Assembly: GCA_963575745.1 (NCBI GenBank)
Contig: CAUYUJ010000124.1
Coordinates: 62,001-117,937 of the forward strand
Length of the DNA stretch: 55,937 bases
Source of the DNA: Prorocentrum cordatum
Lineage: Eukaryota
Direction: 5' to 3'
Shown: piece after piece, positions 1 to 55,937 of the stretch
Layout of the letters: each line of letters opens with the position of its first letter
Position numbering within the stretch: the stretch's first letter is position 1
Translations under genes and position numbers: made by a program
The notes under the pieces: generated by a model
What the model was told of the DNA's origin: nothing
Databases searched by the model: none
The model's input: only the letters and a program-made list of their open reading frames with translations

Positions 1-960
1 TGCCAAGAAACTACTCGTACCCTACTAATCGTTCCTCTGTTCCCTCTCCACCCTTCCCCCTTCTGCTCGTCATGCTGCTCTTCTGACGTCCCCTCGTTCT
101 CCTCTGCCTGCTCCTTTTTCTCTTCCCCCTTCTCTTCCTCGGTCTCCTCCATCTCTTTCTCCTCCTCACTCCTTCTTTACCTCCACGTCCTCCGCCATGA
201 AACCGCACCCTCGCGCGCGCGGAATGCAAGATTGTTGCACCCGCACTCCACGAGGAAGCTCTGCGAGTTCCCGGCGGTCACCAAGGTTGACGGTTTACCG
301 CCGGCCCCCAGTCGTGTAAACCCCGAAAATACATATGTCAGTTTTCAAGCTGACACTAAAAATCGCACTTCCCTTGTTTTCTGGGCACTGATTTGGTGCG
401 CTGAAAACTCTACGAGGGTCCCGGCGGTTACCTGGTTGACGGTTCAACCGCCGGCTCCCAGTTCCGGCGCGCTGGGAGGCTAGTAGGCAAAAAAATCTAG
501 ACGGAAGTTTTGTCTTTCCCTGACTTGTTGAATTTATATTCGCTCTTATTCCTGCTCTCCATCTTAATATCAGGTCGATCGGGTACATATCATTGTCAAA
601 AAGCATGTGGGCGCGATCGGCTGTTTAGTGTCATCCTGACAGGTGCCGTCGGTTTTCTGAACTTAACTCGACCTGTAGAAGAGCTACAGAGCTGGCAGGC
701 ACACCTAATCTATCTAGAATCATCGGGCGCGTTAGTCTCAAGTATCTAGATGTCCGAACTCGGTATGCTGCCAGAGCTGAGTCCGAAAACTTACTCGTAC
801 TCTGCTGTTTTATTTTTTCAGATGATGATGAGCTTCTTGATGTTAGTCGAGCATCAGATGAGCTACAGAGCTGTTCGGCACAGCATCGAGGAAATCATCA
901 TACGCGCTAGTTTCGAGTATCTAGATGCCCTAACTCGGTCGGCTACCAGACCTGGATTCG

Positions 961-1125
961 AAATATGTGTATAAATATGTATATATGTGTGTACGAATAT
1001 ATAATAAAAATGTCTATACTTATATTACTATATGTATGTATATGTGTATATATATTATTTTTATATATATAGAAGAAATTGGAAAACATATATGAATAAA
1101 AAATAATGATAATAATTGCAATAAT
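961..1125. repeat. AT-rich (TA/TG, AAT) low-complexity tract
   Basis: Runs of tatatg and aat. Confidence 0.85.
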
Positions 1126-1821
1126 GAGTACTCTGCTAATTATCTAAGATCTCATGATGACTTTCTTGAGATAACTCGACCTGCAGATGAGCTACAGAGC
1201 TGTTTGGCACAGCAATCGACAGGAAATCATGGGAAGCGCTAGTCTCGAGTATCTAGATGCCCGAACTCGGTTCGCTCCCAGAGTTGGAACCAACTCCTGC
1301 TTCCCGTCCTCTTCCTTCTCCTTCTTCTCCTCCTCCTCGTCCTTCTTCATCTGCTTCTTTTCCTCTTTCCCCTCCTGCTCCTTCTTCCTTCTCCTCCTCC
1401 TCATTCTTCTCTTCATCATCATCATCGTCCCTCTTCTCTCCCTCTCCATCCTTCCCCCCCTGCTAGTCATTATCCTCTTCCTCTTCCCCCTCCTTTTCCT
1501 TCGCCTGCTGCTTTGCCTTATCATCTTTCTCTTCCTCAGTCTTCTCCTTTTTCTTATTTTGTTTACTTTCTTTCTCTTCTCCACGCCCTCCTCCATGAAA
1601 CCGCACCCTCGCGCGCGCGGAACGCGAGACTGCCGCGCCCGCATTCCACGAGGAAGCTCTACGAGTTCCTGGCGGTAACCAAGGTTGACGGTTCACCGCC
1701 GGCCCCCAGTTCGGCGCGCCGAGCTTCGTGGCCTCATAGGAGCTTCACCGAAAGCGGCACCCATAATACGGCACCCGCAACTGCATGGTTCGGTTCGTCG
1801 TCAGGCTAATTTTCCCATACA

Positions 1822-3329
1822 TGACTAGAGCTTCCCTAAGAGCGTTAGCGGCGAAGCTGGAGAGAAATTCTGGCGCGCTGGGGGGCTAGTTGGCAAAACA
1901 GATATCGACGGAAGTTCTGTCTTTTTTTGGACCTGTTTAAATCGAATTTTCTCAAAATTCAACTGGTCGTTAGAGCTCTAACAATTTTTCTCCTCATATT
2001 CGATCTTACTCCCGCACGCCATCTCAATCTCAGGTCGATCGGGTACATAATACTGCCAAGAAGCGCATCCCGACGGGATCGGCTGTTTAGAGTCACCTTG
2101 GCAGGTGCTGTCGGTATTCTGAACTTAACCGGAGCTGCAGCCCAAAGCTGTTCGGCACAGCAATCGAAAGAGAATCATCAGGCGCACGAGCCCCAAGTAT
2201 TTAGATGCCTGAACTCGGTCTGCTGCCAGAGCTGGGTCTGAAGATATTCGTGCTCTGCTAATTTATCAAGAGAAAAGATGATGATGAGCTTCTTGATGCA
2301 ACTCGAGCTGCAGATGAGCTACAGAGCTGTTTGGCACAGCAATCGAAAGGGAATCACCTGGAGCGCTAGTCGTAAGTATCTAGATGCCCGAACTCGGTCT
2401 GCCACCACAGCTGAGTCCTAAAAACTATGTGTACTCTGCTAATTTTCTACCAGACGAGCTATAGAGCTGTTCGGCACAGAACGGAAAATGATCAGGAGCG
2501 CCCTTCTGAAGTATCTAGATGCCCAAACTCGGTGTGCAACCACAGCTGGGTCCGAAAAACTACTCGTACTCTACAATTTTCTCAGAGCTCAACATGAGTT
2601 TACGGATGCAGCTCGAGCTGTAGATGAGCTACAGAGCTGTTTGGCACATCAATCGAAATAAAGTCATCAGACGCGCTGGCCTCGAGTATCTAGATGCCCA
2701 AAATCGGACTGTTTCCAGAGCTGGCGCCAAGAAACTATTCGTACCCTACTAATCGTTCCTCTGTTCCCTCTCCACCCTTCCCCTTCTGCTCGTCATGCTG
2801 CTCTTCTGACTTCCCCTCGTTCTCCTCTGCCTGCTCCTTTTTCTCTTCCCCCTTCTCTTCCTCGGTCTCCTCCATCTCTTTCTCCTCCTCGCTCCTTCTT
2901 TACCTCCACGTGCCTCTTGTCCCTCTCCACCCTTTCCCTTCTGCTCGTCATGCTGCTCTCCCTCCTTCCCCTCCTGCTCTTCAGCCTGCTCCTTTTTTCT
3001 CCTCCTCCTTCTCTTCCTCAGCCTCCTCCATCTCGTTCTCCTTCTCACTCCTTCACCTCCACGTCCTCCTTCATGAAACCGCACCCTTGCGCGCGCGGAA
3101 TGCAAGATTGCCGCGCCCGCATTCCACGCTCGTCCTTCCTCTCTTTCTCCTCCTCCTCTCCGTCCTTCATGTGCTCCTTCTCCTCTTCCTCCTCCGCCCC
3201 TTCCTCCTTCTTCTGATCTACCCCACCCTCGCGCGCGCGGAATGCGAGATTGCCGCGCCCGCGTTGCGCGAGGATGCTCTACGAGTTCCCGGCGGTAACC
3301 AAGGTTGACGGTTTACCGCCGGTTCCCAG
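1822..3329 (+). mobile_element. HINE family A copy with satellite units and pyrimidine-rich tract
   Basis: Degenerate 5' subTIR tgactagagcttccc, 175-bp-type units, a CT-rich block (also seen at 1-250), and subTIR+hairpin ending cccag|t. Confidence 0.7.
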
Positions 3330-3439
3330 TCCTGCGGCGTTGGATCCTCGTCTTGAAGAGAGAGAGCACCCCGCGTCACACCTTCCCCCCCCCCCGCCCC
3401 CCCATCCCCCCCCCCCACCCCCCCCCCCCATTGCCACGC

Positions 3440-4310
3440 AGCGTTACGTGGCCCCAACAGAGAGCTGCATCAAAGCCCCAGTGGGTGCGCCCGCGTGCAG
3501 TTACCTCCCAGAGCAGCGCTCCGTGCCCCCAGAGGAGCTGCATCAAAGACCGCCGCGGTTGCCCGCGGTTCTTCCATCCAGCGCGTGCTCCCACAGGGAG
3601 CTCTACCGTAGGTCCCAGTGGCGTGCCCGCGCGCGGTTCTCCCATCCAGGGCAGCGTTTCGCGGTTCCAGAGGGGGCTCCACTGTAGGCCCCACTAGGTG
3701 TGCCGCATGCGGCCCCCCTATCCAGGCAGCGTTTCGTAGCCCCACATGAAGCTCCACCGAAGGCCCCAGTGGGGGTGCCCGCGTGCGGTTGCTCCACCCA
3801 GGGCAACGTTTCGTGGCTCGACAAGGGGCTCCACCGTAGGCACTAGTGGGGGTTCGGAGCCCCATAGGGAGCTCCAGCGAAGGCCCCAGTGGGGGTGCTC
3901 GCATGCAGTTCCCCGACCAGGGCAGCGTTTCGTGCCCCAGAGGGAGCTCCACCGAAGGCCCCAGTGGGGGGGGGCGCATGCGGCCCCCCCGTCCAGGGCA
4001 GCGTTCCTTGAGCCCACAGACAGCTCCACTGCAGGTCTCAGTGGGGTGCCCGCATGCGGTTTCCCGCCCAGGAGAACGTTTTGTGGCCCCGCAGGGAGCT
4101 CCATCGAAGGCCCCAGTGGGGGTGCCCGCCTGCCTGGCGAAGGACCTAACCATATGCAGTTGTCAGTACCGCAGTTGTGAATATCGTCCTCGATGGAGCT
4201 CGTTTTAGGGCCACGAAATGCGTAAGGGGCCTGCCATAGTGGTGAGGAACCGCATGTCCCCACTGGGGCCTTCGGAGGAGCTCCCTATGGGGCCACGAAA
4301 CGCTGCTCTG
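3440..4310. repeat. GC-rich minisatellite, about 76-bp units, last unit inverted
   Basis: Recurrent gcagcgtttcgtggcccc..agggagctccaccgaaggccccagtgggggtgcccgc; reverse-complement unit at about 4258-4306. Confidence 0.85.
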
Positions 4311-4710
4311 CATCCCTGGGGGGCTGCGATCTGAGAAACTGTCGCCACTTTCGAGGCCTGCTGGGGGGCCCAGCACAGTGGGTACACACCGCGGACTCAA
4401 TTTAGACCTCGCCATCCCTGGGGGGCTGCGATCTGTGAAACTGTCGCCACTTTCGAAGACTGCTGGGGGGTCCAGCACAGTGGGTACACACCGCGGACCC
4501 ACATTAAACCTCGCCATCCGTGGGGGGCTGCGATCTGCTGAGGGGCCCAACACAGTACTTCCGAGGGCTGCTGAGGGGGACAGCACAGTGGGTACCCACC
4601 GCAGACTCAAATTCGACATCGCCATCCCTGGGGAGCTGCGATCTGTGAAACTGTCGCCACTTTCGAGGCCTGCTGAGGGGCACAGCACAGTGGGTACCCA
4701 CCGCAGACAC
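4311..4710. repeat. Tandem repeat, four units of about 100-110 bp
   Basis: catccctggggggctgcgatctgtgaaactgtcgccactttcgag...cagcacagtgggtacacaccgc repeated. Confidence 0.88.
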
Positions 4711-4869
4711 ACATTAGAGGCCGAATTTCGTCCTTGTTCTCAACTGCAGTCACCTTCCCTCTGCTGCTGCCGTGATGATGGTTCGGCTCCCCGCACGTTT
4801 TTCTCCTGCTCTGCGTTCCCGACTCCCCATGTCCTCTTCGAGACTGTAGTTGTCGCCCCTCGTTATTGC

Positions 4870-5527
4870 ATGGTTCTCCTGCGCATCATGCCATAGGCGC
4901 AGGTCCCAAGTAGCTCACACATCAAGTTGATTGCCCATGCAAGGTTCGGCCAACTCCTCGTTTCCATTGATACAAATGGGTCGGGTACGTGACAGGGTAA
5001 GTTGTGGACAGGCGCGCGTCGGGGGGCCTCGGAGGACCCGGCTGCGTTTGCAGCTCTGCGCGCGCGCGTCCGTCTGCGCGCGCGCCTGTGGAGGAAGAAG
5101 GGGGGGAAGAAGATGAGGAAGAGGAGGGGGGGGGGGAGGTGGAGGAGGAGGAGGAGAAGGAGATGCAAGAGGAGCATGAGGAGGAGGAAAAGGAGAAGGA
5201 GAAGGTGGGGCAGGCGAAGGAGAAGAAGAAGGAGGTGAAGGAGCAAGAGGGGGAGGAGGAGGAGGGGGAGGAGAAGGAGGAGGAAGTGGAGACGGCGGAG
5301 GAGAAGCACAAGAAGAAAAGAGAGGAGGAGGTGCATGGGGGAGAAACAGGAGCGGGAGCAGGAGCAGGCGGAGGAGCCAGACCTGGAGCAGGAGTAGGAG
5401 CGGGAACAGCAGGAAGAGCAGAAGCAGCAACAGGAGTCGGAGCAAAAGCAGGATCAGCAGCAAGAGGCAGGAGAATGAGGAGAAGGGGGAGGAACGGAGG
5501 GGGGGGAAGAGAGAGAAGGGGGGGGGG

Positions 5528-5573
<46 letters not shown>

Positions 5574-7279
5574 AAAAAAATGATAAAAAAAAAAGAAAAA
5601 GGAGCGGGGGGGGTGGAGGCGGACGGGTGGATTGAAGGTGGAGGAGGATGATTTTCGAATGGGGCGCAACGATTGGGAATGATGGAAAGGAGGAGAAGGA
5701 GGATCGAGGAGGAGAGGGAAGGACAAGGGAGGGAGGAGGAGGAGAAAGGGAAAGGAGGAGGAGGGGGAGAAAAAAAGACGGACGGGGGAGGGGAGGAAAA
5801 GGGAGGAGGGGGAGATGATGAAAAATTGAGAAGGAGGAGAATAGCAGAGGGGGGGGGAGCAGGAGGAGGAGGAGGGGAGGGAGAGGGGGGAGGGGAAGAG
5901 GGGAGGGAGAGGGAGGGGAAAGAGGAAAGAGAGAAGGGCGAGGAGAACCTGGACGAAAAGGAGCAATGGGAGCGTGCCATTTCATGACATGTGCTTGACA
6001 GCTCCGTGCTTGTCCACAGCTCGAGTTTATCTCGATGCTGAAGACTGGTGCGCGTGATCATTCCCATTCGAACAGTCCGCTTGCTTCCCAGCTCTGTAGC
6101 TTGCGTACAGCTCGAATTCAGTGGAGAAAACCAACACCACCTATCTTGAAATTGAAGAGCCCAAAGAGGTGTTCAGTCGCAGTTCTGCTAGCAGATCGGT
6201 CGCAGCCGTCTAAATACGGTCAACAAGCGCCTCTCAGCAGTTCCCTTGCGATTGGTGTATATCTGAGCTCCGTATCTAGCCTACAGCTCGAATTCAGCAC
6301 AGAAAACAAACATTTTCTCTCATCAAAAAATGCAGAGTGCAAGTACTTAGTCAGTTGTAGCTGTGGTGACAGACCAATCTCAGACGTCTCGATACTGTTA
6401 GCGACTGTGATGAATACCTGTTGAGCGGTGTGCTCCTCAGCTCCCTAGCTTGCGCATAACTCGAATGAATCTCGGAAAGAATGACAGAGTGCACATACTT
6501 ATTTGGTCGCTGCTCTGGTAGCCGACCGATCTCAGGCGTCTAGATACTTTAGACTGGTGCTTCTCAGCATTCCCTGCCGATTGGTGTGCATCTCAGCTCC
6601 GTAGCTGGCCAAGAACTCGAATGCAATTCAGGAAACGCACGTCATCTCTCGCAACATATTTCCAGTCCGAATAGGTTGTCAGTCGCAGCTATGGTTACAA
6701 GGCGAATTCAGACGTCTCGATACCGTGCGCGAATGTACCTGACGATTTTTATTGTGGGAAGTGCTTCTCTCCTCGCCTCCATCGCCAGCCTATACAGTTC
6801 GAAAACAGCGGAGATAACTATCATCATCGCTTAAATAGTTATCAGAGTACGAATAGTTTGTTCGTCCTAACTCTGGTGGCAGACCGATCCCAGGCATCTA
6901 GATACTTGAGGCTAGCGCTCCAGATCAAATCCCTCCGATTGCTGTGCCGAACAGCTCTGTAGCTCATTTGCAGCTCGAGCTCAGTTAAGAACTCCGATAG
7001 CACCTGCCAAGATGACGCTCAAAAGCCGATCCCGCCTGAATGGTTTTTGATAGTAATAGCCACCCGATCGGTTGAGATCCAGATGGCGAGCGGGAAAAAG
7101 ATCGAAGATGGGGGGAAACATGTTCGAGCTCTACCGAACTTTTGAATTTCGAGAAACTCATTTTAAATAGGCCAAAAAGACAAAACTTCTGTCGATATTT
7201 TTCGGGCCAACCAGCCCGCCAGCGCGCCGGAATTACTTTCTACCTTCGCCGCTTCGCTCTTAGGGAGGCTCTACAACTC
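4870..7279 (-). mobile_element. Older diverged HINE copy in reverse orientation
   Basis: Reverse 5' end (agggaggctctacaact, about 7262-7278), reversed decayed satellite units at 6000-7000, purine-rich tract at 5090-5965, and a candidate hairpin cctgcgc (4878-84)/gcgcagg (4897-4903) next to a subTIR-like sequence. Confidence 0.55.
5090..5965. repeat. Polypurine low-complexity tract with (GA)n
   Basis: GAG/GAA/GGA runs and (AG)n at about 5530-5568. Confidence 0.92.
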
Positions 7280-7421
7280 ACTTGGCGGAACTGACTTCGT
7301 ATCAAGCCGAAAAATAGATAATGCGAGTTTGTCACTTGATACTGAGCGAAGCTCTGTCCTCGTAATCTGATCACAAATTTGCGTGACGAAAGCTGTGCGA
7401 GTGTCTCGGCGGTAACCTGGT

Positions 7422-7511
7422 GGGGTGAGACTTCGACTGCTCCCGATGCGTCCGCCCCCGTGCTTCCGACTAGGCTGGAAAGCAAGCGCAGTCGACCGCA
7501 AAGACCGCAAA
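7422..7511 (+). mobile_element. 90-bp 5'-truncated retroposon-like insert inside a HINE hairpin
   Basis: TSD aacctggt at 7414-7421 and 7512-7519; 3' tail (gaccgcaaa)x2. Confidence 0.75.
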
Positions 7512-7641
7512 AACCTGGTTGACGGTTTACCGCCAGCTCCCAGCTTCTAACTGGTGATCTCGGGTCAGATTTTTGAAGACTATGAGAGAATTGAAAGTCT
7601 TTTTGAGAACCAGTATTTTTCGCATACGCCGCGTTCGCCTG

Positions 7642-8692
7642 TAACTCGTAGAGCTTCCCTTAGCTAGTTGCTGGAAGCTTAAGAGTAATTCCGGCGCGCT
7701 GGAGGGCTAGTTGGCAAGAAAAATCTCGACGGACCTTTTGCTGATATTTGCTCGGTTGACAATGTTCTCGAAATTCAACAATTCGTTTGAGCTCTAATAT
7801 TTTGTCCCGTGATATTCGATCTTATTCCCGCTCGCCATCTTAATCTCAGCTCGATCGGCTTCTTTGTACTGCCAAAGAGCGTCCGGGCGGGATCGGCTGT
7901 TTCGAGTCATCTTGACAGGTGCTGTCGGTTTTCTGCACTTAACTCGAGCTGTAGGAGAGCTACAGAGCTGGTACGCACACGTAATCGATTCAGAATCATC
8001 AGGCGCGTTCGTCTGAAGCATCTAGGGGTCTGAACTCGGTCTGCTACTCAAGCTAGGTCCGCGAAACTATTCGTATTCTACCGATTTTTCTCGAGATGGT
8101 GATGAGTACCTTCACTCAACTCGAGCTGCAGATGAGCTTGAGAGCTCTTCGGCACAGCAATTGGAAGGAAATCATCAGGCGTGCTAGTCTGAAGTATCTA
8201 GACGCTTGAATTGGGTATGTTATGTGCGCGAAAGCCAAACAACTACTCATACTCTGCCATTTTCTGGTGATGGAATTGGTTTTCTTGACTTAACTCGAGC
8301 TGCAGATGAGCTCCAGAGCCCTTAGGCACAGCAATCGGAAGAGAATCATCAGGCGCACTATTTGAAAGTATCTAGACACCTGAACTCAGTCTGCTATCAG
8401 CGCTCGGGGTGAACAACTATTCGTACTCTGCTAATTTCTTGGAGATGGCATTGGTTTTCTTGGTTTTACTCGTGCTGCAGATGAGCTACAGAGCTGTTCA
8501 GCACAGCAAAGAGAAGAGAATCATCAGGGGCGCTAGTTGAATGTATCTAGACGCCTGAAATCAGTCTGCTATCAGCGCTCGGGCTGGAAAACTATTCGTT
8601 CTCTGCTAATTCTTTGGAGATGCTATATGGCAAGGAAGCTCTACGAGTCTCCCGGCGGCAACCAAGGTTGACGGTTTACCGCCGGCGCCCAG
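7642..8692 (+). mobile_element. Complete HINE family A copy
   Basis: Starts taactcgtagagcttccc with a 5' hairpin (agcttcc..ggaagct), has about 4 satellite units, and ends in subTIR+hairpin+cccag|t. Confidence 0.85.
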
Positions 8693-9187
8693 TGGTCACC
8701 GCCGGCTCTAGTTAAGCGACTTTTGGGGCCAGCGCATTCGAAGCGCCCAGAGAACCTTCAGGGCGCGCTGATCAGTCCGGGGGGCCTGGATCGATGCTGA
8801 AAAACCAATCGTGCGGCTCTGGCTTTTAATCTAAGGGCTCTCTTTTTCGGAATGAAAAGCTGGCGCCCGGAAGCTTTAGCGAAGAGGCCTCGGTTGAACA
8901 TTATGTTCTCGAAATTTAGTAATTCGTTTGAGATTTGTTTTTTCTGGCCCAGCTCTATGATCTGATTCCCGCTCGTAATCTTCATCTCAGGTCAACTGGG
9001 TGGATAGTAATACAGAGAGGCAGTGTAGCGCGCTTAGTGTGTGTTTTTTGTTCCCCACATGCTTCGTGGGGTTCTGGTTTTCTCCCCTGCCGCGCCGCGC
9101 CCGCGTCTCACCCACACCCGCCCTCCTCTCTCTTTATTCCTCCCCTCACTCACACACACACACACACTTCACTCTTCCCCCCCTCGT

Positions 9188-9324
9188 CACAGCACTGCTC
9201 AGCTCAGCTCAACTCACCTCAGCACAGCTCAGCACAGCTCAGCTCAGCACAGCACAGCTCGGCTCAGCTCAGCACAGCTCAGCACAGCCCAGCACGGCTC
9301 AGCTCAGCACAGCACAGCACAGCT
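9188..9324. repeat. Pentanucleotide microsatellite (CAGCA/CAGCT)n
   Basis: Direct reading. Confidence 0.92.
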
Positions 9325-10500
9325 CGTGGCACTTTCTCGACACCACAAGGGGTGCGCAGGGGTTGGTCTCTCAGCTCGGCCGCTATCCACGAAACTGGCG
9401 CAAAGCCTAGCAGGCGTGGCACTCTCTCGACACCAAAGGGGGTGGGCAGGGGGTGCTCTCTCAGCTCGGCCGCTATCCACGACACTGGCGAAAAGCCTAG
9501 CAGGCGTGGCACTTTCTCGACACCACAGGGGGTGCGCAGGGGGTGGTCTCTCACCGCGGTCCCTATCCACGACACTGGCGCAAAGCCTAGCAGGCGTGGC
9601 ACTCTCTCGACACCAAAGGGGGTGGCAGGGGGTGGTCTCTCAGCTCGGCCGCTATCCACGACACTGGCGCAAAGCCTAGCAGGCGTGGCACTTTCTCGAC
9701 ACCACAGGGGGTGCGCAGGGGGTGGTCTCTCAGCTCGGCCGCTATCCACGACACTGGCGCAAAGCCTAGCAGGCGTGGCACTTTCTCGACACCACAGGGG
9801 GTGCGCAGGGGGTGGTCTCTCAGCTCGGCCGCTATCCACGACACTGGCGCAAAGCTAGCAGGCGTGGCGACACCACAGGGGGTGCGCTCTCAGCGGGGTG
9901 GTCTCTCGACATTGCGCCTCTCAATCGACACTGGCGCATGGCAGGCGTGGTCTCTTATTGGCTAGCAGGCACGACATCACAGGGGGTGCGCAGGGGGTGG
10001 TCTCTCAGCTCGGCCGCTATCCACGACACTGGCGCAAAGGCTAGCAGGCGTGGCACTTGCTTGACACCACAGGGGGTGCGGAGAGGGTGGTCCCTCAGCT
10101 CGGCCGCTATCCACGACACTGGCGCGCAAAGTCTGGCAAGCGTGGCACTTTCTCGACACCACAGGGGGTGCGCAGGGGGGGGTCTCTCAGCTCGGTCGCT
10201 ATCCACGACACTGGCGCAAAGGCTAGCAGTCGCGGCACTTGCTTGACACCACAGGGGGTGCGGAGAGGGTGGTCCCTCAGCTCGGCCGCTATCCACGACA
10301 CTGGCGCAAAGCCTGGCAAGCGTGGCACTTTCTCGACACCACAGGGGGTGCGCAGGGGTGGGTCTCTCAGCTCGGTCGCTATCCACGACACTGTCGCAAA
10401 GCCTAGCAGGCGTGGCTAGTTCTCGACACCACAGCAGGGGGTGCGCAGGGGGTGGTCTCTCAGTTCGGCAGCTATCCACAACACTGGCGCAAAGCCTAGC
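9325..10500. repeat. 90-bp tandem repeat array, about 13 units
   Basis: cgtggc register at 9325, 9415, 9505 and 9595; unit cgtggcactttctcgacaccacagggggtgcgcagggggtggtctctcagctcggccgctatccacgacactggcgcaaagcctagcagg. Confidence 0.95.
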
Positions 10501-11095
10501 CGCGTCACAGCAATCAGATGGCAATCATCAGGCGCGCTACTAGACACCTGGACTCGGGCTGCTATCAGCGCAGACGCCGAAACACGATTCATACTCTGCT
10601 ATTTTTCTAAATGAAATTGGTTTTCTCGACTTATATCGAGCTGCAGGTGAGCTCCAGAGCTCTTAGGCACAGCAATCGGAAGAAATACATCAGGCGCGCT
10701 ATTTCAAAGTACCTAGACGCCTGAAGTCAGTCTGCTATCAGCGCTGGGGCTGAAACACTATTTGTACTCTGCTAATTTCTTGGAGATGGTATTGGTTTTC
10801 TTCACTTAACTCGCGCTGCAGATGAGCTACAGAGCTGTTTCGCACAGCAATCGGAAGGGAATCATCAGGGGCGCTAGTTCAAAGTATCTTGACGCCTGAT
10901 CTCGGTCTGCTAGCGCTGGGGCTGAAAAACTATTCGTACTCTGCTAACTCTTTGGAGATGGTATTGTTTTTCATGAGCAGAGAGCTGCAGATGATCAAGG
11001 AAGCTCGAGCTGCAGATGAGCAGGGAAGCTCTACGAGTCTCCCGGCGGTAACCAAGGTTGACGGTTTACCGCCGGCGCCCAGTCGTACTCTACTA

Positions 11096-12143
11096 AAACT
11101 CGTAGAGCTTCCCTTAGCTAGTTGCTGGAAGCTTAAGAGTACTTCCGGCGCGCCGGGGAGCTAGCTGGCAAGACTAATCTCGACTGACATTTTGATGACC
11201 TTTGCTCGGTTGACAATTATGTTCTCGAAATTCAACAATTCGTTAGAGCTCAAATATATTTTCCTGAGATTTTCGATCGTCTTCCCGCTATAATCTCAGC
11301 TCGATCGGGTACCTATTACTGCCAAAGAGCGTCGCGGCGGGATCGGCTGTTTCGAGTCATCTTGACAGGTGCTGTCGGTCTCCTGTACTTAACTCGAGCT
11401 GTAGGAGAGCTACAGAGCTGGTGCGCACACGTAATCGATTCAGAATCATCAGGCGCGTTCGTCTGAAGCATCTAGAGGTCTGAACTCGGTCTGCTACTCC
11501 AACTAGGTCCGCGAAACGATTCGTATTCTACTGATTTTTTCCGTGATGATGATGAGTTTCTTCACGTAACTCGAGCTGCAGATGAGCTTGAGAGCTCTTC
11601 GGCACAGCAATCGGACGGAAATCACCAGGCACGCTAGTCTGAAGTATATAAACGCTTGGATTGGGTCTGTTATGAGCGCAGAAGCCGAACAACTAGTCAT
11701 ACTCTTCTATTTGTCTGGTGATGGAAGTGGTTTTCTTGACTTAACTCGAGCTGCAGATGAGCTTCAGAGCTCTTAGGCACAGCAATCGGAAGAGAATCAT
11801 CAGGCGCGCTATCTGAAAGTATCTAGACCCCTGAACTCAGTCTACTATCAGCACTCGGGCTGAACAACTCTTCGTACTCTGCTAATTTCTTGAAGATGGT
11901 ATTGGTTTTCTTGGTTTTACTCGTGCTGCAGATGAGCTACAGAGCTGTTCAGCACAACAATGGGAAGGGAATCATCAGGGGCGCTAGTTAAATGTATCTA
12001 GACGCCTCAAATCAGTCTGCTATCAGCACTGGGGCTGAAAAACAATTCGTTCTCTGCTAATTCTTCGGAGATGGTATATGGCAAGGAAGCTCTACGAGTC
12101 TCCCGGCGGTAACCAAGGTTGACGGTTCACCGCCGGCGCCCAG
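11096..12143 (+). mobile_element. Complete HINE family A copy, close relative of 7642-8692
   Basis: Same termini, same unit order and high visible identity. Confidence 0.85.
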
Positions 12144-14510
12144 TTTTTTTTGAGACGTTGATGAGTTTATTCACTTAACTCGAGCCTCAGATGAAGTAAA
12201 GGGCTCTCCGGCACAGCAATCGGAAGGCATTGACCAGCACGTGCTAATCTAAAGAAAACTAGTACTCTCCAATTTCTTTGGAGATGATGATGGTTTTCTT
12301 CAATTAACTCGAGCAGCAGATGAGCAACAGAGCTGTTCGGCTCAGCAATCGGGAGGAAATCATCAGGCGCGATAGTTCTAGGTATCTAGACGCCTGGAAT
12401 CAGTCGGCTATCAGCACTGGGGCTGAAACGCTATCCGTACTCTGTTATTTTTCTCGATATGGTGATGATTTTCTTCACTCAACTCGAGCTGCAGATCAGC
12501 TACAGAGCTATGCGGCACAGCAATCGACAGACAATCATCAGGCGCGCTACTAGACACCTGGACTGGGCCTGCTATGAGCGCAGAAGCTGAACAATTATTC
12601 ATGCTCTGTTCTCTTTGGAGATGGAATTGGTTTTCTTGACTTAGCTCGAGCTGCAGATGAGCTCCAGAGCTCTTAGGAACATCAATTGGAAGGATCACCA
12701 GGCGCGCTATTTCAAAGTATCTAGACGCCTGAAATCAGTCTGCTATCAGCGCTCGGGCTGAACAACTCTTCGTACTCTGCTAATTGCTTGGAGATGGTAT
12801 TGGTTTTCTTGACTTAACTCGCGCTGCAGATGAGCTACAGAGCTGTTGAGCACAGCAATTGGGAGGGAATCATTAGAGGCGCTAGTTAAAAGTTTCCTGC
12901 TTGAAATCAGTCTGCTATCAGCGCTCGGGCTGAAAAACTATTCGAACTCTGCTAATTCTTTGGAGGGTAGTATAGGTTCTCATGATTGAACTCGACCTGC
13001 AGATGAGCAGGGAAACTCTACCAGTCTTCCGGCGGTACCAAGATTGACGGTTTACCGCATGGCGCCCAGTTGGTAAAAACATCTCTACGGAAGTTGTTTT
13101 GTTTTTGTTGTGTTCTCCTGTTAAAATTCGATTCCTCGAAATTCAACAATTCTTTGGAGCTCTAGTATATTTTCCTGCGATATTCGATCTTATTCCCGCT
13201 CGCTTCTCAATCTCAGATCGATCGGATACCTATTACTTTTCGAGATGGTGATGCTTTTCTTGAGTCGAGCTTCAGATGAGCTACAGCTATTCGGCACAGC
13301 AATGGGAAGAAAATAAAAGGCTCGCTAGTTGAAAGCATCTAGAGAGGCCTGAAATCAGTCTACTATCAGCGCTGGGGCCGAAAAAATATCCGTACTCTGT
13401 TAACTTTTTAGAGATGGTGACTGGCGCCGGCGGTGAACCGTCAACCTCGTCACCGCCGGGAACAACCTCGTAGAGCTCCCTGCACCCGTCTGAAAGCTCA
13501 GGATCGAAGCGGAGAGCTTCTGAAAGCTTTCCTAGAAAAATATCAAATTCCGATTTTTCAGAGTCTACATGAAGTCGGCCCCGGGAAATCAACTAATACT
13601 AAAACTGACTCTAGAGAGCTCAGCTGCTGAGAGAGCGAAGTTTACATGCCAATACTTGACGTAAGAATCTGCTTTCTGAAATGAATTATCAAGTATCTCA
13701 AATCTGAGCAAAACCGACCCAAAGTCACCACTTTGTCCTTTCTGGTCGGGTCGACCAACTAGCTACACCCCGCGCCGGAATTCCTCCAGCTCATGGCAGA
13801 GGTGCTTTTCCCTCGCTCCTCGTTGTTCTCCACATCCTCCTCCATGGAACCGCGCCCTGGCGCGCGCAATGCGAGATTGCCGCGCCCGCATTGCCCGAGG
13901 AAGCTCTACGACCCCCAGCATAAACACAAAACTGGCGCCGGCGGTGAACCGTCAACATGGTCTTTTGCGTCTTTTGCGAAGGCCGGTTCGAGCTCCCATG
14001 GGAGCAGGCCTAAACACAAAGAACCTAAACAGCGAAGCTGTACAGGAAGACAGCGAAGCTGCAAAGATTTAAACAGAGGTGCATCAAACAGCGAAGCTGT
14101 ACAGATATGCACAAGACTGCCAATACACTAGAATACAAAACAACAAAGATGATGAAAGAAGCTGTACAAGACAGCAAAAAGCAGTGAGAGACCATACTGT
14201 AACCACTGGCTTATACAGCGATTACCGTCTCAACACCACTGAGAAAAACACGAAGCTCAGAGAACTGAGATACCGAGTGCGCTTTGACACCATACCTAAG
14301 TGAAACCTGGTCGTGTGAAACCATGTCTAAGTGAAACCTGGTCGTGTGCTTTGACACCATGCCCATACAGCTGGTCTCGCTCATGCAGGCGAGACACACC
14401 TCCGCACGAAGGGCGAACACGGCAATATAGATCACTAACACAAACAGAAGCATGTGCAATCACTCAATCACTTAATCAATTGGGTGTCCGACCTTGGCCG
14501 CCAACTCGCG

Positions 14511-15821
14511 CTAGTTCATTACATTTCGACGCATCCATTCATCCTGAAATTTCAACACGTCGTACATAGCTTTCGTAACGCTTTTAGGAACGAGTCCGTG
14601 GTGCATAAAGTCTCTGATATCCGTCGACATATGGGTCATATTGGCTATCGGGCCAAGTCTCGCGCGCTCCCAAAGAAGCGCTTCAAGCAACACAGGTTTT
14701 TCCTCGGCACCCCAGGCCATAAGGCGATACACCGTGGCAGCCGTGAAAGAGTGAACGAGCTTTACCCAGCCAGACTTGCGGAAACAGTATTTCCTGATCC
14801 TTAAATTGCACACCAACTGATACAAATAGTCTGCATGGCCACGTTTCTCCTCGTCCTCCGTCACTGCTGTACTCACAACTGCATTAGATAAACTCCCAGT
14901 CGTGGAACTCCCCAGTGCATCAGATGAACTCCAAACTGCGGAACTCCCAACTGCAGAACTCCCAGCCACAGAATCTGACCGAATCCTGTGGTCAGCCTCC
15001 GTTGAACTCCCAACTGCAACAGCAGAACTCCCAGTCATGGAACTCCCGACTGCATCAGCTGAACTCCAAACCGCGGTACTCCCAACTGCAGAACTCCCAG
15101 CTGTTGAACTCCCAACTGCATCAACAACTGCATCAGCGGAACTCCGAACTGTGGAACTTCCTACTGCACTCCGAACTGTGGAACTCCCGACTGCACTGGA
15201 ACTCCCAACTGCAGAAGCATCACCCTGATCAGCGCGCGCTCGATGACGCTCCTCCTTCTCCTCCTCACCAACAAAGAGAACACAAAGACCAGTCTGAGTC
15301 CCACACGCAATGTGAGCACAGGGATCTGTCTGAGTCCCACAATCGGAACACTGCGAACACGAAGAGTTGCCAGCCAATTCAACAGCATCCATATCAGTCT
15401 GCGTTCCACAAGTGTCCTCAACCCACTCCTCTTCCTCAGAATCGTCCGAGCAGAAATTCCGATAATATCTGGGCGCGCAAATGCCGCGCGAACAAGGCAC
15501 GACGGATCTGGCCCCCCGAGCCGTGGACCATAAACGATACCTGGCACGTTTCGCCCGCAGGCGGCGCAACTTCGATTGAGAAACTTTGACACCATGCCCA
15601 TACAGCTGGTCTCGCTCATGCAGGCCAGACTCACCTCCGTACGAGGGGCGAACACGGTAATATAGATCACTAACACACACTTCGACCGACAAACGAGCAG
15701 ACAAACAAGCGAGAAACTCGGAAGTAAACAACGCCGTATCTGTCCAATATGAAGCAACAAAATCCGCGCCTGACAACTCAGATGAAACAAACTCCATATA
15801 TAAAACGGACTCGCTCAACAA
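14511..15821 (-). CDS. Hypothetical 436-aa protein with Ser/Ala/Val-rich internal repeats (cargo or ORF1-like)
   Basis: Single long ORF between SL and tail; acidic DDSEEEE patch, CGTQTD repeats and AVGSST repeats. The real start may be the ATG of MEFVSSE (about 15797). Confidence 0.6.
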   Translation of the reverse strand: MLSESVLYMEFVSSELSGADFVASYWTDTALFTSEFLACLSARLSVEVCVSDLYYRVRPSYGGESGLHERDQLYGHGVKVSQSKLRRLRAKRARYRLWSTARGARSVVPCSRGICAPRYYRNFCSDDSEEEEWVEDTCGTQTDMDAVELAGNSSCSQCSDCGTQTDPCAHIACGTQTGLCVLFVGEEEKEERHRARADQGDASAVGSSSAVGSSTVRSAVGSSTVRSSADAVVDAVGSSTAGSSAVGSTAVWSSADAVGSSMTGSSAVAVGSSTEADHRIRSDSVAGSSAVGSSAVWSSSDALGSSTTGSLSNAVVSTAVTEDEEKRGHADYLYQLVCNLRIRKYCFRKSGWVKLVHSFTAATVYRLMAWGAEEKPVLLEALLWERARLGPIANMTHMSTDIRDFMHHGLVPKSVTKAMYDVLKFQDEWMRRNVMN

Positions 15822-16060
15822 GAAGAAGAAGGCAAATCACAAGCAATAACTAGATGGACAGTTGAGATAACCAAGGAAAATGCTGTTCCAACGATACTCA
15901 GACAATCTCAACAATAATGTGCACTCCGACGACGATGGGCGTGAACAGGCCTGCGACAATCAATGAGAGTGTACGGTACTCAGGCAAAACAGACACTGAA
16001 GCACCGTGTACGGTAAAGAGAACCAAACACCAGGCACGGCACAATGCCGCTCGAGGAGGC

Positions 16061-16098
16061 CTTGAGCCTTGAGCCAAATCTTGATCCAAAATGGCTAC
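16061..16098 (-). other. Dinoflagellate spliced leader plus two relic SLs
   Basis: Minus strand GTAGCCATTTTGGATCAAG-ATTTGGCTCAAG-GCTCAAG versus DinoSL DCCGTAGCCATTTTGGCTCAAG (18/19 match, then 11/12 and 7/7). Confidence 0.9.
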
Positions 16099-17733
16099 CT
16101 CGTAGAGCTCCTTGCACCTGTTAGAAAGCTCGGGATGCGGAGAGCTTCTGGGAGCTTTCTGGAAAAACGTCAAATTGAGATTTTCGGAGTCAAGATAAAG
16201 TCGGTTCCCGGGAGTGAACTGGCACTAAAACTGGCTCTAGAGAGCTGAGCTGCTGGGGAAAAAAGTTTATGGGAGCAGGCGGTAAACCGTCAACCAGGTT
16301 ACCGCCGGAAGCCTCGTAGAGCTGTTTTCTCGTGCGGCACTGCTCGGAACACACGCAAGAAGCTTCGTCAAGCGTGGAAAGCTCGAAAATATTATTTTCT
16401 GATTTCATCGAAAGTCGGTTCCGCCAAGTGATTTGATAGTAATACTGCAGCTACAGACTACTAGAGGTGCAAAAAAAACTAGTTCTTGAAACGAATGTTG
16501 GAATACTGGAATCCGGCGGTAAACCGTCAACCACGACACCGCCAGGAGCTTCGTAGAGCTCTGTTCTCGCGCGGCGCTGCTCGGAGCACACGAAACATGC
16601 TTGCTCAAGCGTAAAGAAGAAACTCGAAAATTAAGTTTTTATTTTGTATCTTCGTTTCGTTCACCTAGCTCGAGTGCCAGACCGAGTTCAGACCTCTCGA
16701 TGCGAGAAAAGAACGCGCCGGGTGATGCTCGATCGTTCTATATGCGTACCAGCTCTGAAGCTATTCTAAATCTTCAGTTAAGGGAAACCGACAGCACATC
16801 TCAAGATCACTCCTACAATTCGAATAAGGTCGCGCCTCTAGCTCGAGTAGCAGACCGAGTTCAGACCTCTCGATGAAACAGAGAAACGCTCCTTAAGATA
16901 CTGGATCAGGTTCTGCAACCTAGATCTCGACTTAAGTACAGAAAACCGTCAAGGCGTGTCAAGATCACTCAAAACGGCCGACGATTCCAGCAAGTGTTTT
17001 AATAGTAATATTGCAGCTACGGACCTGAGAATTTGACTGGCAGACGCGGCATAACCCACTACAGGTGGGGAAAACACTGGTTCTGAAAACGAATTTCAAA
17101 TTTTCTAGAAAGATAGGAAAACCGATCCCAAGTCAACACTGTCTCTCAAGGTCGGGTCGGCCAATTGGCGCCGGCGATGAACCGTCAACCTGGTCACCGC
17201 CGGGAACCTCGTAGAGCTCCTCGCTCGCGTGAGATTGCTCAGAATCGAAAGAGATTCCTTCTGGAAGCATTTCTTGAAAGAATCAAAATTCATATTTTTC
17301 ATGTCGACGTGAAGTTTTCGCCAAGTGTTTTGATAGTAAAAGTGCGCCTAGACAGCTCATATTAAGACGCACAGGCTCCTATAGTCGTCTACAGGTGCGA
17401 AAAAATCTGCCAAAATGAATTGTAAAATATATTTGAAATCTTAGGAAAGCGGGCAAAGTTGTCACATCTTCTTTTCTGGCCGGGTCGAACTGGGAACCGG
17501 CGGTAAACGGTCAATCCGGGGCTCTCGTAGAGCTCTGTTCTCGCACGGCGCTCCTCGGTATAGATGAAGGAAAATCTCGAGCAAGACCCAAAAAACTCGA
17601 AAAACCCGTTTTAATGTCTTTATCCAAAGACGGTTCCCCCAAGTGTTTTAATAGTAATACGCTACGGACCTGAAAATTCATTGGCGGACGCGGCATAAGA
17701 GCTACGAGGTACTAGCTCTCCAGCGCCCCGGAA

Positions 17734-18130
17734 CTGGCGCCGGCGGTGAACCGTCAACCTGGTCAGCGCTGGGAACCTCGCACAGCTCCTTTGACGCGTG
17801 AGTGCTCAGAGTCGAAAGAGAGAGCTTCTCGAGGCATTTCTCAAAACATTGAACATTGATTTTTTTGATAGGCGAGATGAAGTTTGTTGCGCCAAGTGTT
17901 CCGATGGTAAATGTGCGCCTACAGATCTCATATTAAGACGCAGAAGCCCTCATAGTCGTTTACAAGTGCGAAAAATCTGGTTCATCAAAATGAATTGTCA
18001 AATATCTTTCAAATCTTAGCAAAACCGACCCAAAGTTATCACATCTTCTTTTCTAGCCGGATGGACCAACTAGCTCCATCCCGCGCCGGAATTCCTCTAG
18101 CTCATCCAGAACGAAGAACTCCACGAGGTA
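17734..18130 (-). mobile_element. HINE family B (about 400 bp, no satellite)
   Basis: Hairpin 3' end at left and 5' end gaagaactccacgaggta at right; body similar to 30294-30693. Confidence 0.75.
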
Positions 18131-18532
18131 CTTGAAACCGGCGGTAAACCGTCAACCAGATTACCGCCGGGAACCTCGTAGAGCTCTTTTCTTGCACGGC
18201 GATCTTCGAAATTCATGAAGAAAGCTTCTTGAGCGAGAAACAAAAAACTCGGAAAATCACGTTTTTCTGTTCTTATCCAACGCCGGTTCCGCCAAGTGTT
18301 TTGATAGTAATACTGGGACCTGAGAATTTGACTGGCAAACGCGGAATAACCCACTACAGGTGCGAAAAATCTGGTTCCTCAAAATGAATTGTCAAATATC
18401 TTTCAAATCTTAGCAAAACCCAACCAAAGTTGTCACATATCTCTTTTGGTCGGGTCGGCCAACTAGCTCCACCCCGCGCCGGAATTCCTCTAGCTCATCG
18501 ACTGGCACCGGCGGTCAACTGTCAACCTGGTC

Positions 18533-20822
18533 TTTTGCGTCTTTTGCGAAGGCCGGTTCGAGCTCCCATGGGAGCAGGCCTAAACACAAAGAACCTAAAT
18601 AGCGAAGCTGTACAGGAAGACAGCGAAGCTGCAAAGATTAAAGCAGAGGTGCATCAAACAGCGAGGCTGTACAGATATGCACAAGACTGCCAATACACTA
18701 GAATATAACACCAAAACAGTGAGACGCAGTAACCACTGGTTCATACAGCGACCACACGAGAAGCAGTGAGAGACCATACAGTAACCACTGGTTTATACAG
18801 CGATTACCGTCTCAACACCACTGAGAATGCACAAGGGATTAAAGATCAGAATGCAGGTAAGAAATGCAAACTGAATTATGAACACACACACACAAACAGA
18901 CAAAGTGAATTATGAACAGGCAACATACGGAGTGGATATGCAAATTACAGAATGGATATGCAATGAACTGATAAGTTGGAAGCTCACTGAACTCATGACA
19001 TTAAACGTGCAATGAACGCATGAGTTTGGAAATTCAACTCAGGAAACTTGCCTTCCAACATCTGTTGAAGCACGCCCAGAAACTTGCATTCAAACATCTG
19101 CGAAAGAGACTCGCATTCCAACATCTGCTGAAGAAACGCCTGTCCCAACTGAACCGAGAACTCGGCGCGTATCTTGCAACGTCCATTGGCTGAAATCCTC
19201 CTTCCAAAAACTTGCATGAGCATGTTCGCCCAGAGTTCTAGGCCCAACTTGCACCTCAATGAGGTCTTGCAGGATGCCCTCAACAACGGTATCGCGCGTT
19301 GCCCTTTGCCTGGTGAAACCGTGAATTTCTGATATTTTCAATCTGGTACACATATAGAACACACCAAAAAGAATGTCGTGATTGAGGCTATACCCGTAAC
19401 CGAGCTTCCGGCACTGAGTCTTAGAGGCAACTGGAGTGCCGAACTTTCTGCCCAGACATCTGGCGAGACGAAACACGTTTTGTGACGTAAAGCTCATGCG
19501 AAGCATGTCATCTATCAAGTACCTTCGCCCGTGCACTCCAACCTCAATTACGAACTGATCAAACTGCTCCATCTTATCTGGCACCCTAACCTCAGATCGA
19601 TTCACTCGCGCGCAAGTTGTTGCACTACCAGCTGAAGAGACTCGCATTCCAAACTCCGCATCTTGTTCTGCTGAAGAAACTTGCAATCCAACATCTGCTG
19701 AAGAAACTTGCATTCCAACGTCTGTTGAAGCACCCCCAGAAACGTGCATTCCAACATCTGCTGACGAAACATGCATGCCAACATCTTGTTCTGCTGAAGA
19801 ACCTTGCAATCCAACATCTGCTGAAGAAACTTGCATTCCAACGCCTGTTGAAGCACTCCCAGAAACGTGCATTTCAACCTCTGCTGAAGAAACATGCATG
19901 CCAACATCTTGTTCTGCTGAAGAAACTTGCAATCTCACATTTGCTGAAGAAACTTGCATTCCGACGCCTGTTGAAGCACTCCCAGAAACGTGCCTTCCAA
20001 CATCTGCTGAAGAAACATGCATGCCAACATCTGCTGAAGAAACTTGCGTTCCCACGTCTGCTGAAGAAACTTGCATCGCAACATCTGCTGAAGCACTCCC
20101 AGAAACTTGCATTCCAACATCTGCTGAAGAAACCTGCATGCCAACATCTGCAGTAGGAACGTGCATTCCAACAGCTGCCGAAGAAACTGGCGCCCCCACA
20201 TTTTGCCGAGGGGGAGACTTTGCCAAGCTTGCATAGGGATCTTCCGTCCTGGAACCACTCATTTCATGTTCCTCCTTTCCACAAATGGCATCAAAAAGAT
20301 AAATCGTACTCCCTGCAGAGAAGCCCGAATGCGCGAGACCACATGAAGCAGATGCCGCCTCCTCCTCCTCCTCCATATCGTCAAAAACAGCAGCTGAGCT
20401 ACCCTCGGAAGTAGAATCGAGATATCGAAAAATATCGGGGAGCATATATCTTCTGCACACAAACGCCCTGCCGCAACTCTGATCCATATTTAATATACCT
20501 CGGAGCCACAATTCTGAATTCCAATGCGCCAAACAATGAGATCACGCGCGGCGTCTCTCTGGCTCGCTCCAATTCGGCGACTCTCTTTTGGAGCGTCCTC
20601 ACTGTTGAGCAAAGCCAATTGACAACTTCTGAAGAAACGACCATATGAGAACAAAGAGATACACAAATTCGACAATCAATAAGAGTGTACGGTACTCAGG
20701 CAAAACAAACACTGAAGCACCGTGTACGGTAAAGAGAACCAAACGCCAGGCACGGCACGATGCCGCTCGAGGAGGCCTCCGACGGGCCAGGTCGCCGCTG
20801 AGATCCCGAGGAGGGACAGCAG
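18533..20822 (-). mobile_element. Retroposon-like insert in HINE hairpin with 10-bp TSD
   Basis: caacctggtc is duplicated at 18523-18532 and 20823-20832. Removing the insert restores a normal hairpin+subTIR. Same tail as 13963-16098. Confidence 0.88.
19090..20644 (-). CDS. Hypothetical repeat-rich protein, probably frameshifted near 20430 (cargo or ORF1-like)
   Basis: 480-aa ORF 19090-20532 with SSADVGMQV repeats. The overlapping upstream ORF MVVSSEVVNWLCSTVRTLQKRVAELE..IYAPRYF parallels the sister ORF's MEFVSSE..ICAPRYY. Confidence 0.55.
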
Positions 20823-21721
20823 CAACCTGGTCACCGCTGGGAACCTCGTAGAGCTTCTTCCACGCGTTAGAGTGCTCAGAGTCGAAGAAGAGAGCTTCTG
20901 GAGGATTTTCTCAAAAATTGAGTATTCATTTTTTTCATGTCGAGATAAAGTTGGTTGCGCCAAATGTTAGGAAAGTGCGCCTAGAGAGCTCATATTAAGA
21001 CGCAGAGACCCTCGCAGTCGTCGACAGGTGCGAAAAATCTGGTTTCTCAAACGAATTGTCAAACATCTTTGAAATCTTACCAAAACCGACCCAAAGTTAT
21101 CACATCTTCTTTTCTGGTCGGATCGACCAACTAGCTTCACCCCGCGCCAGAACTCGGCGCCGGCGATAACCGTCAATCTCAATCGATGAGGTGTGCTTAC
21201 AAGCTCTGTATCTGTCTTGTATCTCGAGTTAAGTCCAATATACCAACAACGCATATCAAGAACTCGAAATAGCCGGTCCCGCCGGTGAGCTTTTTTGCAG
21301 TACAAGGTACCTGATCGAGCTGAGATCAAGATGGCGCGCGGGAATGAGATCGAAAATCATAGGAAAAAATAGTAGAGCTCAAACGAATTGAGGATTCTCG
21401 AAAAGAAAATGTTTAACCGACCAATAATCACTAAAGGTCCGTCGATATTTTTCTGGCCAACTAGCTCCCCGGCGCCCTGGAATTACTAGCCCTCTTCTGG
21501 CCAACTATCTCTAGCGTGCATTTGCTAGCGTCCAAAAACCGGAGAGCAAAGGGTAACTTGGTAGCGTCCAACTGGCGCCGGCGGTAAACCGTCAACCTGG
21601 TCACCGCCGGGAACCTCCTCGTAGAGCTCCTTTCACGCGTGAGTGCTCAGAGTCGAAAGAGAGAGCTTCTCGAGGCATTTTCCGAAAAATTGAACATTCA
21701 TTTTTGTTCATGTCGACACAA

Positions 21722-22931
21722 CTGGGCGCCGGCGGTAAACCGTCAACCTTGCTTACCGCCGGGGGACTCGTAGAGCTTCCTGACAGTATATAATATCGAA
21801 AAATTGTAGAGAACGAATAGTTTTCAGCCAAAGTGATTCAGACCTTTCGATACAACAGCCGAACCCCCCTGATGTTCGATTGTCTTCTACACGAGCTCTG
21901 TAGCTCTCCTACAATCCGAGTTACGTGCGTAAATCGACAGCACCTTTCAAGGTGACTCGAACAATACGAATAGTTCGGCGAATCTAGCTCGAGTATCAGA
22001 CCGAGTTCAGATCTCTGAATGCAATAGTAGGACGCGTCTGATTTTCCCGAATTGATTTCGGTTATTACCAGCCCTGCAGCCACCCTACAGCCCGAGTTAA
22101 GTGCAGAAAACCGACAGCGACTCTCAAGATGACTCGAACAATACGAATAGTTTCGCGACCTAGCTCGGGCAGCAGACCGAGTTCCGAGCTCTCGATTCAA
22201 CAGAAGAACGCGCCTGATCTCTCCGAATCGATCCCTGAGATTACCAGCACTATAGTGTCCCAACAGCCTGAGTTAAGTACAGAAAACTGGCAGCACCTGT
22301 CAAGATGACTTGAACAATACAAAGGGCTTCGCAATTGTAGATCAGGCAGCAGACCGAGTTCTGAGCTCTGGATTGAACAAACACCGCGACTGATGATTAT
22401 GAATCAGTTTCTGTAAGTATCAGCTGTGTAGCTGTCGTATAGCTCGAGTTAATTACAAAAAACCGACAGTGTCTGTCAAGATGACTCGAATAATACGAAT
22501 AGGTTTGCGCACCTAGCTCGGCTAGCAGACCGAGTTCAGACCTCTAGATGGAACAGGCGAACACGCCTGGTCATTCTGCATCGATGAGGTGTGCTCACCA
22601 GCTCTGTGGCTCTTCTATAGCTCGAGTTATGTTCAGAAAACCACCACTGCGTGTCAAGATGACCCGAAACGGCCGATCCCGCCTGCCTGCTTTTGGGCAG
22701 TAATATCTACCAGATCGATCTGAGATCAAGACGGCGAGCAGAAATAAGATCGAATTCAACGGGAAAAAATACTAGAGCTCTAACGAATGTTCAAATTTCG
22801 AGAACAAAATTTTCAACCGACCAAAAGTCACCAAAAGGTCCGTCGAGATTTTTCTTGCCCACTAGCTCTCCAGCGCCGGAATTACTCATAAGCTTCCAGC
22901 AACAACTTGCTAAGGAAAGCTCTACTAGTTA
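21722..22931 (-). mobile_element. Complete HINE family A copy
   Basis: Hairpin end at 21722, satellite units, and 5' end aggaaagctctactagtta. Confidence 0.78.
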
Positions 22932-25900
22932 AGTTGGTTTTCCGAAGTATGTCGATAGTAAAAGAGCGCCTAAAGATCTCACATTGAGACGCAGACGCCC
23001 TCATAGTCGTTTACAGGTGCGAAAAAACTGCTTCCTTAAATGAATAGTAAAACATCTTTAAAACTGGGCACCGGCGGAAAACCGTCAACCTTTCTTACCG
23101 CCGGGGGACTCGTAGAGCTTCCTGACTACATATAATGTCGAAAAAAAATTACACTGAGGAAATAGTTTTTCAGCCCAAGCAATTTCAGACCTCTTCGAAC
23201 GCCCCCGATGCTTCTCGATTGTCTTCTGTACGAGCTCTGTAGCTCTCCTACAGCGTAAATCGACAGCACCACTCGAACAAAAAACAAATAGTGTCGCAAA
23301 CCTAGCTCGAGTATCAGACCGAGTTCAGAAACCTGCATGCGACAGGCGGACGCGTCTGATGTCTCTGAATCGATTCCTGTGATTACCAGCCCTGCAGCCC
23401 CGCTACAGCCCGAGTTAAGTTTGTGCAGGAAACCGACAGCACCTCAGGATGACTCGAACAATACGAATAGTTTCGCGGCCCTAGTTCGGGCAGCAGACAG
23501 AGTTCAGAGCTCTGGACTCGAAAGGCGGACGCACCTGATGTCTCCGAATCGATTCCATTGATTACCAGCCATGCAACCCCCCCACAGCCCGAGTTCAGTA
23601 CAGAGAACCGACAGCATCTCTCAAGATGACTCAAACAATACGGATAGTTTCGCGAGTCTAGATCGGGCAGCAGACCGAGTTCAGAGCTCTGGATTCAACA
23701 GACAACGGCCACTGATGATTCTGAATCAGATTCTGTACGTATCAGCTCTGTAGCTGTCCTGTAGCTCGAGTTAAGATGACTTGAGTGCCTGTCAAGATGA
23801 CTCGAACAATACGAATAGGTTTGCGGACCTAGCTCGGCTAGCAGACCAAGTTCAGACCTCTGAGTTCAACAGGCCAACGCGGCTGATCATTCTGAATCGG
23901 TTACCTGTGTTTACCAGCTCTGTAGATGTCCTAAAGCTCGAGTTATCTTGACAAAACCGGCATCGCGTGACAAGATGATCCGAAATGGCTAATCCCGCCT
24001 GGAAGCTTGTTGGCAGTAAAAGGTACCCGATCGAGCTAAGATCGAGATGGCGAGCGGGAATAAGATCGAATGTCACGGGAAAAAATAAATACTAGAGGTC
24101 TAACAAATGGTTGAATTTCGAGAACGCGCCTGAAGTCTTCAAATCGATGCCTGTGACCACCAGCACTGTAGCCCCCTGAGCGCGAGTTGAGTGAAGAAAA
24201 CCGAGAGCACTTCTCAAGATGACTCGACCAATACAAATAGTTTCCAAAACCCGAAGAGCGAAGACACCTTCGGGGACTGGGCGCCGGCGGTAAACCGTCA
24301 ACCTTGGTTACCGCCGACTCGTAGAGATTCCTAGCTCGACTTAAGTTGAGAAAACCGACAGCACCTACCAACATTCCGACTCATAGTGAATATTTTTTGA
24401 CCTCTGAATGCGACAGGCGGACGCGTCTGATGTCTGCGAATCGACTCCTGTCATTACCAGCCCTACAGCCCCCCTACAGCACGAGTTAAGTGCAGAAAAC
24501 CGACAGCACCTCTCAGGATGACTCGAACAATACAATAGTTTCGCGGACCTGTTCGGGCAGCAGACCGAGTTCCGAGCTCTGGATTCGACAGGCGGACGCG
24601 CCTGATCTCTTCAAATCGATTCCTGTGACAACAAGCACTGCAGCCCCCCTCAGCGCGAGTTGAGTGAAGAAAACGGAGAGCACTTCTCAAGATGACTCGA
24701 ACAATACGAATAATTTCGCGATTCTAGATCGGGCACCAGACCGAGTTCAGAGCTTTGGATTCGACAGACAAACGCAACTGATGATTCTGAATCGCTTTAT
24801 GTAGATATCAGCTCTGTAGCTGTCCTACAGCTCGAGTTATGTACAGAAAACCGAGAGCTCCTGTCAAGATAACTCGAATAATAGGAAAAGCTTTGCGGAC
24901 CTAGCTCGGCTAACAGACCGAGTTCAGACCTCTCGCTTCAACAGGCGAACGCGCCTAATCATTCTACATCGATTAGCTGTGCTTACCAGCTCTGTAGCTG
25001 TCCTAAAGCTCGAGTTATCTTAAAACAACCCTCAGCGCGTATCAAGATGACTCAAAACAGCCGATCCCGCCACAGTGCTTTTCGATAGTAATATTCACCC
25101 GATCGAGCTGAGATCAAGATGGCAAGCGGGAATAAGATCGAATATCACGGGAAAAATACTAGAGCTCTAACGAATGGTCAAATTTCGAGAACAGAATTTT
25201 CAACCGACCAAAAGTCACCAAACTGGGCGCCGGCGGTAAAACGTCAACCTTTGTTACCGCCGGGGACTCGTAGAGCTTCATGACACCATATAATGTCGGA
25301 AAAAACTACACCGAAAAAATGGTTTTTCAGCCCGAGCAATTTCAGACCTCTCGGATGCAACAGCGGAACGCCCCCGATGCTTCGAGATTGTCTTCTATAC
25401 GAGCTCTGTAGCTCTCCTACAGCCCGAGTTACGTGCGTAAATCGACAGTACCTCTCAAGATGACTCGAGCAATACGAATACTTTGGCAAACCTAGCTCGA
25501 GAATCAGACCGAGTTCAGACCGCTGCATGCGACAGGCGGACGCGTCTGATGTCTCTGAATGGATTCCTGTGATTACAGGCCCTGCAACCTCCTCTACAGC
25601 CCGGCTTCAGTGCAGGAAACCTGGAGCACCTCTTAGGATCACTCGAACAATACGAATAGTTTTGCGGACTTAGTTCGGGCAGCAGACGGAGTTCCGAGCT
25701 CTCGATTCGGACGCGTCTGATTTCTTCAAATTCATTCCTGTGACTGCCAGCACTGTAGCTACCCTACACAGCCCGAGTTGAGTACAGAGAACCGGCAGTC
25801 TCTCTGAAAATAACTCATAACTCGAACAATACGAATCATTTCGCGATTCTAGATCGAACAGCAGACCAGCGGACCGACAGACAAACGCAACTAATGATTC

Positions 25901-26100
25901 AGAATCGGTTTCTGTAAATATCAGCTCTGTAGCTGTCCTACAGCTCGGGTTGAGCACTGAAAACCGAGAGTTTCTGTCAAGATAACTCGAATAATACAAA
26001 TAGGTTTGCAGCCCTAGTTCGGCTAACAGACCGCGTTCAGACCTCTAGATTTAACAGGCACACGCGCCTAATCATTCTACATCTCCAATAAATATTCGAA

Positions 26101-27385
26101 CTGGGCGTCGGCGGTAAACCGTCAACCTTTCTTACCGCCGGGGGACTCGTAGCGCTTCCTGACAGTATATAATGTGGACAAAAAACTCCAGAGAACGACT
26201 AGTTTTTCAGCCCAAGCGATTTCGGACCTCTCAAGATGACTCTAACAAAAAACAAACAGTTTCGCAACATCAAACCGAGTTCAGACCTCTAAATGCGACA
26301 GGCGGACGCGTCTGATGTCTCCGAATCGACTAATGTGATTACCAGCCCTGCAGCCCCCCTAAAGCCCGAGTTAAATGCAGAAACTCGACAGCATCTCTCA
26401 GGATGACTCGAATAATACAATAGTTTCGCGGATCTAGTTCGAGAAGTAGGCCGAGTTCCGAGTTCTGGGTTCGACGAACGGACGCGCCTGATGTGTCCGA
26501 ATCGATTTCTGTGACCCGCAGCACTCTAGCCATCTCCCAGCACGAGTTGAGTGCAGAAAAAAGAGAGCACTTCTCAAGATGAGTCGGAGAATACGAATAG
26601 TTTGGCGCACCTAGCTCGGGCAGCAGGCCGAGTTCAGATCTCTCGATTCAACAGACGAACGCGCCTGATGACTCCCGATCGATTTCTGTGACTATAAGCT
26701 CTGTAGCTGCCCTACAGCTCGAGTTAAGTACCGGAAACCGAGAGCGTCTGTCAAGATGACTCGAATAATACAAATAGGTTTGCGAACCTAGCTCGGCTAG
26801 CAGACCGAGTTCGGACCTCTGGATTGAAAAGACGAACGCGCCTGATGATTCTGAATGCGATAGGTGTGCTGACCAGCTCTGAAGCTGCCCTACAGCTCCG
26901 GTTAAGAACCGAAAACCGAGAGCGTCTGTCAAGATGACTCGAACAATACAAATAGGTTTGCGGACCTAGCTCGGCTAGCAGACCGAGTTCAGCCCTCTGG
27001 ATTCAACAGGCGAACGCGCCTGATGATTCTGAATGCGATAGGTGTGCTGACTAGCTCTGTAGCTCCTCTACAGCTCGAGTTAAGTACAAAATACTGACAA
27101 CGTGTATCAAGATGCATCGAAACGGTCGTTCCCGCCGGGACGCTTTTTGGCAGTAAAAGGTACCCGATCGAGCTGAGATTAAGATGGCGAGCAGGAATAA
27201 GATCGAATATCACGGGAAAAAATACTAGAGCTCAAACGAATTGTTGAATTTCGAGAACAAAATTTTCAGCCGACCAAAAGTCATCAAAAGGTCCGTCGAG
27301 ATTTTTCTTGCCAACTAGCTCTCCAGCGCCCCGGAATTACTCTGAGCTTCCAGCAATAACTTGCTAAGGGAAGCTCTACGAGTTA
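26101..27385 (-). mobile_element. Complete HINE family A copy
   Basis: Runs ctgggcgtcggcgg...actcgtagcgcttcc to gggaagctctacgagtta. Confidence 0.82.
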
Positions 27386-30293
27386 TTTTGAGAACAAATT
27401 TTTCACTCGACCAAAAGTCAGCAAAAGTTCGGTCGAGATGTTTCTTGCCAACTAGCTCTCTAGCGCGCCCGAATGACTCTTAAGCTTCCAGCAACTAGCT
27501 TAGGGAAGCTCTACGAGTCACTAGCTCTCCAGCGCGCCGAGAGCGAAGAGAATCTCTGGGACGGGAAGCTTTCCTGGAGAGCTGTGGGGAGCACGCTGCG
27601 GAAGCGCTGCCAGAAACTGGGCGCCGGCGGTAAACCGTCAACCTTTCTTACCGCCGGGGGACTCGTAGAGCTTCCTGACAGTATATAGTCTGGGAAAAAA
27701 TCCAGAGACCGACTAGTTTCAGCCCAAGCGATTTCAGACCTCTCAAGATGACTCTAACAAAAAAACAAACAGTTTCGCAACCCAGTTCGAGTATCAGACC
27801 GAGTTCAGACCTCTCAATGCGACAGGCGGACGCGTCTGATGTCTGCGAATCGACTCATCTGATTACCAGCCCTGCAGCCCCCCTACAGCCCGAGTTAAGT
27901 GCAGAAAACCAACAGCATCTCTCAGGATGACTCGAATAATACAATAGTTTCGCGGACCTGTTTCGAGCAGCAGACCAAGTTCTGAGCTCTCGAATCGACC
28001 AACGAGCGCCTGATGTGTGCAAATCGATTTCTATGACCCGCAGCACTGTAGCCCTCCCCCAGCACGAGTTGAGTGCACAAAATTCAGAGCACTTTTCACG
28101 ATGATTCGGACAATACGAATAGCTTCGCGAAGCTAGCTCGGGCAGCAGGCCGAGTTCAGAGCTCTCGATACAACAGACAAACGCGCCCGATAATTTCCAA
28201 TCGATGTTTGTGACTATAGGCTCTGTAGCGGCCCTACAGCTCGAGTTAAGTACGGAAAACCGAGAGCGCTTGTGAAGATGACTCGAATAATACGAATAGG
28301 TTTGCGGACCTAGCTCGGCTAGCAGACCGAGTTCAGACCTCTGGATTCAAGAGGCGAACGCGCCTGATGATTCTCAATGCGATGGATGTGCTTACCAGCT
28401 CTGTAGCTGCCCTGCAGCTCGAATTAGGTACAAAATACCTACCATGCGTATCAAGTTGACTCGAATAATACGAATAGGTTTGCGAACCTAGCTCGGCTAG
28501 CAGACCGAGTTCAGACCTATGGATTCAACAGGCGAACGCGCCTGATGATTCTCAGTGCGATAGGTGTGCTTACCAGCACTGTAGCTGCCCTACAGCTCGA
28601 GTTAAGTAGAAAATACCGACAACGCGTATCAAGTTGACTCGCATAATACGAACAGGTTTGCGGACCTAGCTTGGCTAGCAGACCGAGTTCAGACCTATGG
28701 ATTCAACAGGCGAACGCGCCTGATGATTCTGAGTGCGATAGCTGTGCTTACCAGCTCTGTGGCTGCCCTACAGCTCGAGTTAAGACCAAAATACCGACAA
28801 CGCGTGACAAGATGACTCGAAACGACCGTTCCCGCCGGGACGCTTTTTGGCAGTAAAAGGTACCCGATCGAGCTGAGATCAAGACGGCGAGCGGGAATAA
28901 GATCGAATATCACGGGAAAAAATACTAGAGCTCTAACGAATGGTCAAATTTTGAGAACAAAATTTTCAACCGACCAAAAGTCACCAAAAGGTCCGTCGAG
29001 ATTTTTCTTGCCAACTAGCTCTCCAGCGCGCCGGAATTACTCTCAAGCTTCCAGCACTGGGCGCCGGCGGTAAACCGTCAACCTTTCTTACCGCCGGGGG
29101 ACTCGTAGAGCTTCCTGACAGTATATACTGTGGAAAAAAACTCCAAAGAACGACTAGTTTTTCAGCCCTAGCGATTTCAGACCTCTCAAGATGACTCTAC
29201 CCAAAAAACAAACAGTTTCGCAACCCAGTTCGAGTATCGAACCGAGTTCAGACCTCTGAATGCGACAGGCGGGCGCGTCTGATGTCTGTAAATCCACTCA
29301 TGTGATTCCCAGCCCTGCAGCTCCCCTACAGCCCGAGTTAAGTGCAGAAAACCGACAGTATCGACTCGAATAATAGAATAGTTTCGCGGACCTAGTTCGA
29401 GCAGCAGACCGAGTTCCGAGCTCTGGAATCGACCAACAGACGCGTCTGATGTGTGCAAATCGATATCTGTGACCCGCAGCACTGTAGCCCTCCCCTAGCA
29501 CGAGTTGAGTGCAGAAAATTGAGAGCCCTTCTCAAGATGATTCGAACAATACGAATAGTTTCGCGAGCCTAGCTCGGGCAGCAGGCCGAGTTCAGAGCTC
29601 TCGGTTCAAGAGACGAACGCGACTGATGATTCCCCATCGATGTCTGTGACAATGAGCCCTGTAGCTGCCCTACAGCTCGAGTTAAGTACAGAAAACCGAG
29701 AGCGTCTGTCAAGACGACTCGAATAATACGAATAGGTTTGCGGACCTAGCTCGGCTAGCAGACCGAGTTCAGACCTCTGGATTCAACAGGCGAACGCGCC
29801 TGATAATTGTGAATGCGATAGGTGTGCTTACCAGCTCTGTAGCTGCCCTACAGCTCGAGTTAAGTACAGAAAACCGAGAGCGTCTGTCAAGACGACTGGA
29901 ATAATACGAATAGGTTGACGGACCTAGCTCGGCTAGCACACCGAGTTCAGACCTCTGGATTCAACGGGCGTACGCGCCTAATAATTCTGAATGCGATAGG
30001 CGTGCTTACCAGCTCTGTAGCTGCCGCACAGCTCGAGTTAAGAACAAAATACCGACACCGCGTATCAAGATGACTCGAAACGGCTGTTCCCGCCGGGACG
30101 CTTTTTGGCAGTAAAATGTACCGATCGAGCTGAGATCAAGATGGCGAGCGTGAATAAGATCCAATATCACGGGAAAAAATACTAGAGCTCTAACGAATGG
30201 TCAAATTTCGAAAACAAAATTTTTAACCGACCAAAAGTCACCAAAAGGTCCGTCGAGATTTTTCTTGCCAACTAGCTCTCCAGCGCTCCGGAA

Positions 30294-30693
30294 CTGGCGC
30301 CGGCGGTGAACCGTCAACCTGGTCACCGCCGGGAACCTCGTAGAGCTCCTTTCACCCGTGAGAGTGCTCAGAGTCGAAAGAAGAGAGCTTCTCTAAGCAT
30401 TTCTCGAAAAAGGGAAAAAATGATTTTTTTCGTGTCGACATGAAGATGGTTCCGCCAAGTGTTTTGATAGTAAAAGTGCGCCTACAGAGCTCATATTAAG
30501 ACAGAGAGGCCCTTATATTCGTTTACAGGTGCGGGAAAACTGCTTTCTTAAAATGAATTGTCAAATATCTTTCAAAAAATTGCAAAACCACCCCAAAGTT
30601 ATCACTTTGTCCTTTCTGGCCGGGTGGGCCAACTAGCTCCACCCCGCGCCGGAATTCCTCTAGCTCATCGATGACGAAGAGCTCTACGAGGTA
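30294..30693 (-). mobile_element. Complete HINE family B copy
   Basis: Perfect subTIR pair acctcgtagagctc / gagctctacgaggt (30679-30692); abuts the next element's 3' end. Confidence 0.85.
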
Positions 30694-31726
30694 CTGGGCG
30701 CCGGCGGTAAACCGTCAACCTTTCTTACCGCCGGGGGACTCGTAGAGCTTCCTGACAATATATAATGTGGAAAAGAATTTCAGAGAACGACTAGTTTTTC
30801 AGCCCAAGCGATTATAGACTCTCAAGATGACTCTAACAAAACAAACGAACAGTTTCCAATCGAGCTCGAGTATGAAACCGAGTTCAGACCTCTGAATGCG
30901 ACAGGCGGACGCGTCTGATGTCTGCGGATCGATTCCTGTGATTACCAGCTCTGCAGCCCCCCATACAGCCTGAGTTAAGTGCAGAAAACCGAGAGTACCT
31001 CTCAGGATGACTCGAATAATACAACAGTTTCGCGAATCTCGTTCGAGCAGCAGACCGAGTTCCGAGCTCTCGGTTCGACGAACGGACGCGCCTGATGTCT
31101 CGAAATCGATTCCTGTGACCAGCAGCTCTGTAGCCCTCCCCCAGCACGATTTAAGTACAGAAACCGAGAGCACTTCTCAAGATGACTCGAACAATACCAA
31201 TAGGTTCGCGAACCTAGCTCGGGGAGCAGGCCGAGTTCAGAGCTCTTGATTCAACAGACGAACGCGCCTGATAATTCTCAATCGATTTCTGTGATTATCA
31301 GCTCTGTGGCTGCCCTACAGATCGAGTTAAGTACGAAAAACCGAGAGCGTCTGCTACAATGACTCGAATAATACGAATAGGTTTGCGACCCTAGCTCGGC
31401 TAGCAGACCGAGTTCAGACCTCTGGATTCAACAGGCGAACGCGCCTGATCATTCTGAATGCATTAGCTGTGCTGACCAGCTCTGTAGTTGTCCTGAAGCT
31501 CGAGTTATCTTGAGAAAACCGACAGCGCGTATCAAGATGACTCGAAACGGCAGTTCCCGCCTGCCTGCTTTTTGACCTCCAAAGTTACCCGATTGAGCTC
31601 AGATCAAGATGGCGAGCGGGAAAAAGATCGAATATAATGGGAAAAAATACTAGAGCACAAACGAATTGTTGAATTTCGAGAACAAAATTTTCAACCGACC
31701 AAAAGTCAGCAAAAGGTCCGTCGAGA

Positions 31727-32771
31727 CTGGGCGCCGGCGGTAAACCGTCAACCTTGGTTACCGCCGGGGGACTCGTAGAGCTTCCTATCTCGACTTAAGT
31801 TGAGAAAACAGACAGCACTTACCAACAATCTGACTTATAGTGAATAGTTTTTGACCTCTAAATGCGACAGACGGACGCGTCTGATGTCTGCGAATCGACT
31901 CCTGTCATTACCAGCCCTGCAGCCCCCCTACAGCCCGAGTTAAGTGCAGAAACCCGACAGCACCTCTCAGGATGACTCGAACAATAGGAATAGTTTCGCG
32001 GACCTAGTTCGGGCAGCAGACAGAGTTCAGAGCTCTGTATTCGACATGCGGACGCGCCTGATGTCTTCAAATCGATCCCAGTGATTACCAGCCATGCAGC
32101 CCCCCCTACAGCCCGAGTTAAGTCCAGATAACCGACATTATCTCGCAAGCGACTCGAACGATACGAATAGTTTCGCGATTCTAGATCGGGCAGCAGGCCG
32201 AGTTCAGAGCTCTGGAGTCGACAGACAAACGCAACTGATGATTCTGAATTGGTGCCTCTGAATATCAGCTCTGTAGCTGTCCTACAGCTCGAGTTCAGTG
32301 CAGAAAACCGAGCGATTCTGTCAAAATGACTCCAATAATACGAACAGGTTTGTGGCCCTAGCTCGGCTAGCAGACCGAGTTCAGACCTCTGAATTCAACA
32401 GGCGAACGCGCCTGATCATTCTGCATGCATTAGCTGTGCTTACCAGCTGTGTAGCTGCCCTGGAGCTCGAGTTATGTTCAGAAAACCGTCAGCGCGTATC
32501 AAGATGACTCAAAACGGCCGATCCCGCCACAGTGCTTTTCGATAGTGATATTCACCCGATCGAGCTGAGATCAAGATGGCGAGCGGGAATAAGATCGAAT
32601 ATCACGGGAAAAAGACCTCTAACGAATTGTCAAATTTTGAGAACAAAATTTTCAACCGAGCAAAAGTTGTGAAAAGTTCAGTCGAGATTTTTCGAGCCAA
32701 CTAGCTGTGGGGCGCGCCGGAATTACTCTTAGCTTCCAGCAATAACTTGCTAAGGGAAGCTCTACGAGTTA
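31727..32771 (-). mobile_element. Complete HINE family A copy inserted cleanly into another HINE
   Basis: Flanks tcgaga | tttttcttgcc rejoin the family consensus gtcgagatttttcttgcc. No TSD; A^T target on the element strand. Confidence 0.88.
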
Positions 32772-33190
32772 TTTTTCTTGCCAACTAGCTCTCCAGCTCC
32801 CCGGAATTACTCTTAAGCTTCCAGAAACTGGACGCCGGCGGTAAACCGTCAACCTTGGTTACCGCCGGGAGACTCGTAGAGCTTCCAGCTCGACTAAAGT
32901 TGAGAACACCGAGCAGCTACCAGCATTCCGACTCATAGTGACTATTTTGTGACCTCTCAATGCGACTGGCGGACGCGTCTCATGTCTGCGAGTCGACTCC
33001 TGTCATTACCAGCCCTGCAGCCCCCCTACAGCCCGAGTTAAGTGCGGAAAACCGACAGCACCTCTCAGGATGACTCGAACAATACAGTAGTTTCGCAGAC
33101 CTAATTCAGGCAGCAAACCGAGTTCCGAGCTCTGGATTCGACAGGCGGACGCGTCTGATGTCTTTGAATCGACTCCTGTGACCACCAGCA

Positions 33191-34227
33191 CTGGGCGCCG
33201 GCGGTAAACCGTCAACCTTGGTCACCGCCGGGAGACTCGTAGAGCTTCCTAACTCGACTTCAGTTGAGAAAACAGACAGCACTTACCAGCAGTGAATAGT
33301 TTTGACCTCTGAATGCGAGAGACGGACGCGTCTGATGTCTGCGAATCGACTCCTGTCAGTACCAGCTCTGCAGCCCCCCTACAGCCCGAGTTAAGTGCAG
33401 AAAACCGACAGCACCTCAGGATGACTCGAACAATAGGAATAGGTTTGCAGACCTAGTTCGGGCAGCAGACAGAGTTCAGAGCTCTCTATTCGACAGGCGG
33501 ACGCGCCTGACGTCTCCAAGTCGATTCCAGTGATTACCAGCCATGCAGCCTCCCTACAGCCCGAGTTTAAGTCCAGGTAACCGAAAGCATATTGCAAGCG
33601 ACTCGAACTATACGAATAGTTTTGCGATTCTAGATCGGGCAGCAGACCGAGTTCAGGGCTCTGGATTCGACAGACAAACGCAACTGATGATTCTGAATTG
33701 GTGCCTGTGGATATCAACTCTACACCTGTCCTATAGCTCGAGTTAAGTGCAGAAAACCGAGAGTTTCTGTCAAGATGACTCGAATAATACGAACAGGTTT
33801 GCGGACCTAGCTCGGCTAGCAGACCGACTCCAGACCTCTGGATTGAACAGGCGAACGCGCCTGATCATTCTGCATGCATTAGCTGTGCTTACAAGCTCTG
33901 TAGCTGCCCTAGAGCTCGAGTTATGTTCAGGAAACCGTGAGCGCATATAAAGATGACTAAAAACGGCCGTTCCCGCCACCGTGCTTTTCGATAGTAAAAT
34001 TCACACGATCGAGCTGAGATCAAGATGGCGAGCAGGAATAAGATCGAATATCACGGGAAAAAATACTAGAGCTCTAACGAATGGTCAAATTTCGAGAACG
34101 AAATTTTCAACCGACCAAAAGTCACCAAAAGTTCCGTCGAGATTTTTCTTGCCAACTAGCTCTCCAGCGCTCCGGAATTACTCTTAAGCTTCCAGCAATA
34201 GCTTGCTAAGGGAAGCTCTACGAGTTA
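33191..34227 (-). mobile_element. Complete HINE family A copy inserted cleanly into a satellite unit
   Basis: Flanks accaccagca | ctgtagc rejoin the unit seen near 24155. No TSD. Confidence 0.88.
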
Positions 34228-34348
34228 CTGTAGCTCCCCTCAGCGCGAGTTGAATGAAGGAAACTGAGAACACTTCTCAAGATGGTTCGACCAATACGAA
34301 TAGTTTCGCGATTCCCAGCTCCCCGGAATTACTCTTAAGCTTCCAGGA

Positions 34349-34751
34349 ACTTGTAAGCGTCCAAAACCCGGATAGCGAAGCGAAGCGCGAAACGCCGCAC
34401 GGGGATCTCTGCCGTGCCGCTTGTAACGATGCGCGGGACGCTGGAAACCTCGCAGGAGACGCTTGCAGGGGCGCCGTTTACGATGCGTGGGGCCCTGCAA
34501 AGCGCGCAAGGAAGATCTGCCTAGGAGCCTGGAAGAACTGCCGAAGCTCTTCCGAAGCTCTGCCGAATCGCTTCGCGCACCCTGGAGCCACGCGTATTGG
34601 GAAACGCTAGGAAGCCACGCTCCCGGACCCGCTGCCGGTTCCGACAACCTGCTGCGAGAATCGTGGACCGGCGGAGGTGGGCGTGTCTCCGTCACCACCC
34701 ACCTCCGGCTTCTTATCTGAAACCCTCAGCTCTCCAAGGAGCTATCCGGGA
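34349..34751 (-). mobile_element. Family C non-autonomous element with different asymmetric TIR
   Basis: IR cccggatagc (34367-76)/gctatccggg (34741-50). It interrupts the family A sequence agcttccag|aataacttgc. Related end fragments lie near 21520-21570 and 24243-24275. Confidence 0.6.
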
Positions 34752-34780
34752 ATAACTTGCTGAGGGAAGCTCTACGAGTT

Positions 34781-37700
34781 ACTGGGCGCCGGCGGTAAAC
34801 CGTCAACCTTGGTTACCGCCGGGGAACTCGTAGAGCTTCCAAGCTCGACTTAAGTTGAGAAAACCGACAGCACCTACCAACATTCTGACTCATAGTGAAT
34901 ATTTGTTGACCTCTGCATGCGACCAGCGGACGCGTCTGATGTCTGCGAATCGACTCCTGTCATTACCAGCCCCGCAGCCCCCCTACAGCCCGAGATCAGT
35001 GCAGAAAACCGACAGCATCTCTCAGGATGACTCGAACAACACAATAGTTTCGCGAACCTAGTTCGGGCAGCAGACCGAGTTCCGAGCTCTGCATTCGACA
35101 GGCGGACGCGCATGATATCTTTAAATCGATTCATTACAACCTGCACTGCAGCCCCCCAGCACTGCAGCCCCTCTCAGCGCAAGGTTAAGTGAAGAAAACG
35201 AGAGCCTTCTCAAGGATGCTCGACATACGGAATAATTTCCGGCGAATTCTAGATCGGTCCAAGAGACCGAGTTTCAGACTTATGATCACAGACAAACTCA
35301 ACTGACGATGATGAATCAGTTTTCTGTAAATATCAGCTCTGTAGCTGTCTTACAGCTCGAGTTGAGTACAGAAACCGAGAGTTTCTGTCAAGATGACTCG
35401 AATAATACGAATAGGTTTGCGGACCTAGCTCGGCTCACAGACCGAGTTCAGACCTCTGGATTCAACAGGCGAACGCGCCTAATCATTCTGAATACGATAG
35501 GTGTGCTTACCAGCTCTGTATCTGCCCTACAGCTCGAGTTAAGTACAAAATACCGACAGTTTTTCTGTCTAGATCACTCGATAATCGAATGGTTTGACAG
35601 GGGAACCTAGATCGGCTTCACCGACCGAGTTTCAACCTCCGGATTCAACAGCGAACGCGTCTAATCAATTCTGAATGCGATAGGTGTACTTACCAAGCAC
35701 TGTAGCTGCCCAGAGCTCGAGGTTAAGTACAAAATACCGACAACGCGTATCAAGATTACTCGAAACGGCCGATCCCGCCAGTGTGCTTTTTGGCAGTAAA
35801 AGGTACCCGATCGAGCTGAGATCATATGGCGAGCGGGAATAAGATCGAATATCACGGGAAAAAATACTAGAGCTCTAACGAATGGTCAAATTCCGAGAAC
35901 AAAATTTTCAACCGACCAAAAGTCACCAAAAGTTCCGTCGAGATTTTTCTTGCCAACTAGCTCTCCAGCGCACCGGAATCTCTGATGTCTGCGAATCGAC
36001 TCCTGTCATTACCAGCCCCGCAGCCCCCCTACAGCCCGAGATCAGTGCAGAAAACCGACAGCATCTCTCAGGATGACTCGAACAACACAATAGTTTCGCG
36101 AACCTAGTTCGGGCAGCAGACCGAGTTCCGAGCTCTGCATTCGACAGGCGGACGCGCATGATATCTTTAAATCGATTCATTACAACCTTCACTGCAGCCC
36201 CCTCTCAGCGCAAGTTAAGTGAAGAAAACCGAGAGCACTTCTCAAGATGACTCGACCAATACGAATAATTTCGCGATTCTAGATCGGTCAGAAGACCGAG
36301 ATCAGAGCTATGGATTGAACAGACAAACTCAACTCACGGTTATGAATCAGTGTCTGTAAATACCAGCTCTGTAGCTGTCTTACAGCTCGAGTTGAGTACA
36401 GAAACCGAGAGTTTCTGTCAAGATGACTCGAATAATACGAATAGGTTTGCGGACCTAGCTCGGCTCACAGACCGAGTTCAGACCTCTGGATTCAACAGGC
36501 GAACGCGCCTAATCATTCTGAATACGATAGGTGTGCTTACAGGCTCTGTATCTGCCCTACAGCTCGAGTTAAGTACAAAATACCGACAGTTTCTGTCTAG
36601 ATCACTCGAATAATACGAATAGGTTTGCGGACCTAGCTCGGCTCACAGACCGAGTTCAGACCTCTGGATTCAACAGGCGAACGCGTCTATTCATTCTGAA
36701 TGCGATAGGTGTGCTTACCAGCTCTGTAGCTGCCTAGAGCTCGAGTTAAGTACAAAATACCGACAACGCGTATCAAGATGACTCGAAACGGCCGATCTCG
36801 CCACAGTGCTTTTTGGCCTTCAAAGTTACCCGATCGAGCTGAGATCAAGATGGCGAGCGGGAATAAGATCGAATATCACGGGAAAAAATACTAGAGCTCT
36901 AACGAATGGTCAAATTTCGAGAACAAAATTTTCAACCGACCAGTCAGCAAAGTTCCGTCGAGATTTTCTTGCCAACTAGCTCTCCAGCGCGCCGGAATTA
37001 CTGGGCGCCGGCGGTAAACCGTCAACCTTGGTTACCGTCGGGAGACTGGTAGAGCTTCCAAGCTCGACTGAAGTTGAGAAAACCGACAGCACCTACCAAC
37101 ATTCTGACTCATAGTGAATATTTTTTGACCTCTGAATGCGACAAGCGGACGCATCGGATGTCTGCGAATCGACTCCTGTCATTACCAGCCCCGCAGCCCC
37201 CCTACAGCCCGAGGTCAGTGCAGAAAACCGACAGGATCTCTCAGGATGACTCGAACAATACAATAGTTTCGCGAACCTAGTTCGGGCAGCAGACCGAGTT
37301 CCGAGCTCTGGATTCGACAGGCGGACGCGCGTGATCTCTTTAAATCGATTCATTACAACCTGCACTTCGAGCCCCCTCATCAGCGCAAGTTAAGTAAGAA
37401 AACACCGAGAGTCACTCTCAAGATGACTCGACCCAATAACGAATAATTCGCGCAGACCTAATTCGGTCAGAAGACCGAGTTCTGAGCTATGGATTCGACA
37501 GACAATACTCAACAGACGACTATGAAATCAGTTTTTCTGTAAATATATCGCTCTGTAGCTGTCTTCAGCTCGAGTGAGTACAAAAACCGAGAGTTTCTGC
37601 AAGATGACTCGAATAAATACGAATAGTTTGTCGGACCTACTCGGCTACACGACCGAGTTCTACCCTCTGGATTCAACAGGCGAACGCGCCTAATCATTCT

Positions 37701-39205
37701 GAATACGATACGTGTGCTTACCAGCTCTATATCTGCCCTACAGCTCGAGTTAAGTACAAAATACCGACAGTTTCTGTCTAGATCACTCGAATAATACGAA
37801 TAGGTTTGCGGACCTAGCTCGGCTCACAGACCGAGTTCAGACCTCTGGATTCAACAGGCGAACGCGTCTATTCATTCTGAATGCGATAGGTGTGCTTACC
37901 AGCTCTGTAGCTGCCCTAGAGCTCGAGTTAAATACAAAATACCGACAACGCGTATCAAGATGACTCGAAACAGCCGATCTCGCCACAGTGCTTTTTGGCC
38001 TTCAAAGTTACCCGATCGAGCTGAGATCAAGATGGCGAGCGGGAATAAGATCGAATATCACGGGAAAAAATACTAGAGCTCTAACGAATGGTCAAATTCC
38101 GAGAACAAAATTTTCAACCGACCAAAAGTCACCAAAAGTTCCGTCGAGATTTTTCTTGCCAACTAGCTCTCCAGCGCACCGGAATCTCTGATGTCTGCGA
38201 ATCGACTCCTGTCATTACCAGCCCCGCAGCCCCCCTACAGCCCGAGATCAGTGCAGAAAACCGACAGCATCTCTCAGGATGACTCGAACAACACAATAGT
38301 TTCGCGAACCTAGTTCGGGCAGCAGACCGAGTTCCGAGCTCTGCATTCGACAGGCGGACGCGCATGATATCTTTAAATCGATTCATTACAACCTTCACTG
38401 CAGCCCCCTCTCAGCGCAAGTTAAGTGAAGAAAACCGAGAGCACTTCTCAAGATGACTCGACCAATACGAATAATTTCGCGATTCTAGATCGGTCAGAAG
38501 ACCGAGATCAGAGCTATGGATTGAACAGACAAACTCAACTCACGGTTATGAATCAGTGTCTGTAAATACCAGCTCTGTAGCTGTCTTACAGCTCGAGTTG
38601 AGTACAGAAACCGAGAGTTTCTGTCAAGATGACTCGAATAATACGAATAGGTTTGCGGACCTAGCTCGGCTCACAGACCGAGTTCAGACATCTGGATTCA
38701 ACAGACGAACGCGCCTAATCATTCTCAATACGATAGGTGTGCTTACCAGCTCTGTATCTGCCCTAGAGCTCGAGTTAAGTACAAAATACCGACAGTTTCT
38801 GTCTAGATTACTGGAATAATACGAATAGATGCAGACCTAGCTCGGCTCACAGACCGAGTTCAGACCTCTGGAGTCAACAGGCGAACGCGTCTATCCATTC
38901 TAAATGCGATAGGCGTGCTTACCAGCTCTGTAGCTGCCCTGGAGCTCGAGTTAAGTACAAAATACCGACAACGCGTATCAAGATGACTCGAAACGGCCGA
39001 TCTCGCCACAGTGCTTTTTGGCCTTCAAAGTACCCGATCGAGCTGACATCAAGATGGCGAGCGGGAATAAGATCGAATATCACGAAAAAAATACTAGAGC
39101 TCTAACGAATGGTCAAATTCCGAGAACAAAATGTTCAACCGACCAAAAGTCACCAAAAGTTCCGTCGAGATTTTTCTTGCCAACTAGCTCTCGAGCGCAC
39201 CGGAA
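34781..39205. repeat. Tandem duplication of about 2.2 kb
   Basis: 34781-36999 is similar to 37000-39205. The same odd junction (caccggaatctctgatgtctgcg) occurs at about 35971 and 38177. Confidence 0.88.
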
Positions 39206-39479
39206 TTACTCTTAAGCTTCCAGCAACTAGCTTAGGGAAGCTCTACGAGTCGTTACTCTAAAGTTTCCAGCAAAAACTTGCTAAGGGAAGCTCTACGAGT
39301 TAATAACTAGGAACCGGCGGTAAACCGTCAACCAGGTTACCGCCGGGACTCTCGTAGAGCTCTTCCTCACACCCCTGCACCTACAGACCTGGAAATTTTA
39401 CTGGCAGACGCGTCTTAACTCACTACATGTGCGGAAAATCTGCTTTCTCAAATACCAAATATTCGCAAAAGCACGCAAA

Positions 39480-39830
39480 CTGGCGCCGGCGGTGAACCGT
39501 CTCGTAGAGCTCCTTTCACGTGTAAGAGTGCTCAGAGTCAGAAGAGAGCTTCTGGAAGCATTTCTCGAAAAAAGAAAAACATCATTCTTTGTGTCGACAT
39601 AAAGTTGGTTGCTCCAAGTGTTTTGATAGTAAAGGTGCGCCTACAGAGCTCATATTAAGACAGAAGAAAGTTTCAATGCTAATGCTCAGAGTGAAAATCT
39701 GCTTCCATCTTTCAATAAATTGCAAAACCACGCCAAAGTTATCACATCTTCTTTTCTGGTCGGGCCGACAAACTAGCTCCCCTGCGCCAGAATTCCTCAA
39801 CTTCATCGATACCGAAGAGCCTGCGAGGTA
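39480..39830 (-). mobile_element. HINE family B copy (hairpin partly deleted)
   Basis: Body matches 30294-30693; 5' end gaagagcctgcgaggta. Confidence 0.7.
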
Positions 39831-39898
39831 AGTTACCACTTTGTCCTTTCTCGCCGGGTCGACCAACTGGGCGCCGGCGGTAAACCGTCAACCTGGTT

Positions 39899-40140
39899 TT
39901 TGAGTTTGAGTCAGGGCGCGGACAGCTGTGACAGCTGAGCCCTAAGACTCCCAAACGGAGCACAGGGTAGCTGGAGAGGGCAACTCTTATCATCACACTG
40001 CCGAGCCACTGAGGCACAGGCAACGGAATAGGATGCAGGAACAAGGAAAAGGATGCAATACAACATGTGAAAATGTAAAGGTGTTGGAGAGCTCCAAGCA
40101 AGATGAAGTGAGTCAGCTGCTTGGATGAAAGATGCTACCC
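39899..40140 (-). mobile_element. 3' end of another retroposon-like insert at the same hairpin site, cut off by the autonomous Helentron
   Basis: Minus strand ...ctgactcaaactcaaa joined to aaccaggttgacgg; unique sequence that ends at the Helentron 3' terminus. No 5' TSD is visible. Confidence 0.55.
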
Positions 40141-40144
40141 AAAA

Positions 40145-40187
40145 TGTGCTCCACGGCCATACAGAGCCGTGGACCTCGTAGAGCTCC
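40145..40187 (-). other. 3' terminus of the autonomous element (subTIR plus hairpin)
   Basis: Plus strand: stem tccacggc (40150-57)/gccgtgga (40166-73), then acctcgtagagctcc (40173-87), identical to the subTIR of family-B HINEs. The minus strand ends GCACA followed by TTTT. Confidence 0.8.
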
Positions 40188-40399
40188 TAGCCACGTGTCA
40201 TAAGTCCATGCATATCTCTGGAATGCGCACGGTGAATTTATTTCCAATAATAGAATGAACACATACATGTATGAGTTTCAAGGCGTCTTCCAGCGCGCGA
40301 GAGCGATGCTTCCGTGGCAGCGCACCTGTATGTAGACATGTACAGATGGACAAGCATGCGAAAATAGGATCGACGTCAGCAGGCGCGGCAACGCACCGG

Positions 40400-40607
40400 G
40401 CACGAGCGCGCGCACGCACATACGCGCGCACGCGAATAAATACAATCTCACGCGCGCACGCACTCACAACCACGCGCGCTCACTCACGCACCGGCACCCC
40501 TCACGCACACACATGCACACACACGCACGCGCACACACACACACACACGCACACACACACGCACACACACGCACTCAAACACACACACACACAAAAAAAA
40601 AAAAACA

Positions 40608-40638
<31 letters not shown>

Positions 40639-40730
40639 GCATACAGACACTAACACAGACACAGACACAGACACACCCACACGCACACGCACACACACAC
40701 ATACACACAGACGCGGCCACACACACACAC

Positions 40731-40761
<31 letters not shown>

Positions 40762-41199
40762 TGCCTGCCAGACACACACACACAAACACACACAAACGCA
40801 AACATCTACAGATACAGACGGACCGACGCCTTCGCACTCACAAACCCATCCCCCCGCTGCTCAGCGCTCTCAATCCCCCGCGAAATCCTCGCGCCCCCGC
40901 GCACCCCGCCCCCCCCCCTTCCCGCCGGCGCTCCGGAGGGGGGAGGCACCGCCCCATGTCGGGGCCGGCCCTCCCTCCACTCCAACCACTCCGCCCTCGC
41001 GGAGCGCCGGGGGGGAGGGAGGATGGGGAGGGGGGGGAGGGGGGGGGGGGGCGCGGGCGGCGCCAGCACCGCGCGCGCACACACGCACACAAACGCACAC
41101 ACACACGCTCACACACACACACACACAAACAGACAAACGCAGACACAGCCACACACACACACACGCGCGCCCACACACACCAGCCAGACACGCACACGC

Positions 41200-41242
<43 letters not shown>

Positions 41243-41609
41243 CACACACACACACACCCGCAATCCACAGACACGGACACACTGACGACGTCGCACTTAC
41301 ACACCGATCCCCACACTGGTTAGCGCTCTCCGCCCCCGCGACCCCCCTGCCGCCCCTGCGCGCCCCGCCCCCCCGCTCTTCCCGCCGTCGCTCCGGAGGG
41401 GGGAGGCACCGCCCCATGTCGGGGCCGGCCCTCCCTCCACTCCGTCCACTCCGCCCTCGCGGAGCGCCGGAGGAAAGGGCGGAGGGGGGGGAGGGGAGGG
41501 GGGCGCAGGCGGCGCCAGCACCGTGCGCGCACGCACACACACACGCACACACGCACACCCACGCACACACACACGCACACACACGCACACACACACGCAC
41601 ACGCAACCG

Positions 41610-41644
<35 letters not shown>

Positions 41645-42363
41645 CGGCAATCAAGCAACATGCGCATGACACGCCCCCTCCCCCCCCCTCCCAAAAAAAA
41701 AATAAAAACACGTAAACACGCAACACGTCCCACAACACAACACACACACACACATGCACATACACGCAAACATAAACCACACCCGCACACACACAACACA
41801 ACACAACATAACGCACAAACACACATAAACACACGCACATACTACACACCCACGCACACACACGGCACACACATGCACAGAGACGCACATCATACACATG
41901 ACAGCACCCCCACGCAACGCACGCACCACACACACACACACACAACACACACGCACGCACACTACACACTCACACACGACACACACACACACACGCACAA
42001 CGCACCCGAACACCACACACACACACACATACGCACACGCACCCGAACACACACACACACACACACACACGCGCAAGCACATGCGCATACACGCACACGT
42101 AAACAAGCACAGACGCACATCCACACACACGCAAACATAAACACACACGCACACACACACACACACACAGACGCGCACAAGCACACACACACACACGCAG
42201 ACACACACACGCACACACATGCACACACGCACACATACACACGCAGACATACACACACACGCGCGCGCACACACACATAATCACACATGCACGCATACAC
42301 ACACGCACACACACATGCACATAAACGCATACAAAGACGAGCACACACACACACACACACGCA

Positions 42364-42407
<44 letters not shown>

Positions 42408-42864
42408 AACGCACACACACACACACACTTACACACACACACACACACACACACGCACGCACGCACGCACACACACACACATACACACACGGACAAAGAC
42501 AGACACAGGCACGCACACACACAAACACACACACACACACGAGCACACACACCTCCCAGACGCACAACACACACAGACACACACAGACACACACAACACC
42601 CACGGACACGGACACACTGATGACGTCGCCCTTACAAACCGATCCCCACGCTGGTCAGCGCTCTCCACCCCCGCGACCCTCTGCCGCCTCCGCGCGCCCC
42701 CCACCCCCCCCCCGCCCTCCCTGCCGGCGCTCCGGAGGGGGGAGGCACCGCCCCATTTCGGGGCCGGCCCTCCCTCCACTCCAACCACTCCGCCCTCGCG
42801 GAGCGCCAAGGGGAAGGGCGGAAGGGGAGGGGGGGGGGGGGCGCGGGCGGCGCCAGCGCCGCGA

Positions 42865-42896
<32 letters not shown>

Positions 42897-43008
42897 GCCC
42901 ACAGACACACACACACACAGACACACACACGCCCACACACACACACACACGTACACACACGCACACACACACAGACGCACACACACACAAACACAAACAC
43001 GCACAGAC

Positions 43009-43078
<70 letters not shown>

Positions 43079-43083
43079 CCACA

Positions 43084-43120
<37 letters not shown>

Positions 43121-43220
43121 CCACACACACACACGTACACACACACACACACAGACGCACACACACACACACAAACACAAACACGCACAGACACACGCAC
43201 ACACACACACATGCACATTA
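40400..43220. repeat. Degenerate (CA)n microsatellite field in the 3' non-coding part of the Helentron
   Basis: About 2.8 kb of CA/CACG/CAGA repeats interrupted by three GC-rich units. Confidence 0.97.
40860..42865. repeat. Three copies of a roughly 200-bp GC-rich unit (about 40860-41075, 41320-41525, 42655-42865)
   Basis: Shared core cgctccggaggggggaggcaccgccccat.tcggggccggccctccctccactcc..ccactccgccctcgcggagcgcc, closed by an inverted repeat. Confidence 0.9.
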
Positions 43221-43653
43221 CACGGGCAACGCCGCTGGATTCAGCTCATTCCTCCCCATCTCCGCGCTGACTACTGCCATGCACCACTCGATCGGCGCCG
43301 CAGCGCGGAGATCCAGCCCTTCCAACCAACGCACCCCCCGCGCCGCGCAAGCGCTCCAGAGGGGGGAGGGGCCGCCGCACTACGGGGCCAGCCATCCCTC
43401 CGCTCCAGTCCGTCGCAACACGCAGCACAGCCTTGCTTCATTCAGCCCCCCCTCCGCCCTCCCTCGCCCACCCCCGCCCCCCTTGTCCTGCCCCCCACCC
43501 CCCCTCCCCCAAACACCCACCCCACCTCCCGATCGCACGCCCCACACACACACACACACCTCCCCTTCATTCCCTCTTCGAAACCCAAAATCCCTGCCCA
43601 GCCCTGTCCTATCGGCCCGAATGCCAGGCGGACCCCGCCGACCGATCCAGCTC

Positions 43654-46356
43654 TTACCCCTGCATGTCCACGGCCAACCCCCGGGCCCCCCCCGACACCC
43701 GCTGCGACGCGCGCGTCGCATCCGCCCGAGCGCGGCCGCGCTGGAAAGCAGCCAAGTCCTCGACCCTTTCTGAACCGAAACCTGTCACCACTCGGTCGGC
43801 GCCGCCTCCGCGCGAAGATTCCGCCCGCTCCACGCGCTTCGGGCGCAGCAGCACCCCCGCGCGAACAAACGCGCCCTCGCCCGCCCCCGCACCCTCACCC
43901 GCGACCGCGCCAGGCGCAGATTGCGCCGCCAGCCGGGCAGACCTGCGCGGAGCCACTGCCTCTGGCACAGTCTCCGGCTTTCTCCCCCCTGGCGCGGACG
44001 CCCTGGCCGCCCCCGGCAATCCTCTCCCCGCGCAGACTCCCGGCTCCTCAACAGCCACCTCTGCGTCGCCCGACGCAGCCGCGTGCCCCCCCGCTTTGCC
44101 GCGGCCTTTGCCGCCCGCACGCAGCTTCGCAAGGCCGCCCCCACCTCGCGCAACTCTCCCAGCGGCACCATCGTTCCCTCCGCCAACGTCCCCAGACTCT
44201 ACCGCGCCATTGGCGCCGCCACCCAGCCTCGTCTCGGCGCGACCACCGACTCCGACGCCAGCGGAGGCGCAGCCCGCGCCAGACGGCGACGCCGCCCTCT
44301 TCCTCCGCGCGCGCCTCGCTGCGGAATGCGGCGCAGCCCCGACGGGCGAGCCCGCGGCCCACCCCCCTCCACCCCCTCCTCCACCTCCTCGCACACCTCC
44401 CCCTCCTCGTCCCGCACCTCCCCCTCCTCCTCCCCCTCCCCCTCCTCCGCCGCGCACAGAGCCCAACCCCGCAGCGACCCCGCCGCGCGCGCCCGGGCCG
44501 CCCGCCGCGCCCACGGCACGCGCGGCGCCGAGCACCCCGCCCTTCGCCGTCGCCGCGCCACTCCCGGCGACCCCGCCGGCATCGACGCCGCGCATCTCCC
44601 CGGACGGCGAAGCCGGAGTCTTCCGCCGCACGCGCCTGGCCGTGGCCGGCGAGCTGAGGACCCCATCGCCCCCTTCGCGCTCCGGCGTAAGCGGGGCACC
44701 CGCCCGGACCGGCACCGGCGCCCGCACGCTCGACCCCGCCTCGCTCTCCGCCGCGACCTCTGCAGGCAGCCGCCCCGCAGCGCGGCAACGCGCGCCGAGA
44801 CCCGAGGCGCTCGCGCCGCCGGCGCCACCGCCACCGACGCCAGTCACCTCACTCCCGCCAGCTCCCACACCCCCGATGCCTGCCCCGCCCCCCCCTCCAC
44901 CGCTCTGCTCATCTGGCGCCCCGCCAACCCCTGGTGCCCCCGCGTCGGCGCTCTGCCCCTGACTGCGCCCCATGCGACAGTACACCGCCATGTACGCCTC
45001 CATCGGCTTCACGTGCGCCGGCTCGCCTCGCATCCTGCGCGGCGGCTTGTCGTCGTCAAACAAAACGTACCCCCCGTCAGGGACGCGGCACAACGTCGTA
45101 TAGTGACCGTTATGCACTGTTTGCCCATTGTGGTACACAACGCCAACCAGCTGCATCTGGGGAAGCCCATGCAGCCTCAGTTGCTCTTCGACCCACACGG
45201 GCTGCCGCGCCTCATGGCCCCTCCACAATTGAACCACCAAAACGCGCGGCACGCCCGTGAGTCGCGTCTGCTGGTCGTGCCAAACCCGGTCGGCATCCGC
45301 GCGGCAACACGCTGGGCAGCTCTTCTCAACTTGTTCAGGCGCGCTAAAGTCGGAGTACATTTCCGACAACATCATCGGCCCGCCGGGCCGCGCGTGGACC
45401 CGCAGCTTCAGAACATCCTCCGCCTCGTACGAGACGGACAAGTGCCCGCACTGACGGCATTTCTGCCGCTTCTCCATCACAAACCCGAACATCCGATCCA
45501 CGTGCGTCACGCGCATGTTCGACGCACGAATGCTCTCGGGGTCCCACGACGCAAAGCGTCCGGCCAACTCCTCTCCGCGGCGCGCAGCCGACATCAGCTT
45601 ACCCCAATACGCAAACACATCATGCTGCTGCCACTCGTTGTCGAACTCACTGGGCTGCCCGAGGAAAACGTCCTCGCTATCAACATTCGTTCGCCGCCGC
45701 ACGCTCACGGGTCCGCCCTGCCAGCGTCGCGACACCAACTGATTGTGCGTGTCCCACAGCCCGCAGACGCAGCAACGCCCACTGGCCCTCTCCTCGCAAT
45801 CGCCCTCCGCGTGCCATCGAAGCCACTCCCAGACGGCAGGCGTCCGCAGCATCAGCTGCGTCACGCTGACCTCGTAGCAAGAATGCCCAGGCCGCGGCAT
45901 CCCACGGACGGGCACGCTACTCACGCTGTCCCACGAAGCCGCGCGAATACCATCCACGCGAGGCACGTCCATCTCTCCAGGGCTCGGCGGAGGCTGAGCC
46001 GGGCGCTCCGACGCGAACAAACTCTGCGGCCCGAACGCCGCGTACACCAGCTCTTCCCGACGGCGCTGTCTTCGGGCTGCCTCGCGTTGCTGCGTTCGCA
46101 AGTACGCCTCCCGGTTTCGGTCCTGCGCCTGCTGCCTCGCCAAGGCCGCAGCCTCCCGCCCCTGCTGAAACCGATTCTGGACCTCGGCACCCTCCAGCCG
46201 GTGCGACCGATCGCGCGTCGCCTGGAGCGCGAGCCGGCAGCGTTGCGCCAGGGCCCTCATCTTATGCTCGCGAGAACCGAAGCACGCGTGGGCACGCACA
46301 TACCCGAACAGCCCAAAGTGGTCTGACACATGGAATTCGCAGCCCTCGAAGAACAC
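43654..46356 (-). CDS. C-terminal segment: USP/peptidase C19-like deubiquitinase domain (about 44975-45905) plus Gly/Ala-rich tail
   Basis: Cys box GMPRPGHSCYEVSVTQLM, QQHDV, CRQC...CPAC zinc ribbon, PRVLVVQLWR and His box LVGVVYHNG...GHYTT....YVLFDD. It is in frame with the endonuclease SDH motif. Confidence 0.85.
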   Translation of the reverse strand: MFFEGCEFHVSDHFGLFGYVRAHACFGSREHKMRALAQRCRLALQATRDRSHRLEGAEVQNRFQQGREAAALARQQAQDRNREAYLRTQQREAARRQRRREELVYAAFGPQSLFASERPAQPPPSPGEMDVPRVDGIRAASWDSVSSVPVRGMPRPGHSCYEVSVTQLMLRTPAVWEWLRWHAEGDCEERASGRCCVCGLWDTHNQLVSRRWQGGPVSVRRRTNVDSEDVFLGQPSEFDNEWQQHDVFAYWGKLMSAARRGEELAGRFASWDPESIRASNMRVTHVDRMFGFVMEKRQKCRQCGHLSVSYEAEDVLKLRVHARPGGPMMLSEMYSDFSAPEQVEKSCPACCRADADRVWHDQQTRLTGVPRVLVVQLWRGHEARQPVWVEEQLRLHGLPQMQLVGVVYHNGQTVHNGHYTTLCRVPDGGYVLFDDDKPPRRMRGEPAHVKPMEAYMAVYCRMGRSQGQSADAGAPGVGGAPDEQSGGGGGGAGIGGVGAGGSEVTGVGGGGAGGASASGLGARCRAAGRLPAEVAAESEAGSSVRAPVPVRAGAPLTPEREGGDGVLSSPATARRVRRKTPASPSGEMRGVDAGGVAGSGAATAKGGVLGAARAVGAAGGPGARGGVAAGLGSVRGGGGGGGGGGGGAGRGGGGVRGGGGGGGGGWAAGSPVGAAPHSAARRARRKRAASPSGAGCASAGVGVGGRAETRLGGGANGAVESGDVGGGNDGAAGRVARGGGGLAKLRAGGKGRGKAGGHAAASGDAEVAVEEPGVCAGRGLPGAARASAPGGRKPETVPEAVAPRRSARLAAQSAPGAVAGEGAGAGEGAFVRAGVLLRPKRVERAESSRGGGADRVVTGFGSERVEDLAAFQRGRARADATRASQRVSGGARGLAVDMQG

Positions 46357-47040
46357 TTTCCCCTACCCTACCAAATGCACCTCCGCCCAAAGCTCCGCCC
46401 CGAACATGACCCGGTCCCGTCTCTGTCCGACAGCCCCCCTCTCGCCGAGACCCGAGTAAAACTTGTTCCCGGGGCAGCCCCAAGAACGACCCTCGGACCA
46501 GGTGTCCTTCAAACGCAGCTGCTCCACAGCGGCCTGCACCTGGGAGTCCGTGCTGTTCATGTCGCCCACAATGAGCAGCCGGTCGCAACCTTCCGCGCAA
46601 GTCCTCGTAATCTTCCGAAGTATCGCGTGACGCCGCTCCCATGCCGCACCCGCGGGCAAGTGGCCCGCGGCCACGTTCACCCACCCCGCGCCGCCCGCGC
46701 CCCCGCCTACGGGAACTTCGACCCGGCACAGCACGCACGGGTCCTCCCCTGACAAAGCCTTGCCTTCCGCGCGCAGACCGCGCCTCACGTACAGGTGCAC
46801 GTACCCCCTGGACTCGTGCGCATGGCCACGCCAACCAATTGGAATTCCGCCTCCAGCTCCTTGTACGCCTCCTCGCCCTCGCATTCCTGCAGAGCAACGA
46901 CATCAACCCCGCGCGCCTGCCTCCAACGGAGCACTTCGCCAGGACCGCCGCGCGCTGGTCGCGGTCGCTCCAGGAGGGCGGCGCCACGGCCGAGCGATGC
47001 CCACCAGCGATATTCCACGTGGCAAACGACAACGTCGCCG
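46300..47040 (-). CDS. AP-like (EEP/DNase I fold) endonuclease domain, split by frameshifts
   Basis: SFATWNIAG, VDVVALQEC, NVAAGHLP, IVGDMN, LKDTW, RRDRVMF and SDHFGL occur in order across ORFs 46262-48091, 46785-47018, 46363-46884 and 43654-46356. Confidence 0.92.
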
Positions 47041-47059
47041 CGCCCTCCAGGCCCTCCTC

Positions 47060-48091
47060 TTCGCCAGCCTCACCCGCCGCTTCCCCTGGCACAGCCGCCC
47101 TCGGCAAGCTCGCGCCCGTCGCGCTGGGCGCCGAAGCACCCGCGCGAGGCACGACGCCGAACGCGCCCAGAACTTCGCGGCATTCCTGCTCCGAAAGCAA
47201 CAACTCCATGACATCCCGCGCCCCCCGCGCGCCGACACCCGCCCGGAACGACGCGAACGCGCCCCGCAGCACGCGACACACGTCAGGCACGAAGGACTCC
47301 GCCGACGCATCCAGCACGCCCGCATTCGCAAGGCGCCCGACACGGCCCAGCAGAAGCCCGAGCGCGCAGGCGATCCTCTGCGAAGGAACACGAACGCGCG
47401 GCGCGTCCCCGAACTCCACCGCCAGCGGGCGCCGCCCAGCACTGGCACCGAGCGGTCGCAGCAGTGCGTCGATATTCCGGGCGATTCGCCCTGCCACGTC
47501 CTCCCTGCGGGCCCGATCGCGCACGCGCACTGCGAGAGACTCGGCTCGCCCGAGCGCCTCCCCCGGCCGACCAGACGTAACACTCACAAACATCCAATCC
47601 TGCGCGACACCAGATCCGCACAGTGGGTCCACGGCGACGACCATTAGCAACTCCTGCTTGTCACTCACGGAGTTCGCATCCCACACGCTCGTCCAATTGT
47701 GCGCAATCCGGGCAAAATGCTCCGGGGTCTCCTCCGCACCAACGTGCCGGCCTACCTTTGCCGAAGCCACAGTCGTCGGCAGCCCCATCCCCGCGCACAA
47801 CTGCCTCGCCACCTTCAAGAAGAACTCCAGCGCCTGGCCCTCCAGCCTGCCCTCTGCCAGCGCGCTCTCCGCTCGCACGTTCACGACCCACTTGTCCATG
47901 CGCAGCGCGCAGCCACCACGGACGTCCCCGAAAGCGTCCTTCATCCTCTTCGCCGCCTTATCCAAACTCTTATGCAGGCGCGGGGGCACCAGCGCGCCCA
48001 TGGCCTCCTTCACGGCGCTCATATGCAGCGGGCCCATGCTCGGAGCCACGGAATCGAACACTCGCTCATCCACGCCCCAGACGCCTCCCAC
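47060..48091 (-). CDS. Inter-domain region with possible degenerate Ulp1/SENP (C48)-like fold
   Basis: LEGQALEFFL ... QELLMVVAV......QDWMFVSV ... PSQRIACAL follows the order and spacing of C48 motifs, but the catalytic His position is D. Confidence 0.3.
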
Positions 48092-50668
48092 CGCTCCACA
48101 ATCAAGTCGACCACGCCGCGCAGGAACCCCTCCCTGTCACCCGAACCCGAAGACTCATGCGTCAGGCGCCCGGCAGCAGCCGTCAGACGTTCGCGCAAAT
48201 CCTCCCGGGACGCACAAGCAGCGAGGGCACCGACATCACCAAGCAGATCCCGCGCGGCGCCCTTCTCCTCCCGCGTCGCGAAGCGCACCCGCCTCCGGTC
48301 CAGAAGCCTTTCGGCCACGGCACGGAGGCGCCGCGCCGCGACGTCGTCCTCTCCAGCCTCGGCAGCAACGGCGCTGTCGAGCTCGGACGCGAACGGCGGC
48401 CCCTCCTCTCCCCACAGCCAAGTGTCCTCATCCACCACTCTGCCCGCCCCTCTCAACCTCTCCGCTTGAGCCGCGGCAACGGTCTTCAAACGACCCAGCA
48501 ATGTCTCCGCCGCGCGTTTCTCCTCCTCAGTCCAGCAGTCCGCCTCGCAGTACCCGTATTTCCGCAACGTGCTGGAAGCGCGAGCCTCCAGTCGCAACTC
48601 GAAGCGTCGCCGCTCCCGGAACGCCGTCGTATGCCTGGCCCTCATGAAGTCCGCATACTCCGGCAGGTCCTCCTCGAACACCAAGTCCCAGGGATGCTTC
48701 ACGCGCGTCGTGGCGACGAAACCGATCCCTGCAACGGCCGCGGTCTTCGCTGACAGGTGAACGCGGACTTTCGCCAACGTCATCCCCTGCGCCTTCCAGT
48801 GCGTCAACGCCCATGCCAGCTGCAACGGGTAGTTCTCGCGCCACACGCCCTCCTCCATGGTAGAAGACACTCTCTGCCTCCAAATGGGCACCCAGTTCCG
48901 CCGCTCCTCGTCTCCCGGGAAAAACGACCGCGGCCGACCCTGCCCGTCTGTCCCTAGATCGATATCATCGAACACGACGAACACGCAAAGGGGCGCCTGC
49001 AAATCCGGCCGAGCGCCATTGTGCGGGTCGGCGCCCTCGGGCCACATGTAGCCGCGCAGCGTACCCATCGCCCCGTTCAAGAGCCCCGCCTCAACCCAGA
49101 GGTTCTGAGTCAACAGCACGCGGGCCCCTTCGCAGACGTACAGCTCGTTCTCGAGTCCGCGGAAGTCCTCGGACGCCATCTGGTCTGGCCTAGACTTCTG
49201 CTTTTTCTCCTTTTTGTCGTGGTAGGCACGCAACGCCGCGATGGGCTTACCACTCGCAGCGGCTACCTGGTACAACCTCTCCTTGTTCACTCTATCGGCG
49301 CCACATGCACCCGAGGCCCGATCCTTCCTGCCGTCCATCAGCAGCGGGGCCGTCTCGAAGGCCGCCAGCTCCTCCCTCCCCTCCTTGGTCATTTGCAGCA
49401 CCGACCTGTTCCGGCGCTTCAACCACGCTTGATCCCGCTGCTCCCAAGTGCACTGCGCCATGCCTTTCGTGACCTCCAAAAAGCGATCAGCATCCTGCCT
49501 GTACTCCGCCTGCCGCTCCTTCGACAGCCCCTCTTTCTCACCGCGCCACCGGTGCACGCGCCGGAGCACGGCCACGTCCTGGAACGTATCGCGCACGAAA
49601 CTCCCATTATTCACTAACCTGTCCGTGCTCAGGCGTCGTCGGGGGTCCGCTCCGCCCCCCTGGGCTTGTTCTTCGCAGACCCCCCATACGCGCCCATCCG
49701 GTACAGGGGGTCATCGCCGATTGGCGGCGCCTGCTGAGGATCCCCGGCGAGCACGGCATCCTTCCCGCCGAGATACACTGGCCTCGCACCCTGCGCCGCA
49801 CGCTTCGCCGCAACACCAAGAGTATCCTGCACCTTGAACTCGATCTTGCCCAGCATCTGCCGCCCGATCATGCTCATCTCATCCAACACAAACAACCTCG
49901 CCTGACTCAGTCGAGTCTGCGTCTTTTGAAACCGGTCCCCGTCCTTGCGTACCCAAGGGCCGCAATATCCCACCGGCACACCGAACGCCCTGTGCAGGGT
50001 AGTCGCGCCATATTTCAACTGGAACGAGGCGCACCCGGTGGGAGCGGCGAGCAAGCAGCAATTCCGCTCCTCCTCATCAATCTCTTCAGGCCCTCGCCGG
50101 ATTTCGCGCACGCCGCGGCGATCTTGATCAGCCTCGTCCTCGGGGCAAACTGCCGCACCCGCTTTCGCCTCGCGGCTACGAAACTGCGCACGGTGCGCGA
50201 TTTCCCCGTGCCGGCCACGCCCGTGACCAACAATCTCAACGGGTCGGCCTCCGAATGGCGGTCGTCCATGACGATGTCGTGGGCGAACTTCTGCCAGGGG
50301 TCGAGATCGGCGCGCTCGACGACCTCGGCCCCGTCGCCTACCTTGGCCTTTCCGTACCACTCATCCCGGAGCTTCTCCAGACGCCCTCTCTCGCTCGTCG
50401 ACACATTGCACGCCTCGTTCAACCAATTGAAGTCCGTGGGGTTCACCCGGACCCTGCCGCGCACCTCATCGCCCGCAACATCCCCGACGCGCACGTCCGC
50501 CGCCTGCACAGCAGGGCCTGCCGCGCTGACGCGCTCATCGGCTGGGCGGCTCTCCCACTCGGACGCCTCCCCCGCGGCCGCAGCAGACTCAGCGCCCTCC
50601 CCCGGCCGCGCCTCGCGTAAGACAGCATCCCGAGCCTCCTCATTCGGGTCCTCGTCCCCGCGCAGCAC
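48019..50668 (-). CDS. PIF1-family (SF1B) helicase of RepHel, split over three frames
   Basis: Walker A GVAGTGKS (about 50199-50222), Ia AAPTGCAS...TTLH, II LDEMSMIG, III AGDPQQAPP, IV RRVHR, GARVLLTQNLWVEAGLLNG, V YPLQLAWALTHWKAQGMTL and VI FVATTRV. Confidence 0.95.
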
Positions 50669-50671
50669 GAG

Positions 50672-51614
50672 TCAGTCCACCAAGTCCTCCACTTCCTCCC
50701 CCGACTCCGCCTTCTCGCTGTCTCTGTCATCGTCGCCGCGCCCAGAGCCATCATAGGACGCCTGCCCCCCGGCGCCGCCCGCCGCCTCCTCTGCCCCCGC
50801 GCCCCGCCCCTGCTGTCGCGCCTCATGCCGCCTCACCATTTCGCGTCGCGTCCGGCGCAGCAGCTCCCGGTTGCTAGCGACCCCGTCTTCCAGGATGGCG
50901 CCGAGCACTTCCTTGTAGAACGGGTTCGCGCGCTCGCACTGCTCCACGACCCACGCCGGAACCCACTGGCGGAGCATGGGGTCAGTGAGCATCTCCATCA
51001 TCATATGCCCCCAATACTGATCGCTCTGCCCCCCCCCAGGCCCTTCCCCCCGACTTGAGCCAGAGATCTTGCACGCCCAGGAACCGCTCGCTTCCAGCAT
51101 CCTGGCCAGCACCGCCCGCCAAAGGCTGAACGAACTCCGTTGCCCCAATGCAAGCCGCCGGCACCGGCCGGACGTCCCTCAGCATCTCCTGTTCGATCAT
51201 GGCCTTGCGGTCCGCGGTCGCCATGTGCCGCCAGTGCGCGATGACGTTCGCCCGCGCGTACGCCTCGTGGCAGGCGTGCTGCACGTTCGCGCACTCCGCG
51301 CTATAGCCAGGGGTCACCAGCAGACACACCGCAGGGTTCCCGCGCCTCAGCTTCCCGCGGTACACAGCGTACTTCCAATAGAATTCGAACAACGACACAT
51401 CGCGCACCTCTTCCACCGAGATGGACTCGTCCCCCCTGGCACGCTGCCGACGCACAAACTCCAGGCGCTTGTCGAACTTGTCCACTATGCTATCCCAGTG
51501 CACAGGCTCGTCATCTGCCTTGTCCCGCAGCGCAGACGCAGGCTTCAGCGCGCGGGCCCCCGTCGTGTTGAGGGTCACGACGGGCAGCATGGACAAAACC
51601 ATGGGCAGGCGCAA
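50672..51614 (-). CDS. RepHel Rep-helicase linker (two frameshifted ORFs, 50982-51614 and 50672-51148)
   Basis: Lies between Rep and helicase, with globular-looking sequence (SLFEFYWKY; HEAYARANVIAHWRH; WVPAWV) and an acidic tail. Confidence 0.65.
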
Positions 51615-52444
51615 CCCAGCAGCGCCACCTCGTAACAGTGGTAGTCCCGCTCCCCGAGCATCCGAGCAAAGAACTTCTGAATGGAGCGCCGAAGGAAATC
51701 AGTCCCTTCGCCCTCTGGGACGTAAGCGCAGACCTCGTTGACGGCGTCGTCGAGCACCTCCTTGATCTTCCGCGAGCCCTTGGGCGCCTTCGTCGCGTAC
51801 TTCGTGACGTACTCCACGACCGCCCACAAGTTCAGAACGGGACGCCAGTCAATGTTCCCCATGTTGGCCAACAGCATGTGCTCCTCGTAACTATTGCAGA
51901 GCCTGTCGTTCCGCGGAAACACCGCCTGCCAGTGGCCCTCCCGGCGGCCCTTCTCCATGCGGAACGGCCGGGGCCCGACGCGGCCCCACCTGTCGCGCGG
52001 GAAATCATATCGGCAGAACACGCACCCCTCCTTACCGCGAGCACACGCGTGAACCCCGAGCCGCGGCGGCCCCATGCCATGCTTCGTGTGCCGCGCCACC
52101 CTGTTCACCAGCGCAGCCACCAGTCGCCGAACGGGTTGCACGTCCAACTTCCCCGACGCCTCGGACGCAAAGGCCTCGTCCAGAACCTTCCACAAGTTCA
52201 AGCACTCCGGCGCAGAAGCGGGCACGCTACGCACCGCCCGGCCCTCCGACGTCTCGCGCACAGCCTCGCCCTCCATCTCCACGTCCAGGTCGAAGGCGCC
52301 AACCTCGTCGTCCCACGTGTACCTGCACGCGCCCGCGTCGTCGTAGCACGGGTTCCACTCCGAGACCACGTGCCCGAAGAACTCATAGAACCGCTTCTCC
52401 AAAACGCTCTGCAGCGCGACGTCCTCATGCTCCGGCTTCAGCAC
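51575..52444 (-). CDS. RepHel segment 2: Rep catalytic tyrosine motif III (frameshifted from segment 1)
   Basis: HTKH..HAC..CRYDFPR, PRND..NSY....LANMGNIDWRP, VEYVTKYATK (YxxKY), then GERDY..YE. These are typical Helitron Rep C-terminal motifs. Confidence 0.9.
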   Translation of the reverse strand: MLKPEHEDVALQSVLEKRFYEFFGHVVSEWNPCYDDAGACRYTWDDEVGAFDLDVEMEGEAVRETSEGRAVRSVPASAPECLNLWKVLDEAFASEASGKLDVQPVRRLVAALVNRVARHTKHGMGPPRLGVHACARGKEGCVFCRYDFPRDRWGRVGPRPFRMEKGRREGHWQAVFPRNDRLCNSYEEHMLLANMGNIDWRPVLNLWAVVEYVTKYATKAPKGSRKIKEVLDDAVNEVCAYVPEGEGTDFLRRSIQKFFARMLGERDYHCYEVALLGCACPWFCPCCPS

Positions 52445-52467
52445 GCCGAAGTCGAGACCAGCACCCC

Positions 52468-55400
52468 CTAGTCGCTGCCCGCGGGCCCCGTGGGGACCCC
52501 AGCAGGTCTCGACCCCCGAGCAGCACCGCGGCCCTCAACGCCATCACCATCCTGAACGTCCTCCACGGGATCACCCCCCGCCTCGTCCTCCGGCGCTGGA
52601 TCCTCTGGCCCGACGCGCTCGAAAGCAACGTCGGCCTCCGCCCCCTGGCCGCGGACGCCCACCTCCCCTTGCACGAGCACCAGCCACCCTCGATCCACCA
52701 GGGCGTCGAGGAGCGCAGAAGCCCTGCCCACGAACTCATCCTCGTCGTCGCCTGCGCCATCTTCACGACATGATCCCGAAGCCGCAGAGCCCTCACCCGC
52801 AGGAGCCCGCGGCGCACGCTGGCCAGGCCGGCCGGCAACGGCGCGCAGGACCTGCTCCAGGGCAGCGTGGGCAGCACCACGACGCCTCCGCTCCTGCAGG
52901 GGCCAGGCCAGCGGTCCTGCCTCAAGCGAGGGCAGGCACGCCGCCACGTCACTCGCCACGCTCGGCGGAAGCATTTCCCCCTCCCCGTCCACGTCCGCGC
53001 GAACCCGCGCAACCGCCGGCCCAGGCAGCCCCACGCTGAACCCGTGGTAATGCAGATTGCCACCCGCGCCACACTCGGCCCTGGCCATGGCCATGTACTT
53101 GAACTGCTCCGAGTGGGGCAGTACGGCGGGCATCTCCATCCGCATGTTCAGCTCCACCCGCAAGGCCATCATGTAGGCCACCAGGTCCGGGTTGTCCCGC
53201 GCGAAACGGAAGCGCTCCTCTCGCCCGTCACCAACCCAATCCCCCAGAGCACGGTCTCCCGCCGCCCCCGCCCCTGGACCTCCCCCCATGCGCTGAATGT
53301 CATACGCGGCGTTGTAAAACGGATTCTGCGTCCACCAAATGGACGGGTGACGGCCGAGCCCGACGACATCCGGCACAAGCGCACGCCCGCGCTGAGTCCG
53401 CCCCTTCCCCGCCGGCAGGTCCAGCTCGCGGCGGAACCGCCTGCCGACCGGCTCGGCGCCGTCCGCCTGAGTGCCCTCGACCCAGGGCGGGTGCCAGGAC
53501 AGGTGCTTCACGGTGCTCTGCAACTTCTTCGACTCATACGACCAGTGCATGGTGGTCGAGGGCACATCGCGGCCCACGTTCGCGAGCTGGCCCACCAGGA
53601 TCCGCACGCGGTCCTCGCTCTCCAGGATTTGCCTGAGCCCGCCCTTCGTCATCACACTTGGGCCCTGGACGCCGAGGCCCGCGCGCCTGTACATGGTCCG
53701 AAACACCCCAAAACCCTTGCCCCGCGCCTCGTTCAGGAGCAGCACGTTCACCATGGCCCACATCACGCGCTGGCCACGCGGGCCGCCGACGAACTGCCCG
53801 GTGCGGTAGCGCATCAGGTGCTGCACCCAGTCCTGCACGGACACCCGCCGGGGACGGTCGTCGAAGAGGTCGCCAATGCCCATGGGAAACTCCAACGGGA
53901 ACGCCCTCGCGAAACGCCCGATGGCGCGCGCCGGGACCGGGTCCTCGCTCTGTCCGGGCCAGCCGTAAATCAAGCGCTCCCCCGTCCGCGCGACTGCCTC
54001 GTCCTCGTCAAACTCCGGCAAGTTCTCCTCGACGCACCCCGTGTCCCTATCGCGCGCAGCTGCCACGAACGTTCCCGCCATGGCCCGCTCGAGCATCACC
54101 TCGTCCAAAACCGACTCGCGAGAGACGCCGCCCTCCGCACCGGCAAACCGGCCCTGCACACGGGGTCGCATCCAATCGACGAGGTACTCGACGCGCACGC
54201 AGTCCACGGCCACGCGGTCCCTCTGCACGGACTTCACGGCGTTATCCTCCCGCGCCGCAGCCAGCAGGCGGCCGAACAGGTCCTCCGTCGTCTCGTCGTC
54301 ACCAAACTTCAACCCCTTCAACTGGCCCTCCGCCTCCGGCTGCAACCCCGTCCACCATCGCTGCACTGCCCCACCATACTCAAACTGCGCCTTGTCGAGC
54401 CACGCACTGAACACGTCGTGATCAACGGCCATGGCTTCATCTTCCACGCCGACGTCGAACTCCCCGTCAGCCGCCGCATCGGCATCACCCTCAGCCGCGG
54501 CCTCCGCGCCGCCCTCGTCGCCTCCCCGCGCATCGTCGCCCTCGCGGCCAGCAGGCTCGCGCCCGGCGTCGTCGCGGGGCCCGACGAAGTGCACGTCAAA
54601 GCCCGCGGCAATGAACTGGCGCGGCGTGACGACGTCGACGCCACAGGGGACGCAATCCCGAGCAATGGCCTCCGCTTCCGTCACGGGCCCAAGCTCCTCC
54701 GGCTCCCCAGCCTCGCCCCCCGACGGCAGGACGCCGTCTTCGCTCTCTCTCGGCGCGTAGGACGCGAGGATCTCGTCGTCCGGGAGCACGTCAAACAGGC
54801 GCGGGTCGTAGTACTTGTGCATGGGCTCGTCCGCAGTACCCCCCAGGCGCCAGGGCCCATACGTGCCCGCAAACGCACACAACGCCCGGAGCACGTGCCC
54901 GCAGTAGCGCCAGCGCACGAGCAGGCCCTCCACGACCTCCTTCCCGAACCCTACATTCCGCCGCAACATCAAGCTGAAGGGCACTTTCCGAGGGTGCCAG
55001 GGCAGCACCACCCGCGGCTCCACGTGCTCCTGCAGCTCCCTCCCCCTGCCTCCATGATCGTACTCGTTGATCACGTCCCCGCTGAGCAGCACCTCCACGA
55101 CGCGCCCTGGAAAGACCAGGCGCCCGTGCAGGTCCACGCCGAAGCGCTGCCGCTCCTCGTCCGTGCAGCCCGCGGCCATGCGCTCGGGGCGGCGCGGGTC
55201 GTCGGGGCACTCGCCGGGCCCACGCGCCGAGTTCACGCGGTCCCCGACACGGAACCCCTTCATGAGGTCGTGGCGCCGCGAGAACCCTGCCACGTCCTGC
55301 GGGAACGAGATGAAGTTCTTGCGGAACTTGCGCAGCCCCGTGCGGGACACCGTGGCCAGGTGCACCTGCATGTGGTCCAGGGCGATGAGCAGGCTCTCCG

Positions 55401-55937
55401 TGAGCGTAGCCTGGTCGAAAAGCTCGCGCAGGTCATCGGACGGGAAGCGGAAGCACGGGTCCATGTGGTTCTGCACGGTGCGGAGCCCCACCACCTGATA
55501 CAGGTCGTCCTCCGTGGCCGCGGCCGCCGCCTGCTTGTCCAGGTCCTGCCTGCACCGCACACACACGCCCCTGCACTCCAGAGCGAAGCCGTCCGGCGGG
55601 TCGCGCGGCGGCACCTCGTCCCACTCGGCCACCTCCGTGCTGCACGCGGCCAGCCCGTCCCCGCCGCGCCGCAGCAGCAGCATCTCCTCCGCGAGCTGCT
55701 CCGGCGGCTCGAAGGCCGGGTGGAACGCCGGGAACCGCTCCTGGCACTCGTGGCACGTGAACTTCACCATCCGCGTCAGGATCGCCTGCGCCGCCTGCAC
55801 CGCCCGCACGGTCGCGTCGCGCAGCTGCACGTCGTACTTCGCCACGCGCAGCGGCACTGTCTTCAGCGCCAGCAGCATGCACTTCTGGTGCACATCTCCC
55901 GCAGCCAGGCGCGCTCGGTGGTCAAGCAGAACCTCCC
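52468..55937 (-). CDS. RepHel segment 1: N-terminal Cys-rich/DUF6570-like region and HUH Rep motifs I-II
   Basis: CHEC..CRGVCVRC, NHMDP..P..L......E..LIA, NFISFPQD, AFPLEFPMGIGD..RPRRV...WVQHL, motif I GRHPSIWWTQN and motif II ARAECGAGGNLHYHG (HYH at 53044-53052). The frame is open from 55893 to the window edge. Confidence 0.88.
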   Translation of the reverse strand, partial: EVLLDHRARLAAGDVHQKCMLLALKTVPLRVAKYDVQLRDATVRAVQAAQAILTRMVKFTCHECQERFPAFHPAFEPPEQLAEEMLLLRRGGDGLAACSTEVAEWDEVPPRDPPDGFALECRGVCVRCRQDLDKQAAAAATEDDLYQVVGLRTVQNHMDPCFRFPSDDLRELFDQATLTESLLIALDHMQVHLATVSRTGLRKFRKNFISFPQDVAGFSRRHDLMKGFRVGDRVNSARGPGECPDDPRRPERMAAGCTDEERQRFGVDLHGRLVFPGRVVEVLLSGDVINEYDHGGRGRELQEHVEPRVVLPWHPRKVPFSLMLRRNVGFGKEVVEGLLVRWRYCGHVLRALCAFAGTYGPWRLGGTADEPMHKYYDPRLFDVLPDDEILASYAPRESEDGVLPSGGEAGEPEELGPVTEAEAIARDCVPCGVDVVTPRQFIAAGFDVHFVGPRDDAGREPAGREGDDARGGDEGGAEAAAEGDADAAADGEFDVGVEDEAMAVDHDVFSAWLDKAQFEYGGAVQRWWTGLQPEAEGQLKGLKFGDDETTEDLFGRLLAAAREDNAVKSVQRDRVAVDCVRVEYLVDWMRPRVQGRFAGAEGGVSRESVLDEVMLERAMAGTFVAAARDRDTGCVEENLPEFDEDEAVARTGERLIYGWPGQSEDPVPARAIGRFARAFPLEFPMGIGDLFDDRPRRVSVQDWVQHLMRYRTGQFVGGPRGQRVMWAMVNVLLLNEARGKGFGVFRTMYRRAGLGVQGPSVMTKGGLRQILESEDRVRILVGQLANVGRDVPSTTMHWSYESKKLQSTVKHLSWHPPWVEGTQADGAEPVGRRFRRELDLPAGKGRTQRGRALVPDVVGLGRHPSIWWTQNPFYNAAYDIQRMGGGPGAGAAGDRALGDWVGDGREERFRFARDNPDLVAYMMALRVELNMRMEMPAVLPHSEQFKYMAMARAECGAGGNLHYHGFSVGLPGPAVARVRADVDGEGEMLPPSVASDVAACLPSLEAGPLAWPLQERRRRGAAHAALEQVLRAVAGRPGQRAPRAPAGEGSAASGSCREDGAGDDEDEFVGRASALLDALVDRGWLVLVQGEVGVRGQGAEADVAFERVGPEDPAPEDEAGGDPVEDVQDGDGVEGRGAARGSRPAGVPTGPAGSD

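What the first reader, a model, noticed from the sequence alone, without database searches (positions are those of the whole stretch)
7389..40140. Site-specific retroposons that target the Helentron terminal hairpin
Seen: four inserts of three unrelated 3' sequences (7422-7511, 13963-16098, 18533-20822, 39899-40140) have their 3' junction at the same nucleotide of the HINE 3' hairpin, just before RACCWKGTTGAC, and in the same orientation as the host. Each ends in a short duplicated A-rich tail (GACCGCAAA, GACGCAAAA, ACTCAAA). Two have TSDs of different length (8 and 10 bp) and one is only 90 bp. Established: a fixed 3' junction, variable TSD, 5' truncation and repeat tails are hallmarks of target-primed reverse transcription, and the 3' hairpin is the key cis signal of Helitron-like elements. 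Inference: a sequence-specific non-LTR machinery (RT not in this window) parasitises or disables rolling-circle transposon ends. Tail units starting GAC(C) could anneal to the nicked target.
Basis: partly seen in the sequence, partly recalled or inferred. Interest (0 to 1): 0.92.

Follow-up and report, generated by a model that had tools for sequence, protein, structure and literature searches.

The report
Retroposons aimed at a Helentron hairpin
In a dinoflagellate genome, RNA-derived inserts of three kinds sit at exactly the same bond inside the 3' hairpin of rolling-circle (Helentron-type) repeats, which looks like a new case of one mobile element specifically targeting another.

Summary
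The window has 34 copies of the 3' half of the Helentron/HINE hairpin. Four are interrupted, all between T and RACC in the 5' arm and all in host orientation. Each insert ends in a twice-repeated A-rich unit. Perfect TSDs of 8 and 10 bp flank two inserts, and one has an 11-bp target deletion.

New here:
- Insert 2 begins exactly with the dinoflagellate spliced leader plus two relic copies, so it is a cDNA of a trans-spliced RNA.
- Insert 3, the same family, carries the untrimmed leader ending in the AG acceptor at the same point.
- The insert ORFs belong to multicopy families. The named homologues are from Prorocentrum cordatum.
- One metagenomic relative fuses the insert-2 N-terminal domain to a LINE-type reverse transcriptase.
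- None of 127 evaluable metagenomic copies of the same hairpin is interrupted.

Best reading: target-primed, site-specific, mostly non-autonomous retroposons. Not shown: genome-wide site specificity, the enzyme, and a shared 3' end with an RT-bearing element. No genome was held.

The closest known case is Tx1-clade LINEs and their SINEs, which target DNA transposons. This is a new variant of a known kind.

The parts
7390..7413 (+). Host HINE 3' region upstream of insert 1: degenerate subTIR (GCTGTGCGAG) and 5' arm ..CGGCGGT of the hairpin
7414..7421 (+). TSD, left copy, AACCTGGT
7422..7511 (+). Insert 1, 90 nt, no other copy in the window; tail GACCGCAAA x2 at 7494-7511
7512..7519 (+). TSD, right copy, AACCTGGT, followed by the rest of the hairpin (TGACGGTTTACCGCC)
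13931..13962 (-). Loop and 3' arm of the host hairpin downstream of insert 2 (GACCATGTTGACGGTTCACCGCCGGCGCCAGT)
13963..16097 (-). Insert 2, 2.1 kb. Tail at 13963-13978. 3' block shared with insert 3 at 13963-14245. ORF 15797-14514 (P0001). 5' block shared with insert 3 at 15954-16062
16061..16097 (-). Dinoflagellate spliced leader positions 5-22 (16080-16097, 1 mismatch), then two truncated relics (16068-16079, 16061-16067), at the very 5' end of insert 2
16098..16110 (-). Host subTIR GAGCTCTACGAGG directly abutting insert 2. The 11 nt TTCCCGGCGGT of the 5' arm are missing (target deletion)
18523..18532 (-). TSD, 3' copy, GACCAGGTTG
18533..20822 (-). Insert 3, 2.3 kb, same family as insert 2 by its ends. 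It has a 46-nt unspliced leader ending in AG just before the shared 5' block. ORF 20541-19093 (P0002) with 123-bp tandem repeats
20823..20832 (-). TSD, 5' copy, GACCAGGTTG, preceded by an intact subTIR and 5' arm
39899..40140 (-). Insert 4 (the part that remains), tail CTCAAA x2 at 39899-39910. Its 5' side is cut by the 3' end of another Helentron
40141..40186 (-). 3' end of a different Helentron: subTIR 40174-40186, hairpin TCCACGGC..GCCGTGGA 40150-40173, GCACATTTT to 40141
43657..55935 (-). Helentron-like coding region. Weak DUF6570 match; P-loop and PIF1 helicase at 49632-50671; APE-type endonuclease at 46366-46902; UCH protease at 43657-46362. Rep domain not detected
17165..17206 (-). Example of an intact target hairpin (12-bp stem with one bulge). 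The insertion bond lies between stem positions 8 and 9 of the 5' arm

Best explanation
The four inserts are retroposons: cDNA copies of RNAs placed by target-primed reverse transcription at one specific bond of the 3' hairpin of Helentron-type repeats (HINEs) in a Prorocentrum-like dinoflagellate.

Shown:
- The inserts interrupt otherwise conserved hairpins at one bond and in one orientation.
- Insert 2 starts with the trans-spliced leader of dinoflagellate mRNAs. Insert 3 carries the unspliced leader, with an AG acceptor at exactly the point where the leader is joined in insert 2. The family therefore moves through RNA.
- The 5' junctions vary (TSD of 8 and 10 bp, or an 11-nt deletion). The 3' junction does not.

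Inferred:
- The bottom strand is nicked opposite T|RACC.
- Its 3' end (..GGTC or ..GGTT) pairs with the (G/A)AC(C) that begins each tail unit of the RNA.
- Reverse transcription starts there, and the second strand is cut imprecisely.
- The copies here are non-autonomous. They carry unrelated ORF 'cargo' between shared 5' and 3' ends and have no RT.
- They depend on a LINE-type enzyme encoded elsewhere. A possible relative is P0026, which joins the insert-2 N-terminal domain to a LINE-type RT.
- Splitting the hairpin probably inactivates that HINE copy's 3' signal.
For: - Site: 4 of 34 hairpin copies are interrupted, all at the same bond and in host orientation.
- Tails: the tail motifs occur only at these 4 junctions.
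- TSDs: perfect, 8 and 10 bp.
- Independence: inserts 2 and 3 have different host flanks and different 5' junctions.
- RNA origin: spliced leader at the 5' end of insert 2, with 1 match in the window and 0 in 100 shuffles. The leader sequence comes from passages of PMC5585692.
- Splice point: the AG acceptor in insert 3 sits at the homologous position (and the sequence).
- Microhomology: 2-4 nt of overlap between tail unit and target at all 4 junctions.
- No other copy of any insert lies elsewhere in the window.
- Multicopy ORFs: 15 relatives of P0001, 8 of them named Prorocentrum cordatum, and 8 relatives of P0002.
- RT link: P0026 residues 34-161 are 79% identical to the insert-2 ORF, followed by RVT_1 (E 5.9e-6). 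Its best PDB matches are LINE-1 ORF2p (E 1e-3).
- EN type: the two closest full-length relatives of that RT (P0027, P0028) show LQE..SDH motifs of an APE-type endonuclease by eye. Pfam gives only a weak Exo_endo_phos match in P0028 (E 0.05) and none in P0027.
- Control: 0 of 127 evaluable metagenomic copies of the same hairpin are interrupted.
Against: - Site specificity rests on four junctions in one 56-kb window. Genome-wide copies could not be examined.
- No RT or endonuclease is linked to these 3' ends.
- P0026 lacks a detectable endonuclease and its RVT_1 score (26.6 bits) is below Pfam's cut-off (29.6). It shares 401 residues at 99.75% with an RT-less protein (P0013) and then diverges right at the start of the RT. 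It may therefore be a 5'-truncated LINE nested in a family member, not the family's master.
- Three families with unrelated 3' sequences at one bond is unusual if each needs its own recognition.
- Stem-loops upstream of the tails are not more stable than shuffles (z -0.7 to -2.6).
- The parent of the 90-nt insert 1 is unknown, so '5' truncation' is not shown for it.
Confidence: 0.68

Rival explanations
1. Opportunistic priming. The bond is nicked or exposed by something other than the retroposons' own enzyme: the Helentron machinery (its Rep or its APE-type endonuclease), or cellular processing of an extruded hairpin. Any RT-bound RNA with a little 3' complementarity then uses that 3'-OH, in endonuclease-independent retroposition.
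For: - Three families with unrelated 3' sequences share one bond.
- A Helentron in the same window encodes an APE-type endonuclease.
- The only RT-bearing relative found (P0026) has no detectable endonuclease domain.
- The bond lies inside a stable 12-bp stem.
Against: - All three tails carry the target's first nucleotides in each repeat unit, which suggests adaptation to this site.
- Recalled, not tested here: Helitron-type Rep cleaves at the element terminus, which here lies about 10 nt beyond the hairpin, not inside the stem.
- 0 of 127 metagenomic hairpins are interrupted although those elements presumably also transpose.
- The closest full-length relatives of the RT appear to have an APE domain.
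Confidence: 0.15
2. No dedicated specificity. These are ordinary dinoflagellate retrocopies (retrogenes and fragments) that landed in HINE hairpins because of a regional or structural bias. Genome-wide they sit at many kinds of sites.
For: - Retrogenes with leader relics are very common in dinoflagellates, over 20% of genes (PMC5585692, abstract and passages).
- The ORFs of inserts 2 and 3 look like gene families.
- The window is unusually dense in HINEs.
Against: - Four of four junctions fall at one phosphodiester bond and in one orientation.
- The tails are not poly(A) but defined repeat units, identical in the two independent copies of one family.
- Unrelated ORFs lie between the same 5' and 3' ends.
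Confidence: 0.09
3. A DNA-level origin: one ancestral insertion spread by duplication, or sequence captured by Helentron read-through.
For: HINE arrays in the window are partly segmental duplicates, for example 34776-37002 against 36995-39210 at 93%.
Against: - Inserts 2 and 3 differ in their 5' junction (deletion against a 10-bp TSD) and in both host flanks.
- TSDs made of hairpin sequence cannot arise from read-through capture.
- A spliced leader at the insert's 5' end requires an RNA intermediate.
- The three families share no sequence.
Confidence: 0.03

Closest known systems
Tx1-clade LINEs and dependent SINEs that target DNA transposons: Tx1 into Tx1D; Tx1-Mar and SINEU into Mariner-N4_AMi; Tx1-9_AMi into Harbinger (PMC4494074, passages read)
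   Same: Non-LTR retroposons inserted at a preferred position inside another, multicopy transposon. Autonomous and non-autonomous families share the target.
   Different: The target here is the cis-acting 3' hairpin of a rolling-circle (Helentron-type) element, not a cut-and-paste transposon. The host is a dinoflagellate. The RNAs carry a trans-spliced leader. The tails are 6-9-nt repeat units. The enzyme and its clade are unknown.
R1, R2, NeSL, CRE and Utopia site-specific non-LTR elements of rRNA, spliced-leader and U2 genes (PMC4640811, abstract and passages read)
   Same: One fixed bottom-strand nick in a conserved multicopy sequence, fixed orientation, variable 5' junctions, and 3' ends that overlap the target sequence.
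   Different: Those targets are host RNA genes. Here the target is a selfish element. No endonuclease (RLE or APE) could be assigned.
Dinoflagellate retrogenes tagged by DinoSL relics (PMC5585692; PMC6050394, passages read)
   Same: Insert 2 has the hallmark: leader sequence plus stacked relics at the 5' end, indicating repeated rounds of retroposition.
   Different: Published retrogenes are described without a defined integration site or mechanism. The review says the mediating element is unknown and favours LTR elements. Here the junctions point to target-primed insertion at a specific site with a non-poly(A) repeat tail.
Stringent-type LINE/SINE pairs with short tandem-repeat tails, such as CR1, L2 and UnaL2 (recalled, not from a call)
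   Same: A conserved 3' region followed by a few copies of a short unit that can pair with the nicked target.
   Different: Those are not site-specific. Membership cannot be tested without the RT element.

Membership tests
Target-primed (LINE-dependent) retroposon | Moves through an RNA intermediate | tested here: met
   The spliced leader with relics forms the 5' end of insert 2. Insert 3 has the unspliced leader with the AG acceptor at the same point.
Target-primed (LINE-dependent) retroposon | No LTRs or TIRs; TSDs of variable length or small target deletions | tested here: met
   TSDs of 8 and 10 bp and an 11-nt deletion. The insert ends are unrelated to each other.
Target-primed (LINE-dependent) retroposon | A-rich or short tandem-repeat 3' tail | tested here: met
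   Two copies of a 6-9-nt unit ending in AAA(A) at all four 3' ends.
Target-primed (LINE-dependent) retroposon | 5'-truncated copies | tested here: inconclusive
   Insert 1 is 90 nt but has no known parent. One run contig suggests a copy of about 170 nt, but only 22 letters lie on its shorter side, below the tool's threshold of 31.
Target-primed (LINE-dependent) retroposon | An RT-encoding partner with the same 3' end | not testable with these tools
   P0026 links the insert-2 N-terminal domain to a LINE-type RT. Its DNA could not be fetched and its ORF runs off the contig.
Site-specific non-LTR retrotransposon (Tx1/R1/R2 kind) | Most genomic copies at one target position and in one orientation | tested here: inconclusive
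   4 of 4 copies in the window. The genome is not available.
Site-specific non-LTR retrotransposon (Tx1/R1/R2 kind) | Element-encoded endonuclease with sequence specificity | not testable with these tools
   No endonuclease is linked to the inserts. Relatives of the P0026 RT show weak APE matches.
Helentron / HINE (the host element) | 12-15-bp subterminal inverted repeats and a short 3' palindrome 8-35 bp from the 3' end (PMC4067079, passages) | tested here: met
   GCTCTACGAG occurs 45 times (up to 1 mismatch) on both strands: upstream of hairpins and inverted at 5' ends. The hairpin folds at -10.5 to -13.9 kcal/mol. Copies diverge about 10 nt after the stem, after ..CCAGT.
Helentron / HINE (the host element) | Central tandem repeats in non-autonomous copies | tested here: met
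   Arrays of about 175 bp inside the elements.
Helentron / HINE (the host element) | Autonomous partner encoding Rep, helicase and APE endonuclease | tested here: inconclusive
   PIF1 helicase (E 4e-11), Exo_endo_phos (E 4e-7) and UCH protease lie in order on one strand. The Rep domain was not detected by Pfam or PDB searches.
Dinoflagellate retrogene | DinoSL relic at the 5' end | tested here: met
   for insert 2. Inserts 1 and 3 have none, and the 5' end of insert 4 is missing.
Dinoflagellate retrogene | Intron-bearing parent gene and poly(A) remnant | tested here: not met
   There is no poly(A): the tail is a defined repeat that is identical in two independent copies. A parent gene could not be sought.

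The most novel reading that the evidence does not exclude
Helentron-type hairpins are a general landing pad for retroposition in dinoflagellates. The bond may be opened by the Helentron's own LINE-derived endonuclease or by hairpin processing, and leader-capped RNAs with short matching tails are then copied in. That would tie the massive retrogene formation of dinoflagellates, whose mechanism is stated to be unknown (PMC6050394), to rolling-circle transposons. The insert junctions would also map the cleavage site of the so far function-less Helentron endonuclease.
Probability: 0.12. Interest if true: 0.9.

Novelty: new variant of a known kind. Interest (0 to 1): 0.72.

Why it matters
- LINE/SINE systems that target other transposons are known, but none is reported to target the terminal hairpin of a Helitron-like element. 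That hairpin is the signal the rolling-circle element needs at its 3' end. Searches found no such report.
- If it holds genome-wide, this is a clean case of one selfish element homing to, and probably disabling, another.
- It also gives the first junction-level evidence for how leader-tagged RNAs are integrated in a dinoflagellate: TSDs, a fixed 3' junction and tail-target pairing. Which retroelement mediates retroposition there is stated to be an open question (PMC6050394).
- The same hairpin is nearly invariant in many marine metagenomic contexts, so it is a stable target, much as rDNA is.

Tried and rejected
- Whole genome: none held.
- Read laying: contigs of runs X1, X9, X2 and X8 at 85% likeness or more cover parts of the insert-2 body, so the family exists in other data sets. 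The tables were cut (1367 loose ends, 33389 pieces and 322 joints not shown), so the 3' junctions could not be counted.
- One X8 contig joins 14108 to 17193 with 23 other letters between. It would be a short copy flanked by a HINE 5' arm, but only 22 letters lie on the shorter side, below the tool's threshold of 31, so it is not counted.
- X8 shows much higher summed depth over the insert than over HINE parts. Contig depth cannot rank expression and the run's kind is not on record, so no claim is made.
- Joints 13950-13952 to 17184-17187 in X9 could be empty sites or simply other HINE copies; this is unresolved.
- Tail pattern search: 13 matches in prokaryote genomes, none followed by the hairpin, so chance. 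0 matches in viral contigs.
- The inserts were not found in the 117 metagenome loci.
- Rfam: nothing at gathering level in the window. Only chance-level matches in 13900-20900. No ribozyme was found.
- RNA folds of the four 3' ends are not clearly better than shuffles.
- Hairpin variants: 4 of 13 hairpins with 6 nt before GTTGAC are interrupted, against 0 of 20 with 7 nt (my own exact test gives about 0.02). Many of the 20 are segmental duplicates, so this is only a hint of sequence requirement.
- ESM Atlas on a family protein: no usable hit.
- Rep domain of the Helentron: not found.
- Structure prediction of the conserved basic N-terminal motif was considered and not run, because the alignment is shallow.
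- Supplements of the cited papers were not opened. Repeat annotations in the supplements of the Prorocentrum genome paper (PMC10666404) might bear on whether these families were already catalogued.
Full report
**What is in the sequence**

The window is GC-rich (55%) and packed with non-coding repeats. These have the published anatomy of Helentron-associated elements (HINEs):
- a subterminal inverted repeat (GCTCTACGAG), found 45 times on both strands at up to 1 mismatch;
- internal tandem repeats of about 175 bp;
- a 3' stem-loop about 10 nt before the point where copies diverge.
These features match passages of PMC4067079.

The stem-loop is CCGGCGGT(G/A)ACC / loop / GGT(T)(C/T)ACCGCCGG. It folds as DNA at -10.5 to -13.9 kcal/mol.

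On the minus strand at 43.6-55.9 kb lie, in order:
- a weak DUF6570 match;
- a P-loop and PIF1 helicase;
- an APE-type endonuclease;
- a UCH protease.
This is the coding layout of a Helentron, although no Rep domain was detected. This element has its own 3' end with a different hairpin at 40141-40186.

**The observation**

A probe for the hairpin's 3' half finds 34 copies. Twenty-nine have the 5' arm in place, one has an internal deletion, and four are interrupted.

All four interruptions lie between ..GGCGGT and (G/A)ACC, that is, between stem positions 8 and 9 of the 5' arm. All four inserts read in the same direction as the host.

| Insert | Coordinates | Junctions |
|---|---|---|
| 1 | 7422-7511 | Perfect 8-bp duplication, AACCTGGT |
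| 3 | 18533-20822 | Perfect 10-bp duplication, GACCAGGTTG |
| 2 | 13963-16097 | Host stops at the subTIR; 11 nt of the 5' arm are missing |
| 4 | 39899-40140 | 5' side cut off by the 3' end of the other Helentron, so its beginning is unknown |

Each insert ends in two copies of a short unit: GACCGCAAA, CGCAAAAGA (read into the target) or CTCAAA. These motifs occur nowhere else in the window. In all four cases the unit overlaps the first 2-4 nt of the target.

Inserts 2 and 3 are independent events. Their host flanks and their 5' junctions differ.

**New evidence for an RNA origin**

The first 18 nt of insert 2 are positions 5-22 of the dinoflagellate spliced leader DCCGTAGCCATTTTGGCTCAAG (sequence from PMC5585692), with one mismatch. 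The window holds a single match and 100 shuffles gave none.

Two truncated relics follow (ATTTGGCTCAAG, GCTCAAG). Stacked relics are the published mark of repeated retroposition.

The leader is joined to GCCTCCTCGAGC.., the start of a 109-nt block that insert 3 shares at 96%. Insert 3 instead has 46 other nucleotides ending in AG at exactly that point. This is what an untrimmed primary transcript with its trans-splice acceptor would look like.

The family therefore passes through RNA. The 5' edge of insert 2 is the 5' end of a mature transcript.

**What the inserts carry**

Inserts 2 and 3 share the 109-nt 5' block and about 290 nt at the 3' end (89.6%). Between these blocks lie unrelated sequences with long ORFs (441 and 483 codons).

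Both ORFs have relatives:
- The insert-2 ORF has 15. Eight are named Prorocentrum cordatum, one comes from a transcriptome collection, and the rest are metagenomic.
- The insert-3 ORF has 8.

The insert-2 family is a mosaic around an invariant basic motif, KVSQSKLRRLRAKR.RYRLW..APRYYRNFC.DDSEEEEW. Pfam finds nothing in either ORF.

**A possible enzyme**

No RT was found in the window. Pfam was run on 90 of the 150 ORFs of at least 110 aa, and a tblastn with P0026 found no RT remnant.

A search for longer relatives of the insert-2 ORF found one protein, P0026 (1399 aa, on a 4465-bp metagenomic contig):
- Residues 34-161 are 79% identical to the insert-2 ORF.
- An RT domain follows: RVT_1, E 5.9e-6, 26.6 bits, below the 29.6-bit cut-off.
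- Its best solved relatives are LINE-1 ORF2 proteins, at E about 1e-3.

The RT part has 1076 relatives at E up to 0.001. Of the 20 long ones (870 aa or more) among the 23 scanned, 4 show weak APE matches at the N-terminus. The two closest, P0027 and P0028, show LQE...SDH motifs by eye, with Pfam E 0.05 in one of them.

Caveat: P0026 itself has no detectable endonuclease. It is 99.75% identical over 401 residues to an RT-less protein, P0013, and departs from it exactly where the RT begins. It may therefore be a truncated LINE nested in a family member. I could not fetch its DNA.

**Controls from elsewhere**

The loci held 129 matches, of which 127 could be evaluated:
- 120 have the CGGCGG arm directly upstream, with up to 1 mismatch.
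- 7 have degenerate arms.
- None has a repeat tail or an insert.

The hairpin is thus very conserved across many sequence contexts, and the interruptions are particular to this genome or lineage. The inserts themselves were not found in those loci.

**Mechanism**

The anatomy fits target-primed reverse transcription:
- a fixed 3' junction;
- tail-target overlap;
- variable second-strand cleavage at +8, +10 or -11;
- an RNA 5' end at the upstream junction.

I infer a nick on the bottom strand opposite T|RACC, with priming on the (G/A)AC(C) of the tail unit. All three tails contain the target's first nucleotides, so I favour a dedicated, site-specific system with several non-autonomous families (confidence 0.68).

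The main rival (0.15) is that the nick is supplied by the Helentron or by hairpin processing and is then used opportunistically. This would explain why three unrelated 3' ends share one bond and why P0026 lacks an endonuclease.

Lack of any real specificity (0.09) and DNA-level origins (0.03) fit the junctions poorly.

**Comparison with what is known**

Site-specific non-LTR elements have known targets that include transposons (PMC4640811). Tx1 inserts into Tx1D. Tx1-Mar and the SINEU families insert into a Mariner family, and Tx1-9_AMi into Harbinger elements (PMC4494074). That is the same kind of system.

Four things differ here:
- The target is the cis-acting hairpin of a rolling-circle element.
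- The host is a dinoflagellate.
- The RNAs are leader-tagged.
- The carriers hold diverse ORFs between shared ends.

I found no paper describing retroelements in Helentron or Helitron hairpins. A review states that the element mediating dinoflagellate retroposition is unknown (PMC6050394).

**Limits**

- Everything about site specificity rests on one window.
- The read-laying output was cut before the junction counts.
- The enzyme, the genome-wide distribution and the effect on the host element remain to be shown.

Noticed in passing
L001-L117 (metagenome loci); window hairpins listed: The 22-nt loop and 3' arm of the hairpin is identical in 129 metagenomic copies set in 118 distinct contexts, AT-rich and GC-rich alike, each preceded by a GCTCTACGAG-like subTIR (112 of 127). 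This is a remarkably conserved cis element across marine protist Helentrons.
   Followed up: partly
window 43657-55935 (-): A Helentron-like coding region with PIF1 helicase, an APE endonuclease and a UCH-type protease. It is broken into several frames. No Rep domain was detectable. Its 3' end (40141-40186) uses a different hairpin from the HINEs around it.
   Followed up: partly
window 39510 (-) and 17533 (-): Two HINE 3' ends have deletions inside the hairpin. At 39510 the subTIR runs straight into ACGGTTCACCGCC (5' arm and loop lost). At 17533 most of the 5' arm and loop are lost. They may be decay or footprints.
   Followed up: no
window 13985-14110 and 18555-18680 (-): The shared 3' block of inserts 2 and 3 holds several copies of a small palindrome, ACAGCTTCGCTGT (5-bp stem, 3-nt loop). 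These may be protein-binding hairpins in the RNA.
   Followed up: no
P0026 and P0028: Both LINE-type proteins contain a similar Gly/Pro-rich segment (..ARPIAPP.GGHSPQS.GTS...IPGGGG.PH) at different positions relative to the RT. This suggests a small mobile insertion translated in frame.
   Followed up: no
P0003-P0017, alignment A1: The insert-2 ORF family is a mosaic. An invariant basic/acidic core of about 65 aa is followed by modules that are shuffled, repeated or replaced between copies, as if recombined during retroposition.
   Followed up: partly
window 9325-10500: A 90-bp tandem repeat array (13 copies, 84% matches) lies between HINE satellite blocks.
   Followed up: no
window 14349-14442 and 15584-15677: Insert 2 carries a 94-bp direct repeat (94.7%). 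The downstream copy is a second, partial copy of the conserved ORF core (P0026 residues 67-110 match both).
   Followed up: no

What the first reader, a model, noticed from the sequence alone, without database searches (positions are those of the whole stretch)
44975..45905. USP (C19)-type deubiquitinase fused to a Helentron transposase
Seen: Cys box, QQ.D, a four-Cys zinc ribbon and a His box with Cys/His/Asp retained, in frame after the endonuclease SDH motif. The usual oxyanion Asn (GLxNxG) is Arg here. Established: some Helentrons carry an AP endonuclease and an OTU-type cysteine protease. To my knowledge a USP-fold domain is not the standard accessory. Inference: convergent capture of a deubiquitinase, possibly for chromatin or anti-silencing activity or to stabilise the transposase.
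Basis: partly seen in the sequence, partly recalled or inferred. Interest (0 to 1): 0.78.

Follow-up and report, generated by a model that had tools for sequence, protein, structure and literature searches.

The report
Deubiquitinase domain inside giant Helentron transposase
A rolling-circle transposon of a marine protist carries a ubiquitin-removing (USP-type) protease domain at the end of its very large transposase, a variation on a theme already reported for this transposon group.

Summary
On the minus strand, window 44980-45891 encodes a Pfam UCH/USP (peptidase C19) domain (E 4.8e-15). It has the Cys box, QQxD, a CxxC...CxxC zinc ribbon and the His/Asp box, with Arg where USPs have the oxyanion Asn. 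An AlphaFold model (pLDDT 89) matches solved USPs.

The domain follows the endonuclease SDH motif in frame. Unbroken relatives show one ORF of up to 4,174 aa: DUF6570, Rep (HUH/YY), PIF1 helicase, an unannotated Ulp1/NEDP1-fold domain, AP endonuclease, USP, low-complexity tail.

The window copy is broken by 8 one-base frame shifts and at least 2 premature stops. All four public runs laid, two of them metatranscriptome libraries, hold a ~99% identical version. It lacks the 8 indels (one untested in one run) and the one internal stop shown in the table.

The family is large (552 representatives at E<=1e-3) and includes named dinoflagellate proteins.

It is not entirely new. HELIANO (2024) lists UCH among domains kept in Helentron-type (HLE2) elements, but in vertebrate-dominated subgroups, in separate ORFs and apart from EN. 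OTU and VTD deubiquitinases in Helentrons are also published.

Verdict: new variant of a known kind. Deubiquitinase activity is probable but unproven.

The parts
44980..45891 (-). USP (peptidase C19) catalytic domain. Cys 45877-45879, His within 45094-45108, Asp within 45049-45060, Arg at the oxyanion-Asn position 45892-45894, zinc ribbon CxxC 45445-45462 and CxxC 45304-45321.
   Evidence: Pfam UCH 56.3 bits, E 4.8e-15. PDB sequence hits were all USPs. AlphaFold2 model pLDDT 89.0, pTM 0.88. Foldseek top hits USP46, USP2, USP18, Ubp8, USP7 at E about 1e-18. Coordinates.
45892..46296 (-). Arg/Gln/Glu-rich linker between the endonuclease and USP, conserved in relatives.
   Evidence: 72% identity to P0005 across the HSP that includes it. 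30 of the 150 listed representatives match in one stretch from the EN tail through this linker into the Cys box (my count on the table).
46297..47023 (-). AP-type (EEP, Exo_endo_phos) endonuclease domain. In this copy it is broken by frame changes near 46937 and 46824 and by a TAG at 46363-46365. Motifs: ATWNIAGG 47000-47023, LQECEG 46875-46892, GDMN 46555-46566, SDH 46312-46326.
   Evidence: Pfam PF03372 30.5 bits (cut-off 24.5) on the middle piece. Collinear with the whole EEP domain of P0005 and P0008. Coordinates.
47147..48070 (-). Unannotated about 300-aa domain with a clan CE (Ulp1/SENP/NEDP1) protease fold. It lacks the catalytic His (Asp instead) and has no conserved Cys.
   Evidence: No Pfam hit above E 0.01. 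AlphaFold2 pLDDT 79.4. Foldseek NEDP1 1.2e-6, Ulp1 2.1e-5. VIA-align NEDP1 Z 17.8, rmsd 3.2, 204 of 210 aligned; Ulp1 Z 16.1; the top 29 rows are all CE-clan folds. Residues.
48019..50360 (-). PIF1-type SF1 helicase: Walker A GTGKS at 50198-50212, PIF1 core, 2B and C-terminal part. Frame changes near 50128 and 49629.
   Evidence: Pfam PIF1 43.3 bits (cut-off 25.9) for 49632-50360(-). AAA_16, AAA_30 and related hits for 50018-50671(-). Collinear with P0008 and P0019.
51575..55935 (-). N-terminal region and Rep (HUH) domain: weak DUF6570-like stretch, HUH motif LHYHGF at 53038-53055, two-Tyr motif YVTKYATK at 51788-51811. It runs off the window end, with about 85-95 residues missing relative to P0019.
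   Evidence: DUF6570 18.6 bits, below the cut-off of 24.3. No Helitron_like_N hit in the window pieces. 50-65% identical and collinear with P0019, whose Rep gives Helitron_like_N 26.5 bits; cluster mate P0017 gives 29.9 bits against a cut-off of 28.9. Motif places; the naming of the motifs is by eye.
43657..44979 (-). Gly/Ala/Arg-rich low-complexity C-terminal tail ending in a conserved block (RRSARL ... VVTGFGS.R.EDLAAFQRGR). The TAA at 43654-43656 is read as a sense codon in the public-run version, whose frame would end at the TAG 43609-43611.
   Evidence: Translation. The tail of P0008 is alignable by eye. 43654 T>A and 43656 A>T in 4 of 4 runs. Sequence read.

Best explanation
Window 43.6-55.9 kb (minus strand) is one copy of a giant Helentron-type (HLE2) rolling-circle transposon of a marine protist. 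In unbroken relatives its single ORF of about 4,100 aa reads: DUF6570, Rep (HUH, YY), PIF1 helicase, a CE-fold pseudo-protease, AP endonuclease, linker, USP deubiquitinase, low-complexity tail. The USP domain is therefore an inherited, integral C-terminal module of the transposase. It is neither a neighbouring host gene nor a recent passenger fragment. That much is shown. The window copy itself is about 1% diverged from a version found in many marine samples and is frame-broken, so it is a decaying copy or carries homopolymer assembly errors. Inferred mechanism: the domain is an active cysteine deubiquitinase tethered to the transposase. It strips ubiquitin, or a ubiquitin-like modifier, from the transposase itself or from host proteins at the transposition site, protecting them from proteasomal turnover or from ubiquitin-dependent DNA-damage or chromatin signalling. 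This would match what has been proposed for the OTU and VTD deubiquitinases of animal Helentrons. I put anatomy and family membership at about 0.95. I put 'catalytically active DUB that benefits transposition' at about 0.55.
For: USP identity: Pfam 56.3 bits; PDB sequence hits all USPs; model pLDDT 89 with 377 Foldseek matches at E<=0.001, led by USP46, USP2, USP18, Ubp8 and USP7.

Fusion: PIF1+EEP+UCH in single ORFs P0006, P0008, P0018, P0019, P0176. P0019 (4,174 aa) also gave DUF6570 and Helitron_like_N, both below their cut-offs. The window is collinear with P0008 (66-89% identity) and P0019 (40-65%) in 9 HSPs each.

Family breadth: 552 representatives at E<=1e-3 and 142 at <=1e-10. 30 of the 150 listed span EN tail, linker and Cys box in one stretch.

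Pfam on the 24 longest: EEP+UCH in 5, EEP only in 4, UCH only in 12 (4 of them ordinary cellular USPs), none in 3.

Constraint among the 152 relatives aligned: Cys in 59 of 69 covering rows, His 75 of 92, Asp 74 of 90 and 78 of 90, zinc Cys 78/78, 78/82, 73/89, 86/90.

Arg is a clade trait: it occupies the Asn position in 21 of 67 relatives. Rows with Arg (22, counting the window) keep Cys in 20 of 22 and His in 10 of 10 covering rows.

An unbroken version exists: the 7 insertions and the 46365 A>T change that removes the TAG are in 4 of 4 runs. The 51029 deletion is in 3 runs, with no cover in the fourth. With these changes the frames become 1,754 + 2,355 aa with one stop left.

The element is present in two metatranscriptome runs of one study, one with a 10,568-nt contig over 44458-54971.

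Precedent: Helentron VTD domains cleave Ub/NEDD8 in vitro, and the authors propose that helitrons benefit from deubiquitination supplied by different DUB classes (PMC9741609, passages).
Against: No biochemical data exist for any member. The window lineage lacks the conserved oxyanion Asn (Arg) and the Asn two residues before Cys (His), which could lower or abolish activity. Some branches have lost the triad while keeping the zinc ribbon (P0048, P0049, P0057, P0103; P0082 partly covered), so catalysis is not needed everywhere. The window copy is broken. The RNA evidence is contigs from metatranscriptome libraries, which can contain DNA and cannot show a single transcript (tool caveat). Rep is not recognised by Pfam in the window itself. 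Element termini and insertion site were not determined.
Confidence: 0.6

Rival explanations
1. The USP domain is a catalytically weak or dead pseudo-deubiquitinase. It is kept as a ubiquitin- or Ubl-binding or scaffolding module, for example to dock the transposase on ubiquitinated chromatin or PCNA-type marks.
For: Arg replaces the oxyanion Asn and His replaces the second Asn of the Cys box. Several family branches lost Cys and His but kept all four zinc-ribbon Cys. The same protein carries a second Ubl-protease fold that clearly lacks its catalytic His, which fits a binding rather than cleaving theme.
Against: In the window lineage Cys, His and both Asp are intact. Among the 22 rows with Arg (window counted), Cys is kept in 20 and His in 10 of 10 covering rows. 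That pattern is what selection on catalysis predicts.
Confidence: 0.2
2. It is a Helentron-derived gene domesticated by the host. The USP fusion would then serve a cellular function and the window holds a dead paralogue.
For: Named dinoflagellate gene models carry EEP+UCH (P0181). The element is about 99% identical across samples of 10 studies.
Against: The family is highly multi-copy and diverse (552 representatives). It has many truncated and frame-broken copies (window; L002 with an in-frame stop). It keeps a complete set of transposition domains. These are hallmarks of a mobile family.
Confidence: 0.08
3. The USP acts as a polyprotein-processing protease, like the USP-fold PLpro of coronaviruses (recalled comparison). 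It would cut the about 4,100-aa precursor after LxGG-like sites into Rep-Hel, EN and other parts.
For: The ORF is unusually long and multi-domain. P0019 ends with an LRGG-containing tail.
Against: The LxGG scan found no site conserved at domain borders in P0008, P0019, P0178, P0176 or P0001. There were 1-4 scattered hits per protein, in Gly-rich sequence.
Confidence: 0.05
4. It is a functionless passenger: a host USP gene fragment picked up by Helitron gene capture and carried along.
For: Helitron-like elements are known for gene capture (PMC11417382, section 22).
Against: The domain is complete, in frame at a fixed position, and retained across lineages only 27-43% identical, with the catalytic and zinc residues conserved.
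Confidence: 0.03

Closest known systems
HLE2 (Helentron/Helitron2-type) elements with a Pfam UCH domain, catalogued by HELIANO (Li et al., NAR 2024, PMC11417382)
   Same: The same Pfam family (PF00443) is associated with HLE2 elements. DUF6570 is an HLE2 marker. The domain sits at a conserved position relative to RepHel.
   Different: There, UCH is enriched in subgroups c and d (mostly lungfish and axolotl), EN in subgroup b, and both are counted among domains encoded in ORFs other than RepHel. Here UCH follows EN in the same ORF as Rep-Hel, in elements of marine protists.
Animal Helentrons with OTU and/or VTD (herpes-tegument-like) deubiquitinase domains (Erven et al., Nat Commun 2022, PMC9741609; Thomas et al. 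2014, PMC4067079, search listing only)
   Same: Rep-Hel plus a C-terminal AP endonuclease, plus a papain-fold deubiquitinase inside the transposase ORF. The catalytic residues are conserved in autonomous copies.
   Different: A different DUB class (USP, C19) at a different position (after EN, at the C-terminal side). VTD activity on Ub/NEDD8 was measured; nothing has been measured here.
Cellular USPs (USP46, USP2, USP21, Ubp8, USP7)
   Same: The model matches solved USP catalytic domains. The Cys/His/Asp triad, QQxD and the CxxC...CxxC zinc ribbon are present.
   Different: 15-21% identity in the Foldseek alignments. Arg replaces the oxyanion Asn. There is an extra invariant H...C...CxxC motif after the Cys box. 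The domain is embedded in a transposase.
NEDP1/SENP8 and Ulp1/SENP proteases (clan CE), for the second domain
   Same: Fold: Z 17.8 to NEDP1 with 204 of 210 residues aligned, and Z 16.1 to Ulp1.
   Different: No sequence-level match. Asp occupies the His position and there is no conserved nucleophile Cys (mapped by motif order and predicted secondary structure, not by a residue-level structural alignment).

Membership tests
Peptidase C19 / USP (Pfam UCH PF00443) | Profile match above the curated threshold | tested here: met
   56.3 bits against a cut-off of 23.9, E 4.8e-15, profile positions 6-254 of 254.
Peptidase C19 / USP (Pfam UCH PF00443) | Catalytic Cys in the Cys box, His in the GHY box, Asp/Asn after it | tested here: met
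   HSCY, GHY and FDDD are present. They are in register with family and cellular USPs in hmmalign.
Peptidase C19 / USP (Pfam UCH PF00443) | Oxyanion-hole Asn five residues before the catalytic Cys (GLxNxGNTCY; the role of this residue is recalled) | tested here: not met
   The window has Arg. Among relatives the position is N in 40 and R in 21 of 67. This is a conserved feature rather than part of the catalytic triad, so it lowers confidence in full activity, not in family membership.
Peptidase C19 / USP (Pfam UCH PF00443) | USP fold | tested here: met
   Model pLDDT 89.0. Foldseek USP46 1.9e-18, TM 0.66/0.72, and USPs fill the list. The zinc-ribbon Cys are conserved.
Peptidase C19 / USP (Pfam UCH PF00443) | Isopeptidase activity on ubiquitin | not testable with these tools
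   Needs a Ub-AMC or Ub-PA assay.
Helentron (HLE2 with endonuclease) | Rep domain with HUH and two-Tyr motifs (Helitron_like_N) | tested here: inconclusive
   LHYHGF and YVTKYATK are seen by eye. No Pfam hit in the window pieces. Relatives: P0019 26.5 bits (below 28.9) and P0017 29.9 bits (above).
Helentron (HLE2 with endonuclease) | PIF1-family helicase fused after Rep | tested here: met
   PIF1 43.3 bits against a cut-off of 25.9. Same order as in P0008 and P0019.
Helentron (HLE2 with endonuclease) | AP-type (Exo_endo_phos) endonuclease C-terminal to the helicase | tested here: met
   PF03372 30.5 bits against a cut-off of 24.5 in the window, and 42-49 bits in P0005, P0006, P0008, P0019.
Helentron (HLE2 with endonuclease) | DUF6570 N-terminal domain (HLE2 marker according to HELIANO) | tested here: inconclusive
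   Window 18.6 bits and P0019 21.1 bits (both below 24.3); P0178 24.6 bits (above).
Helentron (HLE2 with endonuclease) | Termini, 3' hairpin, insertion between T and T without target duplication | not tested
   The 5' end lies beyond the window and the 3' end was not defined. The only hint is that run contigs stop or diverge at about 43543.
Clan CE Ulp1/SENP/NEDP1 proteases (second domain) | CE fold | tested here: met
   VIA-align Z 17.8 (NEDP1) and 16.1 (Ulp1, SENP3). Foldseek 1.2e-6.
Clan CE Ulp1/SENP/NEDP1 proteases (second domain) | His-Asp-Cys catalytic triad | tested here: not met
   Asp (D-W or D-C) at the strand start where His is expected, in all 8 covering rows of A3. The candidate Cys is present in 4 of 9 rows; the helix N-terminus has Ser, His or Thr. 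The positions were mapped by inference.

The most novel reading that the evidence does not exclude
Helentrons of marine alveolates and other protists carry, in one ~4,100-aa polypeptide, a two-part ubiquitin-system module flanking the endonuclease. One part is a catalytically dead Ulp1/NEDP1-fold domain that would act as a Ubl or ubiquitin reader. The other is a USP whose oxyanion Asn is replaced by Arg in a whole sub-clade. If this USP was acquired independently of the OTU, VTD and vertebrate UCH domains, then endonuclease-bearing rolling-circle transposons have recruited a deubiquitinase at least three or four separate times. That would make removal of ubiquitin a near-obligatory step of their transposition, and this family would be a tractable test case.
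Probability: 0.3. Interest if true: 0.65.

Novelty: new variant of a known kind. Interest (0 to 1): 0.5.

Why it matters
Deubiquitinases keep turning up in Helentrons: OTU, the herpes-tegument-like VTD, and UCH in vertebrate HLE2. Nobody knows what they do for transposition. This family adds a USP fused in frame behind the endonuclease, together with a second, inactive Ubl-protease fold. It occurs in abundant marine protists, and an apparently unbroken version appears in RNA libraries. That supplies an independent lineage for asking whether deubiquitination is a general requirement of these elements. It also offers a natural Asn-to-Arg variant of the USP oxyanion hole to test. Finally, gene models in dinoflagellate genomes labelled 'USP domain-containing protein' or 'endonuclease/exonuclease/phosphatase' may in fact be transposon fragments.

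Tried and rejected
1. Own-genome search: no genome is held for this window.

2. Earlier findings of the scan: none by place, words or sequence.

3. The search for related loci with the 22-row alignment A1 failed for lack of a conserved stretch. Repeated with the 5-row A2 it gave 4 loci at 37-40% identity. These are too distant for a dN/dS test, so none was run. Only L002 and L003 were looked at.

4. The first residue count was out of register by two columns because hmmalign trimmed the window row. It was discarded and redone.

5. Polyprotein-processing idea: no LxGG conserved at domain borders.

6. ESM Atlas: only generic UCH clusters at 0.92, with no taxa.

7. The word-indexed search was insensitive: 'near' gave 3 hits and 'longer' gave 2. 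Family size rests.

8. Donor of the USP: the cellular USPs in the hit list are from avocado, a yeast, a basidiomycete and one unnamed ENA cluster. No host-lineage donor can be named.

9. PDB sequence search with the CE-fold domain gave only a chance globin hit at E 0.36.

10. Pfam on seven other long frames of the window (1-20.5 kb): nothing.

11. Literature: Helitron + 'ubiquitin-specific protease' (13 papers), Helentron + OTU (7), Helitron + deubiquitinase (10), Helitron + dinoflagellate (34), Helentron + UCH (3), Helitron + Ulp1 (19). Judged from the search listings and from the four papers I opened, none describes a Rep-Hel-EN-USP single-ORF element. Subscription journals and Repbase are outside the library.

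12. Relation to the vertebrate HLE2 UCH domains could not be tested.

13. The depth figures are per contig and were not used to infer copy number or expression level.
Full report
**What is at the coordinates**

The feature lies on the minus strand. The stop-to-stop frame 43654-46362(-) (902 aa, P0001) starts with the tail of an EEP endonuclease (...FHVSDHFGLFGYV). It continues through an Arg/Gln/Glu-rich linker into a domain that Pfam scores as UCH PF00443: E 4.8e-15, 56.3 bits against a gathering cut-off of 23.9, covering profile positions 6-254 of 254.

phmmer against PDB sequences returned 17 distinct sequences at E<=0.01, all USPs. USP21 was best at 9e-9. An AlphaFold2 model built on a 22-row family alignment has mean pLDDT 89.0 and pTM 0.88. 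Its Foldseek matches are USP46, USP2, USP18, Ubp8, USP36, USP7 and USP21 at E about 1e-18, with TM 0.6-0.75.

- GMPRPGHSCY, with Arg at the position where the family consensus and cellular USPs have Asn;
- QQHD;
- CRQC ... CPAC;
- GHY;
- FDDD.

**Is it fused to a Helentron transposase?**

Upstream on the same strand the window contains:
- Exo_endo_phos, 30.5 bits against a cut-off of 24.5;
- PIF1, 43.3 bits against a cut-off of 25.9, with a Walker A motif (GTGKS);
- a weak DUF6570 match, 18.6 bits, below its cut-off;
- by eye, an HUH motif (LHYHGF) and a two-Tyr motif (YVTKYATK).

Pfam does not call Helitron_like_N in the window pieces.

The decisive evidence comes from relatives. A search for longer proteins found P0005 (1,351 aa, 73% identical) and P0006 (2,079 aa, 40% identical), each with EEP and UCH in one ORF. 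Their 90%-identity clusters contain P0008 (3,586 aa), P0018 (3,382 aa) and P0019 (4,174 aa).

P0019 reads, in a single ORF:
- DUF6570, residues 229-304, below threshold;
- Helitron_like_N, residues 915-1014, 26.5 bits. That is just below the 28.9 cut-off, but cluster mate P0017 scores 29.9;
- PIF1, residues 2044-2158;
- Exo_endo_phos, residues 3051-3283;
- UCH, residues 3428-3724.

P0176 (PIF1-EEP-UCH) and P0178 (4,240 aa; DUF6570 above threshold, PIF1, EEP, and a USP too diverged for Pfam) extend this to further branches. The window is collinear with P0008 and P0019 from 44917 to 55920.

**State of the window copy**

Against P0005, P0008 and P0019 the window changes frame eight times, near 52491, 51614, 51029, 50128, 49629, 48069, 46938 and 46823. 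It also has in-frame stops at 46363-46365 (TAG, where P0005 has Lys) and 50672-50674 (TGA, where P0008 has Arg).

The same stretch (window 44900-48200) is held, at a sampled-word share of up to 0.77, by 20 of the 24 listed public runs. These come from 10 studies, mostly marine metagenomes, and include two metatranscriptome runs from one study.

I laid four of these runs on 43400-55937: two DNA and two RNA-library, all as contigs. All four carry one-base insertions behind 46823, 46938, 48069, 49629, 50128, 51614 and 52491. Three carry a one-base deletion at 51029; the fourth has no cover there. These are exactly the eight frame changes.

All four runs also show 46365 A>T, which turns the TAG into a Lys codon. 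They show 43654 T>A with 43656 A>T, which turns the terminal TAA into the Asn codon seen in P0008.

Applying these differences in a script raises the longest minus-strand frame from 1,155 aa to 1,754 + 2,355 aa in one frame, with a single stop left (the TGA). Whether the runs differ at that stop is not visible, because 224 substitution rows were not shown. One RNA-library contig of 10,568 nt spans 44458-54971 with 105 substitutions and 8 gaps, about 1%.

All eight indels lengthen or shorten a G or C run. I therefore cannot tell genuine decay from homopolymer errors in the window's assembly. Either way, a version without the eight frame shifts and the TAG is widespread and turns up in RNA libraries. 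The tool's caveats apply: such libraries may contain DNA, and a contig does not prove a single transcript.

**Size and conservation of the family**

An exhaustive phmmer search used the EN tail, linker and USP (487 aa) as query. It found 552 representatives (50%-identity clusters) at E<=1e-3, 142 at <=1e-10 and 23 at <=1e-30. By my count on that table, 30 of the 150 listed match in one stretch from the first 13 query residues (EN tail) to beyond residue 170 (past the Cys box).

Pfam on the 24 longest hits:

| Pfam result | Count |
|---|---|
| EEP + UCH | 5 |
| EEP only | 4 |
| UCH only | 12 (4 are ordinary cellular USPs; 3 are named: avocado, a yeast, a basidiomycete) |
| Neither | 3 |

Named members are from the dinoflagellates Prorocentrum cordatum and Polarella glacialis (P0072, P0180, P0181). 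One 79-aa member of P0005's cluster is labelled Pyramimonas sp. in EukProt.

I aligned the 150 listed hits plus P0005 and P0006 to a family profile (after discarding the mis-registered). Counts are over rows that cover each position:

| Position | Conserved |
|---|---|
| Catalytic Cys | 59 of 69 |
| Catalytic His | 75 of 92 |
| First Asp | 74 of 90 |
| Second Asp | 78 of 90 |
| Zinc-ribbon Cys 1-4 | 78/78, 78/82, 73/89, 86/90 |

The oxyanion position is Asn in 40 and Arg in 21 of 67, so Arg is a clade feature and not a lesion of this copy. Rows with Arg keep Cys in 20 of 22 and His in 10 of 10 covering rows. Against a purely catalytic role, some branches have lost Cys and His while keeping the zinc ribbon: P0048, P0049, P0057 and P0103, with P0082 partly covered.

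**A second ubiquitin-like-protease fold**

Between the helicase and the endonuclease lies a conserved ~300-aa region (47147-48070) with no Pfam or PDB sequence match. Its model (pLDDT 79.4) matches clan CE proteases:
- Foldseek: NEDP1 1.2e-6, Ulp1 2.1e-5;
- VIA-align: NEDP1 Z 17.8 (rmsd 3.2, 204 of 210 residues aligned), Ulp1 and SENP3 Z 16.1. The first 29 rows are all CE-clan folds.

A CE protease would have His at the start of a strand. All 8 covering rows instead have Asp followed by Trp or Cys. The following Asp is invariant. No Cys is conserved at or near the start of the central helix. I mapped these positions from motif order and predicted secondary structure, not from a residue-level superposition. 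On that reading the domain is a pseudo-protease, plausibly a ubiquitin or Ubl binder.

**How it probably works**

Shown: the domain anatomy, the fusion, the breadth of the family, and the conservation of the catalytic apparatus.

Inferred: the USP is an active deubiquitinase tethered to the transposase. It removes ubiquitin, or NEDD8-like modifiers, from the transposase or from host proteins at the site of rolling-circle transposition.

The closest experimental precedent is the VTD domains of zebrafish Helentrons. They react with Ub and NEDD8 probes and cleave K48, K63 and K11 chains. Their authors suggest they prevent degradation of proteins needed for transposition, and that helitrons benefit from deubiquitination supplied by different DUB classes (PMC9741609, passages read).

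Rivals:
- a non-catalytic ubiquitin-binding role (supported by the Asn-to-Arg change and the dead branches);
- host domestication;
- polyprotein processing (no conserved LxGG sites);
- a functionless passenger (contradicted by the conservation).

**Comparison with what is known, and novelty**

Helentrons with EN and OTU are textbook for the field. VTD deubiquitinases were added in 2022.

HELIANO (PMC11417382; passages, sections 22 and 23, Table S11 and species tables read) lists UCH PF00443 among 20 domains stably included in Helitron-like elements. It reports UCH as almost exclusive to HLE2 and enriched in subgroups c and d, which come mostly from lungfish and axolotl. EN is enriched in subgroup b. 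Both UCH and EN are counted among the 17 domains encoded in ORFs other than RepHel.

The following appear in none of the search listings or the four papers I opened from six searches:
- the in-frame Rep-Hel-(CE fold)-EN-USP mega-ORF;
- its occurrence in dinoflagellates and other marine protists;
- the Arg-for-Asn clade;
- the CE-fold pseudo-protease.

Repbase and subscription journals were not searchable, and I could not compare with the vertebrate UCH sequences. I therefore class it as a new variant of a known kind, with moderate interest.

Noticed in passing
window 47147-48070 (-): Conserved, unannotated domain between helicase and endonuclease with a clan CE (NEDP1/Ulp1/SENP) fold (VIA-align Z 17.8). 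It has Asp where the catalytic His is expected and no conserved Cys, so it is probably a pseudo-protease. It is present in all family members that cover this region.
   Followed up: yes
window 45760-45816 (-): Family-specific motif W-H-x5-C-x9-C-C-x-C just after the Cys-box helix. His50, Cys63 and Cys66 of the domain are invariant in the 22-row alignment. It may be an extra zinc site in the thumb.
   Followed up: no
window 40200-43560: Directly downstream of the element's ORF lie long imperfect (CA)n tracts. They are interleaved with three copies of a 176-nt unit (40892-41067, 41352-41527, 42691-42866; 75-86% identical to the reference copy). Whether this belongs to the element's 3' region is unknown. 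Run contigs stop or diverge at about 43543.
   Followed up: partly
window 40001-54000 versus 6001-40000: The element and the repeat block have 60-71% G+C with strong negative GC skew. The 34 kb before it has 47-56%. The transposon is a compositional island in this locus.
   Followed up: no
window 43400-55937 versus runs X1, X6, X9, X16: About 1% of positions differ from the version in all four runs. All 8 indels sit in G or C runs. This fits either a young decaying paralogue or homopolymer errors in the window's assembly.
   Followed up: partly
P0048, P0049, P0057, P0103 (P0082 partly covered; relatives, not in the window): These branches of the family keep the four zinc-ribbon Cys (three of four in P0082) but have lost the catalytic Cys and/or His of the USP domain. 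The domain seems to persist without catalysis in some lineages.
   Followed up: partly
window 43657-43900 (-): After about 400 residues of Gly/Ala/Arg-rich low complexity, the protein ends in a block conserved with P0008 (PRRSARL ... VVTGFGS.R.EDLAAFQRGR ... VDMQG). P0019 ends with a similar RRSGRLAAR. Its function is unknown.
   Followed up: no
window 14511-15836 (-) and 19090-20541 (-): Two long minus-strand frames (441 and 483 aa) with internal short repeats rich in Ser, Ala, Val and Gly (for example SSADVGMQV units). No Pfam match.
   Followed up: partly
P0007 (member of the cluster of P0005): A 79-aa member is labelled Pyramimonas sp. CCMP1952 (a green alga) in EukProt, while other named relatives are dinoflagellates. 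The cause could be contamination, a shared element, or horizontal spread.
   Followed up: no
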